Position numbers and translations under genes: made by a program. The notes under the pieces were generated by a model that worked only from the letters and a program-made list of their open reading frames with translations, searched no databases and was not told where the DNA came from. DNA of 64,000 nucleotides from a virus. The stretch lies in the IMG/VR virus record IMGVR_UViG_3300042569_002054; one strand, given 5' to 3'. Shown piece by piece: positions 1 through 64,000 of the stretch. Within the stretch, counting starts at the first letter, position 1, and every line of letters begins with the position of its first letter.

Positions 1-3000
1 CACATTTTGGGATTTCTATGGTTAGTTGTCGGACCAATTTTGGCGACAATTGTTTCATTAATTCAAACTCTTGTTTATGGAATATGTGTTTCGTTAAATT
101 GGATTAGAAGAAGATTTGGTAGACCTGAAAGAACATGTAATACACCAATAGATGTTAGTGCATTTTTTACAGGTAATCCTTTTAAAAATCTTGGTTTACC
201 TTTATTATTGTATACTGAAGATGGTTGTGAAAGATGTAATTGTAGGTTAGATGACCAAAGAATTAATTTTGATTCTATTGGACAACCTAATTTATATACG
301 TTACTTAATTCAAGTATTTTAATTGACTCAACCGATTTTACACTCTATCGTAGTGATAATGTTGAATCTGAGTATATATCTGGTTTATATGCTGGTGACG
401 TAAATCCAAGTCAATATTTTGAGTATAATAGATTTCCGTGGGTTATTGCTGAAATTGAAGTTGAAGTTGAGGTTAACAATAACGGAGATACTGATATTAG
501 AACATTAACTAACTCTCATTTCTCAACGTCGCTACCTTATTCTGAATATTTAAATTCTTGGAACAATAAAGGTAGATATTTTGATGGTACTGATATTGAA
601 ACTGATTTTGGTCTTCCAACTGACTTTTACGGTTCAACAAGAATGATAGTTTCAATTGAACCTGATTTTAACAATCCTCAAACAAAATATCATATGGATA
701 ATTTTACGGTATTGTTTATTGACCCGTCGGCTAGTCCGTTAGAAGCTGGTAAGATAGTATCATTTCAGGATAGAGATATGTCAATTGACCCGAATTATTT
801 TTCTGAACAAAGACAAGTATATGCTACAGGTACAACAATTAATTTATCACATATTAATGTACAATGGACAAACCCTACAACGGGGCCTAACCAAGCTAGT
901 CAAATGATGACAACGTATAATATACCAGGATTTGATAGTTTACCTAAGACAACAGGTTTTCCATCTGACATTGAATATTTCCAAGTAATTACGGGATGGA
1001 CAGTTGGTCAATATAAAGAAATTATAGGTAACCCTTTTGGTGGTAAATTTGGACTCTTATATAATTACAGTATGACTCATTATGAATATAGTACAGGTAA
1101 TAATATTGCGGGGTATAATGGAAGAATTAGGAGATTTGAGAATCCACAAAACATTATTGGAATATCTAATTTAATATCAAATATTGATGATTATCAAATT
1201 GTTGTTTTAATGAGAGGTGTTGATGTTCACTCACCTAGAGTAAAACAAAGAATTTATACTGACCCATTTTTTAATGCCTTTGGTTATGGTTATGGGTATG
1301 TTAATAACAATGGGTCTTTACCTCCATTAAATCAAGTTTTAGACAATCCAAGTGGTTATATTGAAGGTTATTACAAGTTAAATATACCCTTACAACCAAA
1401 TGCGTATAATAATAAAACTTGTACAAGACATAATCAACTGGGTACTAATACTGACGCTGACCAATGGGGTAGTACTGTATTTTATGATAGTTACGCCTTT
1501 TTATATAATACTAATTTATTTTCAGCGTATATTACTAATATGTTAAATTACTATTCGTCTTTTGATATAACCACGTTTGGTCAAAATGGTAGTAATAGTC
1601 AAATACCACCTCAGTTTTCCGATGGTAGTTACAATCCATTATACTTGAATTTTGATAATGGTTATACTAGAAATAGTACGTTAAATTTTATGGGAGGTTA
1701 TTTTAGTGTACAACAACAAAATCCTGCGAGTGGGGCAGGAAACTGTAGTTTACCAAAACCGGTAACTCCCGTTTATACTTTAAATTATTGGAACTTTCCT
1801 GAGTTATATAGTGGGAATGGTTTAATTCCCTATCAAACATTAGAAGGACAGTCTTTGTATTATTTAAATATTGGTTATTCTTATTACAATTCAGATTGTG
1901 AATTTTGTAATGGAGGTCTCGGTGAACCATGTAGTTTACTAGTTAATAGTTACAGTAGTTTCCAAAGAGGCTTTATTTCACCTTCATACAATAGTACAAA
2001 TTCATATGCTAATTCTAACGCCAATGGATATACAATCTATTCAAGTATTAATATGAATAATAGTTCAAGAATTGTTGTAAGAACTGATAGGTTACCGACA
2101 TCAACATCTGAGTCAATTAATGGTGGTAATAGTTACTTGATGCACCAAAACCCAACATTTGCAATTTTCCAATACAACGACTCTGGTGAACAATCTGAAC
2201 TAACTAATGTAACACAACAAGCATTTTCAATTAATGATAGTACAAATCAATTTTTACCTTATGCTGAAGTCGCTGACTCTTTAGCTGATTGTGAAAAGGC
2301 GGTAATGTTAAAGTGTTATGAGTTAATTAATGGAGTGCCCACTATAAAACCTGATTGTGAGGAATTAATGAACCCAACATCGAGCAATAAAAAATTCTTT
2401 AATTATGGTACAGGATGTTATAATTTAGTTTCAAAATTAATTGCAACTATTCCTGATGACATAAGGTCGATTGTTGAATGGTCACAAAGAGTTAAAGTTA
2501 ATAATGCGGTATGTTTCAATGTGTTTTCCCATTCATTTTCAAATCAATGGATAAATGGTACTTTATACGCTTATCCATTCAACAATAAAAGAGTATTTAC
2601 TGGTTCTGATAATAGACCGTACAGTATCTTTTGTAAGGATACAATATACTTCCATGAAACAAGTAATAATTTTTATTACAGAAGTTCTCCTTGGTCAGTG
2701 ACTGAAGGATTTATTGGTAAAAATAATACAACTTTTGGTAACACTATTGACTTTGGAAATTATAAATTTTTACAGTCACCTACAACAATTTTAGATTTAG
2801 GGCCTAAAGCTTATTTCATTCAGGAGTTAGTAAATAATGATGACTATGATGGTTATATTGTTTCTAAAATTAAATCTACAAGTTACAATAATGTTTCTGA
2901 AATTTTGAATTTGTTTATATTAAGTCGTTTAGTTAATCCAAATTTTTTACAATTTTTAATACCATCGACACCGGGTGTGAATGAAGGTTCGGACGACCCA

Positions 3001-3750
3001 ACCGTAAGAGGTTTCTTTAAAAATAGAAGATGGGAAAATAACAATACTAGTACATTACCTGCATTAGTTGATGCTGATTATGCTCAGATGATATCAATTA
3101 ACTCTGAGTTTGGTATAATACCATTTAGTGTTTCTAATTACGCTCAAACAGTAGATTCAGTATACCAACCTGTAATTTTAGGTGACGAAAATAATTTCCC
3201 ATTTTTTGGATTGTTATTAACAGGTATTACCCAAGATAGAGATTATATATCACCAAGACGAACTATATGGAATCCACAGGCAACTATTGATACCCCACAA
3301 CAATATAATTTTACTGAAATTCCTGTTAAGTCACAAGAAGTACCATTTTATTTATGGAAACTTATAAAAATGAATAATGAAGAGACTGGACAACCTATGG
3401 ACTATGGGACAATTTTTGGTTCACAAAATAATAATTGGGTGACAAACTATCCTGATTCAACAGGGGAGTTTAATAATTCATTCTTCCAATACAAATATCA
3501 AAAATTAGATAGATTTAATAATGCTAGTCGATATTTTCAGGTGGATGGAAACTTGGCGGCTAATTATAGAGGGACTTTAATAAACTTTGACTCAAATAAT
3601 GTACCAACAGATACAATACCGACTCAAAACTTTAATCCTCAATTTTTAGTAGGTGCTCCAAACCACTTCTATTTTGGATTAAAAAGAGGTGGAAGTGCGT
3701 TAGATAGATTTTTAATAAAATACGTAAATACAGAAGAAGTAATTGAATGA
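1..3750 (+). CDS. Large virion structural protein (tail tip/baseplate hub-like), 5' partial
   Basis: Frame 1 is open from base 1, so the true start lies upstream. Asn/Tyr/Thr-rich 1247+ aa, first gene of a coupled structural operon; hydrophobic segment at the window start. Confidence 0.6.
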   Translation, partial: HILGFLWLVVGPILATIVSLIQTLVYGICVSLNWIRRRFGRPERTCNTPIDVSAFFTGNPFKNLGLPLLLYTEDGCERCNCRLDDQRINFDSIGQPNLYTLLNSSILIDSTDFTLYRSDNVESEYISGLYAGDVNPSQYFEYNRFPWVIAEIEVEVEVNNNGDTDIRTLTNSHFSTSLPYSEYLNSWNNKGRYFDGTDIETDFGLPTDFYGSTRMIVSIEPDFNNPQTKYHMDNFTVLFIDPSASPLEAGKIVSFQDRDMSIDPNYFSEQRQVYATGTTINLSHINVQWTNPTTGPNQASQMMTTYNIPGFDSLPKTTGFPSDIEYFQVITGWTVGQYKEIIGNPFGGKFGLLYNYSMTHYEYSTGNNIAGYNGRIRRFENPQNIIGISNLISNIDDYQIVVLMRGVDVHSPRVKQRIYTDPFFNAFGYGYGYVNNNGSLPPLNQVLDNPSGYIEGYYKLNIPLQPNAYNNKTCTRHNQLGTNTDADQWGSTVFYDSYAFLYNTNLFSAYITNMLNYYSSFDITTFGQNGSNSQIPPQFSDGSYNPLYLNFDNGYTRNSTLNFMGGYFSVQQQNPASGAGNCSLPKPVTPVYTLNYWNFPELYSGNGLIPYQTLEGQSLYYLNIGYSYYNSDCEFCNGGLGEPCSLLVNSYSSFQRGFISPSYNSTNSYANSNANGYTIYSSINMNNSSRIVVRTDRLPTSTSESINGGNSYLMHQNPTFAIFQYNDSGEQSELTNVTQQAFSINDSTNQFLPYAEVADSLADCEKAVMLKCYELINGVPTIKPDCEELMNPTSSNKKFFNYGTGCYNLVSKLIATIPDDIRSIVEWSQRVKVNNAVCFNVFSHSFSNQWINGTLYAYPFNNKRVFTGSDNRPYSIFCKDTIYFHETSNNFYYRSSPWSVTEGFIGKNNTTFGNTIDFGNYKFLQSPTTILDLGPKAYFIQELVNNDDYDGYIVSKIKSTSYNNVSEILNLFILSRLVNPNFLQFLIPSTPGVNEGSDDPTVRGFFKNRRWENNNTSTLPALVDADYAQMISINSEFGIIPFSVSNYAQTVDSVYQPVILGDENNFPFFGLLLTGITQDRDYISPRRTIWNPQATIDTPQQYNFTEIPVKSQEVPFYLWKLIKMNNEETGQPMDYGTIFGSQNNNWVTNYPDSTGEFNNSFFQYKYQKLDRFNNASRYFQVDGNLAANYRGTLINFDSNNVPTDTIPTQNFNPQFLVGAPNHFYFGLKRGGSALDRFLIKYVNTEEVIE

Positions 3751-5545
3751 TAATTTTCAAATATTAAAAGGTACCGCTAGGTATGCGAGTGCTCCCGACA
3801 TTGATAGTAAAATCAATGTTACTTTAGATAGTACTCTGAAGGAACTTACTGAGTATGACAGAAATTTAGGAATTGATTTAGCCTTCAGATTTGATACTGA
3901 AAGACAACAATCAACAATTTTTAATTTTACCTGTAAGTTTACTCTTCTTTTTGAAAACGCTTATTCAGGATTAACACAACCAATTACAAATCCGTATTCA
4001 CCAATCAATAGAAATTTATATTATGTAAGTCCTGAAACGTATAGAATTTTACAAAACAGTAATCCTGACCCTAGTTTTGAAATTGCTTGGGCTGGTTTAC
4101 CACAATATCATGAGTTTGAGTTTATAAGAACGGATTATAATGTTCCTGGATATACAACCATTCAAAATAACCAAACTCCACATGTACCATTTAATACTTT
4201 AGAGGCAACGTTTTACAATTGGTTTTTTTATCTAACATATCCTTTTGAAAGTGATTATACAAAACAATTACAAATTTTATTAGATGATGGTAATACTTTT
4301 GATTGGATTATTGGGAATGGAATTCCATTTGTAGTAAGTAATGAATTTATAAATGGTAAACCTGTAATTCAATTTACGTGTCCATTTAATCATAATTTAA
4401 GTGAAGGTGATAGTGTTGAATTAACAATTTCTTGTAACACTAATAATACCTTTGATGTTTATACTTTAGGTGATTCATATGCGAATAATCAAGATAGAAT
4501 ATTCACAATATATAATTTAGGTTATGCTGATTGTGGTAATTTTTATGATGGGGCAATTGGATTAATGAAACGAATTACAACTAAAGGTAATCCTGAATCA
4601 AAATCAAAATATTATGTAAGAAGACACAAAGTTATTACAAGTTATAATGATTCAGAATTAACAAAAACAGGTTTTGAAAATAATCCATTCGGTACAAACA
4701 CAAAATATGAGTCAAAAGCTTTAACTCCAAATTTGAGTCCAAGAATTTCAATAAAAGAAGGTTCACAAAGTTATAACTTATCATTTAAAAACGATGTTGA
4801 TATAAATAACCTTTTAGATAATTTAAATAGACCTGTTACTGAATTTTATACAACAGTAGTTAATAGAGGATATTTTGGATTTTTTAATAAACCAATTGTT
4901 AATGGGGTAGGGTTAAAACAGGGATGGGAGTTTAATCTTGGGCCAAATTTAAATACATGGTGGAACGATACAAACACGTTAGCGTTAACAAACGTTCAAA
5001 CTAATTTCTATGATAAAACATCACCTGGTGGTACAATTTTAAGATTTTATTATAATTTACCATATAATGTTGGAGATACTCTTGATGGGGATATTTGTGA
5101 ATGGAATGATATGACACAAACTGAAACTGTTTTGTCTGAATATTACCAAAAAATAAATTTTAATCAAAAAATATTTAGAACATCACCTATTGGTGAGTCA
5201 AATCCAAATACTGAAGGTTATTATTATAAACCACACTATAAATTCCAAATAAGGGTTTTTTCAGATTATGTTGAACAAAGTGACGAAAGTAATCCTCAAA
5301 ATTTTCCTTTAGTTAATTTACCTACTTACGCTTTCTTTTCAAGTTACAATAATGATTTCAGATGGAGAGATATATATCCTTATGGTTTCATTGATGATAT
5401 TGGACGAGGTGTTGATAGGCCTTTTTTAAATAACAAACATTACGTACATGAAAACTTCATTTTTAGATTAATACCTGAAGGAAGTAATGTAACTAATATA
5501 AACACTACACAAGTTAACGACCCAATTACAGATGGTTGTGAATAA
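3743..5545 (+). CDS. Putative virion structural (tail/baseplate) protein
   Basis: 600 aa ORF overlapping both neighbours; beta-rich composition; no catalytic motif recognised. Confidence 0.55.
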   Translation: MNDNFQILKGTARYASAPDIDSKINVTLDSTLKELTEYDRNLGIDLAFRFDTERQQSTIFNFTCKFTLLFENAYSGLTQPITNPYSPINRNLYYVSPETYRILQNSNPDPSFEIAWAGLPQYHEFEFIRTDYNVPGYTTIQNNQTPHVPFNTLEATFYNWFFYLTYPFESDYTKQLQILLDDGNTFDWIIGNGIPFVVSNEFINGKPVIQFTCPFNHNLSEGDSVELTISCNTNNTFDVYTLGDSYANNQDRIFTIYNLGYADCGNFYDGAIGLMKRITTKGNPESKSKYYVRRHKVITSYNDSELTKTGFENNPFGTNTKYESKALTPNLSPRISIKEGSQSYNLSFKNDVDINNLLDNLNRPVTEFYTTVVNRGYFGFFNKPIVNGVGLKQGWEFNLGPNLNTWWNDTNTLALTNVQTNFYDKTSPGGTILRFYYNLPYNVGDTLDGDICEWNDMTQTETVLSEYYQKINFNQKIFRTSPIGESNPNTEGYYYKPHYKFQIRVFSDYVEQSDESNPQNFPLVNLPTYAFFSSYNNDFRWRDIYPYGFIDDIGRGVDRPFLNNKHYVHENFIFRLIPEGSNVTNINTTQVNDPITDGCE

Positions 5546-6287
5546 TTTTAAAATATTAAAAACAAATATTGATAAGGGGATTAACATCCCAATCAATATA
5601 AATTGGGACTTTTTGGATAGGGAAGACGCTCTTAATTTGTATGAGGAACAAATTATTACTGAAATAATTGGTGAACCTGAAAATTATGAAACTGCAAGAT
5701 TTTCATATCCATATCCTTTTAGGTATGTTTTTAATTTTAAAAACAGTGGTGATACCGATTGGGTAAATAGTTATGTTGAATCGGGTAGATTTACACAACC
5801 TCAAGTTTTAAATAAGACAACTGCGTTTATGAAATCATTCTTCAAGATTGATTTTTACGATAGTCAAAATACTTTAAGAAGACGAAATTTTCTAACTGTT
5901 ATTTTAAATAAAAAAAATGATACAACAGATGTTGATTTGGGAAATAATCAAGGAACGGGTAAACTATCAATACCTCGATATAGTTTGAACCCATTAACTA
6001 ATCCTGAAGGTTTTTATCTTTATTGGTTTGAAAATCCTGAAATATTAAATTTAACAAAATTGTATATGACTGTTAAATTTTTTGATGGTTCTGATGGGAC
6101 ATTTACAACGTTTACCACAAAAAAACAAACCGATTCATCGACACCTTATCGATTGACTACTGATTATTTTATGAGAGAAGTTAATTTTAATTTTACTCAA
6201 CAGACATATACAATAAATAATCTTAATTCACAAATTCCACTTTCAACAAATAATTGGTACGAGTATAAAAATCCACCTACAGTATAA
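5532..6287 (+). CDS. Hypothetical structural protein
   Basis: 251 aa ORF within the coupled operon. Confidence 0.55.
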   Translation: MVVNNFKILKTNIDKGINIPININWDFLDREDALNLYEEQIITEIIGEPENYETARFSYPYPFRYVFNFKNSGDTDWVNSYVESGRFTQPQVLNKTTAFMKSFFKIDFYDSQNTLRRRNFLTVILNKKNDTTDVDLGNNQGTGKLSIPRYSLNPLTNPEGFYLYWFENPEILNLTKLYMTVKFFDGSDGTFTTFTTKKQTDSSTPYRLTTDYFMREVNFNFTQQTYTINNLNSQIPLSTNNWYEYKNPPTV

Positions 6288-6289
6288 AA

Positions 6290-7375
6290 ATGGAAATAAT
6301 TAAAATTAAAATATCTCCTGAATTTTTAGAATCAGATATTGTACAAGTAACATCTAGCGGGTATACTTTTGGGGTATATACTGGATTGACAAGTATATTA
6401 CAAGGTAATACTGGTGGAACGTCATTACTTACAGGACTTACATTTCCTATTTTATTAAAACAAAAGTATCAAGATATTGGTTATTATGATGGATTTGATG
6501 GGAATATTACACAACAAGTTATTTCTGCTAACTTTTCATTTACCTCGTCAACAGAAAGTCCGTATACCGTTAGTTTATTTAATAATTCAAGTGAGGGTGC
6601 AGTTTATTTAATTGATTCGACATATACGATTGATTGGGGTGATGGAAGTTCACAAGTTATAAACTCTTTTTATCCTGACTTTATAAATCACACTTATGGA
6701 AATCCTTTACCTAACCCAACAAGTTATACCATTACATTAAGACAAGAAAACATGTGGGGTACTGTTACAACAACTAAAACAGTTAATGTACCTTACTCAC
6801 CTGTGGATAATTCAAACCCATACGGAACTGTGACTTTTGCAAATACAAGTGGAAGTTGGAGTGCTAGTCCTCAGACATATAATTTTATTTATACTGCAGA
6901 TTCATATAATGAAATTGCGTATCAAATAGGTTCTTATTATGGACAGGTACCTTATTTTATTACAGGGGTAACAACGTCAAGATTAGAGGATTTATCATTG
7001 TATGGGCCAACACAATACCAAGTGGGTCAGACGGTTAATTTACCTGGAGGTGGGTATGGTGTTGTTAATTATTTAACATCACAACAAACAGGATATACTA
7101 TAAACAATACAGACTATATTGACTTTTCGGGTGGGACATCAATTTTTGTCGTGGCTTCTTCAGGATTAACTTCAGATATGTTAGTTCAAAGTGCTATTAC
7201 AAAGAATGAAGTTCTTATGAATGTAATAGACCAACCTCAATTATTTTCAAGTGTTTTTGTTGAACGAGGTAAGAATTCCGCATTGGAAAACTTCAGAAGA
7301 ATTGGTGAAGTTTCAACAATGTCAGATTTGGTAAATTACGGATATAATTTTTTCAACATACAAAACAGTCAATAA
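6290..7375 (+). CDS. Structural protein with PKD-like Ig domain
   Basis: YTIDWGDGSSQ...HTY matches the PKD signature (WDFGDG-like ... HTY). Confidence 0.55.
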   Translation: MEIIKIKISPEFLESDIVQVTSSGYTFGVYTGLTSILQGNTGGTSLLTGLTFPILLKQKYQDIGYYDGFDGNITQQVISANFSFTSSTESPYTVSLFNNSSEGAVYLIDSTYTIDWGDGSSQVINSFYPDFINHTYGNPLPNPTSYTITLRQENMWGTVTTTKTVNVPYSPVDNSNPYGTVTFANTSGSWSASPQTYNFIYTADSYNEIAYQIGSYYGQVPYFITGVTTSRLEDLSLYGPTQYQVGQTVNLPGGGYGVVNYLTSQQTGYTINNTDYIDFSGGTSIFVVASSGLTSDMLVQSAITKNEVLMNVIDQPQLFSSVFVERGKNSALENFRRIGEVSTMSDLVNYGYNFFNIQNSQ

Positions 7376-7388
7376 AACTAAAAATTAA

Positions 7389-7396
7389 TATTTATA
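7389..7396 (+). promoter_or_regulatory. TATTTATA candidate late-promoter motif
   Basis: In the short gap before ATG 7412; recurs before other structural genes. Confidence 0.5.
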
Positions 7397-7411
7397 CTAA
7401 TAAGGTAAAAA

Positions 7412-8317
7412 ATGGCAACAGGTAATTATGGAACAGTAAGATTGGCGGATGTGAGTCCAGCTGATGTGGAAATAATAATGAATTATACACCATCAAGAGA
7501 TTTCACTAATAATTTCATCTTGAAAAAATTAGATGCTCTTGAGTTGTTACAACCTTATTTTAGTAATCCTGCTATTGGTGGGCAAACAAATGAAATTTTA
7601 GGTGGGATGTATAATTTAAAATTACCATCTTCAGAATTTAATAATCTTGGAATTTATAACCTATTAATTAGGCCAATTCAAATTAGAACTGAAATTCTTG
7701 ATTGTGGTGTATTACAAGCACTACCAAATGTTAAGGGTATCATTATTGATTTGACAAATGTACCCCAAGAATTTTTAAACAGATTTGTTCCACAAGGACT
7801 AGTGGGTTATCGAATAGAATATTTGAATAGTGATGGTACAAAAAATACTAATTTTTTTAGAATAATTACTTCTTCATTTTATTGTGAGGCGGTAGTTGCA
7901 AATACTAATAATACATCCGATAAAGCACAAAGATGGGTTTATAGTGATGGTGAAACTAATCTTTTATTTTGTACGGTTTCACCAAGTTCATCACCCTCAA
8001 ACAAACCAAATGCAACACCTTATATTGGTGCTGCGGGACAAAATATTATTTTAACAAATACCTTTTTTGACCCAATAATGATTGAAGTTGAAATTGTTGA
8101 AAATGATATATCAACGTTAGCAATCGCACTTTACGGGAATCAAACTAAATCTATTGAAGATGGTATATATACCATTTATGATACTAATAACAACATTTAC
8201 AAACAATACAACTTATATGAAATTAGAAGTCAATTTAATGAGTTGTTATATGAGGTTAGACAAAATAGAGGAAGTAATCTTGATACAACTAAAATCTTTG
8301 ATAATATCATAGCTTAA
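7412..8317 (+). CDS. Putative baseplate/tail structural protein
   Basis: 301 aa ORF preceded by TATTTATA; TAATG-coupled to the next gene. Confidence 0.55.
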   Translation: MATGNYGTVRLADVSPADVEIIMNYTPSRDFTNNFILKKLDALELLQPYFSNPAIGGQTNEILGGMYNLKLPSSEFNNLGIYNLLIRPIQIRTEILDCGVLQALPNVKGIIIDLTNVPQEFLNRFVPQGLVGYRIEYLNSDGTKNTNFFRIITSSFYCEAVVANTNNTSDKAQRWVYSDGETNLLFCTVSPSSSPSNKPNATPYIGAAGQNIILTNTFFDPIMIEVEIVENDISTLAIALYGNQTKSIEDGIYTIYDTNNNIYKQYNLYEIRSQFNELLYEVRQNRGSNLDTTKIFDNIIA

Positions 8318-11280
8318 TGGCAACTTATAAATGTCCACCACAAAATAGAAATTTTTCCGATAATTTTGTTGGTTTACAACTGACTGATGGTGGAGGACTT
8401 ACGCTTGGTGGTTTTGAATTCTCAACTAGTATTACCGAAAAGGTTAATAGAAATTTTGAAACTGGTACATTTTCATCATTATTTAATAATGATGATTTAA
8501 ATTTAACACCCGAATTAGCTGCGTCTGTTTATAACAATAATTTCAGATTGTACCCAAATTTTGATGAAACTGATGTTACAAATTTTGTATCCTATGGTTC
8601 ATTAAGTAAACGATTAGAAGTTGCAATTAATAATGTCTTAAATTATTTTCCAGCGGCGTTAGAAATAAGAAATTTTACATCAGGGTCAACAACTGCAAAT
8701 ACTGCGGTTAATATTAGTTATAATGGTAATTTAGATGAAACAGTATTAACAATTCCTTGGCAAACAATAAGTAATCCTTTCAATATTGATTATAGAATTA
8801 ATGCAACTGTTTATATCAGTAGTTTAGGATTTCCTGTTTCAAAATACAGAAACTTAACAAATCAATTTAGAAGTTATTCATTATTTCTTAGCGGACAAAG
8901 TTATGAACTAAATTATATTAATACAACCTCTGATTTTTCAACCGATTTAACAATATATGTTAAAGGTAATCCATTTAGTGGGTTAACAACATATTCTCAA
9001 AATTTTGTTGTTAGACCAAATGATACAATAGTTAATGAAGTTTTCAATCTTGAGTTAGGAGAAATTGAAGAAGCGTTATTAAATAGATACTCTAACCCAA
9101 TATATACGTACCAATATCAAACACCATCTGAATCGGATGATGGTTACATTTCAAATGTTGTACGTTCAATTACTTGGCCATTAGGTGGTGTATGGAATAT
9201 AGATATTAGTTCTTTTGGATATGAAAATTATATATCTGAATTACAGATATTAGGTACAAGTTATGATGAAAATAAAACAAATTTAGTATCTAGATTTTAT
9301 ACGACAAATGCGTTAAAGGAATTTGATACTGTAGATGAAAAGGTTGATAAGACTTTAAAAATTTATGGTAGAAGTTTTGATGAAACAAAAAAATATATTG
9401 ATGGAATACAGTATGTTAATTCTGTAAATTACAATATTGGAAATGATATACCTTCAGGTTTAGTTACTAATTTGGCTCAAACACTTGGTTGGTCAATCAG
9501 GATGTCCCCAATTGCAAATGCTGACTTTTTAGAGTCGGTTTATGGTACTACGGATAATGCGTTTCCTGCTTATTCGACAAGTCAAACAAAACAAGATTTA
9601 AATAATCAATATTTTAGAAATTTAATTCTTAATTCATCTTATTTGTACAGGTCAAAAGGAACAAGAAAGTCGATTGAATTTTTATTGGGTTTTATTGGGG
9701 CACCTGAAGCTCTTGTTGAGTTTAATGAGAATGTTTATTTGGCGGACACAAATATTAATATAGAAAAATTTAATTTATTATATTCACAAATTTCAGGTGG
9801 AACATATACCCCACAGTTTACGGTTTTAAATAGTGGTAATACCTATAATTTTCAGGGTGTAACATATACTGCATTTACACAATCAGGTGTTACAATTCCG
9901 ACAAATACAACATTAACCGATTATCCTGTTGACAGTGAGGGTTATCCTGTAAATCCTGTGTTTACTCAAGGGACAACAAGTAGACCAAGTTTTTATTTTC
10001 AAAAAGGAGGTGGATGGATTGAGTCTACAGTACAACATAGAACACCTGAAGAAGTTAATTATAGTACTAGTATCTACACTGGACAAAATGTTAATATCCA
10101 AACTAATTTAGAACCATTCACATATGGTCAAAAATTCTTAGATAGATTTAGAAATTTCCCATTCATGGATATGGGTTTTAATCTTAAAAAAGTTCAGGAT
10201 AATAAAAAGAGTTGGACTAATGAAGATATCGGGTTGAGAAAAAACATTGATAATTTATTTAATGCTTATTACCCAATCTCAACAGATAGATTATTACTTA
10301 ATGTTAAGAATGTTGAAATATTCTTAAATCCTGCTCAAGCTCTTGCATATGATGTTTGGTATGTTTCGGCAACCAAAAATTACCCAATACCTTACACAGG
10401 ATTATCTTCACCGTATCCACAGATAGGTGGTATTGATTGGACTTTTATTAATCCACAACCACAAAATAAAACTTTTTATGAGTTTTATAAAACTTTTTGG
10501 TTGAACATGATAAATGTTAGAAATCGACAATTTTCATCCGATGGAAAAACAAGTGGTTACCCAACATTACAGTCACTATTTTGGAAATACCTTACGATGT
10601 ACCAAGATACAGGATTAACTAATTACAATTTTGGTTATCAAAATATGATTGAGTATATTAATGGACTAGGTGATTTTTGGATTAAATTAATTGAACAATT
10701 TGTTCCGGCAACAACTATTTGGAATACAGGAACAAAATTTGAAAATTCAATATTCCATAGACAAAAGTTTATTTATAGAAGACAAAGAGGTTGTCAGTTG
10801 GTACTACAAGAAGTTGTTGGGCCGGTTACAACTGGTACTCTCCAAACTAATGGTTGTGACTCATTTACTTTTGATATTGATGTACCATCAATTCAAAATA
10901 TTGGAGATGGTTTACATGATGATGCACAAGTATTGGCGACTGAACAAGGGTTTACTGATGGTTATACAATTGTCAATGCAAGTTATGGATTTGGTTTTAC
11001 ATTAACACACATTAATACTGGTGAAGAATTTATATTTGAGTATAATAATGGGCCAACCTATTATTACCCAAATTTATACCCAACTCAAACACAATGGATA
11101 AATACTATAAATCAAGGATTAGTTTACTTTTCAAATAGTGGAATTAATAATCAAGCAGGTGTACAAATAGTTTATAACAGTAATACAAATCAATTACAAT
11201 TAATATCGACAATATGTGGATTTGATGATGTTGTTATAAGTGATATAGTCGTAATAAATGATATACAGATACAAGGATAA
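8317..11280 (+). CDS. Putative baseplate wedge protein (T4 gp7 / P2 gpI-like motif)
   Basis: LYRSKGTRKSIEFLLGFIG resembles the KGT motif of baseplate wedge/tail I proteins; 987 aa. Confidence 0.55.
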   Translation: MATYKCPPQNRNFSDNFVGLQLTDGGGLTLGGFEFSTSITEKVNRNFETGTFSSLFNNDDLNLTPELAASVYNNNFRLYPNFDETDVTNFVSYGSLSKRLEVAINNVLNYFPAALEIRNFTSGSTTANTAVNISYNGNLDETVLTIPWQTISNPFNIDYRINATVYISSLGFPVSKYRNLTNQFRSYSLFLSGQSYELNYINTTSDFSTDLTIYVKGNPFSGLTTYSQNFVVRPNDTIVNEVFNLELGEIEEALLNRYSNPIYTYQYQTPSESDDGYISNVVRSITWPLGGVWNIDISSFGYENYISELQILGTSYDENKTNLVSRFYTTNALKEFDTVDEKVDKTLKIYGRSFDETKKYIDGIQYVNSVNYNIGNDIPSGLVTNLAQTLGWSIRMSPIANADFLESVYGTTDNAFPAYSTSQTKQDLNNQYFRNLILNSSYLYRSKGTRKSIEFLLGFIGAPEALVEFNENVYLADTNINIEKFNLLYSQISGGTYTPQFTVLNSGNTYNFQGVTYTAFTQSGVTIPTNTTLTDYPVDSEGYPVNPVFTQGTTSRPSFYFQKGGGWIESTVQHRTPEEVNYSTSIYTGQNVNIQTNLEPFTYGQKFLDRFRNFPFMDMGFNLKKVQDNKKSWTNEDIGLRKNIDNLFNAYYPISTDRLLLNVKNVEIFLNPAQALAYDVWYVSATKNYPIPYTGLSSPYPQIGGIDWTFINPQPQNKTFYEFYKTFWLNMINVRNRQFSSDGKTSGYPTLQSLFWKYLTMYQDTGLTNYNFGYQNMIEYINGLGDFWIKLIEQFVPATTIWNTGTKFENSIFHRQKFIYRRQRGCQLVLQEVVGPVTTGTLQTNGCDSFTFDIDVPSIQNIGDGLHDDAQVLATEQGFTDGYTIVNASYGFGFTLTHINTGEEFIFEYNNGPTYYYPNLYPTQTQWINTINQGLVYFSNSGINNQAGVQIVYNSNTNQLQLISTICGFDDVVISDIVVINDIQIQG

Positions 11281-13460
11281 TGGCGGAAAGTTCGTATTCA
11301 ATAAGTTTAACAGGTGATTGTACAAATAGTTCATTAGGAGCTGCGCTAATTACTTTAGTTGGCTCAAGTCCGTATACAATCTATTGGGTAAATAATGTAT
11401 TACCATCGGCAACTTTTTCAGGAAGTTCTTATTCTGTAACAGGATTAAGTACGGGTACTTACGGATTTAATATTACAGCTTCAACTATTCCGATTAATGA
11501 AGTTATAGGACCTGTATATTTTAATATAGTTTCAGCAAGTACTGCATATATTAACACATCTGATTTTGTAACATGTCAACCTGATAGTTCATATTTAACA
11601 GTTGTAACCACAGGAACGACTAATGGGGTAATTGACAATACTCAAGGAACATTTGTTGGGGCAACAATTAATTTATATAAAGACTATGTATACTATGCTT
11701 CCGCAACTTCGGTTAATACCGCATATTCTTTTATAAATTTATCTGAAGGTATGTATTACGCTCAGGTAACAGGGGATGGTAATTGCCCTTGTGAAACAGA
11801 ATCTGTGATAATACATACTAATCCAAATTTACTTGATTTTGGATTATATACAATTGATAATCCAGCATGTTCACAACAAAGTGGTAAAATATACGTTACA
11901 GGTTTAACAGGTGTTTCACCATTCATTTATCAGTGGTCACCTACTGTTGGTGGTACAGGTGATACATTTGTAACTGGGCTAACTCAAGGCTCGTACAATT
12001 TAACTGTTATAGATGCGAATGGGTGTAGTTTAACTAAAATAACAACTATTACAAATGCTGAACCGATATCGTTTATATCTTATACAACCACACCACCAAC
12101 TTGTTTTAATGCTGATGGGAGTATAACGTTTAATATTACAGGTGGAACGGCTCCGTATTTTTATTTATTAAGTAATGGTGATTCAGTTACAACATATGGT
12201 ACATCTGTAACATTTAATAATATTGGGTCAGGAAGTTATACTTTAACAGTTACGGATGTTTCGTTATGTAGTCTCTCAACATCAGTTGATTTCTTAGTTC
12301 CAAGAAGTTTTTCATTGGTATCTGAAACAGTTTCAAACTCACAATGTTCGTATAATAGTGGGTCAATAACTGTTACATTATTAGGTGGGACACCTCCATT
12401 TATATATTCATTAAGTAATAATAGTGGTGTGACAACAACTAATACGTCAACACTTCAAACCAATACATTTAACAGTTTAGAGTCGGGTACATATACTTTA
12501 ACAATTAATGATAGTAGTAGTGCTTGTACTTATACTAATAATATTACAGTATTAAATGATACATCATTTAATTTTTCTATTACAGGAAATAGTACTTATT
12601 GTGGTCTTAATGATGGTTCTATCAATATATCTGTAACTCCAAGTTATACATCTTCAACATTTTATACGTATTCACTATCAAACGGGGCTAGCTCATACCC
12701 GACAACTTCAACGACATATACCTTTACTAGTTTACCTGCAGGTAATTACGATGTAACTATTGAAAATCTTTCAGGATGTACTCAAACTACATCAACTACA
12801 ATTGATTATTTGGCACCTTATCAATTTGCGTTATATGGTACTGATTGTATAAATGGTAGTGGTGGTACGATAAGTGTTTTATTAAATGAAAGTACTGGGC
12901 CTTTTAACTTTATTTGGAGTGATAATGTTAATGGTCAAATTGGTACATATATTACAGGTTTAACTGCTGGTACTTATGTATTAACTGTTAGCGGTACAAG
13001 TAATTGTGAAACAACTAAATCAATTGATATTAGTTGTAACCCATTAAGAACTGCTAGCTCAACTTACAAGTATACGATTGGTAATAAAACATATCTACCT
13101 TCATCAATATTTAATTTTACAAAAATGTTAAATGAGGGATATTCTTCATTAACAACAGGACATGAGGATTGTAAACTTAAATATGCTAAATTTAATTGTG
13201 ATATAGAACTTGACGGAACGGTTTATTCAGGTACTTTCTTTACAACAACATCTTTATCTAATTCACCGACAGTAAACGCATTTAAGACAGTTATTGATGC
13301 ATTAATCAATACTATACCTGATATTAAATCTTATGAGGTTAATTTATTGACAAATACCATCAGTATTGAATCAGATGTTGTTGGTGGTGTTGAAGTTTAT
13401 AAAGATGATGTATTAACTATATCGGTAAGAATGGATTATAGTATATCTTGTCGCACTTAA
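11280..13460 (+). CDS. SprB-repeat-like Cys-rich virion decoration/fibre protein
   Basis: Repeated units such as ITFNITGGTAPY...GSGSYTLTVTDVSLC and GLTQGSYNLTVIDANGC; no signal peptide. Confidence 0.65.
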   Translation: MAESSYSISLTGDCTNSSLGAALITLVGSSPYTIYWVNNVLPSATFSGSSYSVTGLSTGTYGFNITASTIPINEVIGPVYFNIVSASTAYINTSDFVTCQPDSSYLTVVTTGTTNGVIDNTQGTFVGATINLYKDYVYYASATSVNTAYSFINLSEGMYYAQVTGDGNCPCETESVIIHTNPNLLDFGLYTIDNPACSQQSGKIYVTGLTGVSPFIYQWSPTVGGTGDTFVTGLTQGSYNLTVIDANGCSLTKITTITNAEPISFISYTTTPPTCFNADGSITFNITGGTAPYFYLLSNGDSVTTYGTSVTFNNIGSGSYTLTVTDVSLCSLSTSVDFLVPRSFSLVSETVSNSQCSYNSGSITVTLLGGTPPFIYSLSNNSGVTTTNTSTLQTNTFNSLESGTYTLTINDSSSACTYTNNITVLNDTSFNFSITGNSTYCGLNDGSINISVTPSYTSSTFYTYSLSNGASSYPTTSTTYTFTSLPAGNYDVTIENLSGCTQTTSTTIDYLAPYQFALYGTDCINGSGGTISVLLNESTGPFNFIWSDNVNGQIGTYITGLTAGTYVLTVSGTSNCETTKSIDISCNPLRTASSTYKYTIGNKTYLPSSIFNFTKMLNEGYSSLTTGHEDCKLKYAKFNCDIELDGTVYSGTFFTTTSLSNSPTVNAFKTVIDALINTIPDIKSYEVNLLTNTISIESDVVGGVEVYKDDVLTISVRMDYSISCRT

Positions 13461-13474
13461 AATAGTTGAAAAAC

Positions 13475-13481
13475 TATTTAT
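13475..13481 (+). promoter_or_regulatory. TATTTAT candidate late-promoter motif
   Basis: Before ATG 13488. Confidence 0.45.
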
Positions 13482-13487
13482 CATTAA

Positions 13488-14492
13488 ATGAGTTTAGTAA
13501 CAATAAATAGTTTGGGAGGAATACCTCCTTATGTTATTTCAGTTTGTGACATATTTCAATACTCTTGTCAAACTGTGACAACAATATATGATTATATTCC
13601 ACCATCTGTTAGTTTTAATATTCCGAGTCCATATTCATCGGCTCCAAAAGTTTTAATTAAAATAGTCGATTCTACAGGATGTATTTTCACACAAGAATAT
13701 ATGTGTGTAACACCTACTCCAACCCCAAGTATTACTCCAAGTGTCACCCCGACAATTTCTTTAACTCCTTCAAATACTCCAACACCAAGTATTACACCAT
13801 CATTTACACCTACACCGAGTATCACACCAAGTATTACACCTACACAAACAGTTACACCATCACATACCCCAACACAAACAATTACTCCAACAGTTACAAG
13901 AACTCCAACACCTACAGTTACACCTGACACTCCTATTTATGCTTATTTGTTCATTGAACCATACTCAGGTTCTGCTAGTGTTGGTTCTTACATGAATTCA
14001 CTTGGTTCTAATTTTTATGGATTTACAAATACTACTAAACCAAGTAGTTCGGCTAGTACATTTGATTTAGACATGAACAAATATGTTAACTTCTCAGGAT
14101 GGACAACAGGATTATTTCCAAATATTATAAAACAATTAGTACCATCGGCAAGTAGTGGACTTGATTCATACGGTAACCCATATCTTAAATATAATTTCCC
14201 AACAACAAAAGTACCTGAAAATACGGTTGGATGTAAAGCTTGGTACACTTGGATAATACCAATTAGCAGAACCAATAATCAATACCAAGTTGAGATTGAT
14301 TTGGGAATAGTTAATCCAAATGTCTTTACAAGTGTAAAGACGGAACCGACAATTTACGCTAATACATTTACTTATACAGGTAGTACTATTGCAAATACAA
14401 CATACAGGGTTTACACAACATACCCATCAAATACATTTGAATTGGATAATACTTATGACCTTTATTTTAGAGGAAGTAAGGTTGATATATAA
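13488..14492 (+). CDS. Modular protein: about 73 aa Cys domain + Thr/Pro linker + C-terminal domain shared with 24705-25913
   Basis: N-terminus resembles 36615-36836 and 44288-44509; about 70 aa TP linker; IYAYLFIEP parallels YAYVFAEP in the paralogue. Confidence 0.7.
13709..13926 (+). repeat. Thr/Pro mucin-like linker repeat
   Basis: [30 protein letters not shown]...TPTVTP. Confidence 0.9.
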
Positions 14493-14501
14493 TTATAGTA
14501 A

Positions 14502-16499
14502 ATGAGTTTCCCATATAAAAATCCAATATCGTCTATCCAACTAAATGGAACACAAAGTGTACCAAGAAACAATACGTATGGTACTACTTTCAGTGTTAAT
14601 AATACGGGTGGTTATATGGAGGTTTTCAGTTTATCTGACCTTTATTATACAATACCATCGGGAACAACGGGAAGTATTGAATATTCGGGTAATACTATTC
14701 CTATTGAGTTTACAAAAGGAACGGGAACAGCTTGGTCACCTGATGTAATTACTTTGGCTTCAGATAATATTTCATCAGGTAGAAGACGACTTGGTATGTT
14801 GGCTTATGTTTATGAGGTTGACCAAGTTTACCAATATCATATTAATGATTACGAGACGTTATTTAATGCTGCGACTGCTAGTACGGGATGCGCTCAAGTA
14901 TCTGATTTTGGAACAACGATAAATAATAAAACTGCTGCGGGTCAGTCGTTTATTAATTCTTGGACTGCTAACACTATTGAAGATGTTAGTGGTGCAACAT
15001 ATAGTACTGCGGCATGGAGAAAGTTTTCGACAGGAACTGGAGGAGGTTCAGGATTTACGTCAGTTAGAATAAATAATGTTAGTCAATTTACGTCATCACC
15101 ATATAGTTATATTAATTTTAGTGGTGTTAATGTTGATATATCATCAGTTGGAAACAATACGATTGTATTATCGGCAAGTACTAGCGGAGGTGGTGGAGGA
15201 AGTGGTTCGTCAGGTAGTAGTGGTAGTTCAGGAACATCGGGAACTAATGGTAGTTCAGGTTCTAGCGGGATTAGTGGTTCTTCAGGTACTAGTGGTAGTT
15301 CAGGTTCTGCAGGAACATCGGGGAGTTCGGGTTCTACAGGTTCGTCAGGAACAAGTGGTAGTAGTGGAACTTCAGGTAGTTCTGGTACATCTGGTTCAAG
15401 TGGTAGTAGTGGTTCTTTAGGAACATCAGGAAGTAGTGGTACCTCAGGTAATGGTGGGTCATCGGGAACAAGTGGTTTAGATGGGATAAGTGGAACGTCA
15501 GGTTCTTCAGGGTCAAGTGGAAGTACTGGCTCTTCAGGAACTAGCGGAACATCAGGTTTAAGTGGTTCTTCAGGAACTTCAGGTAGTTCTGGTACATCAG
15601 GTTCATCGGGTAGTTCCGGTTCTGCCGGAACATCAGGTACAGGATTTACCACAATCACAAGTCCGGGTAGTAATAGAGTATTAACATCTGATGGGACATC
15701 TAATGCTGCGGTTGCTCAGGCTAGAATGACTTTTGATGGTACTACATTATCAGTTACAGGTAATACAAGTGTTAATGGTAATATAAGTACTACAGGTGTA
15801 ACATCTTTTGGTAACGGAACATTTACAAAGGCGGGGTCAGCTACTGGTGATGTTCTTCTTGATAATAATAGTACAGATACTCCGGGTGTTTTGTTTTATT
15901 ATGCTAATAATTCAAACTTTGGTATTGATAGTTTTAATGGGTCATTTGATGTTCTAAGTGGACAGTTAGTTCGTATCACAAATAATTTAAATGAAGCAGG
16001 AGGTGCGGTAAAAATGGCTATAGATACCACAGGTAATGTGGTATTTACAGGATTTATAAAGGCTAATGCGTGGAGAGCCGGTCAGGTAATTAACGATATT
16101 ATTTTGAGTAATACTGAGGTAACTGTTAGTACTACAACTATAGCTACCAGTAATTCGGATACTGATTTTGTTACTTATAGTTATACACCATTAAGTTCTA
16201 CAAGTTATTTAGTAATACATTATCATTTAGCATCTTTTGATTTTACTTCTGGTACAGGTAATGATTCATACATATCTAGAATAAAGGTTGATGGTGGTGA
16301 AATAACCTATTCAGTACAAAGCACGGTTAATGGATTTCGTACAGGTGTTTTATTTCCATTAACGGGTAGATACACTAACTCTAATACTACCGCAAAATCG
16401 ATAGTAGTTGCATGTCGTAGAAGTTTTGCGGATGATAATATCACAATAGTAAATTCATCTACTTCAATGTGGTTAAGAATAACAGAAGTTGCAAGATAA
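14502..16499 (+). CDS. Fibre-like protein with 48 Gly-X-Y (Ser/Thr) triplets; paralogue of 25944-33251
   Basis: N-terminal domain shares MxxPYxNPIS and SSGRRRLGM with 25944; G-S/T-S repeat; beta-rich C-terminus. Confidence 0.75.
   Translation: MSFPYKNPISSIQLNGTQSVPRNNTYGTTFSVNNTGGYMEVFSLSDLYYTIPSGTTGSIEYSGNTIPIEFTKGTGTAWSPDVITLASDNISSGRRRLGMLAYVYEVDQVYQYHINDYETLFNAATASTGCAQVSDFGTTINNKTAAGQSFINSWTANTIEDVSGATYSTAAWRKFSTGTGGGSGFTSVRINNVSQFTSSPYSYINFSGVNVDISSVGNNTIVLSASTSGGGGGSGSSGSSGSSGTSGTNGSSGSSGISGSSGTSGSSGSAGTSGSSGSTGSSGTSGSSGTSGSSGTSGSSGSSGSLGTSGSSGTSGNGGSSGTSGLDGISGTSGSSGSSGSTGSSGTSGTSGLSGSSGTSGSSGTSGSSGSSGSAGTSGTGFTTITSPGSNRVLTSDGTSNAAVAQARMTFDGTTLSVTGNTSVNGNISTTGVTSFGNGTFTKAGSATGDVLLDNNSTDTPGVLFYYANNSNFGIDSFNGSFDVLSGQLVRITNNLNEAGGAVKMAIDTTGNVVFTGFIKANAWRAGQVINDIILSNTEVTVSTTTIATSNSDTDFVTYSYTPLSSTSYLVIHYHLASFDFTSGTGNDSYISRIKVDGGEITYSVQSTVNGFRTGVLFPLTGRYTNSNTTAKSIVVACRRSFADDNITIVNSSTSMWLRITEVAR
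15204..15635 (+). repeat. Gly-X-Y Ser/Thr triplet repeat (48 units)
   Basis: 432 nt in a 9-nt register, GSS/GTS dominated. Confidence 0.9.
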
Positions 16500-18346
16500 T
16501 GCCAATCCCACCGAATAAAATAAAATACTCAACGTCCTTTCATCCTAATACGATTAAAGTTAAGGATTGGGTTTTGGGTATTAATGAAGGTGCGGAATAC
16601 GGGCCAACAAGTGTTACAGGATTTTGGAATTCTATTATACCACCATCAGGTGGTTATACCATGTATGGAAACAAGGCAGTTGCTGGACCATCCATAGTGG
16701 TTGCTCAAAACGACTCAGAACTTATTGGTTTTACACAAGGATTTGCGGGACAAACATTTAATACTGCTAACGAAGCGTTAGGATGGTACACAGGACAAAC
16801 AGGTCTTATTTGTGTTAACCTTGATTACCCTGATATTATAACTGACGGATTAACATTATTACTTGATGCTGGTTATGTTTCATCATACCCAAGAAGTGGT
16901 TCACGATGGGATGATTTAAGTTTTAGTGGTAACAACGGAACACTAATTAATACTCCAACATTCAATTCAAGTAACAACGGATACCTCACATTTAACGGAA
17001 GTAATCAATATGTTAATGTTGCAGGTACTCCTGTTGGAATAACGGCATATACCAAAAACATTTGGTTTTATCTAAACTCAACGGCTGATAATAATTTATT
17101 AAGTAGTGATACTGGTGGACACTTTATGTTCTTTGCAGGTTCAAATAAATTATATTGTGGACATTCTGATTGGGGTAATTATACGGTTTTCCCATCGGTC
17201 ACTAACTTTAGTAATGGGGTGTGGTATAATGCGTGTGTAACTTTTGATACCATAAATGGATTTGTATTGTATGTTAATGGTGTTCAGGATAGTACATACA
17301 CCACTCAAAAGACACCTATAGGGGGTAATGGTTCAACAAGGATAGGAGCGTTTGGTGATGGAGGTAATCTATTAAATGGTAGGGTTTCAGTTGCTATGAC
17401 TTACAATAGAGTATTAAGTTCTACTGAAGTATTAAAAAATTACAATTCATTTTCGTCAAGATTTATTTCACCATCACCTACTCCGACAACAACAATAACC
17501 CCTACACCTACAATGACAGTTACCCCGACGATAACTCCAACAAATACTCAAACACCGACAAATACAATTACTCCAACACCTTCCATAACTCCGACTAGAA
17601 CTGTAACACCTACCCAAACACAGACACCGACAAATACGATTACTCCAACACCAACAAGTGTGGGTGGGGTAATTAGTGGTAATTTATTTATGAAGTTAGA
17701 TGCTACTAATTATGTTAGTGGTACTTGGACTGATGAAACGGGAAATGGAAATAATGCAACTATTAATGGTGCCACTTGGTTGTCTACTGACGGAGGTATT
17801 TTTGATTTAAATGGGACTAGTAATACAATAAGTATACCTCATACTGCTAATCTTAGTTTAAATACTACAACCCAAAGAACAATACAAGTTTGGGTTAAAT
17901 TTGACGTTTTACCTAGTTCAGGTCAACAAGTTCCGGTCTTTGGAAAACTATCCAGTTCATTTGGATTTGATGGGTATTGGGGTGGGTTATTCTCGAATGC
18001 TGGCGTTGTGAGGGTAGTTACAAATGGAACGGGGGTTCAAAAAATATCCGACTCTACGTTAACCGTTTCAATTAATACTTGGTATTTATTTACATTTGTT
18101 TCACGAATTACCTCAACTGCTAATACCACCAAAGTGTATATTAATAATACCGAATATATAACAACCGCTCATGGTACTGATACATATAGTGAAACTAACC
18201 CTCTTTATTTGGGTTACATTGGTACTGGTATATCATCACTTTATTTAAATGGTAAAATAGGTGCCTGTTATTTTTATACCACAGGATTAACCGCCAGTGA
18301 TGTAACAACAAACTATAATAATACTAAATCAAAATATGGATTATAA
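16499..18346 (+). CDS. Protein with two LamG/ConA-like domains separated by a Thr/Pro linker
   Basis: LLLDAGYVSSYPRSGSRWDDLS, WYNACVTFD...LYVNG and a second copy WYLFTFV...VYINN. Start moved to the ATG overlapping the upstream TAA (TAATG at 16497-16501). Confidence 0.75.
   Translation: MPIPPNKIKYSTSFHPNTIKVKDWVLGINEGAEYGPTSVTGFWNSIIPPSGGYTMYGNKAVAGPSIVVAQNDSELIGFTQGFAGQTFNTANEALGWYTGQTGLICVNLDYPDIITDGLTLLLDAGYVSSYPRSGSRWDDLSFSGNNGTLINTPTFNSSNNGYLTFNGSNQYVNVAGTPVGITAYTKNIWFYLNSTADNNLLSSDTGGHFMFFAGSNKLYCGHSDWGNYTVFPSVTNFSNGVWYNACVTFDTINGFVLYVNGVQDSTYTTQKTPIGGNGSTRIGAFGDGGNLLNGRVSVAMTYNRVLSSTEVLKNYNSFSSRFISPSPTPTTTITPTPTMTVTPTITPTNTQTPTNTITPTPSITPTRTVTPTQTQTPTNTITPTPTSVGGVISGNLFMKLDATNYVSGTWTDETGNGNNATINGATWLSTDGGIFDLNGTSNTISIPHTANLSLNTTTQRTIQVWVKFDVLPSSGQQVPVFGKLSSSFGFDGYWGGLFSNAGVVRVVTNGTGVQKISDSTLTVSINTWYLFTFVSRITSTANTTKVYINNTEYITTAHGTDTYSETNPLYLGYIGTGISSLYLNGKIGACYFYTTGLTASDVTTNYNNTKSKYGL
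17470..17655 (+). repeat. Thr/Pro mucin-like linker
   Basis: [35 protein letters not shown]... Confidence 0.9.
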
Positions 18347-18351
18347 ATAAA

Positions 18352-19215
18352 ATGGCAACATCACGACCTTTTGCATATAATACAGGCTCAACAATTTCAG
18401 GGACAGAACAAGTTGGAAGTATTGCTATTGGATACCCAACAAGTGGTTTTACATCCACAGGTTTAAGATGGTGGAATGGGCCTGATGAAGATTTGGGATA
18501 TGTTATTGCTCACACCGTACCGTCAGGAACACAACCAAATCCTGTTGGAGTTCCTGCTTATATCGGTTTTTGGAGAACACCAAGTAAGACAGATAATAAC
18601 TTTATTAGTTTATCTCAGTATGTATCAAGTTTTACCGGAACACCACAAACATTTGCAAGTGCTTCAGCGGCTAAGACATGGTTAAACTCGGCGGGATATT
18701 GGACATCTTGGGATTTAAGTTATACTGCAGGAGTATTTAAAACAACTTATAGTGGGTACTTTAATGATAATGTTAATTTCTTTGCAACCGCAACTCCCGC
18801 ATCAGTAGGTGGAAATCCTGCGACTTCAGTACAAACCACCGAGATAACAGAACCCCCAACCAGTGACGGTGAGAATTTCAGTTGTCAATGGTTAGGTTAT
18901 TTCAAACCAACTACTACAGAAACTTACACATTCTTTACTTCATCTGATGATGCTTCCTATGTTTGGGTTGGTAGTAATAGTATTTCAGGATTTACAACAA
19001 CAAACTCAACAGTTAATAACGGTGGATTACATGGGACACAAGAACGTTCAGGTACAATTGCCTTAACTGCTGGTACATATTATCCGTTACGAGTACAATT
19101 TGGAGAACTAAGTGGTGGTGACGTGATGACTTTTAGTTATTCAACTCCGACTATAACAAAAACAACCAACGTAACAGGTTTAATTTTTTATAATTTGGTA
19201 ACAAGCGGATTTTAA
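18352..19215 (+). CDS. PA14/GLEYA-like carbohydrate-binding domain protein
   Basis: NFSCQWLGYFKPTTTETYTFFTSSDDASYVWVG ... YYPLRVQFGELSGGD is the PA14 pattern with its DD motif. Confidence 0.75.
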   Translation: MATSRPFAYNTGSTISGTEQVGSIAIGYPTSGFTSTGLRWWNGPDEDLGYVIAHTVPSGTQPNPVGVPAYIGFWRTPSKTDNNFISLSQYVSSFTGTPQTFASASAAKTWLNSAGYWTSWDLSYTAGVFKTTYSGYFNDNVNFFATATPASVGGNPATSVQTTEITEPPTSDGENFSCQWLGYFKPTTTETYTFFTSSDDASYVWVGSNSISGFTTTNSTVNNGGLHGTQERSGTIALTAGTYYPLRVQFGELSGGDVMTFSYSTPTITKTTNVTGLIFYNLVTSGF

Positions 19216-19285
19216 AAACTAAAACTTATTAATTTATTTCTTTAATTTTTATTTAAAATTAATACTTTTTGTGTAAAACATTTAC

Positions 19286-20530
19286 ATGAAAATTTTTATA
19301 CAAGTTGCCTCTTACAGAGACCCCCAACTAATCCCAACTATACAGTCAGCATTGGAAAATGCTAAACGACCTGAAAACTTAGTTTTTGGTATTGCTCGTC
19401 AGTTTCATCCTGATGATAATTTTGATAATTTAGATGAATATAGGAATGATGAAAGATTTAGAATAATCGATATTCCATACACCGAATCCAAAGGAGCTTG
19501 TTGGGCAAGAAATCAAATACAACAAGTATATGGTAAGGAAACTTACACTCTTCAAATTGACTCACACATGAGGTTTGCTCAAAATTGGGATGATGAGATG
19601 ATTAAGATGGTTAAACAACTTCAAAAGAAAGGATATAAGAAACCTTTATTAACAGGTTATGTTTCATCCTTTGACCCTGACAATGACCCCAACCTACGTG
19701 TTAACGAACCATGGAGAATGGCGTTTGATAGATTTATTCCTGAAGGTGCGGTTTTCTTTTTACCTGAAACAATTCCTGGTTGGCAAAATTTAACTGAACC
19801 TGTTACCGCAAGATTTTACTCGGCTCACTTCTGTTTTACTCTTGGAAAATTTGCTAAAGAAGTTCAACACGACCCTGAGTTTTATTTTCATGGTGAAGAG
19901 ATTTCAATCGCTGCAAGAGCATACACTCATGGATATGATTTATTCCACCCACATAAAGTTTTAATTTGGCATGAATATACTCGTAAGGGTAGAACTAAAC
20001 AATGGGATGACGATAAACAATGGGTTGATAAGAATAATTTTGCTCATAAGAAAAATCGTTCTCTATTCGGTATGGATGGTGAGGAAGATATGAATCACGG
20101 GAAGTATGGGTTTGGTAAAGTTAGAACTTTAAGAGATTATGAAAAATATTCAGGTCTTTTATTTTCAAAGAGAGCCGTTCAACAATATACGTTAGATAAA
20201 GGTTATCCACCAAATCCAAATAACTTCAATTCAGAAGAAGAATGGTTAAAGTCATTTACATCGGTATTCAAACATTGTATTGATATTGGGTTTACTCAAG
20301 TACCTGAAAAGGATTATGACTTTTGGGTTGTTGCGTTCCATAATGAATTAGATGAAACCATTTACAGACAAGATGCTGATAAAGGTGAGGTTGATAGAAT
20401 GTTAAGAGACCCTGATGGTTATTGTAAAGTTTGGAGAGAGTTCTTAACTGATTCAAAACCTAAATATTGGGTTGTTTGGCCTCACTCGGAATCTAAAGGA
20501 TGGTGTGATAGAATAACAGGAAATTTATAA
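19286..20530 (+). CDS. GT60-like (PF11397 GlcNAc-type) UDP-GlcNAc:polypeptide alpha-GlcNAc transferase
   Basis: IFIQVASYRDP, GACWARNQIQ, LQIDSHMRF..WD and FHGEEISIAARAYTHGYDLFHP match Gnt1/Gnt2-type motifs. Confidence 0.8.
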   Translation: MKIFIQVASYRDPQLIPTIQSALENAKRPENLVFGIARQFHPDDNFDNLDEYRNDERFRIIDIPYTESKGACWARNQIQQVYGKETYTLQIDSHMRFAQNWDDEMIKMVKQLQKKGYKKPLLTGYVSSFDPDNDPNLRVNEPWRMAFDRFIPEGAVFFLPETIPGWQNLTEPVTARFYSAHFCFTLGKFAKEVQHDPEFYFHGEEISIAARAYTHGYDLFHPHKVLIWHEYTRKGRTKQWDDDKQWVDKNNFAHKKNRSLFGMDGEEDMNHGKYGFGKVRTLRDYEKYSGLLFSKRAVQQYTLDKGYPPNPNNFNSEEEWLKSFTSVFKHCIDIGFTQVPEKDYDFWVVAFHNELDETIYRQDADKGEVDRMLRDPDGYCKVWREFLTDSKPKYWVVWPHSESKGWCDRITGNL

Positions 20531-20533
20531 GAT

Positions 20534-21244
20534 ATGAAATTTACATTTGCTACTTTTTGTTTTGGTGAAAGATATTATAACCAAGTTAATAGATTTATTG
20601 GTGATATCGTAGAATCGGATTATAAAACAAATTTGGTTGTTATTACCGATGACCCAAGTAAGATTAATAATCAAGAATTTGTTCACACTTTCAACATTAA
20701 TGATTTTAATCCAAATTATTTGGAGTATGCTAAAAACTACTATGATTTTGATTTTTCAGTTAAGAGATATTCGTTAAGAGCTGCTTTAAGTATTGGTTTT
20801 ACTAAAATGATTTTAGTTGATTGTGATATGAGAGTTAACCCATCTTTCTTTAATGAAGAAAAGATTTTAGGAGCGTTTGATGAGAATTGTTTATCAGGGC
20901 CAGTAACATATAATTTTAACGAACAAGTTCATACCAATAGTGAATTAGGTAGACGATTACTTGAGTATGAAAAGTATTTCAATCATGAGGTTAATAAAGA
21001 TAAGTTGGAGGTTATGCCTGAAGATTGTATCCAATACTTGAGTATTGATGAAGATAAGTTTAATAGTTTTTTAGATACTTGGGACAAGTGTATCGAATAT
21101 AAAAAAGAAAAAGGTTTGAGAAACATACCCGCAGGTAACATAGACGAGATGTGTTTCTCGGCGTTATCTAATGGAATTGAAATAAAAAATAACGCTTATA
21201 AAGCATCAAATATAATATACGCAGAACATGACAAATGGTACTAA
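20534..21244 (+). CDS. Putative GT-A fold glycosyltransferase
   Basis: DxD motif (MILVDCD) after a K..L..A helix; located inside the GT cluster. Confidence 0.55.
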   Translation: MKFTFATFCFGERYYNQVNRFIGDIVESDYKTNLVVITDDPSKINNQEFVHTFNINDFNPNYLEYAKNYYDFDFSVKRYSLRAALSIGFTKMILVDCDMRVNPSFFNEEKILGAFDENCLSGPVTYNFNEQVHTNSELGRRLLEYEKYFNHEVNKDKLEVMPEDCIQYLSIDEDKFNSFLDTWDKCIEYKKEKGLRNIPAGNIDEMCFSALSNGIEIKNNAYKASNIIYAEHDKWY

Positions 21245-22082
21245 AATAATTTCAGCAATTTATGAATTAAAATATGTTGAAGGGATTAATAGTGAAAGAT
21301 ATAAAAATTTTCCATTATTGGTTGCAACGATTAAAAACATAATTTATCCTGAATATCGTTACGTAATTTATACTGACCAAAATTCATATGATAAGTTTAA
21401 TTTAAAGTATGAATTTAATTTCCCAAATGTTGAATTTAAATTTAAAGAATTAAATACATCTGAAACTTGTGAATTAATTGACAGAATTAGAACTCAAGAA
21501 TTATCAGGTGGAATTAACTATGATAGAATTTATTGTGTAAACAATTATTTGGAAGTTGTTTTAAATAAACTTCAATTCTTAATTGATGAGTCACATGATT
21601 GTGATAATATCTTTTGGATTGATGCTGGTTTGATTGGAACATCTTGTCATGACGGGTGGAGAGATTATATGGCTCCGTTAATTAACTCAAAAAACTTTTT
21701 GGATAAGGTGGTTGATAAGATAAATCAACATGGATTTATCCATTTAAAAGGTAATTCAATTGTCATGAATTATGAAACGGTTGCTAAGTTTAACGACCTA
21801 TTTGGTGTTGAATTAAAGGTTGTTCCTGGATGTCTATTTGGTGGAACATCAGAAAAAGTTAGACATATTTTAGACGGATATTTAGACATTTTTAATCAAT
21901 ACTTAACCACACATAACCAACTTATTAGTGAACAAGAGGTTCTTACGGCTATTACAGGTAAACATTCGGATGAATGTCACGCTTTTGAATTTGGTGATTG
22001 GTTAGACTTACAAAAAGCGTTTTTAGACATTTTAGACATTTATGATGAGACAAAATATGTAAGGGAGAAGTGTTATGTTTAG
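21228..22082 (+). CDS. HtrL/YibB-like putative glycosyltransferase
   Basis: IFWIDAGL and VPGCLFGG parallel LFWIDAGL and ARGGFFGG in 22635-24305. Confidence 0.6.
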   Translation: MTNGTKIISAIYELKYVEGINSERYKNFPLLVATIKNIIYPEYRYVIYTDQNSYDKFNLKYEFNFPNVEFKFKELNTSETCELIDRIRTQELSGGINYDRIYCVNNYLEVVLNKLQFLIDESHDCDNIFWIDAGLIGTSCHDGWRDYMAPLINSKNFLDKVVDKINQHGFIHLKGNSIVMNYETVAKFNDLFGVELKVVPGCLFGGTSEKVRHILDGYLDIFNQYLTTHNQLISEQEVLTAITGKHSDECHAFEFGDWLDLQKAFLDILDIYDETKYVREKCYV

Positions 22083-22638
22083 TCTTAACATTGTTTGTAC
22101 TTCAATTGGGAGAGAAACTCTACCAAGATTAATTGAGTCATTCAAAGACCAATTAGACCCAACAGATATTTTTACAATAATCTCAGATATTAATCACGAC
22201 TTTGTTTCAGAAGTATTATCAAGATATGAGTTTAAATTCAAAGTTAATCACATATTAAATCAAGGGGAACAAAAATGGAAATACGGACATCCGTTAATTA
22301 ATGAAAACATTAATTCATTAGAAGGTGATTTTATAATGTTTGCCGATGATGATGATAGATACACTGAAGACGCATTTAAAGTAATCAAAGAAACTATTAA
22401 AGATAAAAACAAATTATACATATTCAAACACAATTGGTTAGGTGATATTAATTGGAGATTAAAAGATTTCACAAGAGGTAATGTAGGGAAATGTATGGGA
22501 GTGATTCCAAACACACATAATTTACCGATGTTCCAAGAAGATGTTTTTGGGGATGTTATTTTTTATGAAGAGATAGGTCAAATGTTTGAAAGTGAATTTG
22601 TTGATTACATAATCTATAAAGTTAGACATACGGAATGA
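22075..22638 (+). CDS. GT2-like glycosyltransferase
   Basis: LNIVCTSIGRETLPRLIES N-terminus and GDFIMFADDDD motif. Confidence 0.7.
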   Translation: MFSLNIVCTSIGRETLPRLIESFKDQLDPTDIFTIISDINHDFVSEVLSRYEFKFKVNHILNQGEQKWKYGHPLINENINSLEGDFIMFADDDDRYTEDAFKVIKETIKDKNKLYIFKHNWLGDINWRLKDFTRGNVGKCMGVIPNTHNLPMFQEDVFGDVIFYEEIGQMFESEFVDYIIYKVRHTE

Positions 22639-24305
22639 GTAATATTACATTAGTTACAGGATTGTGGAATATTGGAAGAGAAAATCTTGAAGAAGGTTGG
22701 TCTCGTTCTTTTTCACATTATTTAGAAAAATTTGAACAACTATTAAAAGTTGAAGAAAACTTAATAATTTTTGGTGAAAAGGAATTGGAGGAATTTGTTT
22801 GGGAAAGAAGAGACCAAAGTAATACCCAATTTATTTTAAGAGATAAGAGTTGGTTTGTTGAAAATGACTTTTACAATAAAATACAAGAAATTAGAAATAA
22901 TCCTGAATGGTATAATCAATCAGGGTGGTTAAAAGAATCAACACAAGGTAGATTGGAAATATACAATCCACTTGTTATGTCAAAAATGTTTATATTAAAT
23001 GATGCAAGGATTTTTGATAAGTTTAATTCAGAGTTTTTATTTTGGATTGACGCTGGACTTACAAATACTGTTCACCCCGGATATTTCACACATGATAAGG
23101 TGTTAGATAATTTAAGTAAGTATATAGATAAGTTTACATTTGTTTGTTTTCCATACGATGCAAGTAATGAGATACACGGATTTTCATATCCAAAGATTAA
23201 TCAGTGGGCTGAAGATGATGTAAAAAAAGTTGCTCGTGGTGGATTTTTTGGAGGTCCTAAAGAAACCATATCACAGATGAATGGTGAATACTATAACCTA
23301 TTGAATGATACACTATCAAGTGGGTACATGGGAACGGAAGAGTCAATATTTTCAATAATGGTTTATAAGTTAAGTGAATACATAAATTATTTTGAAATTG
23401 AATATAATGGTTTATTTGGGAAATTCTTTGAGGATTTAAAAGATGATGTTTTAGTTAAAAAGACAGAGTTTGTTAAAATTCAAAATGATTTAGATATAGA
23501 TAAAGTTGCGTTGTATGTAATAACATTCAATTCACCAAAACAATTTGAAACATTAATTAAATCTATGATTGAATATGATAGGGATTTCTTGGAAAAACCA
23601 AAGAAATTTTTATTGGATAACTCTACAGATTTATCAACAACTGAAGAATACTTAAAACTTTGTAAAGAATATGACTTTGAACATATTAAAAAAGATAACA
23701 TAGGTATTACAGGTGGAAGACAATGGACTGCGGAACACTTTGATGAAACGGGGTTGGACTATATGTTATTCTTTGAGGATGATATGTTTTTTTACTCACA
23801 AAAAAATGAAGTGTGTAGAAATGGGTTTAACAGATATGTAAGTAATCTATATCAAAAAAGTTTAGAGATAGTTAACAAAGAAAACTTTGATTTTTTAAAA
23901 TTAAATTTTTCAGAGTTTTATGGTGATAATAGTACTCAGTGGAGTTGGTATAATGTTCCACAAAATTTCAGAGAACAACATTGGCCAAAAAATCCAAGAT
24001 TACCTCAACAGGGTTTAGACCCAAATGCTCCAAAAACAAAATTCAACGAGATTAAAACACATAAAGGTTTACCATACGCTTCAGGTGAAATTTATTTGTG
24101 TAACTGGCCAATAATCCTTTCAAAAAGTGGGAGTTATAAATGTTATTTGGAAACAAAATATCAACACCCATATGAACAAACTTTAATGTCTCATAACTTC
24201 CAAAACACAATTAAAGGTAAATTAAAACCAGGTATTTTATTACTCACTCCTACCGAACATGATAGATTTGAACATTATGATAGTAATTTAAGAAAAGAAT
24301 GTTGA
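22635..24305 (+). CDS. HtrL/YibB-like domain fused to a second GT-A (GT2-like) domain
   Basis: ITLVTGLWNIGRE...YNPLVMSKMF...FWIDAG (HtrL-like), then ALYVITFNSP...FLLDNS...MLFFEDD. Confidence 0.7.
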   Translation: MSNITLVTGLWNIGRENLEEGWSRSFSHYLEKFEQLLKVEENLIIFGEKELEEFVWERRDQSNTQFILRDKSWFVENDFYNKIQEIRNNPEWYNQSGWLKESTQGRLEIYNPLVMSKMFILNDARIFDKFNSEFLFWIDAGLTNTVHPGYFTHDKVLDNLSKYIDKFTFVCFPYDASNEIHGFSYPKINQWAEDDVKKVARGGFFGGPKETISQMNGEYYNLLNDTLSSGYMGTEESIFSIMVYKLSEYINYFEIEYNGLFGKFFEDLKDDVLVKKTEFVKIQNDLDIDKVALYVITFNSPKQFETLIKSMIEYDRDFLEKPKKFLLDNSTDLSTTEEYLKLCKEYDFEHIKKDNIGITGGRQWTAEHFDETGLDYMLFFEDDMFFYSQKNEVCRNGFNRYVSNLYQKSLEIVNKENFDFLKLNFSEFYGDNSTQWSWYNVPQNFREQHWPKNPRLPQQGLDPNAPKTKFNEIKTHKGLPYASGEIYLCNWPIILSKSGSYKCYLETKYQHPYEQTLMSHNFQNTIKGKLKPGILLLTPTEHDRFEHYDSNLRKEC

Positions 24306-24313
24306 TTTTTTGA

Positions 24314-24320
24314 TATTTAT
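24314..24320 (+). promoter_or_regulatory. TATTTAT candidate late-promoter motif
   Basis: Before ATG 24335. Confidence 0.45.
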
Positions 24321-24334
24321 TTAAAAAACTATTA

Positions 24335-24703
24335 ATGGAATTTTTTATTAACAAAGGTGCAACACTGCCTGTTCTTAAAATGCAAGTGGTTAAAGATGGT
24401 ATTGCTGACATAACAGAGTTTATGTCATTAATAGAAAACTCGTTGATTTATTTTTCCATGATAGATGTTAAAACGGGAGGTTACAAGATTCTGAATAAGA
24501 AAGGAGGGTTTGTTGAAAAGACATTTATTGACCCAAACGCTGAGACAGAGTACTATGTTTATTATAAATTCACTTCAAGCGATACAAGTAGAGAGGGACT
24601 TTATGAAGGAGAGTTTGTTTTTATCACTGATACAGGAACTTATATTTTACCAATCAGAGAAAAACTTACGATAAAAATTGGTAATAGTTACGTATCTATT
24701 TAA
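24335..24703 (+). CDS. BppU-N-like Ig-fold baseplate-associated protein
   Basis: FFINKGATLPVL...YKFTSSDTSREGLYEGEF; paralogous to the N-terminus of the next gene. Confidence 0.55.
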   Translation: MEFFINKGATLPVLKMQVVKDGIADITEFMSLIENSLIYFSMIDVKTGGYKILNKKGGFVEKTFIDPNAETEYYVYYKFTSSDTSREGLYEGEFVFITDTGTYILPIREKLTIKIGNSYVSI

Positions 24704-24704
24704 T

Positions 24705-25913
24705 ATGGAATGGTTTATTAAGAAAAATTCAACGTTACCAGTTTTCCAAGTTGAGATATCAAAAGACGGAAGAAGTGATTTTGGTTTAGATGAAAATATT
24801 TCGGGTAATACAATTTTAATTTCGGTATATGATGAAGTTAATAAGAAATATATTGTAGCGTCTAAAGAATGTTATATTACAACAAGTGCGTCTACTGTTA
24901 ATCCTTTAGATATTACTTATTATGTAAACTATCAATTTACAAGTAGAGAAACTAAAAATGAGGGTAAGTTTTTAGTTCAGTTTTTAAAACAATCATCTCA
25001 GGGTATTGTTATTATACCATTACCTCAAAAAATTTATGTAAGTGTTCTTAGTAGTTTTAGTTTAAACTCTTACTCTTATCCGACTAATAATCCTTACATT
25101 ATTGATAGACCATGTTGTAACGCACCAGCTCTACCTGCAACACCTACACCAACACCATCTATTACTCCAAGTGTTACTCCAACAATGTCTTTAACACCAT
25201 CACTAACTCCAACTCTCACACCTACAACAACTACAACACCTACATTTACTCCTACACCATCTATTACAACACCACAATATTATGCTTATGTATTCGCAGA
25301 ACCACAAGATTCTTCGGCAAGTGGTTCGTTGTATGGATTAGGAAGTTATATGTATTACTTATCGGATGGTATAACACCTGATACTAATGTTAATTGGTAC
25401 GGATGGGGTAACTCGGGAGCTCTTCCATTACCAACAAATCCAAACTACAGTTATATGATGAACAAATACTCATCATACTCAGGATTTACAGGTGGAACAG
25501 GAAACTTTGTTAAACCTACAGACTTAAAAGGTGCGTTAAATCAATTCCCAAATACTATCAATGATAGTTTTGGATGTTTAATTAACCAATACACTTTTGA
25601 AACAATAGAAGTTAATAATAGTGATATTAACACTAGTTTACAGTACATGTATACGATTTGGATACCACTTGATGGTGTCGGAGGAACTTTAAATAATATG
25701 AGTGTAAATGTTGGTTATCAATCACAACCTTGTGACTTTGATATTTTAGCAACTCCTGACCCTAAAATTTCGGTTGGGGATATTACAATAACTCCAGGTG
25801 GAGCGATACCTGCGGGAACTTATAGAGTATTATACTTATCAAACGATGGATTGTTACCTCCAAAACTTCCTGATAATAACAATTATTATTTCAAAGGGGT
25901 GTATAAAACCTAA
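24705..25913 (+). CDS. BppU-N-like domain + Thr/Pro linker + domain shared with 13488-14492
   Basis: Start moved to ATG 24705 (MEWFIKKNSTLP); TP linker at about 25133-25275. Confidence 0.7.
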   Translation: MEWFIKKNSTLPVFQVEISKDGRSDFGLDENISGNTILISVYDEVNKKYIVASKECYITTSASTVNPLDITYYVNYQFTSRETKNEGKFLVQFLKQSSQGIVIIPLPQKIYVSVLSSFSLNSYSYPTNNPYIIDRPCCNAPALPATPTPTPSITPSVTPTMSLTPSLTPTLTPTTTTTPTFTPTPSITTPQYYAYVFAEPQDSSASGSLYGLGSYMYYLSDGITPDTNVNWYGWGNSGALPLPTNPNYSYMMNKYSSYSGFTGGTGNFVKPTDLKGALNQFPNTINDSFGCLINQYTFETIEVNNSDINTSLQYMYTIWIPLDGVGGTLNNMSVNVGYQSQPCDFDILATPDPKISVGDITITPGGAIPAGTYRVLYLSNDGLLPPKLPDNNNYYFKGVYKT

Positions 25914-25943
25914 AAAAAAGATAATTATTAGTAAGTAAAAAAA

Positions 25944-28900
25944 ATGGCAATACCGTATCAAAATCCAATAAGTGCGTCCCAAATTACAGGACCTTTCAGT
26001 GTAGCGAGAACAAGTCCATACGGAACCAATTTTAATGTTTTAAATGTTGGTGGATGGCAAGAGGCGGCATACCTTACTAATTTAGGTTTAACATTTAGTG
26101 GGCAAGGACAACAACAATTAAGTGTTAATAATATACCTATTAATATTAACATTGGTAACGGTACATTTTCTCCAACATATTTAACTTTAAATTCTGACAA
26201 TTTCTCTTCGGGTAGAAGAAGATTGGGTATGATTGTTTGGGTTAATGAAACTGAAACGGCATATCAATATCAAATAGACAATTACAATGATTTATGGGAT
26301 GCTGCAGTAAGTGCTAATTCTGTAACTCAATTATCTTACGAAACTATTATAAAGAATAATACACCTGAAGGTCAGGCATTTATTAATGCTTGGACAGGCT
26401 CAACTATTGAAGGTGTTAGTGGTGTTACAAGAGAAAATGCGAGATGGAGAGTTTTTGCTCAAGGTACTGAATTAACGGGTGGTACTTATTTTTCAGGTAC
26501 AAGTACATTAGAATTATATAATAGTGATGGAACTATTATTTCTGTAACAGGTATTACGGCATCTGGTTCTAATGGTAGTTCTGGAACATCAGGTTCTGCG
26601 GGTACAAGTGGTTCTTCAGGAAGTGCTGGTTCTTCAGGTAACTCTGGTTCTTCAGGTTCAGCAGGTACAAGTGGAACTTCAGGTAGTTCTGGTTCATCAG
26701 GTAGTTCTGGTTCTGCGGGTACATCAGGAACAAGTGGAACGTCTGGTTCATCAGGGGATAGCGGTTCTTCGGGAAGTGCTGGAACTAGCGGTAGTTCAGG
26801 TAGTGCTGGAACATCAGGTATTAATGGTGTTGATGGTGCAAGTGGAACATCAGGTACAAGTGGTTCATCAGGACTATCAGGTACTGGAGGTTCTTCGGGT
26901 ACATCAGGAACATCTGGCTCCTCAGGTTCATCAGGTTCTTCAGGAAGTGTGGGAACAAGTGGAACGTCAGGTTCTTCGGGAAGTTCTGGTACAAGCGGAA
27001 CTTCAGGAACTTCAGGTTCAAGTGGTTCATCGGGAAGTTCAGGTTCAAGTGGTTCATCGGGTACATCAGGTAGTACTGGTACTAGTGGTAGTAGTGGAAC
27101 AAGCGGAACGTCGGGTTCATCAGGTTCTGCGGGAAGTAGTGGTTTATCAGGTAGTGTTGGAACATCTGGCTCAAGTGGTAGTTCAGGTAGTTCTGGTTCA
27201 TCAGGTACATCTGGCTCAAGTGGTAGCTCTGGTTCAACAGGTTCGTCAGGTAGTAGTGGTATAACTGGGTCTTCAGGTACGAGTGGTAGTTCTGGCACAT
27301 CAGGTTCATCTGGTAGTTCAGGTTCTTCAGGTTCATCTGGTAGTTCAGGTTCTTCAGGTAGTACTGGTTCATCAGGAACTAGCGGAACATCAGGAACATC
27401 AGGTACAAGTGGTAGTTCAGGTTCTACAGGAACATCGGGTTCTACAGGAACATCGGGTTCATCAGGTAGTAGTGGCTCAAGTGGAAGTTCAGGATTGACA
27501 GGTTCATCAGGAACATCGGGTTCATCAGGGACATCGGGTTCATCAGGTAGTTCTGGTTCAAGTGGTAGTAGCGGAAGTACAGGGTCTTCGGGCACAAGTG
27601 GTAGTTCTGGTACATCAGGTTCATCAGGAAGTTCAGGTTCATCAGGTTCTAGCGGTAGTGTTGGAACTTCGGGAACAAGTGGTTCAAGTGGAAGTTCAGG
27701 TTCTTCAGGAAGTGTAGGAACATCAGGTACAAGTGGAAGTTCAGGTTCGTCTGGCTCAAGTGGAAATACAGGTTCAAGTGGAACGAGTGGTTCATCAGGT
27801 ACATCTGGCTCAAGTGGTAGTTCAGGTTCGTCTGGCTCAAGTGGTTCAAGTGGAAGTTCAGGTTCATCTGGAAGTGTAGGAACATCAGGTACAAGTGGTA
27901 GTTCAGGTTCTTCAGGTAGTTCAGGTGTTAATGGTTCTTCAGGGACTAGTGGTAGTTCGGGAACATCTGGTTCTTCAGGAAGTTCGGGTTCATCAGGTTC
28001 TAGTGGTAGTTCAGGAACATCTGGCTCAAGCGGGTCTTCTGGTTCAAGTGGAAGTACTGGTTCTTCAGGAAGTGCAGGTACATCGGGTAGTGTAGGAACT
28101 AGCGGTAGTTCTGGTTCATCTGGTTCTTCAGGTAGTACTGGCTCAAGTGGTACTTCAGGTTCTTCGGGAAGTTCTGGTACTAGTGGTTCATCAGGTAGTG
28201 TAGGTACTAGTGGTTCATCAGGTAGTTCTGGTTCAAGTGGTAGTAGCGGAAGTACAGGGTCTTCTGGTACAAGTGGGAGCTCAGGAACATCTGGTACAAG
28301 CGGTAGTTCTGGGTCATCTGGTTCAGTTGGTACAAGCGGTTCATCAGGTAGTGTTGGAACATCTGGTTCATCAGGTTCTGTTGGTACTTCAGGAACATCG
28401 GGTTCATCAGGTAGTACTGGTTCAAGTGGAAGTTCAGGAAGTAGTGGTAGTGTAGGAACAAGTGGTTCTTCAGGGACATCTGGCTCAACAGGTACTTCAG
28501 GAACATCAGGTTCAAGTGGGTCTTCAGGTAGTTCGGGTTCATCAGGAAGTTCAGGTACAAGCGGAACATCAGGTTCAGTAGGAACAAGTGGTTCATCGGG
28601 AAGTTCAGGGTCAACAGGAACTTCAGGTTCAAGTGGGTCTTCAGGTAGTTCAGGAAGTAGCGGAACATCTGGTTCTAGTGGAAGTGTTGGAACTTCTGGT
28701 ACATCAGGAACAAGTGGTTCATCGGGAAGTTCTGGTTCTGCCGGTACAAGTGGAAGTGTAGGAACAAGTGGTACTTCAGGTTCATCTGGCTCAAGTGGAA
28801 GTTCAGGTTCAACAGGTAGTTCAGGTACTAGCGGTTCATCTGGAAGTTCTGGTTCTGCAGGTACAAGTGGAAGTTCTGGTTCTTCAGGTAGTACGGGTTC

Positions 28901-31900
28901 AAGAGGAACTAGCGGAACATCAGGAAGTTCTGGTTCTGTTGGAACTAGTGGAACGTCTGGTTCAGTAGGAACTAGCGGAACATCTGGAACAAGTGGTTCA
29001 TCAGGTTCTAGCGGTAGCGCTGGAAGCTCAGGAACGTCAGGTTCTAGCGGTAGCACAGGTTCAAGTGGTTCTACTGGCACGTCAGGTTCTTCAGGAACAA
29101 GTGGTTCTGTAGGTACAAGCGGAACATCTGGTTCCTCAGGAAGTGTAGGTACTTCAGGTACTAGTGGAAGCTCAGGAAGTGTAGGAACATCTGGTTCAAG
29201 TGGTACTACTGGTACCTCAGGAACATCAGGTAGTTCAGGTTCTAGCGGAAGTTCAGGTTCAAGTGGAACTAGTGGTAGTTCAGGAAGTTCTGGTTCATCG
29301 GGTAGTAGCGGTAGTTCTGGTAGTGTAGGAACATCTGGTTCTTCAGGAAGTTCTGGTTCAAGTGGTTCATCCGGAAGTTCAGGTTCTACAGGTTCAAGAG
29401 GAACATCGGGTACTTCAGGAACTAGCGGTTCAAGTGGAAGTACAGGAACTAGTGGTACATCAGGTTCAACGGGGACTTCAGGAACAAGTGGTTCAACTGG
29501 AACATCAGGTACAAGTGGAAGTACAGGGTCTTCAGGAAGCTCTGGTACGTCGGGTAGTGTAGGTACTAGCGGTAGTTCAGGCTCTAGCGGAAGTACAGGA
29601 ACTAGTGGAACCTCTGGTTCAACAGGGACTAGCGGTTCATCAGGTAGTTCAGGTTCAAGTGGAAGTTCAGGTAGTAGTGGTAGCGTTGGAACTTCTGGTA
29701 CATCAGGTTCAAGTGGTTCTTCAGGAAGTGCAGGTTCTAGTGGAAGTACTGGAACCTCAGGAACATCAGGTAGTTCTGGTTCTTCAGGTAGTTCAGGTTC
29801 AAGTGGTAGTGTTGGAACATCAGGTTCATCGGGTAGTGTAGGTACTAGCGGTTCTTCTGGTTCAAGTGGAAGTTCAGGTTCTAGCGGAAGTACAGGGTCA
29901 AGCGGAACTAGTGGTAATTCAGGTTCGTCTGGTTCAAGTGGAAGTTCAGGTTCATCTGGAAGTGTAGGAACAAGTGGAACCTCAGGTTCAGTAGGTACAA
30001 GTGGTACATCAGGAAGTTCAGGCTCAAGTGGTAGTACGGGTTCATCTGGTACTAGCGGCTCTTCGGGAAGTACTGGGTCATCTGGAAGTTCAGGTTCAAC
30101 AGGAACTAGCGGTTCTTCAGGAACATCAGGTAGTAGCGGTTCTAGTGGTAGTGCTGGAACAAGTGGTAGTTCTGGTTCTGTTGGTACATCTGGGTCAAGC
30201 GGAAGTAGTGGTTCATCGGGAAGTGTAGGCACATCCGGTTCTTCAGGCTCTAGCGGTAGTGCTGGAAGTTCAGGAAGTGTTGGTACATCAGGGACTAGTG
30301 GTAGTTCAGGTTCTTCTGGTTCAAGTGGTAGTGTTGGTACATCAGGTACTAGCGGTTCATCAGGTACTAGCGGTTCATCAGGGTCAAGCGGAACTAGCGG
30401 TAGTTCAGGTTCTAGCGGTTCTTCAGGAAGTTCTGGGTCATCTGGCTCTTCAGGTAGTACAGGTTCAAGAGGAACTAGCGGTACTTCAGGAACTAGTGGT
30501 AGTGTAGGTACATCCGGTTCTTCAGGTAGTTCGGGAACATCAGGAAGTAGTGGAAGTTCAGGTTCTGCAGGTACAAGTGGAAGTGTAGGAACATCTGGAA
30601 CTTCTGGTTCAAGTGGGTCATCAGGTTCAAGTGGTAGTGTTGGAACTAGCGGTTCATCAGGAACAAGTGGTTCGTCAGGTTCTAGCGGTAGTGCTGGAAG
30701 CTCAGGAAGTACTGGTTCATCAGGTTCTGCGGGAAGTGCTGGTACATCAGGGGTTAATGGTTCTTCAGGAACATCAGGTTCTGCTGGCTCAAGTGGAAGT
30801 TCAGGTTCTTCAGGTAGTTCGGGTTCAGTAGGTACAAGCGGAACTTCAGGTTCATCAGGTAGTGCTGGCTCGTCAGGGTCTAGCGGTTCTGTTGGTACTT
30901 CAGGTAGTAGTGGAACATCTGGAAGCTCTGGCTCAAGTGGTAGTGCGGGTTCATCAGGGAGTAGTGGAACTTCAGGTTCATCAGGAAGTTCAGGTTCAAG
31001 TGGTAGTACGGGGTCTTCAGGAAGTTCTGGTTCAACAGGTTCTAGAGGAACTAGCGGAACATCAGGTTCATCTGGAAGTGTTGGTACTTCAGGAACGTCA
31101 GGTTCAGTAGGTTCGTCTGGTTCTTCAGGAACTTCAGGTTCAGTAGGTACTAGTGGAACATCTGGAAGCTCTGGCTCAAGTGGTAGTGCGGGGTCATCAG
31201 GGAGTACTGGTACAAGTGGAAGTTCGGGTTCAACTGGTACTTCAGGTTCAAGTGGAAGTAGTGGCTCATCAGGTTCTTCAGGGAGTACTGGTACAAGTGG
31301 AACATCAGGTTCTAGTGGAAGTAGTGGTAGTTCAGGGTCATCTGGTTCTGCAGGTACATCAGGAAGTAGTGGAAGTTCAGGGTCTAGCGGTAGTTCTGGT
31401 TCATCAGGTACATCGGGAACTAGCGGAAGTTCAGGAACTTCAGGTAGTAGTGGGTCATCAGGTTCAACGGGTAGTTCAGGAAGTAGTGGAACAAGTGGTT
31501 CATCTGGTACTTCAGGTTCATCTGGCTCAAGTGGTAGTACGGGTTCTTCAGGAAGCTCAGGCTCAAGCGGAAGTTCTGGTTCAACAGGTTCTAGAGGAAC
31601 AAGTGGAACTTCTGGTTCGTCAGGAACTAGCGGAACGTCAGGAACATCAGGCTCAAGCGGAAGTGTTGGAACATCTGGTTCGTCAGGAAGTACAGGAACA
31701 TCAGGTAGTGCTGGTTCTTCTGGCTCAAGTGGTAGTTCAGGTTCAAGTGGAAGTACTGGAACATCAGGTTCATCAGGTTCTAGCGGTAGTACTGGAAGCT
31801 CAGGAACGTCAGGTTCTGTAGGTACAAGCGGGACATCAGGAACTTCGGGAAGTACTGGTTCTAGTGGTAGTTCAGGAAGTTCTGGTTCATCGGGTAGTAC

Positions 31901-33251
31901 AGGTACTTCAGGAAGCTCAGGTTCAAGTGGAACTAGTGGTTCTTCAGGGTCTAGCGGTTCATCGGGTTCTAGTGGAAGTTCAGGGTCATCTGGTAGTACA
32001 GGTTCAAGAGGAACTAGCGGTACTTCAGGAACTAGTGGTAGCTCAGGAACATCTGGTTCTTCGGGTACATCAGGGTCAGGTGGTTCTTCAGGAAGTAGTG
32101 GTAGTTCTGGAACTTCAGGTTCTTCAGGAACAAGCGGAAGCTCAGGAACATCAGGTTCAAGTGGAAGCACGGGTAGTTCAGGCTCGTCAGGTAATACTGG
32201 AAGTTCTGGTACATCGGGTTCTTCGGGTACAAGTGGTTCTTCTGGGTCATCAGGCTCAAGTGGGAATACTGGTTCTTCGGGAACTTCTGGTTCATCAGGA
32301 ACTAGCGGTTCTTCAGGAAGTTCAGGTTCAAGTGGTAATACAGGTTCTTCGGGTACTAGCGGTTCATCAGGTTCTTCTGGCTCATCAGGTTCAAGTGGAA
32401 GCTCAGGTTCTTCAGGTATTACAGGAAGTAGTGGAACTAGCGGTTCTTCAGGAAGTGCTGGTTCATCAGGTAGCTCAGGTTCAGGTTCATCAGGAACAAG
32501 CGGATTAGATGGTATTAGTGGAACATCTGGTTCATCAGGTACATCTGGCTCAAGTGGTAGCTCTGGTTCAACAGGTTCGTCAGGTAGTAGTGGTATAACT
32601 GGGTCTTCAGGTACGAGTGGTAGTTCGGGAACATCAGGTTCATCGGGAACAAGTGGTTCTAGTGGAAGTTCGGGTTCTTCAGGTAGTTCGGGGTCTAGCG
32701 GAAGTACGGGTTCAAGAGGAACAAGTGGTTCATCAGGCACATCAGGTAGTCAAGGTAATAAAGGTGGTCTTCAATACCAATACGGTGGTGGGACAGGAGG
32801 TGCACCTGCTTCAGGTCAATTTACTTATCAAGGAGCGGGTGTAGCGGTGTATGATTTGAAATTTGACGTAGTAACTGCTGACTCAGCAGATTTAAGTGAT
32901 TATTTTTTAAACTTAGTTGGAACACAAGGGATTGTATATTTAATTTTTAATTTAAATGGTTCAAATAAAATTGATATTTACTACTTCAACAATGTAAGTG
33001 TAAGTGGTAGTGATTATTTGTTTACAGGTGCATTATATACAAATGGTGGTGATACAACACTTACAGTAAATGACGTATGTGCAGTTACTATTATTGTTAA
33101 CGGTACATCTGGAACATCAGGTTCATCAGGTACTTCAGGTTCATCGGGTATTACTGGTTCATCAGGTACCTCAGGAGCTGCAGGAGCTGCGGGTGGAACA
33201 TTCACATTAGGACTTGTTTATACAACAGCAAACAATTTTAACTTTATATAA
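25944..33251 (+). CDS. Giant (2435 aa) Pro-free collagen-like Gly-X-Y Ser/Thr-rich fibre protein
   Basis: About 200 aa N-terminal domain paralogous to 14502; about 2066 aa of Gly-X-Y; short globular C-terminal region with a second short GSS tract. Confidence 0.85.
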   Translation: MAIPYQNPISASQITGPFSVARTSPYGTNFNVLNVGGWQEAAYLTNLGLTFSGQGQQQLSVNNIPININIGNGTFSPTYLTLNSDNFSSGRRRLGMIVWVNETETAYQYQIDNYNDLWDAAVSANSVTQLSYETIIKNNTPEGQAFINAWTGSTIEGVSGVTRENARWRVFAQGTELTGGTYFSGTSTLELYNSDGTIISVTGITASGSNGSSGTSGSAGTSGSSGSAGSSGNSGSSGSAGTSGTSGSSGSSGSSGSAGTSGTSGTSGSSGDSGSSGSAGTSGSSGSAGTSGINGVDGASGTSGTSGSSGLSGTGGSSGTSGTSGSSGSSGSSGSVGTSGTSGSSGSSGTSGTSGTSGSSGSSGSSGSSGSSGTSGSTGTSGSSGTSGTSGSSGSAGSSGLSGSVGTSGSSGSSGSSGSSGTSGSSGSSGSTGSSGSSGITGSSGTSGSSGTSGSSGSSGSSGSSGSSGSSGSTGSSGTSGTSGTSGTSGSSGSTGTSGSTGTSGSSGSSGSSGSSGLTGSSGTSGSSGTSGSSGSSGSSGSSGSTGSSGTSGSSGTSGSSGSSGSSGSSGSVGTSGTSGSSGSSGSSGSVGTSGTSGSSGSSGSSGNTGSSGTSGSSGTSGSSGSSGSSGSSGSSGSSGSSGSVGTSGTSGSSGSSGSSGVNGSSGTSGSSGTSGSSGSSGSSGSSGSSGTSGSSGSSGSSGSTGSSGSAGTSGSVGTSGSSGSSGSSGSTGSSGTSGSSGSSGTSGSSGSVGTSGSSGSSGSSGSSGSTGSSGTSGSSGTSGTSGSSGSSGSVGTSGSSGSVGTSGSSGSVGTSGTSGSSGSTGSSGSSGSSGSVGTSGSSGTSGSTGTSGTSGSSGSSGSSGSSGSSGTSGTSGSVGTSGSSGSSGSTGTSGSSGSSGSSGSSGTSGSSGSVGTSGTSGTSGSSGSSGSAGTSGSVGTSGTSGSSGSSGSSGSTGSSGTSGSSGSSGSAGTSGSSGSSGSTGSRGTSGTSGSSGSVGTSGTSGSVGTSGTSGTSGSSGSSGSAGSSGTSGSSGSTGSSGSTGTSGSSGTSGSVGTSGTSGSSGSVGTSGTSGSSGSVGTSGSSGTTGTSGTSGSSGSSGSSGSSGTSGSSGSSGSSGSSGSSGSVGTSGSSGSSGSSGSSGSSGSTGSRGTSGTSGTSGSSGSTGTSGTSGSTGTSGTSGSTGTSGTSGSTGSSGSSGTSGSVGTSGSSGSSGSTGTSGTSGSTGTSGSSGSSGSSGSSGSSGSVGTSGTSGSSGSSGSAGSSGSTGTSGTSGSSGSSGSSGSSGSVGTSGSSGSVGTSGSSGSSGSSGSSGSTGSSGTSGNSGSSGSSGSSGSSGSVGTSGTSGSVGTSGTSGSSGSSGSTGSSGTSGSSGSTGSSGSSGSTGTSGSSGTSGSSGSSGSAGTSGSSGSVGTSGSSGSSGSSGSVGTSGSSGSSGSAGSSGSVGTSGTSGSSGSSGSSGSVGTSGTSGSSGTSGSSGSSGTSGSSGSSGSSGSSGSSGSSGSTGSRGTSGTSGTSGSVGTSGSSGSSGTSGSSGSSGSAGTSGSVGTSGTSGSSGSSGSSGSVGTSGSSGTSGSSGSSGSAGSSGSTGSSGSAGSAGTSGVNGSSGTSGSAGSSGSSGSSGSSGSVGTSGTSGSSGSAGSSGSSGSVGTSGSSGTSGSSGSSGSAGSSGSSGTSGSSGSSGSSGSTGSSGSSGSTGSRGTSGTSGSSGSVGTSGTSGSVGSSGSSGTSGSVGTSGTSGSSGSSGSAGSSGSTGTSGSSGSTGTSGSSGSSGSSGSSGSTGTSGTSGSSGSSGSSGSSGSAGTSGSSGSSGSSGSSGSSGTSGTSGSSGTSGSSGSSGSTGSSGSSGTSGSSGTSGSSGSSGSTGSSGSSGSSGSSGSTGSRGTSGTSGSSGTSGTSGTSGSSGSVGTSGSSGSTGTSGSAGSSGSSGSSGSSGSTGTSGSSGSSGSTGSSGTSGSVGTSGTSGTSGSTGSSGSSGSSGSSGSTGTSGSSGSSGTSGSSGSSGSSGSSGSSGSSGSTGSRGTSGTSGTSGSSGTSGSSGTSGSGGSSGSSGSSGTSGSSGTSGSSGTSGSSGSTGSSGSSGNTGSSGTSGSSGTSGSSGSSGSSGNTGSSGTSGSSGTSGSSGSSGSSGNTGSSGTSGSSGSSGSSGSSGSSGSSGITGSSGTSGSSGSAGSSGSSGSGSSGTSGLDGISGTSGSSGTSGSSGSSGSTGSSGSSGITGSSGTSGSSGTSGSSGTSGSSGSSGSSGSSGSSGSTGSRGTSGSSGTSGSQGNKGGLQYQYGGGTGGAPASGQFTYQGAGVAVYDLKFDVVTADSADLSDYFLNLVGTQGIVYLIFNLNGSNKIDIYYFNNVSVSGSDYLFTGALYTNGGDTTLTVNDVCAVTIIVNGTSGTSGSSGTSGSSGITGSSGTSGAAGAAGGTFTLGLVYTTANNFNFI
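27192..27292 (+). repeat. 101-bp exact direct repeat, copy 1 (copy 2 at 32526-32626)
   Basis: Base-by-base identity checked by eye. Confidence 0.85.
32526..32626 (+). repeat. 101-bp exact direct repeat, copy 2
   Basis: Identical to 27192-27292. Confidence 0.85.
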
Positions 33252-33259
33252 TATTTATA
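33252..33259 (+). promoter_or_regulatory. TATTTATA candidate late-promoter motif
   Basis: Before ATG 33288. Confidence 0.5.
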
Positions 33260-33287
33260 ATAAACTAAATTAAATTATTATAATACT

Positions 33288-33707
33288 ATGCCAGCAAATA
33301 CAGCACCAATTTTTACACTAAGACCTGAGATTATGTGGAATGTTAGCATTACGGCTGCGAATAATACGGGAGATTTAACCTCAGGTACAGTTTATCCTGT
33401 TTTTACCGCAGGTACCGAAGGGAGTTATGTACAAAAAATAAGATTTAGACATACAGGTGCAAATTCGGCGGCAACTGTTGGTCGTGTTTGGATTAATAAT
33501 GGTTCAACAACTACTACCGCAGCTAATAACACTTTATTTGATGAAATAACAATTGCGGCAAATGCAACATTTGTTACCAACGCAGCGTCAACCAACTATG
33601 AATTACCACTTATGTTTGCTTTACCTCCTAATTATATAATTTATGTAACAATCGGTGCCGCAGCCGCTGGTGGTATTGACGCAACGGTTATAGGAGGGGA
33701 CTACTAA
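33288..33707 (+). CDS. Small beta-rich virion/fibre-associated protein
   Basis: 139 aa, MPANTAPIFT...; preceded by TATTTATA. Confidence 0.6.
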   Translation: MPANTAPIFTLRPEIMWNVSITAANNTGDLTSGTVYPVFTAGTEGSYVQKIRFRHTGANSAATVGRVWINNGSTTTTAANNTLFDEITIAANATFVTNAASTNYELPLMFALPPNYIIYVTIGAAAAGGIDATVIGGDY

Positions 33708-33892
33708 TGTTAATATATCAATTAATACAATTTGACTATGGTTCGCCAGTATCTATGGGATATATGGAAATAGATTGGATGGCAGGACAATGTTTAAGAT
33801 TAACCGATTTAGACGGTAATACTTTAGATTTGACAATAAATTTCGGATACCGAGTTGTTGATTCAAACCCTCCAAGACCATCATGGGCTTAA
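33707..33892 (+). CDS. Small hypothetical protein (possible fibre assembly factor)
   Basis: 61 aa, TAATG-coupled. Confidence 0.5.
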   Translation: MLIYQLIQFDYGSPVSMGYMEIDWMAGQCLRLTDLDGNTLDLTINFGYRVVDSNPPRPSWA

Positions 33893-33898
33893 AAAAAT

Positions 33899-34801
33899 AT
33901 GATTGACTATTACAATTTAGCTGACAATCAATATCACAATCAAGTCTATACTGGACCAATAGGTACCAGTGCCTCTTTAAGTACTTTTTATTGGGTTAAA
34001 CCAAGAGGTATTACTATGGTACATATTACCGCTATTGGTGCCGGAGGTGGAGGAGCTTCGGGTAACCAATCTACGGGTACTGCGGCTTCAGGCGGTAGTG
34101 GTGGTGGTTCGGGGGCAATAACTCGATTAACAATACCTGCTATTTTATTATCTGAAAGTTTAAAAGTAACTGTTGGTGCTGGAGGTACGGGTGGTACAGG
34201 AGGTTCAGGAGGCACGAATGGTGCGTCGACATATGTTGATATCGCAAGAGGGGATACGACTGCTATCCAAACTCGTGTAGTATTCGCGGCCGCGGGTTCC
34301 GGTGGAAACGTAGGTTTGGCTGGTGGAGCCTCTGCCGGTGGAGGTGCAGGAGCAATTGCAACTCAAGGAAACGCAATTTATCTAACAATGGGTACTTTTG
34401 TGTCTATCGCTGGACAAGCAGGTGCGGGAGGTGTCAATGCTGCCGCTGGAGGTTCAATAACTGTTACGTCGTCAGGATTACCAATAACAGGTGGGGCTGC
34501 CGGTGGTGGAAAAAGTGCCGCTGACGGGAATTTTGCTGGTGGTAGTATAACTGGAAGTGGAACAATACCTACAATCTCAGGAGGTGCTGGTGGTGCGACA
34601 AATAATGGGGCAAGTGGTATTTTTATAAACTTACCTTTTTTCTCATTAGGAGGAGCTGGTGGTGGTTCTTTTGCTCTTGGAACTGCTGGTAATGGTGGAA
34701 AAGGTGGAATTGGTTGTGGAGGAGGAGGTGGGGGTTCAGGAACCACACGTGGTAGTGGTGGAGATGGAGGACCTGGGATGGTAATAATAACTTGTTGGTA
34801 A
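33899..34801 (+). CDS. Glycine-rich adhesin-like protein, paralogue 1
   Basis: YWVKPRGITMVHITAIGAGGGG ... GGDGGPGMVIITCW. Confidence 0.7.
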   Translation: MIDYYNLADNQYHNQVYTGPIGTSASLSTFYWVKPRGITMVHITAIGAGGGGASGNQSTGTAASGGSGGGSGAITRLTIPAILLSESLKVTVGAGGTGGTGGSGGTNGASTYVDIARGDTTAIQTRVVFAAAGSGGNVGLAGGASAGGGAGAIATQGNAIYLTMGTFVSIAGQAGAGGVNAAAGGSITVTSSGLPITGGAAGGGKSAADGNFAGGSITGSGTIPTISGGAGGATNNGASGIFINLPFFSLGGAGGGSFALGTAGNGGKGGIGCGGGGGGSGTTRGSGGDGGPGMVIITCW

Positions 34802-34813
34802 TTTGTATGTAAT

Positions 34814-35686
34814 ATGAGTTTTGTATATGATTTAGCGGATACTAGTTATAAGACACAAGTGTTCTATCAGTCGGGAAGTTGGATAAAACCTCAAGGTATA
34901 ACTATGATATCCATTACTGCTATTAGTGCTGGTGGTGGGGGAGCTGGTGGTGCTACTAACTCATCTGCAAATAATAGGTCAGGAGGTGGAGGTGGTGGAG
35001 GTGGATGTTTAACTAGATTAATTATTCCTGAAATTTTTATAACAGATTCTTTGATAATAAATGTAGGTACTGGAGGTGCTGGGGGAGTATCGAGTGGAGG
35101 AGCTGGAAGTAATGGAGGTCCTACATTTGTTGATATGCCTGTTCCTGGTAATACTGATATATATACACGTATTATAACCACTTCAGGTGGTACTGGAGGT
35201 AATGGAGCAACTGCTGGTAATGGAGGCTCCACCGCTAACGTTGCAGACGCATTATACTCAACGATTGGAGTTTGGACAACAATTGCAGGCCTTGGTGGAG
35301 GTGCAGGGACAACAACTAATGGAACTTCACTTACATGGGGTTCTCTTGGTATGTTATATGGGGGTGCTGGTGGAGGGGGTATGGCGGCAGGAGCTACCAC
35401 ACCAACAAATGGAGGAAATTTAACAGGTGCAGGTATAGTCCCTACAAATACTGGAGGACAGTCAGGTGGTGCAGGTAGTGTAGGGGTATTTTCATTAACC
35501 CCATTCTATTCTATTGCAGGAAGTGGTGGTGGAGGAGGTGGTACTACACCTGCTTCAGGTGGAGCAGGTGGTGATGGAAACATTGGTACTGGTGGTGGAG
35601 GTGGTGGTGCTGGTACCACACCTACAGGTGTTGGAGGGACAGGAGGACGTGGAGGTGATGGTTTAGTAATAATACAGTGTTGGTAA
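34814..35686 (+). CDS. Glycine-rich adhesin-like protein, paralogue 2
   Basis: WIKPQGITMISITAISAGGGG ... GGDGLVIIQCW. Confidence 0.7.
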   Translation: MSFVYDLADTSYKTQVFYQSGSWIKPQGITMISITAISAGGGGAGGATNSSANNRSGGGGGGGGCLTRLIIPEIFITDSLIINVGTGGAGGVSSGGAGSNGGPTFVDMPVPGNTDIYTRIITTSGGTGGNGATAGNGGSTANVADALYSTIGVWTTIAGLGGGAGTTTNGTSLTWGSLGMLYGGAGGGGMAAGATTPTNGGNLTGAGIVPTNTGGQSGGAGSVGVFSLTPFYSIAGSGGGGGGTTPASGGAGGDGNIGTGGGGGGAGTTPTGVGGTGGRGGDGLVIIQCW

Positions 35687-35696
35687 AAATTTAATT

Positions 35697-36605
35697 ATGG
35701 ATTTTGCATATAATTTAACAAATAACGCTCACAAAACGCAAATATATTATACTGCGGGTCAATATGCTTACACTTTACCTAAAGGTATAACTATGGTCTA
35801 TATCTTATGTATGGGTGCAGGAGGTGGAGGAGGAGGTGGATTTACTCGAGCCGCTGGTTCAGCTGGTGGTGGAGGTGGAGGTGGAGGAACAGGTGCTCTT
35901 ACTCGTGTAGTTATACCTAAAATTTTTCTATCAGATAGTTTACTCATATTGGTTGGTACGGGAGGACCAGGTGGTGCTGGTGGTAATCCTGCAACTGCGG
36001 GTACTGCTGGTGGTCAATCAATTGTTAGTACTAACTTAGGTGGTACGGTGGCATTAAACAATTTATATATTGCTCAGGCTAATGGTGGTAGTGCCGGAAA
36101 TCCTGGAACAGGTGCTGCGGGTGGTACAGGAGGTGCGGGAGGTACCGCGACAACTAATACAGGTATGGGTATGGTGTCATTAGGAACATTTACAAATAGA
36201 ATTGGTATAACAGGTGGAGATGGTAACGCAACTGCTTCACCACTTGCTGGTGTATATGGAACAGGTTCTATACCATTTTCTGCTGGACGAGGTGGAGGTG
36301 GTATAAATGCGGCAAACCCTGGTACAAGTGCAAATGGTGGGTCAATATCGGGTAGAGGTTTTGTTGTTGATGTTGTTGGAGGAGCCGCGGCTGGTGGGGC
36401 AGGTGTTAATGGAATGTTTATGATGAAACCATTTGTTAGTCTTGGAGGTACAGGTGGTGCTAGTAACAATGCTGGTGTGGGAGGTGTTGGTGGTAAAGGG
36501 GGTCCTGGGTGCGGAGGTGGGGGAGGAGGTGCTGGAACATCTCTATCTGCTGGTGGTGCTGGAGGTCCTGGTGGTGATGGTTTAGTAATTGTAACTTGTT
36601 GGTAA
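35697..36605 (+). CDS. Glycine-rich adhesin-like protein, paralogue 3
   Basis: YTLPKGITMVYILCMGAGGGG ... GGDGLVIVTCW. Confidence 0.7.
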   Translation: MDFAYNLTNNAHKTQIYYTAGQYAYTLPKGITMVYILCMGAGGGGGGGFTRAAGSAGGGGGGGGTGALTRVVIPKIFLSDSLLILVGTGGPGGAGGNPATAGTAGGQSIVSTNLGGTVALNNLYIAQANGGSAGNPGTGAAGGTGGAGGTATTNTGMGMVSLGTFTNRIGITGGDGNATASPLAGVYGTGSIPFSAGRGGGGINAANPGTSANGGSISGRGFVVDVVGGAAAGGAGVNGMFMMKPFVSLGGTGGASNNAGVGGVGGKGGPGCGGGGGGAGTSLSAGGAGGPGGDGLVIVTCW

Positions 36606-36614
36606 TTATATAAT

Positions 36615-36836
36615 ATGACATACGTTGAAATTTCAAATATTAATGGTGTACCACCCTTTCAAATTTACTTATGTGATTTTGCGGAAAACAATTGTTCTTT
36701 AGTTCAGACAGAGTATGACCCTGTTTATTGGCCCGTTATTGTTAATTTACCTGTATCCCTTACAGGTTCAACTACAGTGTTTTGTAAAGTAGTTGATGGT
36801 AATTCTTGTGAGACAACTCAAATACTTTCATGTTAA
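36615..36836 (+). CDS. Small Cys-containing beta-sandwich module (73 aa)
   Basis: GVPPFQIYLCD...C...KVVDGNSC pattern shared with the 13488 N-terminus and 44288-44509. Confidence 0.7.
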   Translation: MTYVEISNINGVPPFQIYLCDFAENNCSLVQTEYDPVYWPVIVNLPVSLTGSTTVFCKVVDGNSCETTQILSC

Positions 36837-36870
36837 ATGAATTAACTGTGTATAAAAACAGATTTTTTGT

Positions 36871-36878
36871 TATTTATA
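36871..36878 (+). promoter_or_regulatory. TATTTATA candidate late-promoter motif
   Basis: Before ATG 36883. Confidence 0.5.
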
Positions 36879-36882
36879 AGTA

Positions 36883-38913
36883 ATGGCTTTAGGATTTCAA
36901 AATTGTTGTGACATTGAGGACTATTTTTATGTAAATGGTATTCCTGGTTCTGTTTCAGAATATGAGATATATTATATTGAAACAACACAAGGTGATACGT
37001 TATGTGGAACATATGTTGAATTACCTGAATTATTTTATGAACCTTTGGTTTATGATTTAGTTGGAATGACTGGACAAACAAGTTGTACTACTTGTAAATT
37101 ATTAAATCCTTGTCCTACAGGTATTACTATTGATTTTAGTAGTCAGAGTACAGGTATTTTTACAACAGTAAATGAATGTACTATTAAAACAATTTTTCCA
37201 TTCTATGTTGAATGTGATAGTGTGTTCCCAACATTAGATGAGTCAACAACTGGTTCAGTTAGTTTATTTGTCACGGGTGGTACACCACCATATAGTTTTT
37301 ACAGTGCGGGAACTGAAACTCAAATTGGTCAAGCTATAGAACCAACAAATAATACTTATTTGTTGTATACTGACGTTATACCTGGTACATATTCAACAAC
37401 TGTTGTTGACTATTATGGTGATAATGTACAAGATATTGACTGTGTTATTCCTGAACTACCTGATTATATTTATGCTGAGTGTCAGGTTACAAATCCAACT
37501 ATTAATGGATTTAATGATGGTAGTTTAACATTGTATGTAACAGGTGGAACACCACCATATAATTACTATTATTCAGGTTCTTCAATAACATTACCACTTA
37601 CTAATTTAAGTGCTGGGACGTACAACATTACAGTTGTTGATAGTGGAGTTGGAATTTATTCACAAACTGCAACAACATCTTGTTTAGTTGAAAATCCTGC
37701 TGAAATAATTTATCCTAATAAATTATGTATGAATTTTGATTATTGTGGTGTTGAATTTTATTTAAATTTTACAAGTGCGTCAACCTACAATTTAAGACCG
37801 TTATATACTCTTGATAATCCTTCTGAGATTTCTGTCACAGGAATGAGTTTATTTTGGAATACAAGTTGGGTAAGTTCAGTTGAAAATCACAATTCACCAT
37901 TACCAATACCAACACAATGTCAACAAGAACAAACTTGTTCATTTACTATTCAAAATCCTTTTGCAATTAAACCACAAGACAGTGGTTGGTACGGTTCAGG
38001 TACATTTACACCTGGACCAAGTATATCATCAATTATTGTAACTTCAGGTGTTTGTTCGGCGATAACACCAACATTAACAGTACAAGTTGAAAATTATTGT
38101 GATAATTCAACACAGTGTCAAGGAGGTGTAACTTTAATACCTAGCTCATCATTTGGTGGGCCATACACGTATTTTGTTGATGATGTTGAACAAAACTCAC
38201 CTGTATTTTTTGGATTATGTAGTGGAGGTCACACGGCACAAGTAATAGATGGCGATGGTAATTTAAGTGATATTGTTTCATTTAATATTACATCAACAAC
38301 ACCCTCAACTATTGGTTATTCAAATTGTGTATTTTCTGCTGGAGATATTGTTAATTTAAATTCAGGTGGTAATAAAAAATGGAATTTTAAAACTGTAATA
38401 TCTAATATACCGTCATCATGTCAACTAATTGGTAAAGTTAGAATAACTTATCAATATCTTTTCTCAGGTGTGACGGCAAATATTGGAATATCTCCAATAT
38501 TACCATCGGGTACTTGGAATTTAATTATTAACCAATTAACAACACAACCTGCGGTTGGTAATTGTCCGGCATATGTTATTTATACTCAAGTTTACGAGTC
38601 AACAAATTATACTATAAATGTGTTTTCATCTACAATACAAATAAATAATTGTGGGTTCAGTTGGTTTTTTAATAATCCAGTAGGATTATGTACTAATAAA
38701 GATGTACGAGGTATTGTGACAGTTCAAATGTATTCAATCACTCCTAGTGGAGCTCAGTGTTGTATAACTATACCTCCGACTTATACTATTGGAACGTCTA
38801 CTGTCCATATTAGATATAATAAAACAACACCGCCATCTGAAATTACATTAACTAATACAAGTCTTCTATGTAATCCAAGTACACCTTCACCACCGGCAGA
38901 AAACATACAATAA
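36883..38913 (+). CDS. Cys-rich SprB-repeat-like virion protein
   Basis: DGSLTLYVTGGTPPYNYY...LSAGTYNITVVD; N-terminus MALGFQNCC...CTTC..NPC. Confidence 0.65.
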   Translation: MALGFQNCCDIEDYFYVNGIPGSVSEYEIYYIETTQGDTLCGTYVELPELFYEPLVYDLVGMTGQTSCTTCKLLNPCPTGITIDFSSQSTGIFTTVNECTIKTIFPFYVECDSVFPTLDESTTGSVSLFVTGGTPPYSFYSAGTETQIGQAIEPTNNTYLLYTDVIPGTYSTTVVDYYGDNVQDIDCVIPELPDYIYAECQVTNPTINGFNDGSLTLYVTGGTPPYNYYYSGSSITLPLTNLSAGTYNITVVDSGVGIYSQTATTSCLVENPAEIIYPNKLCMNFDYCGVEFYLNFTSASTYNLRPLYTLDNPSEISVTGMSLFWNTSWVSSVENHNSPLPIPTQCQQEQTCSFTIQNPFAIKPQDSGWYGSGTFTPGPSISSIIVTSGVCSAITPTLTVQVENYCDNSTQCQGGVTLIPSSSFGGPYTYFVDDVEQNSPVFFGLCSGGHTAQVIDGDGNLSDIVSFNITSTTPSTIGYSNCVFSAGDIVNLNSGGNKKWNFKTVISNIPSSCQLIGKVRITYQYLFSGVTANIGISPILPSGTWNLIINQLTTQPAVGNCPAYVIYTQVYESTNYTINVFSSTIQINNCGFSWFFNNPVGLCTNKDVRGIVTVQMYSITPSGAQCCITIPPTYTIGTSTVHIRYNKTTPPSEITLTNTSLLCNPSTPSPPAENIQ

Positions 38914-38939
38914 AAATGAAACGAAGATAATTATAAACA

Positions 38940-41111
38940 ATGGGATATATTATAAAAGAAAATCAAGGATTATTAATTACAAGATTAACGGACACTGGAC
39001 GTAAAAAAATATCTGAAGGTAATTTTAATGTTTCTTATTTTCAAATTGGAGACAGTGAGGTTAATTATACCTCAATTGCAAATTACGATATATCTAGTTT
39101 TCAAATACTTGAACCATCATATAACGCTCAAAATTCAACAGGAGTTCCTAACTCAACTAAAAATAATGTTAAATATCCTTTTTATTTACAAGGCTCTTCA
39201 GGGTTAACTTATGGTATTCCATTTATGGCATCTTCGGATGAGTCAGTATTTAATACTGCGTCACCTAACGGTTTCTTTGTAACCGCGAGTACTGCATCTA
39301 CTTGTTTTAGTCCTTATCATACAAGTGCATACACTTACAACTCACAATATGTTGTTAATTTATCAGGATTAACTGGTAACACTTCAGTTTTAACACTTAT
39401 TTCCAATCCTTGTCCTGATTCTGTATCAGCGACAACTATTTCTGCGGGAACTCTTGTAACTATTTTTATGAGTGGTGGAAGTTCATGTGGATGTATCGAT
39501 TCTTGTTATCCTGTATTAACTTACCAAGTTCAGAGTTGGAATTCAGGAACAACACAACTTGTTGTTGATAGACTATTACCTAATTTATCAGGTAATACTG
39601 GTCAAGCTAGATTATTTTTCTACCCATCAGGTATGACAGGTTATGATTTACCGACACCTATGAACTATTGGAGTGATAGTGTTATTAATTATGAATCAGT
39701 TTGTACACCTGAAGATGGGTTAGTTAAAATTTGGAATATGAATATTCCGTGGTCTGAAAGTCCTGCGGGATTAATTTCGACATTATATAGTCAATATGGT
39801 GAATTTGGTTCCAAAGATTATATCAGTACAAAAGAATACTACGGATATATGTCGTCAAGTGGACAAACAGATACATCAGGTGTTACATATTATAATTCAT
39901 ACGGTGAACAAATATTAGTGACCCCTGAAGAACAAAAAGCAATTTCAATTGTTCACTACACAAACAATACAATAATTAATTTTTATGGTGAAAAATTTGC
40001 TTGTGAAGCATATGACACAACAAATCCTGGTGATACAGGACAAGCAAGAAATTTTACAATTAACCTGCCTTGGTTAATGTGGCATAAAAATCCAATTAGT
40101 TGTTGTAGTGGTGAAACATTTTGGATTGACCCACCTGGATTTAATGGGTACGATTTATTAACACCATACTATATTCAATCAAATGAAAATCTTGATATGA
40201 ATAATCCGGGTATTAGATATTTTCATTTATATGATACTCACCCAAATCCTGATGGACGACCAAGTAGGGTTGGTAAAGTATTTCCTGATGATAAGGTAAT
40301 TGTTTTTGATGATGAGGAAATTATTGCCGCAATGACTTATGTTGCTAATAGAAACTATACACTACCTGCCCCAAAACTTGGATATAGTGCACCTGGACTT
40401 TGTAACGATACATCAACTGATGGATTACTTGATAATGATAACCAATGTGTGTGGGTAACTTATGGTTTTGATGGGCCTTGGACTGGAATGCATTGTAATT
40501 ATTATCAGAAAATAATTGGCCCTGTAACAGGTTGTAGTTTAACTGAACAAAACGTAACAGTTAAATTCGGAAATGAATTTAAATGTATGAAAACAGGTAC
40601 TACACAAGGATTTTCAGCGACTGACTTTTACATTTTAGCACAAACAGGAACAACATCACAGAATAGACCTAATCCAAATAATTGGGTTAGAATGAATTAT
40701 TCTACCGCATTATCAGGTGGTTATATTAATCCATCAGGTCTTACGGCAACAACATTTACAATTACACCTACAACTTATGCTAATGGAACAACATATAATT
40801 TAGGTAATCAATTAGAGTTACCAACTATTAGTAGTAGTTCATCAACATTATATTTTGGTGATGAATATTTCTTCTACGGGAATGTTAATACTGATATTCA
40901 GGCAACAATTTACGAAATGAGATATCTTATAAATTTACCTAACGCACAATTTGTAAATTCATCAAATCCTACTTGGACACAAGGTATAACTCCTTATATG
41001 TCTGAAATAGGATTATATGACGCTAATAAAAACTTACTTGTATTATCTAAATTCCAATCACCTCAAGTTAGACAAGGTATACAACAAGCGGTTGTTAAGT
41101 TAGATTTCTAA
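38940..41111 (+). CDS. Baseplate/tail-collar-type structural protein
   Basis: N-terminal RLTDTGRKKIS..FQIGD and C-terminal YMSEIGLYDANKNLLVLSKF..P..KLDF resemble the two halves of a tail-collar/fibre-attachment domain. Confidence 0.55.
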   Translation: MGYIIKENQGLLITRLTDTGRKKISEGNFNVSYFQIGDSEVNYTSIANYDISSFQILEPSYNAQNSTGVPNSTKNNVKYPFYLQGSSGLTYGIPFMASSDESVFNTASPNGFFVTASTASTCFSPYHTSAYTYNSQYVVNLSGLTGNTSVLTLISNPCPDSVSATTISAGTLVTIFMSGGSSCGCIDSCYPVLTYQVQSWNSGTTQLVVDRLLPNLSGNTGQARLFFYPSGMTGYDLPTPMNYWSDSVINYESVCTPEDGLVKIWNMNIPWSESPAGLISTLYSQYGEFGSKDYISTKEYYGYMSSSGQTDTSGVTYYNSYGEQILVTPEEQKAISIVHYTNNTIINFYGEKFACEAYDTTNPGDTGQARNFTINLPWLMWHKNPISCCSGETFWIDPPGFNGYDLLTPYYIQSNENLDMNNPGIRYFHLYDTHPNPDGRPSRVGKVFPDDKVIVFDDEEIIAAMTYVANRNYTLPAPKLGYSAPGLCNDTSTDGLLDNDNQCVWVTYGFDGPWTGMHCNYYQKIIGPVTGCSLTEQNVTVKFGNEFKCMKTGTTQGFSATDFYILAQTGTTSQNRPNPNNWVRMNYSTALSGGYINPSGLTATTFTITPTTYANGTTYNLGNQLELPTISSSSSTLYFGDEYFFYGNVNTDIQATIYEMRYLINLPNAQFVNSSNPTWTQGITPYMSEIGLYDANKNLLVLSKFQSPQVRQGIQQAVVKLDF

Positions 41112-41167
41112 ATTATTTACAATTAAGTTAATTAATTTAATATTATGACTAATAACTAATATTAGAT

Positions 41168-41761
41168 ATGGCAAAAAGTATTAAAAATTCACCTAAAATT
41201 TTGGGTTTAGACGTTTCAACCAAAACAATTGGTGTAGCATTGTTTGATTTATCTTCAAGGGATTTATTGGAATTAACTCATGTTTCACCACAACCAAAAC
41301 CAACACCTGAAACCAAGATTGAGGAAATGTTATTAAAATCTGCAACATTCAGAAAGAAATTGGAGGAATACAAAGGAGTTGGTGTCGTTAGATGTGTAAT
41401 TGAAGAACCTTTGTTGAATAGTAATAATGCTTATACTATCGGAACACTATTGAGATATAATACATTGATTACTAAAGAAGTTTATGATGTGTTGGGTATT
41501 GTTCCTGAATATGTTTCAACATATAACTCAAGAAAAGAAGCGTGGCCTGAATTGGTAAAGAAAAACGAGAAAGGTAAATATGTTTTGTTTGGAGGTTATC
41601 CTAAAGATTGTGATAAAAAGATGATTATATGGGAACTTGTTGCTAAAAGAGAACCTCAAATTAATTGGTTGTATACAAGAAACAATACATTAAAGAAAGA
41701 AAACTTTGATATGACAGATGCTTATACTGTTGTATTAAGTTATCTAAATGCTAAAAAATAA
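41168..41761 (+). CDS. ruvC: RuvC-like Holliday junction resolvase
   Basis: ILGLDVSTKTIGVALFD, VIEEP and DMTDA acidic catalytic residues of the RNase H fold. Confidence 0.75.
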   Translation: MAKSIKNSPKILGLDVSTKTIGVALFDLSSRDLLELTHVSPQPKPTPETKIEEMLLKSATFRKKLEEYKGVGVVRCVIEEPLLNSNNAYTIGTLLRYNTLITKEVYDVLGIVPEYVSTYNSRKEAWPELVKKNEKGKYVLFGGYPKDCDKKMIIWELVAKREPQINWLYTRNNTLKKENFDMTDAYTVVLSYLNAKK

Positions 41762-41783
41762 TAAGATTTTTATTTTAAAATTT

Positions 41784-41807
41784 AAGGTGTCGTTTGACAC
41801 CTTTTTT
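41784..41807 (+). terminator. Rho-independent terminator between convergent genes
   Basis: Stem AAGGTGTC / loop GTTT / GACACCTT followed by a T run. Confidence 0.8.
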
Positions 41808-41808
41808 G

Positions 41809-44283
41809 TTATGTACATAATACCACTACACTACCTGATATACCATTACTTGCATAAACTTTAGTAGTTGTGGTATCATAATCAATACCTGATGCTCCAC
41901 CACCAATACTACTTATTGTTTTAACAACTGTATTAGTTGTTGTGTTAATTACACTTATAGTAGAATCAAATGAATTTGTAACATATAATCTATTAGACGA
42001 ATCTATTGTCATATCATATGGAGCACTACCCACTGAAATTGTTGAACCTGTTGATAATGTTATTGTGTTAACAGGGACAATTAAATCACTATTTTGAAGT
42101 GCTACGTACACTGTATTATTTGATATATTGACTTTACATGTTCTTGGATATAACGAACCTGGTAAACCAACAAACGAAACTGTTGAAATTACAGTATTTG
42201 TGAATACATCAATAACTGACATAGTGTTGTCGTTAGCATTTGGTACAAATACTCGACCTAATGTTGGGTCAAATGATGGGTTAATTGGAGCATTACCAAC
42301 AGATATTGTTGATGTTATTGTGTTAGTTAAAGTGTTAATTACGCTAACATTTGCAGTATTAAAGTTTGTCACATACATTTGATTATTAATAGAATCAAAA
42401 CATATTCCTACTGGACCACCCGCACCAATAATTGTTGTTATTGGTGAATTTGTGTCACCATCTAATACGACAATAGTTGATGAATTATAATATGTGATAT
42501 AAATATTGTTATTCAAAGTATCTAGAGCCATTCCTTGAGGACCAATTTGTCCTGTTGAAATACTCAAATATGATGTATTATTTGTTTTGTCAATAACTTC
42601 AATATTGTTGAAAGGTGTGCTTGAAACATATGCGTAATCTGTTGATGGGTTTGATAACATATTATATAATGTGAAACCAGGTGTTATTGAAATTGTTGTT
42701 GTAACAAATGGACAATAAGGTGTTGTTGTTGGTGTCGGAGTAGGTGTTGGAGTAGGCGTTGCAGTTGTAACTGGGATACAAAATTCACAATCAAATAAAT
42801 TACCACTCTCAATAGATTGGAGTGTGTTAGTAGGTGAACCTAAAATATCTGAATTGTAAGTTACACAAACAGATTTAAAGTCAATCACAGCACTAAATGT
42901 TGAACCTGTGTTAAACGGTATTATTTCACCAACAATATATTTTTCGGGTGAGTTACAATCCAAAAGTAATTTTGAATATAAACTTGTAAATTTAGATGAG
43001 AATGTATCATAAGATACTGAACCACTTACAACAACACTTTTAACAGCATTTGTTGGAGTAACACTTGGTGTTGGTGAAGGACCTGGATAACTGTAATTAA
43101 CACCACTAAACGATAATGATTTACCGTTACACAATGGTGTAGGTGTTGGGGTAGTTGTTGGTGTTAATGTCGGTGTTATACTAGGTGTTGGTGTTGGAGT
43201 TGCTCCTGAAGTAATATTACAATCAAATACTGCTGTAAAATCAAAAGTATTACATGCGTCAGTGTTTGATGGTGTTGGTGTAGGACATGAAGACCCAAAA
43301 TATGTTACGTCTAAATCAGGACAAACAGTATTACTTCCTGTTGGACCAAATAATTTACACTCACCATTTACACAAGTTGATAAACACCACTTTGTTTCAC
43401 CAGTGTTGTAATATATGTAATAAGGATTAGTTACGTCTGGCTTATAAAAAACATTTCTTCCTCCAAATACTCCATAGTTGTAATAAGTTCCATCATAATT
43501 TGTATAACCGTCTAAATTTGTGAATACACAATAACTTGATTGAGGACATGCGGTATAAGTTGGCGTTGCCGTTGGTGTTGTTGAAGGTGTTTGTGAAATA
43601 CTTGGTGTTGGCGTATTACAAAATGTTGGTAGTGGGGTCTTTGTAATTGTTGGAGTTGGAGTTGTGGTTGGTGTTATTGATAATGTAGGGGTTGGAGTTG
43701 ATGTTGTTGTCGGTGATGGTGTAATAGTTGGTGTAATACTTGGAGTAGGTGTAACCGTTCTTGTTGGAGTATGTGTTGGAGTAATACTTGGAGTTGGAGT
43801 ATTTGTTGAGGTAACGGTAACTGTTGGTGTTATGGTTGGAGTAATACTTGGTGTTGGTGTTATGGTTGGTGTAACACTTGATGTTGGTGTTTGAGTTTGT
43901 GTTTTTGTTGGAGTATTTGTTGGTGTTTTTGTTGGAGTGGTACTTGGTGTAACAGTTTTTGTTGGAGTGTTTGTTGGTGTTTTTGTTGGAGTAGCACTTG
44001 GTGCAGGTGTTGAAGTAGGTGTTGGTGTTGGGCCAGGAACACAAGGGTTCACGGTTGTACATGCGGTACAAGATGAATATGATGTTAAATTTATTGTTAA
44101 TATGTTATAGATTGGAGTACCTGTAACAAATCCTGTTGTTAAATGTTGAGAACAACCTGAATAAAAATCAGTCTCCAAATAATAAGAGTTTCCGACAGTA
44201 AATGTTCCTGCAGAGTAAGTTGATTGAATTTGAAACGTAGTTCCACTACAACAACCTGAAAATGAATACCAACTTAAAGCCAA
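41809..44283 (-). CDS. Cys- and Thr/Pro-rich protein with C-terminal YVTN-type beta-propeller
   Basis: TTG start after TAAAAAA; long TP linkers; repeats [21 protein letters not shown] and [15 protein letters not shown]. Confidence 0.75.
43555..44030 (-). repeat. Thr/Pro mucin-like linker (about 160 aa)
   Basis: [29 protein letters not shown]... Confidence 0.9.
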
Positions 44284-44287
44284 TTTT

Positions 44288-44509
44288 TTATATACTTGTG
44301 CAACCTGTTATTATGCAACCATTTGCATCTACAACCTTCATACAATAGTGTGAAAACATTTCTATTGGAGAAGGTACTGTAAAATTATATGGTAAACTAC
44401 CACTTCCAATACTTGTAATATAATAACATGGACTACCACCTGAAAGACATATATAAACGTCAAACGGAGTGGAACCTGTAATATTATTAACCGTAATTGT
44501 TGTTGGCAT
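44288..44509 (-). CDS. Small Cys-containing beta-sandwich module (73 aa), paralogue of 36615-36836
   Basis: [10 protein letters not shown]...C...KVVDANGC. Confidence 0.7.
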
Positions 44510-44513
44510 ATGA

Positions 44514-44521
44514 TATAAATA
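44514..44521 (-). promoter_or_regulatory. TATTTATA candidate late-promoter motif (minus strand)
   Basis: 4 nt upstream of the minus-strand ATG at 44509. Confidence 0.5.
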
Positions 44522-44547
44522 TAAAAGGGATTAAAACTTTGTGAAGT

Positions 44548-44576
44548 TTGACAACAATAAGTTTTTATCTTATTAT
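44548..44576 (+). promoter_or_regulatory. Sigma70-like promoter upstream of the primase
   Basis: TTGACA-N17-TATTAT ending 8 nt before ATG 44584. Confidence 0.6.
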
Positions 44577-44583
44577 TAAGGTA

Positions 44584-45480
44584 ATGGACGAAGACGAAAT
44601 TTTACTTGAAATTATTAGGGACTTATTTGGTAAAGAGAAACATTATTATGCTTCCAAAGGTCAGATTTCAATAAATTGTCCGTATTGTGATGAGGGTAGA
44701 AACAAAGGTAACCTTGAAATTAATATCAACGAACACGTATATAAATGCTGGTCGTGTTCAGACTCAAATGGAACACACGGAGTTTTAGGTAAGTTAATTG
44801 ATATTTTTGGAACCAAAAACCAAAAGAAAACTTACGATATATTTAAACCCGAAGAACATAAGTCAAAACATGTTGAACTAAAAAAGTTAAAACTTCCCAA
44901 AGAATTTATTTCAATTAAAGATGCTAATCCCCTTCATATACCACACAGAGAAGTTTTAAAATATATTAAAACACGTGGTATTACTGATGAGATGATTGAT
45001 AAGTTTAATATTGGATTTGCAACCGATGGTGACTACGGAGGTAGGATTATTATACCTTCATATGGTATGGACGATGAGATTAACTACTTCATATCAAGGG
45101 CGTGGTTTAAAACGAAGAACAAGTATAAAAATCCTGAATACCCAAAGGAAACAATTATATTCAACGAGAAGTTGATTGATTGGGAAAAACCAATTTACCT
45201 ATGTGAGGGTGCTATTGACGGGTTCTTTACACCCAATCCAGTTGTTCTACTTGGGAAGGTATTACATGAATTATTGTTTGAAACGATATATACCAAGGCT
45301 AAGTCAGATGTTATTATATGTTTGGATGCTGATGCTTGGAAAGATGCTCAAAAACTTTACAACCAACTAAATGGTGGGAAGTTAAGGGGACGAGTGAAGA
45401 TTCTAAAATTACCAAAAGACTCTGATATTGCAGATTTGAAAGGTAAGATAGATGATTATTTTTATGAAATGAGTTATTAA
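44584..45480 (+). CDS. dnaG: DNA primase (Zn finger + TOPRIM)
   Basis: CPYC...KCWSC zinc finger; YLCEGAIDG and CLDADA TOPRIM motifs; start moved to ATG 44584. Confidence 0.85.
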   Translation: MDEDEILLEIIRDLFGKEKHYYASKGQISINCPYCDEGRNKGNLEININEHVYKCWSCSDSNGTHGVLGKLIDIFGTKNQKKTYDIFKPEEHKSKHVELKKLKLPKEFISIKDANPLHIPHREVLKYIKTRGITDEMIDKFNIGFATDGDYGGRIIIPSYGMDDEINYFISRAWFKTKNKYKNPEYPKETIIFNEKLIDWEKPIYLCEGAIDGFFTPNPVVLLGKVLHELLFETIYTKAKSDVIICLDADAWKDAQKLYNQLNGGKLRGRVKILKLPKDSDIADLKGKIDDYFYEMSY

Positions 45481-45481
45481 A

Positions 45482-46336
45482 ATGGAATTAAAAGAAATTG
45501 CTTTAGAATTACGAGAAATTTTAGAGAACAAAAGACAAGAGTTGGAGTTAACCTTTATTGAGGATACCCACACGTATTTTATGAAAGATGTGGATGGTGT
45601 TGTTAAAAACAATTTCCCATCAGTATCAAAGGTGTTGAAGAAGTTTTACCCTGAGTTTCCAACTGACGAAGCTGCTGAAAGGAAATCAAAAGGAAACCCT
45701 GTAATTAAACAATCACTGATTGAAGAATGGGCAGCCGCTGGTGATTATTCTACCAATATGGGTAGTAGGGTTCACTTCTTTTTGGAGAAGAAGTTGATTG
45801 AAAGTAGTGGAAGTTATAAAGAAGTCCGTCAACCAATTTTTGATTGTGATGTTACACAGATTCTAAAGGGTGATAGTATGATTACCGCTGGTTCCAAATT
45901 TCTAAAACTAATGAAGGAACGTGAAGTTGTTTTGTTGGATACAGAGATTGTTTTGGGTCATCCTGAATTAGGATATACGGGACAACCCGATAAGGTGTGG
46001 TTGGTGATAAACAAGAAGAAAGATGGGTTTGGGTTATTAATAACTGACTGGAAGACAAACAAACCTAAAAACTTTGAAAGTAATAGTTTTACAAAACCTA
46101 TGTATAAACCATTCCAAAACCTACCAAATACCGCTCTTGGACACTACTATGTTCAACTACCTTTATACGGTAAGTTAATCTTAAAAATGTTGGAAGGAAC
46201 AAAATACGAAAACATGAAATTATATGGATGTATTGTCGTATTATTGCAAGAGGATTCAGAGTTCAAAGAGTTCAGAGTACCACAAGATGTGATAGATACT
46301 GTGATGACTATGAATGTAAAAGACTATCTGAATTGA
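45482..46336 (+). CDS. PD-(D/E)XK exonuclease (RecB/Cas4-like fold)
   Basis: GQPDKV...ITDWKT and QLPLY motifs. Confidence 0.75.
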   Translation: MELKEIALELREILENKRQELELTFIEDTHTYFMKDVDGVVKNNFPSVSKVLKKFYPEFPTDEAAERKSKGNPVIKQSLIEEWAAAGDYSTNMGSRVHFFLEKKLIESSGSYKEVRQPIFDCDVTQILKGDSMITAGSKFLKLMKEREVVLLDTEIVLGHPELGYTGQPDKVWLVINKKKDGFGLLITDWKTNKPKNFESNSFTKPMYKPFQNLPNTALGHYYVQLPLYGKLILKMLEGTKYENMKLYGCIVVLLQEDSEFKEFRVPQDVIDTVMTMNVKDYLN

Positions 46337-46363
46337 CAACAAACAAAAAAAATACTATATTTG
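46333..46363 (+). promoter_or_regulatory. Promoter matching both sigma70 and Bacteroidota -7 consensus
   Basis: TTGACA-N17-TATATTTG; the latter is TAnnTTTG. Confidence 0.65.
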
Positions 46364-46367
46364 AACT

Positions 46368-46565
46368 ATGATAAAACTAACATTTAACACAACAGACAAA
46401 ACAGTAAGCGTTGATTTAGGTCAACTTCATTTTGAGGATTACTTAAACGTATCAACAGTACAGGTGAGAGAAGGTTACTACGAAGTAATGACTAAAACTG
46501 ATGAGAAATCTAAACCAGTACTTAGAGTACCGATTAGTAATACAATAATGTTTATACAAGAATAA
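46368..46565 (+). CDS. Small hypothetical protein
   Basis: 65 aa immediately after a promoter. Confidence 0.6.
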   Translation: MIKLTFNTTDKTVSVDLGQLHFEDYLNVSTVQVREGYYEVMTKTDEKSKPVLRVPISNTIMFIQE

Positions 46566-46566
46566 T

Positions 46567-46800
46567 ATGCAATTAGAAAAACCAAAAATTAATTTAAGAG
46601 ACATGGACTTCATTGTCTGTGACAAATGTGAACATAACGAGTTCAAAGAAATTACGTATCTAAAACGAGTACCAAAGTTATTAACTGGTTCACCTGACGA
46701 TACCGTTGTTCCATTCCCAACATACGCTTGTTTGGCTTGTGGACATGTGAATGAAGAGTTAAACCCATTTCATACTGAATCTCCGAAATTAGAACTATGA
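46567..46800 (+). CDS. Zinc-ribbon protein
   Basis: CDKC ... CLAC. Confidence 0.65.
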   Translation: MQLEKPKINLRDMDFIVCDKCEHNEFKEITYLKRVPKLLTGSPDDTVVPFPTYACLACGHVNEELNPFHTESPKLEL

Positions 46801-47576
46801 TAAAAAAGTTAGTTCATTTTTCTGATTTACACATTAGGTTGTTTAAAGACCACCAGTTATATAAAACAATATTGGAGGATGCATTTAAACAATGGAAAGA
46901 TATTGCACCTGATAGAATTGTATTTACGGGGGATTTGGTTCACTCAAAGAATCAGATGACACCTGAACTTGTTGAGTTTATCGCTTGGGTATTGACAGAG
47001 TGTTCAAAGATTGCTAAGACGGTATTAATACCTGGTAATCACGACTTCCTTGAAAATAACATGGAACGATTGGATGCTCTAACACCTGTGGTTGATTCAC
47101 TTAAAAATGACATGGTAGTTTACTACAAGAACAGGGGTGTGTATCAGGATGAAAATATTGATTGGTGTGTGTATTCACTTATGGACCATAACATCCCACC
47201 TACGATTGAAAAATCTGATAGAGTTAAAATTGGATTATTTCACGGACCAGTTCAGGGACTTACAACCAACTTAGGATTTAAGTTTGAAGATGGGTTTGAA
47301 ACATCAAAGTTTGATGGATGTGATTTGGTACTATGTGGTGATATTCATAAGAGACAAATCTTTGATATACCGGGTGGTAAGAAGGCTTACATGATTGGTT
47401 CAACCGTTGGACAGAACTATGGTGAAACGGTAACCAAACACGGATATGGAATTTATGATGTGGAAAAGGATGAGTATACGACAGTGGATTTATTCAACCC
47501 AAAACCTTTCATATCATTTAGAATAAACTCATACGAAGATATTGAAAATGGAACAGAAAAATTCGTTAACTATTGA
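46797..47576 (+). CDS. sbcD: SbcD/Mre11-like metallophosphoesterase nuclease (short, catalytic domain only)
   Basis: SDLH, TGDLVH, PGNHD, FHG and GDIH motifs. Confidence 0.85.
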   Translation: MIKKLVHFSDLHIRLFKDHQLYKTILEDAFKQWKDIAPDRIVFTGDLVHSKNQMTPELVEFIAWVLTECSKIAKTVLIPGNHDFLENNMERLDALTPVVDSLKNDMVVYYKNRGVYQDENIDWCVYSLMDHNIPPTIEKSDRVKIGLFHGPVQGLTTNLGFKFEDGFETSKFDGCDLVLCGDIHKRQIFDIPGGKKAYMIGSTVGQNYGETVTKHGYGIYDVEKDEYTTVDLFNPKPFISFRINSYEDIENGTEKFVNY

Positions 47577-48000
47577 GTTAACCAAACAAGACGTTGAAGA
47601 CTTCAATTCATTCTGTAAGATTAATGAAATAACCGACCCTAATGGTTTTGTTAAACTATGTTTCCGTAAAGGATACTATATTGAAAAATATGGTTTATTG
47701 AATCAGGGTAATCTTCCTGAGGTTATTGACAGAGAATTTGAAAAGGAAGTTATTGTTGAAGATAACTCAAAGATTGAAGAACTACAAAATGAAATTTACA
47801 TTCTTAAAGGTAAATTGGAAGATAAAAAGGAAGTGGAATGTGGTAAACTACAAGAAACCCTTTTTGAACTAAACAGACAATTAAGTGATAAAAATAACAC
47901 AATAAAAGAATTAACAAGAAAGGTGAATGAGCTTGAAGATATGACAAAAACTTCTTATGCTTTCTACCTACAGAATTCAAACTTAAAAAACAGAATATGA
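47548..48000 (+). CDS. Hypothetical coiled-coil protein
   Basis: About 150 aa, heptad-rich C-terminus. Confidence 0.6.
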   Translation: MEQKNSLTIELTKQDVEDFNSFCKINEITDPNGFVKLCFRKGYYIEKYGLLNQGNLPEVIDREFEKEVIVEDNSKIEELQNEIYILKGKLEDKKEVECGKLQETLFELNRQLSDKNNTIKELTRKVNELEDMTKTSYAFYLQNSNLKNRI

Positions 48001-48347
48001 CACAGTTAGTATTATTTATGATTTTAGCCTACGGGTTTTCAACAATTATGGTTTATGGAACCATCTTCAAAGGAATGAGAGATTTCATCAAAGCTTATGG
48101 AAACTCCGATTTAATTTTTTCAAACACATTCAATTTCATTTCAGGTATTTTATCCTGTATGATGTGTTGTTCCACTTGGATAGGGTTCTTCTTAGGAACA
48201 GTTTTATTCTCACCGACTTATCAGTTTTTCGGAACAAGTCCATACATTTCATGGTTCTTTGATGGGTTATTCGCGTCAGGAGCGGTATGGGCAATCAACG
48301 CTTTCATTGAATGGTTTGAAGTAAACCGACCAGCTAAAATAGATTAA
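47997..48347 (+). CDS. Small membrane protein with CxxC (DUF1360-like)
   Basis: Three hydrophobic segments; ILSCMMCCSTW. Confidence 0.5.
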   Translation: MTQLVLFMILAYGFSTIMVYGTIFKGMRDFIKAYGNSDLIFSNTFNFISGILSCMMCCSTWIGFFLGTVLFSPTYQFFGTSPYISWFFDGLFASGAVWAINAFIEWFEVNRPAKID

Positions 48348-48367
48348 TTTAAAAACCAAATAAATAT

Positions 48368-48550
48368 ATGCCAAAGTCAAGATTAAGACCAAACCACAAG
48401 CAGAAGGTTGCTGCGTGGAAATTAAAAAACGCTCATGCTGAAAGACGCTACCAAAGAACAATGTCAGATTTGTTTGAAAAGATGAGACAAACAGCTTCTG
48501 AAAAGACAGAAGAAGTAGAAACAAATGAACCTGTTCAGCCCGCAAATTAA
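48368..48550 (+). CDS. Small basic hypothetical protein
   Basis: 60 aa, MPKSRLRPNHKQK. Confidence 0.55.
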   Translation: MPKSRLRPNHKQKVAAWKLKNAHAERRYQRTMSDLFEKMRQTASEKTEEVETNEPVQPAN

Positions 48551-48566
48551 TTTCACAAAAGTTAGA

Positions 48567-50894
48567 ATGATAAAAGATTTAGATTTTTCAAAACTTGAAA
48601 ATCCTTACGTACAAGTAGTATGGGAAGATACCCCAGAGAATTTTACACAAGAAAAGTTAAAAAGTGTGAAAGCGTACTTTCAAAAAAAGTATTCAACTAC
48701 AAGCGTAAATGTTATTACCAAGTTAAAGAAAACAGAAGAGGTACAAGACAATGTTGATGTTACTATCAACATTATGGACGAGAACTATCAACACGATTTG
48801 ATTAAGTCCATCCTTCAATCTAAATCCCAAGAAAACCTTTACGAAGATATACTGAAGATTGACTCAGCGGTAAATAATAAGATGATTGCCGAACAAGATG
48901 AGATTGCTTCATTTAAGAAGTGGTATATTAAGAAGATTGAGTTTTCTAACTTTCTATCTTATGGTGAAAACCAACATATAAACTTTGAAAAGTTGGGTGG
49001 GATTACTGTAATTGAATCAGACCCACCTAACTTTGGAGGTAAAACTGTGTTGTCTGTGGATTTGTTGATGTTCTTGTTTTTTAATACAACAACAAAGACA
49101 AACAAAGCTGAAGAAATATTTAACAGATATTCTGACAAAGATAAAGTATCTGTTAGAGGGGAAATTGTTATTGATGGTGAAGATTACATTATTGTTCGTG
49201 AACTTGAACGTAAGAAATCTAAGTCAGGTGATTGGAATGTTAAAACAGAATTAGACTTCTTTAAGAAGTTTCCTGATGGTTCATTGGTTAAATTTACAGG
49301 TGAACAACGACGTGAAACTGAAAAGTTTATTAAGACATCAATTGGAAGTTATGAAGACTTCTTGATGACGATATTAACCACTGGTACTAACCTTGAGGAC
49401 TTGTTGGAAGCAAAACCAACAGCTCGTGGACAAGTCTTATCAAGATTTTTAGGTTTAGATTTTCTTAAAAGAAAAGAAGAGACTGGTAAAGAAATCTATT
49501 CAGAGTTCTCCAAGTCAATGATTTCAAACATTTACAATACTGAAACATTGAAGAATGAGAACGAAGAACTATTGGTTAAAAACCAAGAGTTTGATAAGAA
49601 TATTGTAGAAAGTGAAGTTAAAATTGAAGATGTTAAGGGTAGGATTGTTAAAGGACAAGAATATCGTGATAACCTTTTAAAATCAAAGGTTGTTGTTGAT
49701 AGAGAAATTTCATTACTTAATCCTGACAATACAAAGAAAGAAGTGGGAAACTTTGAACACCAAATCAAACAGAATGTTCAGTTAAGAGATGGTGTTAAGA
49801 TTGTTGAACCTTCAGAGTTTTATTATGAAAATGAACATGATAAGGTTAAGGAAGAGTACCAAAAGACTTACAAACAAAAGGTTGAGTTAGATACTAACAT
49901 ATCATCCATCCAAAAATTAAAGAGTTCAGTAAGTGGTGGAATTAAGTGTGAACATTGTGGCATTGAACTTATGAACGCAACAATTACACAATCAAGAATT
50001 GCGGAACTTGACGGACTTATCGGGCAAAAAACCAAGATTGAGGGGTTAATACAAGAATTATCGGACAAAGAACAAGGTTTTGTTAAACTTAAAAAAGACT
50101 TTGACGAGTACGAAAGAAACAAACTTGTCTATGAAAAATACCAAGCAACAATTGAAAACTTTGAATTGAAGAAAGAAAGTTTGTTAGATAAGTTAAAAAG
50201 ATATGATGATGTACAAGATGTAATCAAATCTAACGAACAAATTGAAAGTCAAATCATTAAGGCTAACTTACGATTGGAAGATTTAAAACGAGAGGAACAA
50301 CTTGTCCAACAGGAAGTGACCAATTCAAGATTTAAGATAACTAATAATCTTGAAAAGATTAATTCTAATAACAACTTAATTATTAAAATTTCTGAGGAAC
50401 AACAAAAGGAAGTTAAGTATAAAGTTTATTTAGAGTTGTTTGGCAAGAACGGTATCTCAAAAAGAATTATGAAGAGTATGATGCCTTTGATTAACTCCGA
50501 ACTTCAACGACTATTACAGGATTCTTGTTACTTCAGATTGGAAATTCGTATTAGTGAAAAGAATGAGGTAGAATTTTGGATGATAGACAATAATACTCAA
50601 ATTGAAAAGTTAATGACTTCAGGTTCGGGATATGAGAAGACAATTGCTTCACTGGCACTAAGAGCGGTGATGGCTAAAGTGTGTTCATTACCTAAACCAA
50701 ATATTACAGTATTTGATGAGGTGTTCGGTAAGATTTCTAATGATAACTTGGAAATGGTTTATGAGTTCTTTATTAAGATTAAAGAATACTTTGAAAACAT
50801 ACTTGTTATTACTCACAACCCTATGATTTCAAACTGGTCTGATAACATTATCAAGATTACGAAAACTGACAACATTTCTAAAGTTTCACATTAA
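48567..50894 (+). CDS. sbcC: SbcC/Rad50-like SMC ATPase with an about 115 aa N-terminal extension
   Basis: IKKIEFSNFLSYG, NFGGKT, coiled coil, CEHC zinc hook, SGSGYE, FDE and ITH. Confidence 0.85.
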   Translation: MIKDLDFSKLENPYVQVVWEDTPENFTQEKLKSVKAYFQKKYSTTSVNVITKLKKTEEVQDNVDVTINIMDENYQHDLIKSILQSKSQENLYEDILKIDSAVNNKMIAEQDEIASFKKWYIKKIEFSNFLSYGENQHINFEKLGGITVIESDPPNFGGKTVLSVDLLMFLFFNTTTKTNKAEEIFNRYSDKDKVSVRGEIVIDGEDYIIVRELERKKSKSGDWNVKTELDFFKKFPDGSLVKFTGEQRRETEKFIKTSIGSYEDFLMTILTTGTNLEDLLEAKPTARGQVLSRFLGLDFLKRKEETGKEIYSEFSKSMISNIYNTETLKNENEELLVKNQEFDKNIVESEVKIEDVKGRIVKGQEYRDNLLKSKVVVDREISLLNPDNTKKEVGNFEHQIKQNVQLRDGVKIVEPSEFYYENEHDKVKEEYQKTYKQKVELDTNISSIQKLKSSVSGGIKCEHCGIELMNATITQSRIAELDGLIGQKTKIEGLIQELSDKEQGFVKLKKDFDEYERNKLVYEKYQATIENFELKKESLLDKLKRYDDVQDVIKSNEQIESQIIKANLRLEDLKREEQLVQQEVTNSRFKITNNLEKINSNNNLIIKISEEQQKEVKYKVYLELFGKNGISKRIMKSMMPLINSELQRLLQDSCYFRLEIRISEKNEVEFWMIDNNTQIEKLMTSGSGYEKTIASLALRAVMAKVCSLPKPNITVFDEVFGKISNDNLEMVYEFFIKIKEYFENILVITHNPMISNWSDNIIKITKTDNISKVSH

Positions 50895-50895
50895 G

Positions 50896-50926
50896 TTTGG
50901 TAAATTAAAAAATTGTATTATCTTTG
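50896..50926 (+). promoter_or_regulatory. Bacteroidota primary-sigma promoter (-33/-7)
   Basis: TTTG (50896-50899), 19 nt spacer, TATCTTTG (50919-50926). Confidence 0.75.
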
Positions 50927-50933
50927 TAAGACT

Positions 50934-51488
50934 ATGATTATGAATTATATATTATTTGCATTCGGGGAATATAAAGAAAACCCACAGGCTTTAAACCTTT
51001 TAACTGAAACGGTATCACAAATATCAAAAGGTGATATAAAATTCCAACATGGAGACAGTGGTGTCATAATAACATTTGGCACGAAGTTGGATTGGGAAGA
51101 TATAGACGACTATATGAAAAAAAATATTGTTAAATTAACGGCAATGTATTTTGTTTTCCCTATTGAATCTGACATGATATATTCTATGGACGAAGATATT
51201 AAAAAACATTTGTTTGAAAACACTGACATTTTGACAGAAAATGAAGAATTAAATCAGACTAGATACGTAAGTGATAATACAGGAGTTCCTGAATTTTTAA
51301 AGGGTATACATATTCACAGGGGTAGTCCTTTTGATGATATTCTTAAAATTCTTAATGAAGAAGTTATTCAAGATGTACCAGTTATGACACTTAATGATTT
51401 ATTGGATAAGATAAAAGAAAAAGGTATAGATAGTTTGTCAGAAATTCAGTTAAAACAATTAGAAATTTACTCAAAACAAATAATATGA
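50934..51488 (+). CDS. Hypothetical protein with DUF6576-like C-terminal helical motif
   Basis: LNDLLDKIKEKGIDSLSEIQLKQL; start at 50934 or 50940. Confidence 0.5.
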   Translation: MIMNYILFAFGEYKENPQALNLLTETVSQISKGDIKFQHGDSGVIITFGTKLDWEDIDDYMKKNIVKLTAMYFVFPIESDMIYSMDEDIKKHLFENTDILTENEELNQTRYVSDNTGVPEFLKGIHIHRGSPFDDILKILNEEVIQDVPVMTLNDLLDKIKEKGIDSLSEIQLKQLEIYSKQII

Positions 51489-52285
51489 TGGAAAAAAACC
51501 AAGTTATCCCGATTAATCAAGACGAAGTACAAATCTACCTTAAAGAACTTAGACGTATTAAGGTAATGACTCCTGAAAGAGAAAGGGAACTGTCGGCTAA
51601 GATGCAAACCCCCGAAACATCTGATAGTGAAAAGGCACGTATTTGTAAAGAATTGTTAGAGGGTAACCTACGATTTGTCATCACTGTTGCTAAACAGTAT
51701 CAGGGACAAGGTGTTGATTTCAGTGATTTAGTTGCGGAAGGGAATATCGGACTTATGAAAGCTATTCAAAGTTTTGATTGGACAAAGAACCTTCGTTTTA
51801 TATCATACGCAGTGTGGTGGATTAGACAATCTATTCTACAGTCTTTGAACGAACACTCAAGAACAATCCGTATCCCTGTGAATGTTATTCAAGACCTATA
51901 TAAAGAGAAGAAACGAACAGACAAGACAGGTGAGAGAATTGATGACCGATTTGCTAATCTACCATCAACAATTAACCTACAAACTCAGATTAATGAAGAT
52001 GGTGATACACTGATTGATTTGATTGTAAACAAAGACAGTGATATGCCTGATGAGGTATTCAATAATGGAGAACAACTTAAAGACGGATTATTCAACATCA
52101 TGAATATTTTGGATGAACGTGAAAGACAGATTATTGAAGACTACTATGGTATCTCAGGTACCCCAAGAACACTTGAAGATATAGGTTCAGATTTCAGTTT
52201 AACTAAAGAAAGAGTTAGACAAATCAAAGAAAAAGCTCTTCGTAAGTTACGTAATGAGAGTGTTACCTTGTTCGATTATATGTAA
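51485..52285 (+). CDS. rpoD: RNA polymerase sigma-70 factor resembling the short Bacteroidota primary sigma
   Basis: NLRFVITVAKQYQGQG, EGNIGLMKA, RFISYAVWWIRQSI (region 2); TLEDIG..FSLTKERVRQI (region 4); no region 1.1. Confidence 0.9.
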   Translation: MMEKNQVIPINQDEVQIYLKELRRIKVMTPERERELSAKMQTPETSDSEKARICKELLEGNLRFVITVAKQYQGQGVDFSDLVAEGNIGLMKAIQSFDWTKNLRFISYAVWWIRQSILQSLNEHSRTIRIPVNVIQDLYKEKKRTDKTGERIDDRFANLPSTINLQTQINEDGDTLIDLIVNKDSDMPDEVFNNGEQLKDGLFNIMNILDERERQIIEDYYGISGTPRTLEDIGSDFSLTKERVRQIKEKALRKLRNESVTLFDYM

Positions 52286-52290
52286 TCAAC

Positions 52291-52297
52291 TATTTAT
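52291..52297 (+). promoter_or_regulatory. TATTTAT candidate late-promoter motif
   Basis: Before the lysis-like block starting at 52336. Confidence 0.45.
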
Positions 52298-52335
52298 TGT
52301 TATAAATTTAATTTTAAATTAGATAAAAAAACATT

Positions 52336-52614
52336 ATGGAAAAATTACAGAAATACTTTATTCCCGCGATTTTGGTAATCGTATTATTATCCTTCTTTAA
52401 AGGATGTGGAACCTCAACCCAAGTTAAAACGACTGAAAAACAGGTTGAGTTATTAACAAAGAAAGTTGACTCTTTAAGTACTATCGTAGTATCTCAAGAT
52501 AAACTAATTACTATCATTAAAGAAACTCCAAGTTGGAAGACTTTAGAAATTGAAGAATTGTCGGATAAGAACCATATGCCCATAAACCATTACAAGAATG
52601 AGTTGGGACAATGA
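52336..52614 (+). CDS. Membrane-anchored or lipoprotein coiled-coil protein
   Basis: Hydrophobic N-terminus ending FKGC (non-canonical lipobox), then heptads. Confidence 0.5.
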   Translation: MEKLQKYFIPAILVIVLLSFFKGCGTSTQVKTTEKQVELLTKKVDSLSTIVVSQDKLITIIKETPSWKTLEIEELSDKNHMPINHYKNELGQ

Positions 52615-53552
52615 AAAATTGGTTTAGTAGAAATTTAACAAACATAATTTCTTTAGCCTTTGTTATTCCAATACTACTCGTAGCGTTTGTGTCAATATCA
52701 CACGTTACGAGTTTTTATGGTTTATCTAATCCTTTTACTTGGGCTATATATCTTTCAGTAGGTATTGAAATTGCAGCATTATCAGCCTTGGCAGCTGTGT
52801 CAGTTAACATGGGTAGATTTGTTTATTTCCCATTTATTATCGTAACATTTATTCAAATGTTGGGAAACATATTCTTCTCATTTACATACATTGATGAAAC
52901 ATCACAGACATTCCAAGATTGGATTTCAATGGTTGGTGGATTACTTGAGAATATGGGTATTGAGAAGACTGATTTAAATACTCACAAGACGGTACTTGCG
53001 TTTTTAACTGGCGGATTACTACCAATCATCTCTCTTACATTTGCCCACATGTTGGTTAAGTTTACTGAAAAGAATAAAGAAGTAGTTGAAGATGATAAAA
53101 CAGATTTAACTGAGGAGGACATTCAAAAAATTATTGAATTACAGGTTGAAGAAAAAGAAAAAGAAAAGTGGACACCTTCTAATGAAGATTTGGAAAAGTT
53201 AGAAAAAATATTACAAAATAATCATCCTGTTAAATTAGATGTTGAACATAAACCTTACACTCCGTCAGAAGAAGATTTACGTAAAATTGAAGAAGTTTTA
53301 AATGGGTATACTGAAATTGTTGAAGAAAATATTAATGATAACAATGAGGTAATAACTGAAGACATTGTTGAGGAATCTGTGGAAGAAGTTAAACCGATTA
53401 CTGAAGAAAGTCAGTATGACAATACTGTTTACATGGGATTACTTAAAAAAGAGGAAGATATACAACCTGAGGAGGTTGAAAAAAAAAATGATATACTCAC
53501 CGAAACAGGTGAAGATTACAAGGTTTTAAACTACAGAAAAAGGGATGCTTAA
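52611..53552 (+). CDS. Multi-pass membrane protein with acidic C-terminal tail
   Basis: About four hydrophobic segments in the first 150 aa; internal repeat TPSNEDLEKLEKIL / TPSEEDLRKIEEVL. Confidence 0.6.
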   Translation: MKNWFSRNLTNIISLAFVIPILLVAFVSISHVTSFYGLSNPFTWAIYLSVGIEIAALSALAAVSVNMGRFVYFPFIIVTFIQMLGNIFFSFTYIDETSQTFQDWISMVGGLLENMGIEKTDLNTHKTVLAFLTGGLLPIISLTFAHMLVKFTEKNKEVVEDDKTDLTEEDIQKIIELQVEEKEKEKWTPSNEDLEKLEKILQNNHPVKLDVEHKPYTPSEEDLRKIEEVLNGYTEIVEENINDNNEVITEDIVEESVEEVKPITEESQYDNTVYMGLLKKEEDIQPEEVEKKNDILTETGEDYKVLNYRKRDA

Positions 53553-54147
53553 TATTAAAAAATATGGAAAGTTTCCTAAATTTGAAAAAAATAAGAAAAA
53601 AAAACAAATAATCCTTTGTCATAGTTTTCGTCCTGCTGAAAATTTTCTTAATTCATTAAAATATCGTAAAAATGGTTCTTACGATAAAATACCAAACTAT
53701 TTTATAACAAAAGAAGGGAATATTTTAAATCTAATTTCAGATGATAGTTATACTAACTATTTTGACGACCAAGAGGTAAATCGAAATTCTATAATAATTT
53801 GTTTAGAAAATCTTGGATGGTTACAAAAAACACCATTAGGTTTATCGTATTCTAATTGGATTGGAGATATTTATAGTAAATCTATTTTTCAAAAAAAATG
53901 GAAGGATAAAATATATTGGGAACCATATAGTGAAGAACAATTAAATTCACTAATTGAACTCTCAAAAAAATTACTTGTAAAGTTTTCAATAGATAACAAG
54001 TTTATTGGACATAATACAAAAGTTGATGGTGTTAAATTATTCAACGGTATTGTATGTAGAAGTAATTATAATAGTAGATATACTGATATAAGTCCGGCAT
54101 TTGATTATGAAAAATTTAAAAATTTAATAGAAAATGATGAGAGATAA
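53545..54147 (+). CDS. Amidase_2-like N-acetylmuramoyl-L-alanine amidase homologue, possibly inactive
   Basis: IILCHS, PNYFITKEGNILNLI, NRNSIIICLEN, YSEEQLNSL and DISP. Confidence 0.7.
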   Translation: MLNIKKYGKFPKFEKNKKKKQIILCHSFRPAENFLNSLKYRKNGSYDKIPNYFITKEGNILNLISDDSYTNYFDDQEVNRNSIIICLENLGWLQKTPLGLSYSNWIGDIYSKSIFQKKWKDKIYWEPYSEEQLNSLIELSKKLLVKFSIDNKFIGHNTKVDGVKLFNGIVCRSNYNSRYTDISPAFDYEKFKNLIENDER

Positions 54148-54745
54148 CCAAGACATTAAAGACCAAATCAAAAAAATGAGAGATTTGGTGAATAGCAATA
54201 ATTCTATTGTTAAAGAACATATCCAAGAGATAAAAAAAACTTACTTGTTTGAACAATCTGAACGACCTGAAGTTGATACAATTGCTACGAAGTATAATGT
54301 ACCAACCGCAGTTGAAGATGATATACAAGATGATGAAGAGAAAAAAAATGAAATTGAACAAGGTTATAGAATTTCAGGTGGTATTTTAACTATACATGGA
54401 AAAGATAGAAAAGATGTTGAATTAACAACTGATGATAAGAAAGCTTTCCAAGAAACTATGGATGAATTTGTTTCGGAAGTGTCAGATTTAGTTAACTTTA
54501 ATCAATTAAATGTTTACCAAAACAACGTTGATTGGAGTGGTAAAATTGTTGATTTTGACATTGAATTCTATTTCACTATTGGTGAAAATAACGGATTATA
54601 TATTAGTGGTGATATGGTAAAGGTTGATGAGAACTTTACTGAGGCTATCAGTAAACTAAAAACCTATTATGAGAAGTTCAAATCTAAATGGGCTAAAATA
54701 ATTGCTAGTAGAAAGAAAACAAAACCTGATACAAATGAACAATAA
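54134..54745 (+). CDS. Acidic hypothetical protein
   Basis: 203 aa ORF overlapping both neighbours. Confidence 0.6.
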   Translation: MMRDNQDIKDQIKKMRDLVNSNNSIVKEHIQEIKKTYLFEQSERPEVDTIATKYNVPTAVEDDIQDDEEKKNEIEQGYRISGGILTIHGKDRKDVELTTDDKKAFQETMDEFVSEVSDLVNFNQLNVYQNNVDWSGKIVDFDIEFYFTIGENNGLYISGDMVKVDENFTEAISKLKTYYEKFKSKWAKIIASRKKTKPDTNEQ

Positions 54746-55079
54746 GAATAATATAATTGGAATTTTATTTTTAATTATTATTGGTTTGTTTGTGTGCAAT
54801 ATTATTACAACAAACCAAATTAAAACTGATGTTGAAAAATATCAAACGTCAATTGATAGTATCCAAACAAAGATTGACTCGGTATCAATTTTAAATAAAG
54901 AATTGGATAATAAATTAGCGGAACTTGATACAAATATATTAGAAATAACTCAAGAAATACAATTGGTTGATAACAACATAAACGTAATTAAAAAGAAAAC
55001 AAATGAAAAAGTTGCTTCTGTTGATAATCTCGGTAATGATGACCTTCAACATTTTTTCACAGACAAATACGGTAAGTAA
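54735..55079 (+). CDS. N-terminal TM + coiled-coil protein (i-spanin-like)
   Basis: IIGILFLIIIGLFVC followed by long heptads; start moved to ATG 54735. Confidence 0.55.
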   Translation: MNNKNNIIGILFLIIIGLFVCNIITTNQIKTDVEKYQTSIDSIQTKIDSVSILNKELDNKLAELDTNILEITQEIQLVDNNINVIKKKTNEKVASVDNLGNDDLQHFFTDKYGK

Positions 55080-55425
55080 AGATACTACTAAGGTTGTTAT
55101 CAGTTCTGAAGTAGCTAGAAAGATTGCTAAAGATTTGATTAGGTTGGATGGTTGTATTGAAGAAAACCAGCAATTATATTCTAAAATCTCTTTATTGGAA
55201 AAGAGGGAAGGTGATAAAGATAAGAAAATTGAAATTTTAGAAGAAAAAGATAAAAACAATCAAATTATTATTGGTGAGAAAGACAAACAAATTGGTTTAT
55301 ATGTTAATATGACTGATGACTTAAAAGATGAGATTAAAACCAATAACGATAAAACTAAATGGTGGAAAGTCGGAACCTATGCGGGTGGAGGATTAACACT
55401 TTTATTATTAATACTTGCTTTTTAA
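55003..55425 (+). CDS. Signal peptide + coiled coil + C-terminal TM protein (spanin-like partner)
   Basis: MKKLLLLIISVMMTFNIFSQ ... WWKVGTYAGGGLTLLLLILAF; overlaps the upstream gene by 77 nt. Confidence 0.55.
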   Translation: MKKLLLLIISVMMTFNIFSQTNTVSKDTTKVVISSEVARKIAKDLIRLDGCIEENQQLYSKISLLEKREGDKDKKIEILEEKDKNNQIIIGEKDKQIGLYVNMTDDLKDEIKTNNDKTKWWKVGTYAGGGLTLLLLILAF

Positions 55426-55426
55426 A

Positions 55427-55669
55427 ATGGCATTTAACCAAACTGAAAAAAACGAAATTGAAAAAATTGTTAAATCTGAAATTAAAAGTTTTTTAGATTC
55501 ACAAACTGTTAAGCAATTTGAAAATAAAATGTTAGATTTAATTGCTAAAGAAATTGAAAGAGGTAAATTAGAAAAAAACATAAGAGAATTGGTTGTTAAA
55601 TCATTCAGAGATTTCTATGAATATATGTGGATGAATAGAAGTACTTGGGAAACAAAATTAAAAAGATAA
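55427..55669 (+). CDS. Hypothetical protein
   Basis: 80 aa from ATG 55427. Confidence 0.6.
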   Translation: MAFNQTEKNEIEKIVKSEIKSFLDSQTVKQFENKMLDLIAKEIERGKLEKNIRELVVKSFRDFYEYMWMNRSTWETKLKR

Positions 55670-55674
55670 TAGAA

Positions 55675-56196
55675 ATGGAAAACTTGAAACAAAATTTAAT
55701 GAAGGCGATTAAGTCAAATTATACGACAAAAGATTCGGATTCAGTTCGAGATTTCAATAAATTCTCAGAAGAACTGAGTGAAAAAAAAGAAGAAAATACT
55801 GAAGCAACTGGTGCCGGAAGTGCTGGTGGTTTTGAAAGTCCTTTATTTGGGGGTAAAATGGAAGAAGAAAATTCTGATGACATTAAAAAAGTTGAGGCAA
55901 CTGAAGCAACAGGGGCGTCTTCTGCTGGACAATATTCAGGCCCATCATTCTTAGCAAAATCCCAAAGTAAAAAAGATTGGAGAGGTGCCGCAAAACCTTT
56001 GTATAAGGGTGGTAAGTTTGTTAAAATTAAAAAGAAATGTTTAAAATACCCATACTGTAATCAAGGGGATATTAACGCTTTAAAATTAACTGAATTAGAT
56101 ATTTTTGAAAGTTTACTTGAAAAATTATCAAAGGAATATCAGATTGATAAAAATATTTTAAGTAAAATAATTAAAGAAGATATTTTAAAAAACTAA
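55675..56196 (+). CDS. Hypothetical protein with duplicated EATGAxSAG motif
   Basis: EATGAGSAGGF and EATGASSAGQY; CLKYPYCNQGD. Confidence 0.6.
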   Translation: MENLKQNLMKAIKSNYTTKDSDSVRDFNKFSEELSEKKEENTEATGAGSAGGFESPLFGGKMEEENSDDIKKVEATEATGASSAGQYSGPSFLAKSQSKKDWRGAAKPLYKGGKFVKIKKKCLKYPYCNQGDINALKLTELDIFESLLEKLSKEYQIDKNILSKIIKEDILKN

Positions 56197-56206
56197 ATTA
56201 ATTAAG

Positions 56207-56214
56207 TATTTATA
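56207..56214 (+). promoter_or_regulatory. TATTTATA candidate late-promoter motif
   Basis: Before ATG 56228. Confidence 0.5.
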
Positions 56215-56227
56215 TATAAAAACATAA

Positions 56228-57721
56228 ATGTCAAAATTTGATGAAATAATAAAAAGTTTAGTTAATGAAAGTTTAACTGAAAGGGCTAACGAAATTACTA
56301 GTACTATTAACAAAAAAATTGAATCAAATGAAGATGTTGATAAGTATGATTTAGAGGTTGGTATTGATTATGGTTTTGACGACGATGACGAGGATTATAC
56401 GTTTATGAGAAGGGGTAAAAATTCGTCACACGGACCATTTCATTTTAAAAGAAATAAAAGAGGTAGTGAAACTGCCTTTGGAGAAAAACAAATAGCAAAC
56501 ATGAAAAAAAGAATTAAAGAAGACCAAGACACTGATTTAGCATTAGCGTTAGATTCTAAAGATGTAAGAAGTGAAACAACTGAAAGACTGCATGGTGGTC
56601 AAAAAAAATTAGATGTTGCAGAACCTAAAGGTAAACTGACTAAAGCGGATTTTTTAAAATTACAAAAAATGGAAGAAGAAGTAGAAGAAGGAAACGCTTT
56701 TACTGGAGCTTTATCGAAGGCTAAAAAAGAAGGTAAAAAATCTTTTAAAGTTGATGGTAAAGAATTTGAAGTGACTGAAGATTTAGGTGGTATGGGATTA
56801 GGTATGGGACATGATGATTTTGAAGATATAAATCTATCTGATGATGAAAATCCAAGAGTTCAATCTTTAAAGAAAAAGTATATGAGAAATTACCCTGAAG
56901 AAATTGACCAAGAAGTTGATTTTGTTTCAGGTAATGAAGAACCGATTAATTATAGAATTAAGATGGGTGATGGTGATTTCCTTGACTTAGCAGAATCTGA
57001 ATTAATTGACATGATTGAAGAATTAGTTCTTGAAGAAAAAACCAAAGACAACCTTAAGAAGACAGGTAAATCTGCAGGAATGGTTCAATATGATAGAGTT
57101 TCTAAAAGAGAAAAAAATGAAAACTTAAGGGCTAATAAAGAGTCGTTCAAAAAAATGGCGGATTATGTTAAGGATGGTTCTAAAGGTAAGTTTGAATCTA
57201 ATCCTGTAATGTTCCCAAAGGGTAACGGTGAGATTAAGAAAATGGACAAGAAAGCATATGTTCCATCAGAATATGTTGATGAATATGTTGACGCATTTGC
57301 TTACCCTGGTCAAACAAACCTTAGATATGATGAAGTAAAACCAAATGATGAGTGGATTGAAATGAATCTTAAAGGTCATTCTAAGACTGGAAACGCTCAA
57401 GTTGATAAAGATGGTAATCCATTAGGTAATGTTGTACCGACAAAGACAGGTGAAAGAATGTACAAAAATTTTGAAGAAAATTTATATGGGGCAGAACAAG
57501 CTGAAGCGTCATATAAAAGACAATCACAACCTGTTGATATTGCTGGTGAAACAACTCAAAAAGGTGGTTTAAAGAGAAAAGGTTCAAAAACCTCGTCAAT
57601 CCAAAAGGCTGATAAAATTTTAAATAACCTTGGTGAGTCAACTGAAAATGAATCAAGTAAGTTGTTAAACGAAGAAATGGAAAGTATGAAAAAGTTAATT
57701 GGTTATCAGTATAAAAAATAA
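56228..57721 (+). CDS. Acidic, low-complexity putative internal head/core protein
   Basis: Glu/Lys/Asp rich; EF-hand-like KKLDVAEPKGKLTKADF; C-terminal LLNEEMESMKKLIGY; upstream TATTTATA. Confidence 0.5.
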   Translation: MSKFDEIIKSLVNESLTERANEITSTINKKIESNEDVDKYDLEVGIDYGFDDDDEDYTFMRRGKNSSHGPFHFKRNKRGSETAFGEKQIANMKKRIKEDQDTDLALALDSKDVRSETTERLHGGQKKLDVAEPKGKLTKADFLKLQKMEEEVEEGNAFTGALSKAKKEGKKSFKVDGKEFEVTEDLGGMGLGMGHDDFEDINLSDDENPRVQSLKKKYMRNYPEEIDQEVDFVSGNEEPINYRIKMGDGDFLDLAESELIDMIEELVLEEKTKDNLKKTGKSAGMVQYDRVSKREKNENLRANKESFKKMADYVKDGSKGKFESNPVMFPKGNGEIKKMDKKAYVPSEYVDEYVDAFAYPGQTNLRYDEVKPNDEWIEMNLKGHSKTGNAQVDKDGNPLGNVVPTKTGERMYKNFEENLYGAEQAEASYKRQSQPVDIAGETTQKGGLKRKGSKTSSIQKADKILNNLGESTENESSKLLNEEMESMKKLIGYQYKK

Positions 57722-57765
57722 TTAGTTACTTTAAAATATTTTAATTTATAATTCTCCATATAACT

Positions 57766-58239
57766 ATGGAGAATTTTTTTTCTTATATATCTAAGCCAGT
57801 AACTGATGAAGAACTACAATTTTGGATTGATAGTAATGACATTTGTTATCAAAAATTAGAGTTGTTTGAAGACTTTGTTAAATCTTTAGTTTCCTTAGTA
57901 TATAAAACTTATTTAGGTGACCCAGAAGGTCAAGAAACTAATATAAACATAACATACGATGATAATATTAAACACTTTGAATGGTGTTGGGATAAAACAA
58001 TTGAAAATTTTAACAAAGAGGGTATCTTTTTTGGTGAAAAGGGAGACCATAAAGATTTTATAAAAAGTTTTTTAGAGGAGACTTTTTATAGACAAAAGAT
58101 TAAAGAAGTTAAAATGTCTTTGAATAAGTTTTTTGATGAAGTTTTTAATCTTGATAAATTACCAACAAAATCCGATTTAGATTTATTAACATCAATTTAT
58201 AAATCATTAGATAAATCTTTGAAATTAAGTTTACAATAG
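57766..58239 (+). CDS. Hypothetical protein
   Basis: 157 aa ORF. Confidence 0.6.
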   Translation: MENFFSYISKPVTDEELQFWIDSNDICYQKLELFEDFVKSLVSLVYKTYLGDPEGQETNINITYDDNIKHFEWCWDKTIENFNKEGIFFGEKGDHKDFIKSFLEETFYRQKIKEVKMSLNKFFDEVFNLDKLPTKSDLDLLTSIYKSLDKSLKLSLQ

Positions 58240-58292
58240 ATAAATAATCCTTACTCTTGATAGTGTAATAAACAAATTTTATATTTAAGAAA

Positions 58293-58469
58293 ATGGAAAC
58301 AGTAGACAAAATCAAAGAATTGACTGAATCTCTTTCTGTTGATGCTGGTAAATTTTATAGCGGTAACAAGAGTGCCGGTACTAGAGCAAGAAAAACTGCT
58401 CAAGAATTGAAAGCGATACTTCAACAGTTTAGAGGTGAAATTTTACAAGGAAGAAAACAAAATGATTAA
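58293..58469 (+). CDS. Histone H1-like Hc1-family small DNA-binding protein (absent from ORF track)
   Basis: 58 aa METVDKIKELTESLSVDAGKFYSGNKSAGTRARKTAQELKAILQQFRGEILQGRKQND, with the GNKxAGTRARK signature. Confidence 0.8.
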   Translation: METVDKIKELTESLSVDAGKFYSGNKSAGTRARKTAQELKAILQQFRGEILQGRKQND

Positions 58470-58653
58470 TTTAGAAAATTTATTTTTATTTATTTTTGTA
58501 TTCAGCATTTTAAATGTTTTGAAAATTTCAACAGTATTTATAACTTCCCTATTACAAACACCACCTAAAAAGATGGTGTTAGGTAATGGGGAAGCTTTTT
58601 TACTACATTTTACATTAACTTATTTTATTACATATATAATACTTTTAGTATGA
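58462..58653 (+). CDS. Small two-TM membrane protein
   Basis: MINLENLFLFIFVFSILNVL ... FLLHFTLTYFITYIILLV; start moved to ATG 58462. Confidence 0.55.
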   Translation: MINLENLFLFIFVFSILNVLKISTVFITSLLQTPPKKMVLGNGEAFLLHFTLTYFITYIILLV

Positions 58654-59087
58654 GTTTTTACAAAGAAATTAGCCCAATATTTGAGTACTTACATCAAGTA
58701 AGGAAACTTGAAAACTATATTGTTTTTGATGTTTTATTTTCTAAAACATGGAAAATACCAAAAAAATATATAGTTGAAGATAAATTTTTAAACAATGGAA
58801 CATTAGAGGATAAATTATATTTATCATTTGTTTCTGATTTTGATGAAAATAATCTTAACTTGATTCAAAATAATATATTAGGTATTGTTAGATACAATTT
58901 AGAAAGAGAGGCTAAAGAAAAATTATTTGAAGATAGAGTTTCTGAACTTAAAAATATCTTTGATAAAGAAAATTTAGAAAATCTTAAAAAATTAAAATTT
59001 GAATTAACACAAAATGTTTTAGTTGACAATGGACAAAGGCAAGGAAATACAGAAACAACTGGAATCTCTCAACTCATTGAGGAATAA
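58650..59087 (+). CDS. Hypothetical protein
   Basis: 145 aa, ATGA-coupled. Confidence 0.6.
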   Translation: MSFYKEISPIFEYLHQVRKLENYIVFDVLFSKTWKIPKKYIVEDKFLNNGTLEDKLYLSFVSDFDENNLNLIQNNILGIVRYNLEREAKEKLFEDRVSELKNIFDKENLENLKKLKFELTQNVLVDNGQRQGNTETTGISQLIEE

Positions 59088-59220
59088 ACTCAATAAGGAT
59101 TTAACGATAGAAAAAGAAAAAACTGCAGATTTTTTTAGAAATTTAAAAAAAGATGATTTGTTTAAACAACCAAAAAAAATAACATTATGGCAGAGGATAA
59201 AGAAGGTACTGAACTTTTAG
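59029..59220 (+). CDS. Small hypothetical protein
   Basis: 63 aa ending TLWQRIKKVLNF. Confidence 0.5.
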   Translation: MDKGKEIQKQLESLNSLRNKLNKDLTIEKEKTADFFRNLKKDDLFKQPKKITLWQRIKKVLNF

Positions 59221-59402
59221 GTAAATTAGCGATAATTGCTGACTCTTCACAAAAAATATTCACTGGTAAGGCTAGTGTTATATTTGAATTAAAAGAACAA
59301 GAATATTATCATGTTGTTGCCAATGTTGAAGGTGATTATGATAAAGAAACATTCAAAATTGACATTTCAGGAACTGATTTCATTTTTATCTTGGATAAGT
59401 AG
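59187..59402 (+). CDS. Small hypothetical protein
   Basis: 71 aa; its 3' end overlaps the convergent gene. Confidence 0.5.
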   Translation: MAEDKEGTELLGKLAIIADSSQKIFTGKASVIFELKEQEYYHVVANVEGDYDKETFKIDISGTDFIFILDK

Positions 59403-60018
59403 TATAACTTGTATACAAAAATTTCTTATTAAATCCCCGTTCAATCAGTAAGTTATACAGATATTTTCTTTGAATAGTTGAAATGTCTTTAACTATTATC
59501 ATATTACCTTTATCTCGTAATGTTGTAAATACTTCTAATAACCTATCACAATCTTCAGAATTTTTTAAAGAAAATAATTTGTAATCATCGTCATTTTGAA
59601 GTATAAATTTATTTTTAAGTTGTGACACCATATATATTTTATCTTTTTTTACATATTGTTTAAAAAAGTCATCAATTGAAATACGGGTATCATTTTTAAC
59701 GTCATATATTGATTCCTCAACTCTATACGTTTTAATAGTTTGAATATAATTTGTGTCATCAATTTTAGGGGATATTGTAATATTCCTACCAAATTCATCT
59801 AAATAATGGATGTTACCATTAACAAACTTATTAGTTATAATTGCAATATGAAAACGACACTCTTTACCCGATTCAAATTTCTTTTCAAAAATTATTTCAT
59901 TTGATTTTTTAATTAAATTTTCGTAATAATCTTTTGTTAGTTTTTCTCTCACAAAGGATTTGAGTTTTTTCTTTTTTTTATTATTCTTAAAGATGTATAT
60001 ATGAAATTTATCGTTCAT
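59386..60018 (-). CDS. Basic hypothetical protein
   Basis: 210 aa, Lys-rich; no plus-strand alternative. Confidence 0.65.
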   Translation of the reverse strand: MNDKFHIYIFKNNKKKKKLKSFVREKLTKDYYENLIKKSNEIIFEKKFESGKECRFHIAIITNKFVNGNIHYLDEFGRNITISPKIDDTNYIQTIKTYRVEESIYDVKNDTRISIDDFFKQYVKKDKIYMVSQLKNKFILQNDDDYKLFSLKNSEDCDRLLEVFTTLRDKGNMIIVKDISTIQRKYLYNLLIERGFNKKFLYTSYTTYPR

Positions 60019-60056
60019 AGAATATAAATTAATAAACTTTTCAAAAATAAAAACAG

Positions 60057-60977
60057 TTGGAAAATTTTTACGATATTTTAGGTGTTACAGAAACGGCATC
60101 ACAGGATGAAATTAAAAAGGCTTATAGAAAAAAAGCCGTTGAATCACACCCCGATAAAGGTGGGGATGAAGAAATATTTAAAAAAATATCTGAAGCCTAT
60201 GATACATTAGGTGATGAACAAAAAAGAAAAGATTATGATATAACAAGAAATAATCCTTTTGGTGATATGGGTGGTGACCCGTTCAGTTCATTTGGTGATT
60301 TTTTTTCAAATATGAGTGGACAAAAAGTTAGGAGAGCTCCCGATAAGATTATTGATATACAAATAGGGACTCTTGACTCATTCTTGGGGAAGAATATTGA
60401 CATAAGATTTCAACGTAAAAATATGTGTAATAGTTGTAGCGGACAAGGAGGTGAAAGAAATAGTTGTAATACTTGTAATGGTTCAGGTAGAATAACTCAA
60501 AGACTTGGTAATTCATTCTTCTCAAACATTTTCCAAGTTACTTGTAATAGTTGTAATGGTAAGGGTTATAGTCTTAAAAATGTTTGTTATTCATGTGCTG
60601 GCGAAGGTAAAAATAGTGAAATGCAAACCATTAATTTAAATATTCCCCATGGTATAAGTGATGGCCAAATGATTAAGGCTTCAGGTTATGGTGATTGGCA
60701 TGACAGTATGTTTGGAGATGCTATTCTAAAGGTTCAAGTAGTTGAACAAAATGGTTTTGAAAAACTTAACAATGATTTAGTATATAACTATCAGATGTCT
60801 TTGGATGACTTTAATAAAAATAATTTAGATATACCACATCCATCAGGAAATTTGAATATTAAATTACCTGAGACTATAGATACACAAAAACCCTTACGTA
60901 TCAAAGGTAAGGGTTTCAGAAATGAAGGTCTTGGTGACTTTTATGTTAAGATGTTTGTTAAACACAAGAGAGGATAA
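60057..60977 (+). CDS. dnaJ: DnaJ/Hsp40 co-chaperone (J domain + four CxxCxGxG + C-terminal domain)
   Basis: FYDILGV...HPDKGG; CNSCSGQG, CNTCNGSG, CNSCNGKG and CYSCAGEG; TTG start. Confidence 0.9.
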   Translation: MENFYDILGVTETASQDEIKKAYRKKAVESHPDKGGDEEIFKKISEAYDTLGDEQKRKDYDITRNNPFGDMGGDPFSSFGDFFSNMSGQKVRRAPDKIIDIQIGTLDSFLGKNIDIRFQRKNMCNSCSGQGGERNSCNTCNGSGRITQRLGNSFFSNIFQVTCNSCNGKGYSLKNVCYSCAGEGKNSEMQTINLNIPHGISDGQMIKASGYGDWHDSMFGDAILKVQVVEQNGFEKLNNDLVYNYQMSLDDFNKNNLDIPHPSGNLNIKLPETIDTQKPLRIKGKGFRNEGLGDFYVKMFVKHKRG

Positions 60978-60979
60978 AC

Positions 60980-61366
60980 TTATTCGTCTATCTCTGTTAG
61001 ATACATCCAAGCGTAATCGTTGTATTCAATTGCGATGAATATATATCCTTGAGTTTCTGACGGCCCCATATGGAAGTTACAGTTACCACCTTGTGAATCT
61101 AACATTCTGTAAGTGATATATGAATCTTCGTCACTTAGTTTGGTTACTACACGATATACTTGGATTTGTTGACTAAAAATGGTTACTTTGTCGTCCTCAA
61201 GTTTAATCAGGATGTCTACGGATGTTGGTGAACCGTTCCATACGATTTCGTTATTTGTGTCTCTATAACCTGTATAGAGTTCTACGGCTTTAGCAAAACC
61301 TACTTCTTGAGAGAATGATAATAGTGTTGAAAGAACTAAAAAGACTGATAAGATAAATTTTTTCAT
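60980..61366 (-). CDS. Secreted/periplasmic hypothetical protein
   Basis: Signal peptide MKKFILSVFLVLSTLLSFS-Q. Confidence 0.65.
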   Translation of the reverse strand: MKKFILSVFLVLSTLLSFSQEVGFAKAVELYTGYRDTNNEIVWNGSPTSVDILIKLEDDKVTIFSQQIQVYRVVTKLSDEDSYITYRMLDSQGGNCNFHMGPSETQGYIFIAIEYNDYAWMYLTEIDE

Positions 61367-61437
61367 TGTGTATATTTTTTTGTAAAGATACTATATTCTA
61401 TGGATTTATGAAATAAATATTGTTATTTTTTTTAGGT

Positions 61438-64000
61438 ATGAAGAAAATATTATTTATAGTCCCACACCTATCTACTGGGGGACTACCACAGGTTACTACG
61501 AATAAGATTCAACTTCTTAAAGACGATTATATTATAAAGTGTGTTGAATACGGGTGTTATTCTTGGGATTTTGTTGTTCAGAAGAACAGAATTAAAAATA
61601 TGATTGGTGAGGACAATCTTATTACTCTATGGGATGATAAGAATGTTTTAATTGATGTTATTAACGATTTCCAACCTGACATTATATCAATGGAGGAGTT
61701 CCCTGAATTTTTCATGGACAATAACATTACAAGACAAATTTATAGACAAAATCGTCCATATAAAATATTTGAAACCACACACGATTCAAGTTTTAAACCA
61801 ACATCTAAGGTTTGGTTTCCTGACAAGTTTATCTTTGTTAGTGTGTTTAATGCTATTCAGTATTCAATGTTTGACATACCTTATGAGGTAATTGAGTATC
61901 CTATTGAAAACAGAGAAAAAAGAAAGAACATGCTCCAAGAAAAACTTGGGTTCGATAAAGGGTGGAAACATGTTGTTAATGTTGGGTTATTCACTGAAAG
62001 AAAAAATCAAAAATACATTTTTGAAATTGCTCGTAAGTTAGAAAATAGTAAAATTAAATTTCATTTCATTGGAAATCAGGCAGATAACTTTAGAAGTTAT
62101 TGGGAACCACTGATGAATAACAAACCTGAAAACTGTATTATTTGGGGTGAAAAGGATAATGTAAATGAATTTTTGGAAGCGTCCGATTTGTTTATGTTCC
62201 CATCAAAAGGGGATAGAAATAATAAAGAATTAAATCCAATTGCCATTAAGGAGGCTATTGAATATGGTATTCCTATGATGATGTATAATTTGGATGTGTA
62301 TTGTGGAAAATATGATAAACTACCTCAAGTTACATTTTTAACTGGAGATATAGATAAAGATGTAAATAATATGATGGATGTATTAAATGTTGGGGGTATT
62401 GACTCTCTTTTCAGTTTTGATTTTAATGGTGATAATAATCAGATTACCATTAACTATACCGGCAATAAAAAGTTTGATTTTAATGTTAGTATTAGAGACA
62501 TAACTTCAAAGGCTCCGATGTATTGGTTTAATTTACCTTTGGAATACCCAATATTTTATTGGACAATGCCTATCCCAATTCATATTAAAAAATTCAAAGA
62601 CAATCCTAACTTTAGAGGATTTTTAGTTGAGTTCTATGATGTGGAAACAAACGAATTAGTTTTTGGTCAAGAGTTAATTGTTAATCCTAATTTCTACCCA
62701 AGAATACCTGAATTTAAATTTAAACCTTTGGATTGTAATTACATTAACTATTATGAGTTTTTTGTTGATAGATGTTTTGATGATTTAAAGTTAGAAAATC
62801 TTGATACTGTAATTGATATTGGTGCTAATGTTGGGTTATTCGCTAAGTACATGTATACCATAAATGCTAAAAAAGTTATTTTAGTTGAGGCAAATCCATA
62901 CCTAAGGGAAAGTATTGAATATCATTTAGATGGTGATTTATCTAAATCAACCATTTATATGAACCCTGTTTACAAGGAACATACCAAGATTGATTTCAGA
63001 TTTTCAAAAGAAAATTCAACTATTGGGTCAAATGTTTTTGACGGTAATGTGGGAGAATATGGTCAACTTAACAATTTAATTAGTTGTGACACTATTACTA
63101 TTGATGATATCTACAAAGATAATGACTATGGTAGAATATCATTATTTAAATGTGATATTGAGGGTGGTGAATACCCAATTTTTGAATCAATTACTGATGA
63201 ACAGATTGGATTGGTGGATAGATTTATGATTGAGTTTCATGAAAATACCAATGGACAAATTAATATCATACTTGAAAAACTTGAAAAAAATGATTTTGAA
63301 TATGATATTATCATTTATGAAATGGGACGTAAAACTAAAGCGGATAAAAACGCTAAACATGGAGTAATCTTTGCTAAACCTAAAAATAAAGTTAACAATG
63401 ACATTTTAGATTTTTCACAAAACAATGAACAGGAAATAATTCTATCATTTTTTGATGGGGAAGACCCAAAAACAAATAAATTTTTAGATATTGGTGCGAA
63501 TGACGGTAAAACATTTTCAAATACACACGCGCTTGCATTATTAGGATGGGATGGAGTTTGTGTTGAACCTACCCAAACTGCTTTTTTAAAATTACAGAAT
63601 TTATATAAAAAAAATAAAAATATTAAATGTATTAATGCGGGTGTTTCAAATAAAACAGATGTGATAAATATACATGAAAGTTTGAACTGGGATGTGAGCG
63701 ATGCTCCGCAGGGAATATTATCTACTATACATCCTGAAAATAAAGAAAGATTTATTGGAATGAGTTGGAAAGAAAATCAAATAATAGTATACAATTTTAA
63801 TGATATTGTTGAATATTATGATTTAGAAAAAGATACCTATGATTTCATTAATATTGACGTTGAAGGGCATGAATTAATTGTAATAGATGAAATACAAAAT
63901 AAATTAAAAAAATGTAGATTATTGTGTGTTGAAAAAACTAATGATGAAAATAGTAATCAAAAAATAATACAAAAACTACATGAATTTGGATTTACAATTA
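61438..64000 (+). CDS. GT4 (GT-B) glycosyltransferase fused to two FkbM-type methyltransferase domains, 3' partial (absent from ORF track)
   Basis: MKKILFIVPHLSTGG; in-frame VGLFTERKN and FPSKGDRNNKELNPIAIKEA; VIDIGANVG...KCDIEGGE; FLDIGANDG...NIDVEGHE. No stop before the window end. Confidence 0.85.
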   Translation, partial: MKKILFIVPHLSTGGLPQVTTNKIQLLKDDYIIKCVEYGCYSWDFVVQKNRIKNMIGEDNLITLWDDKNVLIDVINDFQPDIISMEEFPEFFMDNNITRQIYRQNRPYKIFETTHDSSFKPTSKVWFPDKFIFVSVFNAIQYSMFDIPYEVIEYPIENREKRKNMLQEKLGFDKGWKHVVNVGLFTERKNQKYIFEIARKLENSKIKFHFIGNQADNFRSYWEPLMNNKPENCIIWGEKDNVNEFLEASDLFMFPSKGDRNNKELNPIAIKEAIEYGIPMMMYNLDVYCGKYDKLPQVTFLTGDIDKDVNNMMDVLNVGGIDSLFSFDFNGDNNQITINYTGNKKFDFNVSIRDITSKAPMYWFNLPLEYPIFYWTMPIPIHIKKFKDNPNFRGFLVEFYDVETNELVFGQELIVNPNFYPRIPEFKFKPLDCNYINYYEFFVDRCFDDLKLENLDTVIDIGANVGLFAKYMYTINAKKVILVEANPYLRESIEYHLDGDLSKSTIYMNPVYKEHTKIDFRFSKENSTIGSNVFDGNVGEYGQLNNLISCDTITIDDIYKDNDYGRISLFKCDIEGGEYPIFESITDEQIGLVDRFMIEFHENTNGQINIILEKLEKNDFEYDIIIYEMGRKTKADKNAKHGVIFAKPKNKVNNDILDFSQNNEQEIILSFFDGEDPKTNKFLDIGANDGKTFSNTHALALLGWDGVCVEPTQTAFLKLQNLYKKNKNIKCINAGVSNKTDVINIHESLNWDVSDAPQGILSTIHPENKERFIGMSWKENQIIVYNFNDIVEYYDLEKDTYDFINIDVEGHELIVIDEIQNKLKKCRLLCVEKTNDENSNQKIIQKLHEFGFTI

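Follow-up and report, generated by a model that had tools for sequence, protein, structure and literature searches.

A GT60-led glycosyltransferase cassette among fibre genes with Thr/Pro linkers in an uncultured jumbo phage: a candidate virion O-glycosylation system

The cassette and its gene neighbourhood

In the 64,000-nucleotide stretch of viral DNA analysed here (the window), derived from an uncultured jumbo phage, five genes for soluble glycosyltransferases lie contiguously at 19286-24305 and encode six GT-A-type domains, in agreement with the sequence-only reading (five genes, about six catalytic domains). None of the five proteins has a transmembrane segment. The cassette is placed between three proteins with Thr/Pro linkers of 60-80 residues and two collagen-like Gly-Ser/Thr fibres, and forms with the fibre genes a single tight row on the + strand, with gaps of at most 70 nt or small overlaps:

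13488..14492, +, adaptor-like protein, 334 aa, with a Thr/Pro linker of ~80 residues (residues ~74-150); candidate acceptor
14502..16499, +, short collagen-like fibre, 665 aa, with 49 Gly-Ser/Thr-Ser triplets
16469..18346, +, protein of 625 aa with two LamG/concanavalin-like domains and a Thr/Pro linker of ~75 residues between them; candidate acceptor
18352..19215, +, PA14/GLEYA lectin-like protein, 287 aa
19286..20530, +, soluble enzyme of GT60 type resembling polypeptide HexNAc-transferases; conserved bookend at the 5' side of the cassette
20534..21244, +, GT-A-like protein of the variable cassette, 236 aa, DCD motif
21228..22082, +, HtrL/YibB-like GT-A protein of the variable cassette, 284 aa
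22075..22638, +, short GT2-like protein of the variable cassette, 187 aa, DDDD motif
22635..24305, +, bifunctional transferase, 556 aa; conserved 3' bookend of the cassette
24335..24703, +, conserved small protein, 122 aa, which always follows the cassette in synteny tables
24678..25913, +, adaptor-like protein with a Thr/Pro linker of ~60 residues, paralogue of 13488-14492; candidate acceptor
25944..33251, +, giant collagen-like fibre, 2435 aa (PF01391, E 1e-277)
41809..44283, -, Cys-rich protein, 824 aa, C-terminal beta-propeller, 271 residues in Thr/Pro linkers

The flanking features described earlier were recovered, with Thr/Pro linkers starting at ~13707, ~17468 and ~25131, and Gly-X-Y runs at ~15204 and ~26565. 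The likely starts of 16469-18346 and 24678-25913 are the ATG codons at 16499 and 24705, respectively. ORF calling and the Thr/Pro-linker criterion were home-made, the latter assigning 83 linker residues to 13488-14492 and 59 to 24705-25913, two proteins whose C-terminal domains are homologous (E 4e-5). The two collagen-like fibres likewise have homologous N-termini, and the giant one comprises 698 Gly-X-Y triplets (658 uninterrupted) and 1287 Ser/Thr in proline-free repeats, X being Ser or Thr in 97% and Y being Ser in 80% of triplets. Of the 84 ORFs on the 101.6-kb contig, only 4 contain a Thr/Pro linker and 2 a Gly-X-Y run, all within 13.5-44.3 kb of the window; the Cys-rich protein 41809-44283, a further candidate acceptor, lies beyond the row described above.

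Attribution of this region to a tail module is partly supported, for 14502-16499, which matches PF01391 (E 4e-18) and PHROG tail-fibre families (best E 1.8e-26), and for 16469-18346, which matches PF13385 (E 9e-26) and the 'virion structural protein' family phrog_8510 (E 1e-31), but does not extend to the ORFs upstream of 11280, for which no matches were obtained. The lectin-like protein 18352-19215 matches PF10528 (E 1e-18) and PF07691 (E 5e-15).

Enzymes of the cassette

The proposal that the first gene is GT60-like is borne out by profile, motif and fold. The 19286-20530 protein matches PF11397 'GlcNAc' (GT60) with E 1.4e-68 (232 bits, cut-off 21) and phrog_24687 with E 5e-170, and its D92-S93-H94 (DxH) motif does not vary among 21 sequences that reach down to 40% identity. 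DxH instead of DxD is the hallmark of GT27 and GT60, which have polypeptide Ser/Thr O-glycosylation in common (PMC7185993), and GlcNAc-alpha-O-Thr on mucins is the product of the Trypanosoma cruzi GT60 enzyme (PMC9472816). The protein comprises a catalytic domain (1 to ~323) and a beta-rich C-terminal domain (324-414). In a predicted model (pLDDT 91), the top 29 VIA matches are all ppGalNAc-Ts (Z 19.4-22.7, rmsd ~3.5 Å, ~270 residues), at a sequence identity of just 11-13%, followed by unrelated GT-A enzymes at Z ≤18.2; Foldseek results are concordant. A 'eukaryote-style' character of the glycan coat is not supported: GT60 occurs in prokaryotes as well as in protists (PMC7185993), and 367 relatives of the enzyme were found in bacteria.

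The assignment of the downstream genes to GT-A, HtrL-like and GT2 enzymes is likewise upheld, by profile matches, similarity between HtrL domains and structure models. Pfam searches gave no hit for 20534-21244 and 21228-22082. The former, whose gene is found in some relatives only, weakly matches K4 chondroitin synthase (E 0.002), with atlas leads to GT8, GT6 and nucleotide-diphospho-sugar transferases; the latter falls in the HtrL_YibB cluster of the atlas (0.97) and is 27% identical over 159 aa (E 3e-8) to the HtrL domain of 22635-24305, a FWIDAGL motif being present in both. The 22075-22638 protein matches PF00535 (GT2) slightly above the cut-off (24.8 versus 23.3 bits) and SpsA with E 0.007. 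Finally, 22635-24305 combines an HtrL/GT6-like domain (1-268) and an inverting-type GT-A domain (279-556, EDD motif), both retained in each relative that has the gene; it matches HtrL_YibB PF09612 (E 5e-13), and in its predicted model (pLDDT 88) the first domain matches GT6 enzymes (Z 12.7-12.9) and the second B4GALNT1, POMGNT1 and GnT-I (Z 13.4-14.7).

Distribution of the cassette and of Thr/Pro linkers

Across 80 related viral loci, the GT60 gene (76-98% identical) and the gene for the two-domain enzyme bracket one to eight genes of 58 families, including FkbM and other methyltransferases, GT10, GT11, GT25, GT2, UDP-galactopyranose mutase and a nucleotidyltransferase. A hypervariable middle between conserved bookends is the pattern of a glycan-diversifying island. 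The same pairing is kept in independent lineages. One is that of XacN1-like phages, at 35-49% identity (in XacN1 itself, ORF334 and the GT60 gene share 47% identity, ORF330 and the two-domain enzyme 43% along its whole length). The pairing is also kept in bacterial chromosomes of Gemmatimonadota, Bacteroidota, Verrucomicrobiota and Pseudomonadota, one example being the cultured Jiulongibacter sediminis.

The predicted co-occurrence of GT60 homologues with Ser/Thr-rich genes holds for Thr/Pro linkers in both phages and bacteria, but not for Gly-X-Y fibres. A Thr/Pro-linker protein lies at most two genes from the cassette in 49 of 63 phage architectures, which share ancestry and therefore do not represent 49 independent events. 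Linker ORFs occupy position -1 in 27 of 58 cases, are never found inside the cassette (0/244) and are almost absent beyond five ORFs. The conserved downstream neighbour of the cassette is 24705-25913, relatives carry the counterpart of the small protein 24335-24703 as the N-terminal part of Thr/Pro-linker proteins that reach 1906 aa, and some relatives' linker tracts reach 800-950 residues. In bacterial chromosomes, linker ORFs occur only within four ORFs of the GT60 homologue (27/420 versus 0/279 farther away), with an odds ratio of 5.3 (p 1.7e-4) for positions at most two ORFs away against at least four.

Three observations count against Thr/Pro linkers as the acceptors: just 14 of the 61 bacterial loci have a linker ORF at most two ORFs away, no linker ORF lies within 10 kb in several of the XacN1-like loci, and in G001, a complete 294-kb relative, a distance of 50-75 kb separates three of the four Thr/Pro-linker proteins from the cassette. 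Moreover, tail-fibre regions and glycan islands are both plastic, so that their co-location could arise from plasticity alone.

Probable acceptors, alternative targets and known systems

The kinship of the lead gene with mucin-type initiators, together with its place between fibre proteins with Thr/Pro stalks, suggests that the phage probably sugar-coats proteins of its own particle, and the best explanation, which we favour with moderate confidence, is a late, cytoplasmic, phage-encoded O-glycosylation system for the Thr/Pro linkers of virion fibres. An experimental hint comes from phage XacN1, whose cassette is homologous and whose virions contain Schiff-positive glycoproteins (PMC5852040). 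We infer the acceptors solely from gene neighbourhood; donor sugar, linkage, enzyme order and biological role are likewise part of the proposal. The soluble 19286-20530 protein, as a putative retaining DxH-type GT-A transferase sister to mucin-type ppGalNAc-transferases, would transfer a first sugar (probably HexNAc, from a host UDP-sugar) to Thr/Ser within the Thr/Pro-rich linkers of the fibre and adaptor proteins synthesised simultaneously with it, the candidates being 13488-14492, 16469-18346, 24705-25913 and perhaps 41809-44283. Extension of the glycan would then fall to 22635-24305, the conserved two-domain enzyme, and to the three transferases that vary between strains, giving mucin-like stalks, stiffened and protease-shielded; since the cassette middle is hypervariable, the glycan would vary among related phages.

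It is rather unlikely that the collagen-like fibres (14502-16499 and above all 25944-33251) are the major acceptors, each chain bearing from hundreds to over 1000 sites, although their glycosylation could coexist with that of the linkers. The two fibres bracket the cassette, and the Ser/Thr wealth of the giant one would offer ample sites. Possible precedents by analogy are the Thr-linked sugars on the collagen-like part of BclA from Bacillus and the galactosyl-Thr that stabilises the cuticle collagen of Riftia. The tandem GT-A layout of 22635-24305 also matches the collagen glycosyltransferases Mimivirus R699, LH3 and COLGALT1, but at an rmsd of 17-20 Å and with Z tied with unrelated enzymes. 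Against this, the cassette comes with Gly-X-Y fibres only in the closest relatives (L005-L012 and L066), G001 keeps all five glycosyltransferase genes with no Gly-X-Y protein, L006, L007 and L012 keep the fibres with a different cassette middle, no cassette gene tracks the fibres among the relatives compared, and no bacterial GT60 locus has a Gly-X-Y neighbour; moreover, the known acceptors of GT60 and GT27 are Pro/Thr-rich tracts and not Gly-X-Y repeats. The earlier view of the Gly-Ser/Thr repeats as acceptors is thus unsupported, and with it the estimate of over 1000 acceptor sites per giant fibre chain.

Targets outside the virion, either host proteins (takeover) or non-structural phage proteins, with an incidental fibre neighbourhood, appear improbable. 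Gnt1, a characterised GT60 enzyme, modifies the cytoplasmic regulator Skp1, which may serve as an analogy, PHROGs assigns GT60 to the category 'moron, auxiliary metabolic gene and host takeover', and XacN1-like cassettes are flanked on one side by DNA polymerase and RNase H genes. However, Thr/Pro-linker neighbours are strongly enriched, cassette and fibres share one tight single-strand row, an exposed surface fits a hypervariable glycan better than an intracellular target, and purified XacN1 virions show at least two Schiff-positive glycoprotein bands, which were neither identified nor traced to ORF334 (PMC5852040, Fig. S4). The same enrichment speaks against a role in building or remodelling a non-protein glycoconjugate (host LPS, capsule or exopolysaccharide, e.g., to block superinfection, or a free glycan), which we consider quite improbable: HtrL_YibB, GT25 and GT2 are families typically met in LPS/LOS loci, bacterial HtrL_YibB relatives are located in LPS/LOS core loci (PMC4172580), which counts against virion O-glycosylation, and the Jiulongibacter module adjoins a UDP-glucose dehydrogenase and an epimerase, but the cluster in the window includes no transmembrane segment, flippase, polymerase or initiating phosphoglycosyl-transferase, and all characterised members of the lead enzyme's family act on polypeptides. 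Its ppGalNAc-T-like fold is also at odds with glycosylation of hypermodified phage DNA bases (as by T4 glucosyltransferases, TET-associated glycosyltransferases or arabinosyl-5-hydroxycytosine systems), a highly improbable function. DNA modification is frequent in jumbo phages (PMC13326640), and the C-terminal domain of 22635-24305 has a sub-threshold match to TAGT PF20691 (E 0.031, 14.6 versus 27.5 bits) and a weak one to phrog_842, beta-glucosyl-HMC alpha-glucosyltransferase (E 5e-5); yet Tet/JBP genes are absent from five relatives examined, a thymidylate-synthase homologue is present in only two of three near-complete relatives and missing in the 98%-complete G003, which keeps GT60, and bacterial chromosomes hold homologous GT60 and two-domain pairs beside Thr/Pro proteins.

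O-glycosylation of virion linkers would belong to a known kind of system, i.e., phage-encoded virion glycosylation. Xanthomonas phage XacN1 is a jumbo phage with the homologous ORF334-ORF330 cassette, in which its authors annotated only a 'glycosyltransferase family protein', without a link to a substrate (PMC5852040); its cassette adjoins genes for the baseplate wedge and for a protein of 3313 aa that has short Thr/Pro tracts, and the system differs by a carbamoyltransferase, another host phylum and the lack of collagen-like Gly-Ser/Thr fibres. Virion glycosylation is described in the mycobacteriophages Che8, Corndog and Myrna (Freeman et al. 2023, via PMC12363180), where, as far as that account goes, phage-encoded glycosyltransferases similarly act on the phage's own virion proteins, but enzyme families, hosts (Actinobacteria) and targets (capsid and tail tube) differ and no GT60 is reported. 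A mycobacteriophage of cluster F1 has an annotated HtrL/YibB protein, with no role ascribed (PMC10453261).

Protist GT60 enzymes, which are polypeptide alpha-GlcNAc-transferases (TcOGNT, Dictyostelium Gnt2/pp-alphaGlcNAcT2 and Gnt1), share with the phage enzyme PF11397, the DxH metal motif and a GT-A fold nearest GT27, and the Thr/Pro-rich tracts of the candidate phage acceptors resemble protist mucins. The phage enzyme is soluble like the cytoplasmic Gnt1, and the UDP-galactopyranose mutase in relatives' cassettes brings to mind the way in which T. cruzi O-GlcNAc glycans are extended with Galf. Unlike Golgi-resident protist GT60s, it lacks a type II membrane anchor, has the extra domain 324-414 and is paired with an HtrL+GT-A enzyme absent from protist pathways. 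The GT27 ppGalNAc-transferases of animals and Toxoplasma, the best structural matches of the predicted model (Z 19-23), share DxH, initiate glycans at Thr/Ser of Pro-rich tracts and have, like the phage enzyme, a further domain C-terminal to the catalytic one (a ricin-type lectin in GT27, a beta-rich domain in the phage enzyme); they belong to another CAZy family (11-13% identity) and reside in the Golgi, whereas the phage enzyme is cytoplasmic.

Serine-rich-repeat adhesin islands (GtfA/B and variable extending transferases) and flagellin glycosylation islands are bacterial systems of comparable layout. Although their priming enzymes are unrelated (GT-B GtfA/B, or Maf/FlmG), the phage cassette may be analogous to them in that soluble cytoplasmic enzymes would prime the Ser/Thr-rich tracts of a surface fibre whose gene is adjacent, the glycan then being diversified by strain-variable transferases.

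The GT60-led gene row

The window belongs to an IMG/VR virus contig of 101.6 kb whose completeness is estimated by CheckV at 34%, so that the contig can be taken as a fragment of a jumbo phage of about 300 kb. G+C is about 30% across the window and 44-49% over the genes with Gly-Ser/Thr repeats. Between 13488 and 33251 every long ORF lies on the + strand, with gaps of at most 70 nt or small overlaps, and five glycosyltransferase genes (19286-24305, hereafter the cassette) interrupt a row of putative fibre genes. Both the Thr/Pro linkers and the Gly-Ser/Thr repeats that had been claimed for the flanking proteins were confirmed in the translated neighbours on either side; linkers occur in 4 of the 84 ORFs of the whole contig.

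Genes of the cassette and its surroundings (coordinates, strand, description)
13488-14492, +, Thr/Pro-linker protein (linkers of about 60-80 residues in each of the three such proteins of the row)
14502-16499, +, short collagen-like fibre with 49 Gly-X-Y triplets
16469-18346, +, Thr/Pro-linker protein with two LamG domains
18352-19215, +, PA14/GLEYA lectin-like gene, beside the cassette
19286-20530, +, GT60 gene, lead of the cassette
20534-21244, +, GT-A-like protein with a DCD motif, without Pfam hit, weak match to chondroitin synthase
21228-22082, +, HtrL-like protein, without Pfam hit, FWIDAGL core also present in the fifth gene's HtrL domain (pairwise E 3e-8)
22075-22638, +, marginal GT2 (PF00535, 24.8 bits against a cut-off of 23.3), 187 aa, DDDD motif
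22635-24305, +, two-domain enzyme, HtrL_YibB (PF09612, E 5e-13) and a second domain with an EDD motif
24678-25913, +, Thr/Pro-linker protein
25944-33251, +, giant fibre of 2435 residues with 698 Gly-X-Y triplets, 658 of them uninterrupted
41809-44283, -, Thr/Pro-rich protein with 271 linker residues and a beta-propeller, outside 13488-33251

Scans for sigma-70-type promoters, terminators and Bacteroidota-type promoter patterns remained at chance level and are uninformative on transcription units. The ORFs upstream of 11280 had no PHROGs or Pfam match and no similarity to the baseplate region of the cultured Xanthomonas jumbo phage XacN1, and a baseplate or tail identity is unconfirmed by these searches. 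A minus-strand ORF of 2084 aa (26486-32740) was rejected as a gene, being a shadow frame of the Gly-Ser/Thr repeats opposite the giant fibre gene. The giant fibre is immediately followed by a tandem of three paralogues (33899-36605), each about 300 aa long, that all match the glycine-rich domain PF21722 (E 5e-7 to 3e-10) and may represent fibre-tip or receptor-binding proteins.

Enzymes of the cassette

The lead protein matches PF11397 ('GlcNAc', CAZy GT60) with 232.4 bits (cut-off 21, E 1.4e-68) in two stretches (profile positions 2-43 and 92-349 of 352), and phrog_24687 at E 5e-170. PF11397 is the family of polypeptide alpha-GlcNAc-transferases, which is characterised by a UDP-GlcNAc donor, retaining transfer and Thr/Ser or Hyp acceptors. 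Its D92-S93-H94 (DxH) stays invariant across 21 aligned phage homologues with identities as low as 40%; DxH instead of DxD is the hallmark of GT27 and GT60, sister families that have polypeptide Ser/Thr O-glycosylation in common (PMC7185993). A PDB sequence search gave no match for this protein. In a Foldseek search with its AlphaFold model (pLDDT 91.4), the best matches were polypeptide GalNAc-transferases (ppGalNAc-Ts) throughout, and upon VIA re-alignment these filled the first 29 rows (Z 19.4-22.7; rmsd about 3.5 A over about 270 residues, spanning model residues 1 to about 329), with generic GT-A enzymes next at Z of at most 18.2. The predicted fold is GT-A, closest to the GT27 ppGalNAc-Ts, and the assignment to GT60 proposed by the sequence-only reading stands by both profile and modelled structure. 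The protein has no transmembrane segment (maximum 19-residue hydropathy 0.76), and a membrane-spanning hydrophobic segment is absent from all five cassette proteins. Residues 324-414 (20255-20530) form a separate beta-rich C-terminal domain beyond the Pfam model, which is conserved in bacterial homologues and duplicated in one XacN1-like phage (L111:9995-11719).

At the other end of the cassette, the HtrL_YibB match covers residues 3-254 of the two-domain enzyme (49.7 bits, cut-off 24.1). Its model (pLDDT 88.4) holds two GT-A domains, bringing the cassette to the roughly six catalytic domains anticipated from sequence. The HtrL part (residues 1-268) aligns to GT6 enzymes, i.e., blood-group A/B synthases and BoGT6a (Z 12.7-12.9, 195 residues, rmsd 3.5 A), and residues 279-556 to the catalytic domains of B4GALNT1, POMGNT1, GnT-I and cellulose synthase (Z 13.4-14.7). 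Taken whole, the enzyme matches a tied set of tandem GT-A enzymes (Mimivirus R699, LH3, COLGALT1, LARGE1 and K4 chondroitin polymerase) at rmsd 17-25 A, which on these models amounts to shared architecture and nothing more; reading the R699, LH3 and COLGALT1 matches as a sign of a collagen acceptor was rejected, since they are tied with LARGE1 and chondroitin polymerase at that rmsd. The PDB sequence search returned weak GT-A matches only for 20534-21244, 22075-22638 and 22635-24305 and none for 21228-22082, whose pairwise similarity to the fifth gene is its only sequence match, HtrL being also a lead from the atlas. Neither 20534-21244 nor 21228-22082 gained a match when Pfam was scanned with a relaxed threshold (E up to 5).

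Constant ends and variable middle among phages and bacteria

A megablast search of a phage collection with the cassette gave no match, and a protein search of the same collection found four jumbo phages only. In IMG/VR, relatives of the GT60 gene were found on 407 viral contigs, the best 80 being 76-98% identical and lying on contigs of up to 322 kb; as more than 7000 metagenomic protein clusters also match, the jumbo-phage clade must be very abundant. Among the viral relatives the GT60 gene is far better conserved than its neighbours and, wherever the locus is long enough, it and the two-domain enzyme bracket one to eight other genes. These middle genes fall into 58 families in about 60 loci and by Pfam include FkbM-type and other methyltransferases, GT25, GT2, GT10 and GT11 fucosyltransferase-like proteins, UDP-galactopyranose mutase, HAD hydrolase, nucleotidyltransferase and rhamnosyl-O-methyltransferase-like proteins, among others. 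Genes 2-4 of the window represent one version of a hypervariable middle. Where the enzymes that initiate and finish a glycan are conserved and the tailoring genes between them vary, the arrangement is that of an island diversifying glycans on a constant acceptor.

Always directly after the cassette lies a gene for a 122-residue protein (24335-24703), which stands alone in the window and forms the fused N-terminus of Thr/Pro-linker proteins of 247-1906 aa at seven related viral loci (L043, L053, L063, L075, L076, L080 and L082); it could be the domain by which the putatively glycosylated fibre is attached.

The pairing of GT60 with the two-domain enzyme is kept in XacN1-like phages, whose GT60 proteins are 35-49% identical. 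In XacN1 itself, ORF334 is the GT60 homologue (47% identity) and ORF330 the two-domain enzyme (43%), and the neighbours of the cassette are baseplate-wedge genes and a gene for a 3313-residue protein that has short Thr/Pro tracts. A scan of bacterial genomes yielded 367 relatives of GT60, and the two enzymes are adjacent in Gemmatimonadota, Bacteroidota, Verrucomicrobiota and Pseudomonadota, over a G+C range of 0.36-0.71. At five bacterial loci (L142 of Jiulongibacter sediminis, L162, L153, L151 and L128), two PF11397 paralogues stand side by side or around a Thr/Pro-repeat gene, the second paralogue of L142 being a 306-aa form (E 3e-34). The closest 'bacterial' matches (L118-L125 and L144; 62-74% identity, G+C 0.33-0.39) lie on short contigs binned into Saprospiraceae or Bacteroidia MAGs and are probably phage DNA. 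Together with SprB repeats in 11280-13460 of the window, this binning hints at a Bacteroidota (Saprospiraceae-like) host.

Candidate acceptors and relation to known systems

Co-occurrence of GT60 homologues with both kinds of repeat, proposed as a test by the sequence-only reading, is seen widely for Thr/Pro linkers and in one sub-lineage for Gly-X-Y triplets. Of 63 distinct phage architectures, whose loci share ancestry, 49 place a Thr/Pro-linker ORF at most two ORFs from the cassette, and none of the 244 ORFs inside the cassettes carries a linker. In the position immediately upstream of the cassette such ORFs number 27 of 58, and beyond five ORFs they are nearly absent; in some neighbours the linkers total 800-950 residues. 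At the bacterial loci, linker ORFs make up 27 of 420 within four ORFs of GT60 versus 0 of 279 farther away (odds ratio 5.3, p 1.7e-4, for at most two ORFs versus at least four). Linkers accompany the cassette in only some XacN1-like phages and lie within two ORFs at only 14 of 61 bacterial loci, and three of the four linker proteins of G001, a complete relative, are 50-75 kb away from its cassette; judged from gene neighbourhoods, the association is real, though not universal.

At the locus of the cultured Jiulongibacter sediminis, a Thr/Pro tract of 140 residues occurs in a 262-residue protein whose N-terminus is Tat-like; the locus also has the GT60 gene, its second PF11397 paralogue, a carbamoyltransferase such as XacN1 carries, and a gene that fuses FkbM, HtrL and GT-A. 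Three genes away from the GT60 homologue of Ralstonia sp. 25C (L184) is a type VI secretion VgrG spike (Phage_GPD and gp5 C-terminal domain) that ends in a long (Thr-Pro)n tail, and in Achromobacter (L183) the same position is held by an 823-aa protein with 126 linker residues. In a Gemmatimonadaceae locus, the protein adjoining GT60 (L140:7230-7955) combines a PqqD-like peptide-binding domain (PF05402, E 1.5e-7) with a Thr/Pro repeat at its C-terminus, in units of QTPMITPSVS.

The Gly-Ser/Thr fibres, which had been put forward as acceptors alongside the linkers, find no support in this role. The giant fibre scores 896 bits against the collagen repeat PF01391, with Ser/Thr at X in 97% of triplets and Ser at Y in 80%; because its repeats are without Pro and almost without charged residues, a flexible or mucin-like chain is as possible as a triple helix, which, if it forms, would make the 658 uninterrupted triplets roughly 0.5 micrometre long. 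Such a chain is an odd collagen, and in Bacillus BclA and Riftia cuticle collagen the collagen-like helices are known to be decorated or stabilised by sugars linked to Thr; these points leave some room for glycosylation of the fibre. However, only the nearest relatives (L005-L012, and L066) combine the cassette with Gly-X-Y proteins; G001 has all five glycosyltransferase genes, yet no Gly-X-Y protein anywhere in its 294 kb; in L006, L007 and L012 the fibres occur together with another version of the cassette middle; and no bacterial GT60 locus has a Gly-X-Y neighbour. Given this distribution, nothing but adjacency in one sub-lineage ties the cassette to these repeats, and the collagen-like fibres are unlikely to be its acceptors. 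Equally doubtful is the broader proposal that the giant fibre is built for whole-length O-glycosylation by the cassette, as a glycan-stabilised collagen or mucin-like bottlebrush, and that the GT60/two-domain pair is a general prokaryotic mucin-type system of jumbo phages and many bacterial phyla. In L005-L012, phages with 95-98% identical GT60 genes, counterparts of the short fibre (14502-16499) range from 329 to 1370 aa, making Gly-X-Y repeat length highly plastic.

Targets other than virion proteins are less probable still. A non-virion protein as substrate seems quite improbable, and host LPS or capsule, which would fit the loci where HtrL and GT25 families are usually found, very much so, as the cassette has no membrane step and its lead enzyme is ppGalNAc-T-like. 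That the cassette glycosylates phage DNA bases is exceedingly improbable: the matches behind such an identity, to TAGT PF20691 (14.6 bits, cut-off 27.5) and phrog_842 (E 5e-5), count as sub-threshold, no consistent hydroxylase or hydroxymethylase partner was found, and the thymidylate-synthase homologue does not track GT60, being missing from a 98%-complete relative (G003) that keeps it. No Tet/JBP gene was found in five relatives, which is weak evidence since the search was also negative in all control genomes. In the complete 322-kb relative G002, the thymidylate-synthase homologue (G002:C1:60011-61096) matches its family in two pieces about 150 nt apart within one 436-aa open frame, which suggests an insertion.

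With the Thr/Pro linkers as the probable acceptors, the soluble GT60 enzyme would draw on host UDP-HexNAc in the cytoplasm late in infection and prime Thr/Ser within these linkers; lengthening of the glycan would then fall to the two-domain enzyme together with the variable transferases, before the glycosylated fibre and adaptor proteins are assembled into the particle, and the benefit may lie in stiff, protease-resistant and antigenically variable stalks. This scheme builds on family, fold, solubility, gene architecture and co-occurrence, which the analysis establishes, while donor, linkage, acceptor, enzyme order and benefit are inferred. If true, the scheme would define a widespread prokaryotic mucin-type O-glycosylation system, explain the role of the common Thr/Pro linkers in phage fibres, and bring glycans as a further layer into phage-host recognition, particle stability and antigenicity.

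To our knowledge, GT60 has so far been described only for the glycosylation of mucins and Skp1 in protists, and a literature search found no paper connecting it with phages. Here it is the lead gene of a conserved cassette carried by uncultured jumbo phages of a very abundant clade; the middle of that cassette varies in the manner of an O-antigen locus, and bacterial chromosomes have the GT60/two-domain pair beside Thr/Pro-repeat proteins. Phage-encoded glycosylation of particles has been treated as rare; it is known from a few mycobacteriophages (Freeman et al. 2023, as cited in PMC12363180) and hinted for XacN1: Schiff's reagent revealed at least two glycoprotein bands in purified virions, with identity not assigned and no mutant (PMC5852040, Fig. 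S4), and the authors suggested that the phage's own transferases ORF328 and ORF334 make them (PMC5852040). By position, the beta-rich domain 324-414 of the phage GT60 protein parallels the lectin domain of ppGalNAc-Ts. In contrast with the Golgi-type pp-alphaGlcNAcTs TcOGNT and Gnt2, the protein is without their type II membrane anchor, and it is likewise soluble as is the cytoplasmic Gnt1.

Follow-up and report, generated by a model that had tools for sequence, protein, structure and literature searches.

A very long proline-free Gly-X-Y array in a putative tail fibre of a large freshwater phage

What does a virus build from a protein in which every third residue is glycine for most of its length, in which nearly everything else is serine or threonine, and from whose repeat proline is missing altogether? 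The question is raised by one gene in the 64,000-nucleotide stretch of DNA analysed here (the window), which comes from IMG/VR virus record IMGVR_UViG_3300042569_002054. From its sequence, the selection acting on it and its synteny, all of them observed, we infer that the gene rather probably encodes a very long three-chain collagen-like tail fibre or tether of a large freshwater myovirus, whose trimeric helix, place on the virion, tethering role and glycosylation are put forward conditionally below.

An earlier note on this DNA had described an open reading frame (ORF) of 2,435 codons with about 688 Gly-X-Y triplets and a single register break near position 32478. Both descriptions hold: we count 701 triplets, 690 of them N-terminal to the knob, and the break can be placed to within six nucleotides (Table 1). 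The plus-strand frame is fixed because the N-terminal domain and the knob are conserved and because of the gene orientation, and it is the repeat that gives rise, as a by-product, to the 2,084-aa ORF listed on the minus strand. Runs X1 and X9 (Logan contigs) contain a variant of the run 3 stretch with an in-frame indel. Promoter and terminator scans around the gene gave results no better than those from shuffled controls.

Table 1. Features of the fibre locus and related genes, in window coordinates unless marked as genome coordinates
Feature	Position	Strand	Remarks
Adaptor paralogue	13488..14492	+	Paralogue of 24678-25913; upstream of short fibre
Short paralogous fibre	14502..16499	+	665 aa; shares the N-domain; about 50 triplets by eye; different C-terminal domain
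GT60-like GlcNAc transferase	19286..20530	+	PF11397; fibre neighbour only
GT2-like gene	22075-22638	+	Fibre neighbour only
HtrL/YibB-like gene	22635-24305	+	Contains a further GT-like part; fibre neighbour only
Adaptor gene	24678..25913	+	PT-rich linker and conserved C-terminal domain; directly upstream of fibre
Giant fibre gene	25944..33251	+	Stop-free translation; 2,435 aa; 202.7 kDa; pI 4.6
N-terminal anchor domain	25944..26564	+	aa 1-207; conserved core of about 190 aa; invariant motif SSGRRRxGM
Gly-X-Y run 1	26565..32486	+	aa 208-2181; 658 unbroken triplets; Pro-free
101-nt exact direct repeat, copy 1	27192..27292	+	Sole long exact repeat; copy also found in G001
Register break	32481..32486	+	aa 2180/2181; ...GSS-GS-GSS...; a GS dipeptide replaces a triplet, one residue deleted
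Gly-X-Y run 2	32484..32771	+	aa 2181-2276; 32 triplets
101-nt exact repeat, copy 2	32526..32626	+	Just past the register break; missing from G001
Predicted globular all-beta knob	32772..33101	+	aa 2277-2386; 110 aa, non-repeat; conserved entry junction QGxKGGLQYxY
Gly-X-Y run 3	33102..33200	+	aa 2387-2419; 11 triplets
C-terminal tail	33201-33248	+	16 aa, after run 3
TibC/Aah-type protein O-heptosyltransferase	genome 80,694-82,826		710-aa GT4+GT9 fusion; outside the window

Composition, register and selection

The array is about as simple as a protein sequence can be. Its X and Y positions had been claimed to consist almost only of Ser and Thr and to lack Pro, and this is borne out by a Ser/Thr content of 92% and a Pro count of zero, all eight prolines of the protein lying in the N-domain and the knob. 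In run 1, X is Ser 445 times and Thr 196 times, with a few Asn, Ile, Val and Leu, and Y is Ser 526 times, Thr 53, Val 40, Ala 25 and Arg 6; charged residues (seven Arg, three Asp, one Lys and no Glu) make up about 1% of the array. Not one of 690 consecutive register positions holds anything other than Gly, a periodicity far beyond chance, and the third base of the Gly codons is free (57% GGT, 32% GGA, 5% GGC and 6% GGG). Residues 353-752 match the Pfam Collagen family PF01391 at 200.3 bits, against a gathering cut-off of 27.2, and a sequence search of the PDB with the array returned animal collagens only, the likeness being one of Gly positions.

Comparison between orthologues indicates, at the level of sequence, strong purifying selection on the Gly register: all nine Gly-codon changes fall on the third base, and the single indel within the aligned block, of 18 nt, comprises two whole triplets. 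The register could in part also be mechanical, produced by slippage in 9-nt units.

The same discipline is seen across the family. Short interruptions number only 34 among 45 non-identical proteins with 11,349 triplets; 18 of them are Gly-to-Ala replacements, all within a single protein (L066), which keep the register, and 13 are SGSGSSG, the commonest register-shifting interruption and the type of break found in the present fibre. X and Y are, moreover, not equivalent in the family. Among 44 diverged proteins with 10,578 triplets, Thr stands at X 5,622 times and at Y 418 times, Ile 300 and 0, Leu 82 and 1, and Glu 46 and 1, whereas Asp (37 at X, 1,017 at Y) and Arg (2 and 12) lean the other way. 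Pro occupies only two of the 21,156 X and Y positions in this set, although a single base change would turn Ser and Thr codons into Pro codons.

These regularities bear most directly on the strongest competitor of the collagen-like fibre, namely a disordered, mucin-like brush or entropic spacer, probably with heavy O-glycosylation, which would hold the knob off the virion or shield the virion. We rate this as unlikely, yet as deserving more weight than any other alternative. Gly together with so much Ser and Thr, scarcely hydrophobic or charged and free of Pro, is what a flexible linker looks like; the genome is rich in glycosyltransferase (GT) genes, and array length is free to vary among close relatives. 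The relative P0049 tolerates a GS insertion about every 11 residues, breaks that would be intolerable for a continuous triple helix, and therefore not all Gly/Ser tracts of the family are collagen. A disordered linker, however, does not call for a Gly that persists in each of 658-1,168 triplets as the third codon bases drift, nor does it need a chemical difference between X and Y across diverged proteins or the exclusion of Pro. Classical mucin domains are Pro-rich and have no fixed register, and linkers elsewhere in this phage are PT-type ones, whereas the array avoids Pro and keeps a strict three-residue register.

The regular Gly could instead serve another Gly-dependent fold, for example a polyglycine-II (PGII) bundle or a beta-solenoid, the surface of which might order water or ice. 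Snow-flea antifreeze protein and the gp38 tips of T-even phages are PGII bundles with Gly-rich tripeptide periodicity and small side chains, features that the array has in common with them, and three genes downstream of the fibre (33899-36605) encode PF21722 glycine-rich domains. Such folds need helices or coils, short ones in PGII proteins, that have a set length and are linked through turns. In the array, by contrast, turn motifs are missing, and autocorrelation, which does not exceed 0.14 at any lag from 1 to 40 triplets, reveals no constant super-period. The tandem-repeat periods of its DNA take in every multiple of 9 nt up to 81, orthologues differ by whole triplets, and that 2,000-3,500 residues should form a bundle with no turn motif is implausible. 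We thus hold such a fold to be improbable; the PGII bundle that the earlier note had offered as an alternative fails on the missing super-period, and its ice-binding idea is left without support.

Anchor, knob and genomic neighbourhood

The N-domain is 47% identical to the N-terminus of the shorter paralogue at 14502 and belongs to a family of 239 clusters, all metagenomic; in nearly all of the 150 matches listed of these clusters it starts at residue 1, and the shafts and tips beyond it are unrelated. As judged from these sequences, the anchor is conserved and the distal parts are variable and modular, a tail-fibre-like pattern. The N-domain gave no match in Pfam, none in the PDB by profile search and none by tblastn in 50,697 GenBank phage records, even at E ≤ 10, and a fold search with its AF2 model (pLDDT 64.5) found no match at E ≤ 0.001.

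At the other end, the knob was modelled with a pLDDT of 78.5, and fold searches with it returned nothing significant (best Foldseek E about 0.06-0.1; best VIA-align Z 5.4, which is noise); its resemblance to trimeric viral fibre heads or TNF-like folds is weak and non-significant. Knob modules recur in relatives, where Gly-X-Y flanks them N- and C-terminally (P0299 and P0301) or at the C-terminal side (P0320), and the knob in locus L092 is 80% identical. Lying between Gly-X-Y runs, these modules form a beads-on-a-string layout.

The neighbouring genes speak for a tail structure. In about 56 of the 80 related loci, a gene with the adaptor C-domain ends immediately ahead of the fibre gene, both where the fibre bears an array and where it does not. 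The short paralogous fibre scores 65.3 bits against PF01391, and its matches to PHROG 'tail fibre' families lie largely over the Gly-X-Y part. Genes for gp25-like and gp6-like baseplate wedge proteins lie just upstream of the window (genome 7,339-9,667), and the fibre gene sits amid fibre-like and glycine-rich tail genes in what appears as a baseplate/fibre module. Going by synteny, the fibre would be placed on the baseplate.

It might instead be a head or neck fibre, or one wound around the tail, that serves in aggregation, particle attachment or protection rather than in host capture. Hair-like head appendages are known from jumbo phages of Bacteroidota (Tenacibaculum phages PTm1 and PTm5, as cited in PMC13282480), and the N-domain has no homology to characterised baseplate-binding domains. 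We give such a fibre little credence: its gene belongs to a run that opens with the baseplate wedge genes and continues with genes resembling those of fibres and tail proteins, and no head gene was found near it.

The contig is a fragment of a large freshwater myovirus, the host of which is probably a member of the Bacteroidota. CheckV puts its completeness at 34%, and it carries no capsid, terminase or tRNA gene. Among GenBank phage DNA, only two Xanthomonas jumbo phages gave matches, in both cases to the GT60-like gene.

That gene is one of the GTs beside the fibre that, according to the earlier note, may glycosylate the array. In this form the suggestion found no support. The GT cluster adjoins the fibre only in the closest relatives (loci L004-L011) and not in 61 more distant array-bearing loci, and the GT60-like gene is also found in a 100%-complete relative without any Ser/Thr array; we therefore rejected adjacency as evidence of glycosylation. 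A better candidate for the source of a sugar coat, judged by sequence, is the TibC/Aah-type heptosyltransferase encoded elsewhere in the genome. It matches TIGR04414 at 263.8 bits against a curated cut-off of 200 (G000:81795-82808) and contains PF01075 (GT9 heptosyltransferase) within the same ORF. G001, G011 and G006, all of which bear arrays, also encode the enzyme; it is absent from G010, which is complete and array-less, and from G012. Counted by independent lineage, array and enzyme occur together in about two and are both missing in one.

Length of the array and its relatives

Protein databases made the protein look unique. Among the 150 N-domain relatives listed from them, only seven have at least 10 triplets; arrays are absent from all 32 long N-domain relatives there, and the best other long collagen-like proteins reach only 245 triplets. 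A direct scan of IMG/VR DNA overturned this impression, finding that 69 of the 80 related loci have arrays of this kind. In the nearest relative, a protein of 4,766 aa, the triplets number 1,432, and 1,168 of these follow one another without a break. The survey of repeat length that the earlier note had called for thus finds the array in independent assemblies, with 341 to 1,432 triplets in complete ORFs.

Within the gene, the DNA repeat units are degenerate (72-85% identical), only 157 of 6,017 31-mers are repeated, and codon usage in the array is that of other genes in the window. Unique interior pieces from 28.2-33.1 kb were recovered with 0 mismatches and at flank-like single-copy depth from four lake metagenomes of 2020-2025 (interior against flank, 16-28x and 18-24x in X1 and 83-116x and 75-88x in X2). 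The first 2.9 kb are colinear with G001 at 96-98% identity, and contigs of X2 and X9 beginning at 32597 confirm the right junction of the second copy of the 101-nt repeat. For relatives, independent metagenome assemblies concur, two giving 4,766 aa and three 1,998 aa. The array is thus not an obvious assembly artefact.

No read or contig across the whole array of this phage was found among Logan contigs; these contain many apparent joints, the sides of which are only 20-26 nt long and which probably come from other repeats or other organisms. That the real gene is much shorter, or that the array is a chimera of several strains, is very improbable: a contig end does fall inside the array in 58 of the 69 array-bearing loci, no Logan contig crosses it, the exact repeat flanks most of it and locus L009 shows a probable mis-assembled end, but mismatch-free interior pieces at flank depth, colinearity with G001, the scarcity of repeated 31-mers and the reproducible assembly of relatives from different metagenomes all argue against it.

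A proposed collagen-like tether

Taken together, these data still favour the trimeric collagen-type filament of about 600 nm proposed in the earlier note as the best explanation, by virtue of the selection on the register, the PF01391 match, the asymmetry of X and Y and the lack of a constant super-period, the triple helix itself being the part that we infer from sequence. As we picture it, the N-terminal domain of about 190 aa would dock the fibre to the baseplate through the upstream adaptor protein, the Gly-(Ser/Thr)-Ser array of about 2,070 residues would form the stalk, and the distal end would be a small beta-rich knob followed by 11 triplets. Three chains would wind into a collagen-type triple helix that, at 0.286 nm per residue, would give a thin thread of about 0.6 micrometres (about 1.0-1.2 micrometres in the nearest relative). 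Such a thread could act as a tether that extends the radius within which the phage captures host cells in the dilute water of lakes, and its length may shift fast by gain or loss of whole triplets.

The chemistry of the array is a point against a triple helix, in that Pro and charged pairs, the usual stabilisers, are both missing from it. These two are the known stabilisers of non-hydroxylated collagens (PMC8968730, PMC13138384). The position of Thr also counts against the collagen reading: it stands at X here, unlike in bacterial collagens, where it stands at Y (PMC8968730). In the fibre proposed here, a helix without proline or charge pairs would more likely be held by hydroxyl-mediated hydration, and O-glycosylation of serines may also contribute, the phage's TibC/Aah-type enzyme being the best candidate for the latter.

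Known systems offer partial precedents. Our literature searches brought up nothing published on phage collagens of the Pro-free Ser/Thr type, on TibC-like enzymes of phages or on collagen in jumbo phages from aquatic habitats. The EPclA and EPclB proteins of E. coli O157:H7 prophages form stable, unglycosylated triple helices with a Tm of 42 C and have trimerisation domains at their flanks (Ghosh et al. 2012, PMC3368898). Like the present protein, they are fibre proteins of phage origin in which an N-terminal fibre domain is combined with a (Gly-X-Y)n stalk and with non-collagen modules beside it. Their trimeric, hydroxyproline-free triple helices have been demonstrated; their collagen has tens of triplets with Pro and charges, in contrast to the far longer, Pro-free and nearly uncharged array, and their N- and C-domains are unrelated to those of the present fibre, which gave no PF08400 or PF06820 match.

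BclA of Bacillus anthracis is built on GPT triplets, which put Pro at X and Thr at Y, and has at most about 76 triplets. It forms a Thr-rich, hydroxyproline-free, O-glycosylated collagen-like filament of the exosporium with a globular trimeric end (PDB 1wck; PMC8968730). The present family, by contrast, has Thr or Ser at X, Ser at Y and no Pro, and fold searches with the present knob gave no significant likeness to C1q/TNF-like domains. The cuticle collagen of Riftia is a Pro-poor triple helix of micrometre scale that is thought to be stabilised by glycosylated Thr. It differs in being an animal extracellular protein with galactosylated Thr at Y, in retaining Pro and Hyp and in having no phage context. 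Mimivirus fibril proteins (PMC8968730, PMC9614988) are likewise virus-encoded, collagen-like and accompanied by glycosylation enzymes, but they belong to a eukaryotic giant virus, are glycosylated on hydroxylysine and, unlike the present array, have much shorter repeats that contain Pro.

A bolder reading joins these threads, and we offer it tentatively, with less confidence than the collagen-like fibre itself. The arrays may be true triple helices that use a third chemistry of collagen stability, an all-hydroxyl Gly-(Thr/Ser)-Ser one, probably with Ser O-heptosylated by the TibC-type enzyme and with Pro actively excluded, and they may serve freshwater jumbo phages as fast-evolving capture tethers of 0.6-1.2 micrometres. 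Exclusion of Pro would perhaps let a helix of 2,000-3,500 residues zip up without slow prolyl isomerisation. To our knowledge, these would be the longest collagen-type helices outside animals.

The prevailing view is that a stable triple helix needs imino acids, hydroxyproline or charge networks. Here, a perfect Gly register runs for up to 1,168 triplets without any of the three. If the array is a helix, it would mean new rules for collagen stability, and it would offer biomaterials a simple, uncharged and sugar-decoratable rod of programmable length. For the phages themselves, fibres several times as long as the virion would alter estimates of encounter rates for large, slowly diffusing phages in dilute waters. 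Because the arrays break assemblies, they are nearly invisible in protein databases, and this class of fibre is therefore systematically under-counted.

The giant fibre locus and its array

The window is part of a viral contig of 101.6 kb (CheckV completeness 34%) on which we found no capsid or terminase gene. Genes for gp25-like and gp6-like baseplate wedge proteins stand immediately upstream of the window, which itself contains many large structural ORFs. These include SprB-repeat, LamG-domain and PA14-domain proteins, a collagen-like fibre of 665 aa, a cluster of glycosyltransferases, the giant fibre gene and three glycine-rich PF21722 paralogues; replication genes come after them. Judged by gene content, the locus is the predicted tail-fibre module of a large myovirus. 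SprB repeats (PF13573), the repeat of the Bacteroidota gliding-motility adhesin, occur in two large structural ORFs and hint at both the host phylum and host-derived adhesin modules in the virion; together with the low G+C they suggest a host in Bacteroidota. The PF21722 paralogues match PHROG tail-fibre-assembly or minor-tail families and may serve the fibres as tip proteins or in their assembly.

Coordinates of the fibre locus and related features (window nucleotides, or residues of the giant fibre where marked aa, unless another sequence is named)
Feature	Position	Strand	Detail
SprB-repeat ORF	11280-13460		
Paralogue of adaptor C-terminal domain	13488-14492		
Short paralogous fibre	14502-16499		665 aa
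Adaptor	24678-25913		directly upstream of giant fibre
Giant fibre ORF	25944-33251	+	2,435 codons without a stop
Gly-X-Y run 1	aa 208-2181	+	658 triplets
Register break, runs 1/2	32481-32486	+	one residue missing, ...GSS-GS-GSS...
Gly-X-Y run 2	aa 2181-2276	+	32 triplets
Knob	aa 2277-2386		conserved junction QGxKGGLQYxY at its start
Gly-X-Y run 3	aa 2387-2419	+	11 triplets, preceded by a 110-aa non-repeat segment
101-nt repeat, first copy	27192-27292		
101-nt repeat, second copy	32526-32626		just past the register break
Variant last 11-triplet stretch	33142-33188		lake runs X1 and X9
Three tandem PF21722 paralogues	33899-36605		~300 aa each, each ending ...CW
SprB-repeat ORF	36883-38913		
Single base differing from genome sequence	58796		
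Second sugar island	G000:C1 75,612-82,826 (= L002 113-7327)		outside window
TibC/Aah-type ORF	genome 80,694-82,826		outside window
Gly-to-Ala triplets (ATS) of relative L066	L066 10001-20032, ORF aa 2532-3107		18, always in register

A scripted scan for Gly periodicity resolved the giant ORF into three runs, in agreement with the roughly 688 triplets and the break near 32478 given in the earlier note. Over the 658 triplets of the first run, X is Ser (445) or Thr (196) at most positions and Y is Ser at 526, with Thr, Val, Ala and Arg among the remainder. The commonest triplets of the array are GSS (326), GTS (194), GST (45), GSV (40) and GSA (25); it contains no Pro and almost no charge, and a 400-aa piece matches the Pfam Collagen profile at 200 bits. 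G+C is 44–49% over the array versus about 30% in the flanks, and the long minus-strand ORF opposite it is a by-product of the repeat.

The array DNA did not arise by recent amplification. The units that Tandem Repeats Finder detects in it are all short and imperfect (60–90% matches), and their periods take every multiple of 9 nt between 9 and 81; similarity within the array is 72–85%, only 157 of 6,017 31-mers recur, no exact repeat exceeds 101 nt, and Gly, Ser and Thr codon choice is the same as in other large genes of the window. The stretch is contained in 20 lake-water metagenome runs from 2020–2025, four of which we compared with the window. Because interior perfect-match contigs in these four (28235-29014, 29278-29725, 30102-30937, 31163-31890 and 32597-33140, among others) equal the unique flanks in depth, the array interior is single-copy and stable over years; none of the four runs yielded a contig spanning the whole array, so the exact total length is provisional. 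A strain allele of the fibre's distal end, present in lake runs X1 and X9, differs by several substitutions and by in-frame indels (+TGG, +A, -1) that compensate one another. The two copies of the 101-nt repeat, the only long exact one, bracket nearly the entire array; the second copy is missing from the nearest relative. Their recombination would remove 5,334 nt (592 triplets plus a GS dipeptide), and the resulting fibre, still in register, would be about 657 aa long and so match the short paralogue in size.

A fibre family hidden by its arrays

Over its first 190 aa the giant fibre is 47% identical to the short fibre's N-terminus, and a profile built from these two N-termini retrieved 239 clusters among 1.84 billion representatives. 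In nearly all 150 matches listed, this anchor domain starts at residue 1, and the shafts and tips behind it are unrelated. It has no match in Pfam, in the PDB or by fold, and no counterpart among 50,697 GenBank phage records, so the fibre family is known from metagenomes only. The adaptor shares a paralogous C-terminal domain with a second gene of the window, and since an adaptor-type gene stops immediately ahead of the fibre gene at about 56 of 80 related loci, with or without an array, adaptor and anchor form a conserved two-gene unit.

Protein databases had given the impression that the array is unique, which scanning IMG/VR DNA overturned: a Pro-free Ser/Thr array lies directly behind the anchor in 69 of the best 80 loci, and 58 of those 69 stop at a contig end within the array. 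One 295-kb genome, G006 (294,914 bp, 98% complete and probably circularly permuted), both starts (1-1,324) and ends (294,786-294,910) inside the array, which indicates that its assembly broke there; gene calling never recovers a complete fibre gene from such genomes. Arrays of this kind break assemblies and are therefore hidden from protein catalogues.

The survey of repeat length proposed in the earlier note gave 341 to 1,432 triplets in complete ORFs. Loci L055, L065, L007/8/10, L026 and L066 account for 341 to 892; the maximum belongs to the nearest relative, G001 (a 240.8-kb contig with flanks 96% identical to the window), and to the matching contig G002 from another metagenome, whose 4,766-aa orthologues (1,168 triplets unbroken) differ at one residue. 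Window and G001 are colinear at 96–98% identity over the first 2.9 kb of the fibre gene, with a single 18-nt indel within aligned blocks, and because the arrays cease to be alignable beyond that point, their content and length turn over much faster than the anchor.

Relatives are laid out as beads on a string, with long Gly-X-Y runs and a few reusable globular modules between them. The knob, the only such module in the window's fibre, is 80% identical in G001, is flanked by Gly-X-Y on both sides in database relatives P0299 and P0301 and on the C-terminal side in P0320, and is modelled by AlphaFold as an all-beta domain (pLDDT 78.5) with no significant structural neighbours. Its position between two collagen-type segments fits a putative trimeric knob on a three-chain rod.

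Constraint on the triplet and readings of the structure

At 690 Gly codons in the gene the third base is free and the first two are invariant, and between orthologues all nine Gly-codon changes fall at the third base. Short interruptions number 34 in 11,349 triplets (45 non-identical proteins): 13 one-residue deletions, three ten-residue inserts and 18 Gly-to-Ala changes, all in L066 and register-keeping. The L066 changes, spaced mostly 5–20 triplets apart and often 9, look as if hinges or weak points had been placed on purpose.

Across 44 proteins (10,578 triplets, 21,156 X/Y positions), X and Y are chemically distinct. Counts at X and Y are 5,622 and 418 for Thr, 37 and 1,017 for Asp, 40 and 169 for Asn, 300 and 0 for Ile, 82 and 1 for Leu, 46 and 1 for Glu, and 2 and 12 for Arg. 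Pro occupies two of the positions; it is one base change from Ser and Thr codons and plentiful in the phage's own PT linkers. Leu at X and Arg at Y are traits of animal collagens that the family shares, whereas its Thr at X is unlike them. Its Glu at X is a further likeness (PMC13138384). No higher-order period was found in the window's array.

Taken together, the Gly constraint, rare interruptions, X/Y difference and aperiodicity favour a regular, linear structure with three-residue periodicity. They speak against both a featureless linker and a bundle or solenoid whose coils have a constant length. The main points against a collagen-type helix are that both known stabilisers are absent and that one 1,104-aa relative, P0049, has a Gly/Ser/Thr tract in which three triplets plus GS repeat with a period of 11 residues. 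The register is thus broken at roughly that interval, more often than a continuous triple helix could tolerate.

A possible sugar coat and a possible capture thread

GT60-like (PF11397), GT2-like and HtrL-like genes sit between the window's two fibre genes, and the earlier note had suggested that the array may need glycosylation by adjacent glycosyltransferases to fold. Two observations speak against this: adjacency to the fibre is confined to the closest relatives, and PF11397 occurs also in G010, a 309-kb, 100% complete relative with no Ser/Thr array. Enzymes of the TibC/Aah family attach heptose to protein serines in the cytoplasm. This makes a TibC/Aah heptosyltransferase of the same genome, which scores 264 bits and so passes the curated cut-off, the best candidate enzyme for a coat on the Ser-rich stalk. 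Its ORF, a GT4+GT9 fusion of 710 aa, belongs to a second sugar island outside the window, alongside a DegT-type aminotransferase fragment, a hexapeptide acyltransferase, a 578-aa GT2 and two unknown ORFs. The enzyme was found in array-bearing G001, G011 and G006, and not in G010 or G012; with about two independent lineages having both enzyme and array and one having neither, the apparent association is a lead, not a result.

We envision three chains that anchor and adaptor, and the knob at the opposite end, would keep in register. The chains would wind into a collagen-type helix rising about 0.286 nm per residue. The thread would measure about 0.6 micrometre in the window phage; in G001 its longest run would span about 1.0 micrometre and the whole thread about 1.2 micrometres. 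In Smoluchowski kinetics, adsorption rate is proportional to capture radius, so such a thread could raise several-fold the rate at which a large virion that diffuses slowly meets cells of about 0.5 micrometre. Prolyl isomerisation limits collagen folding, and we speculate that excluding Pro might therefore speed the zipping of a long helix. Imino-poor collagen tends towards 10/3 symmetry (PMC13138384). Collagen-like phage fibres are known, with triple-helical prophage examples (PMC3368898); neither a 2026 jumbo-phage review nor a paper on aquatic 'moraphages' of Bacteroidota mentions collagen, and our literature search found published work neither on Ser/Thr collagen arrays free of Pro nor on TibC-like enzymes of phages. 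If the structure is as its sequence suggests, the Pro-free array would matter for both collagen biophysics and phage ecology.
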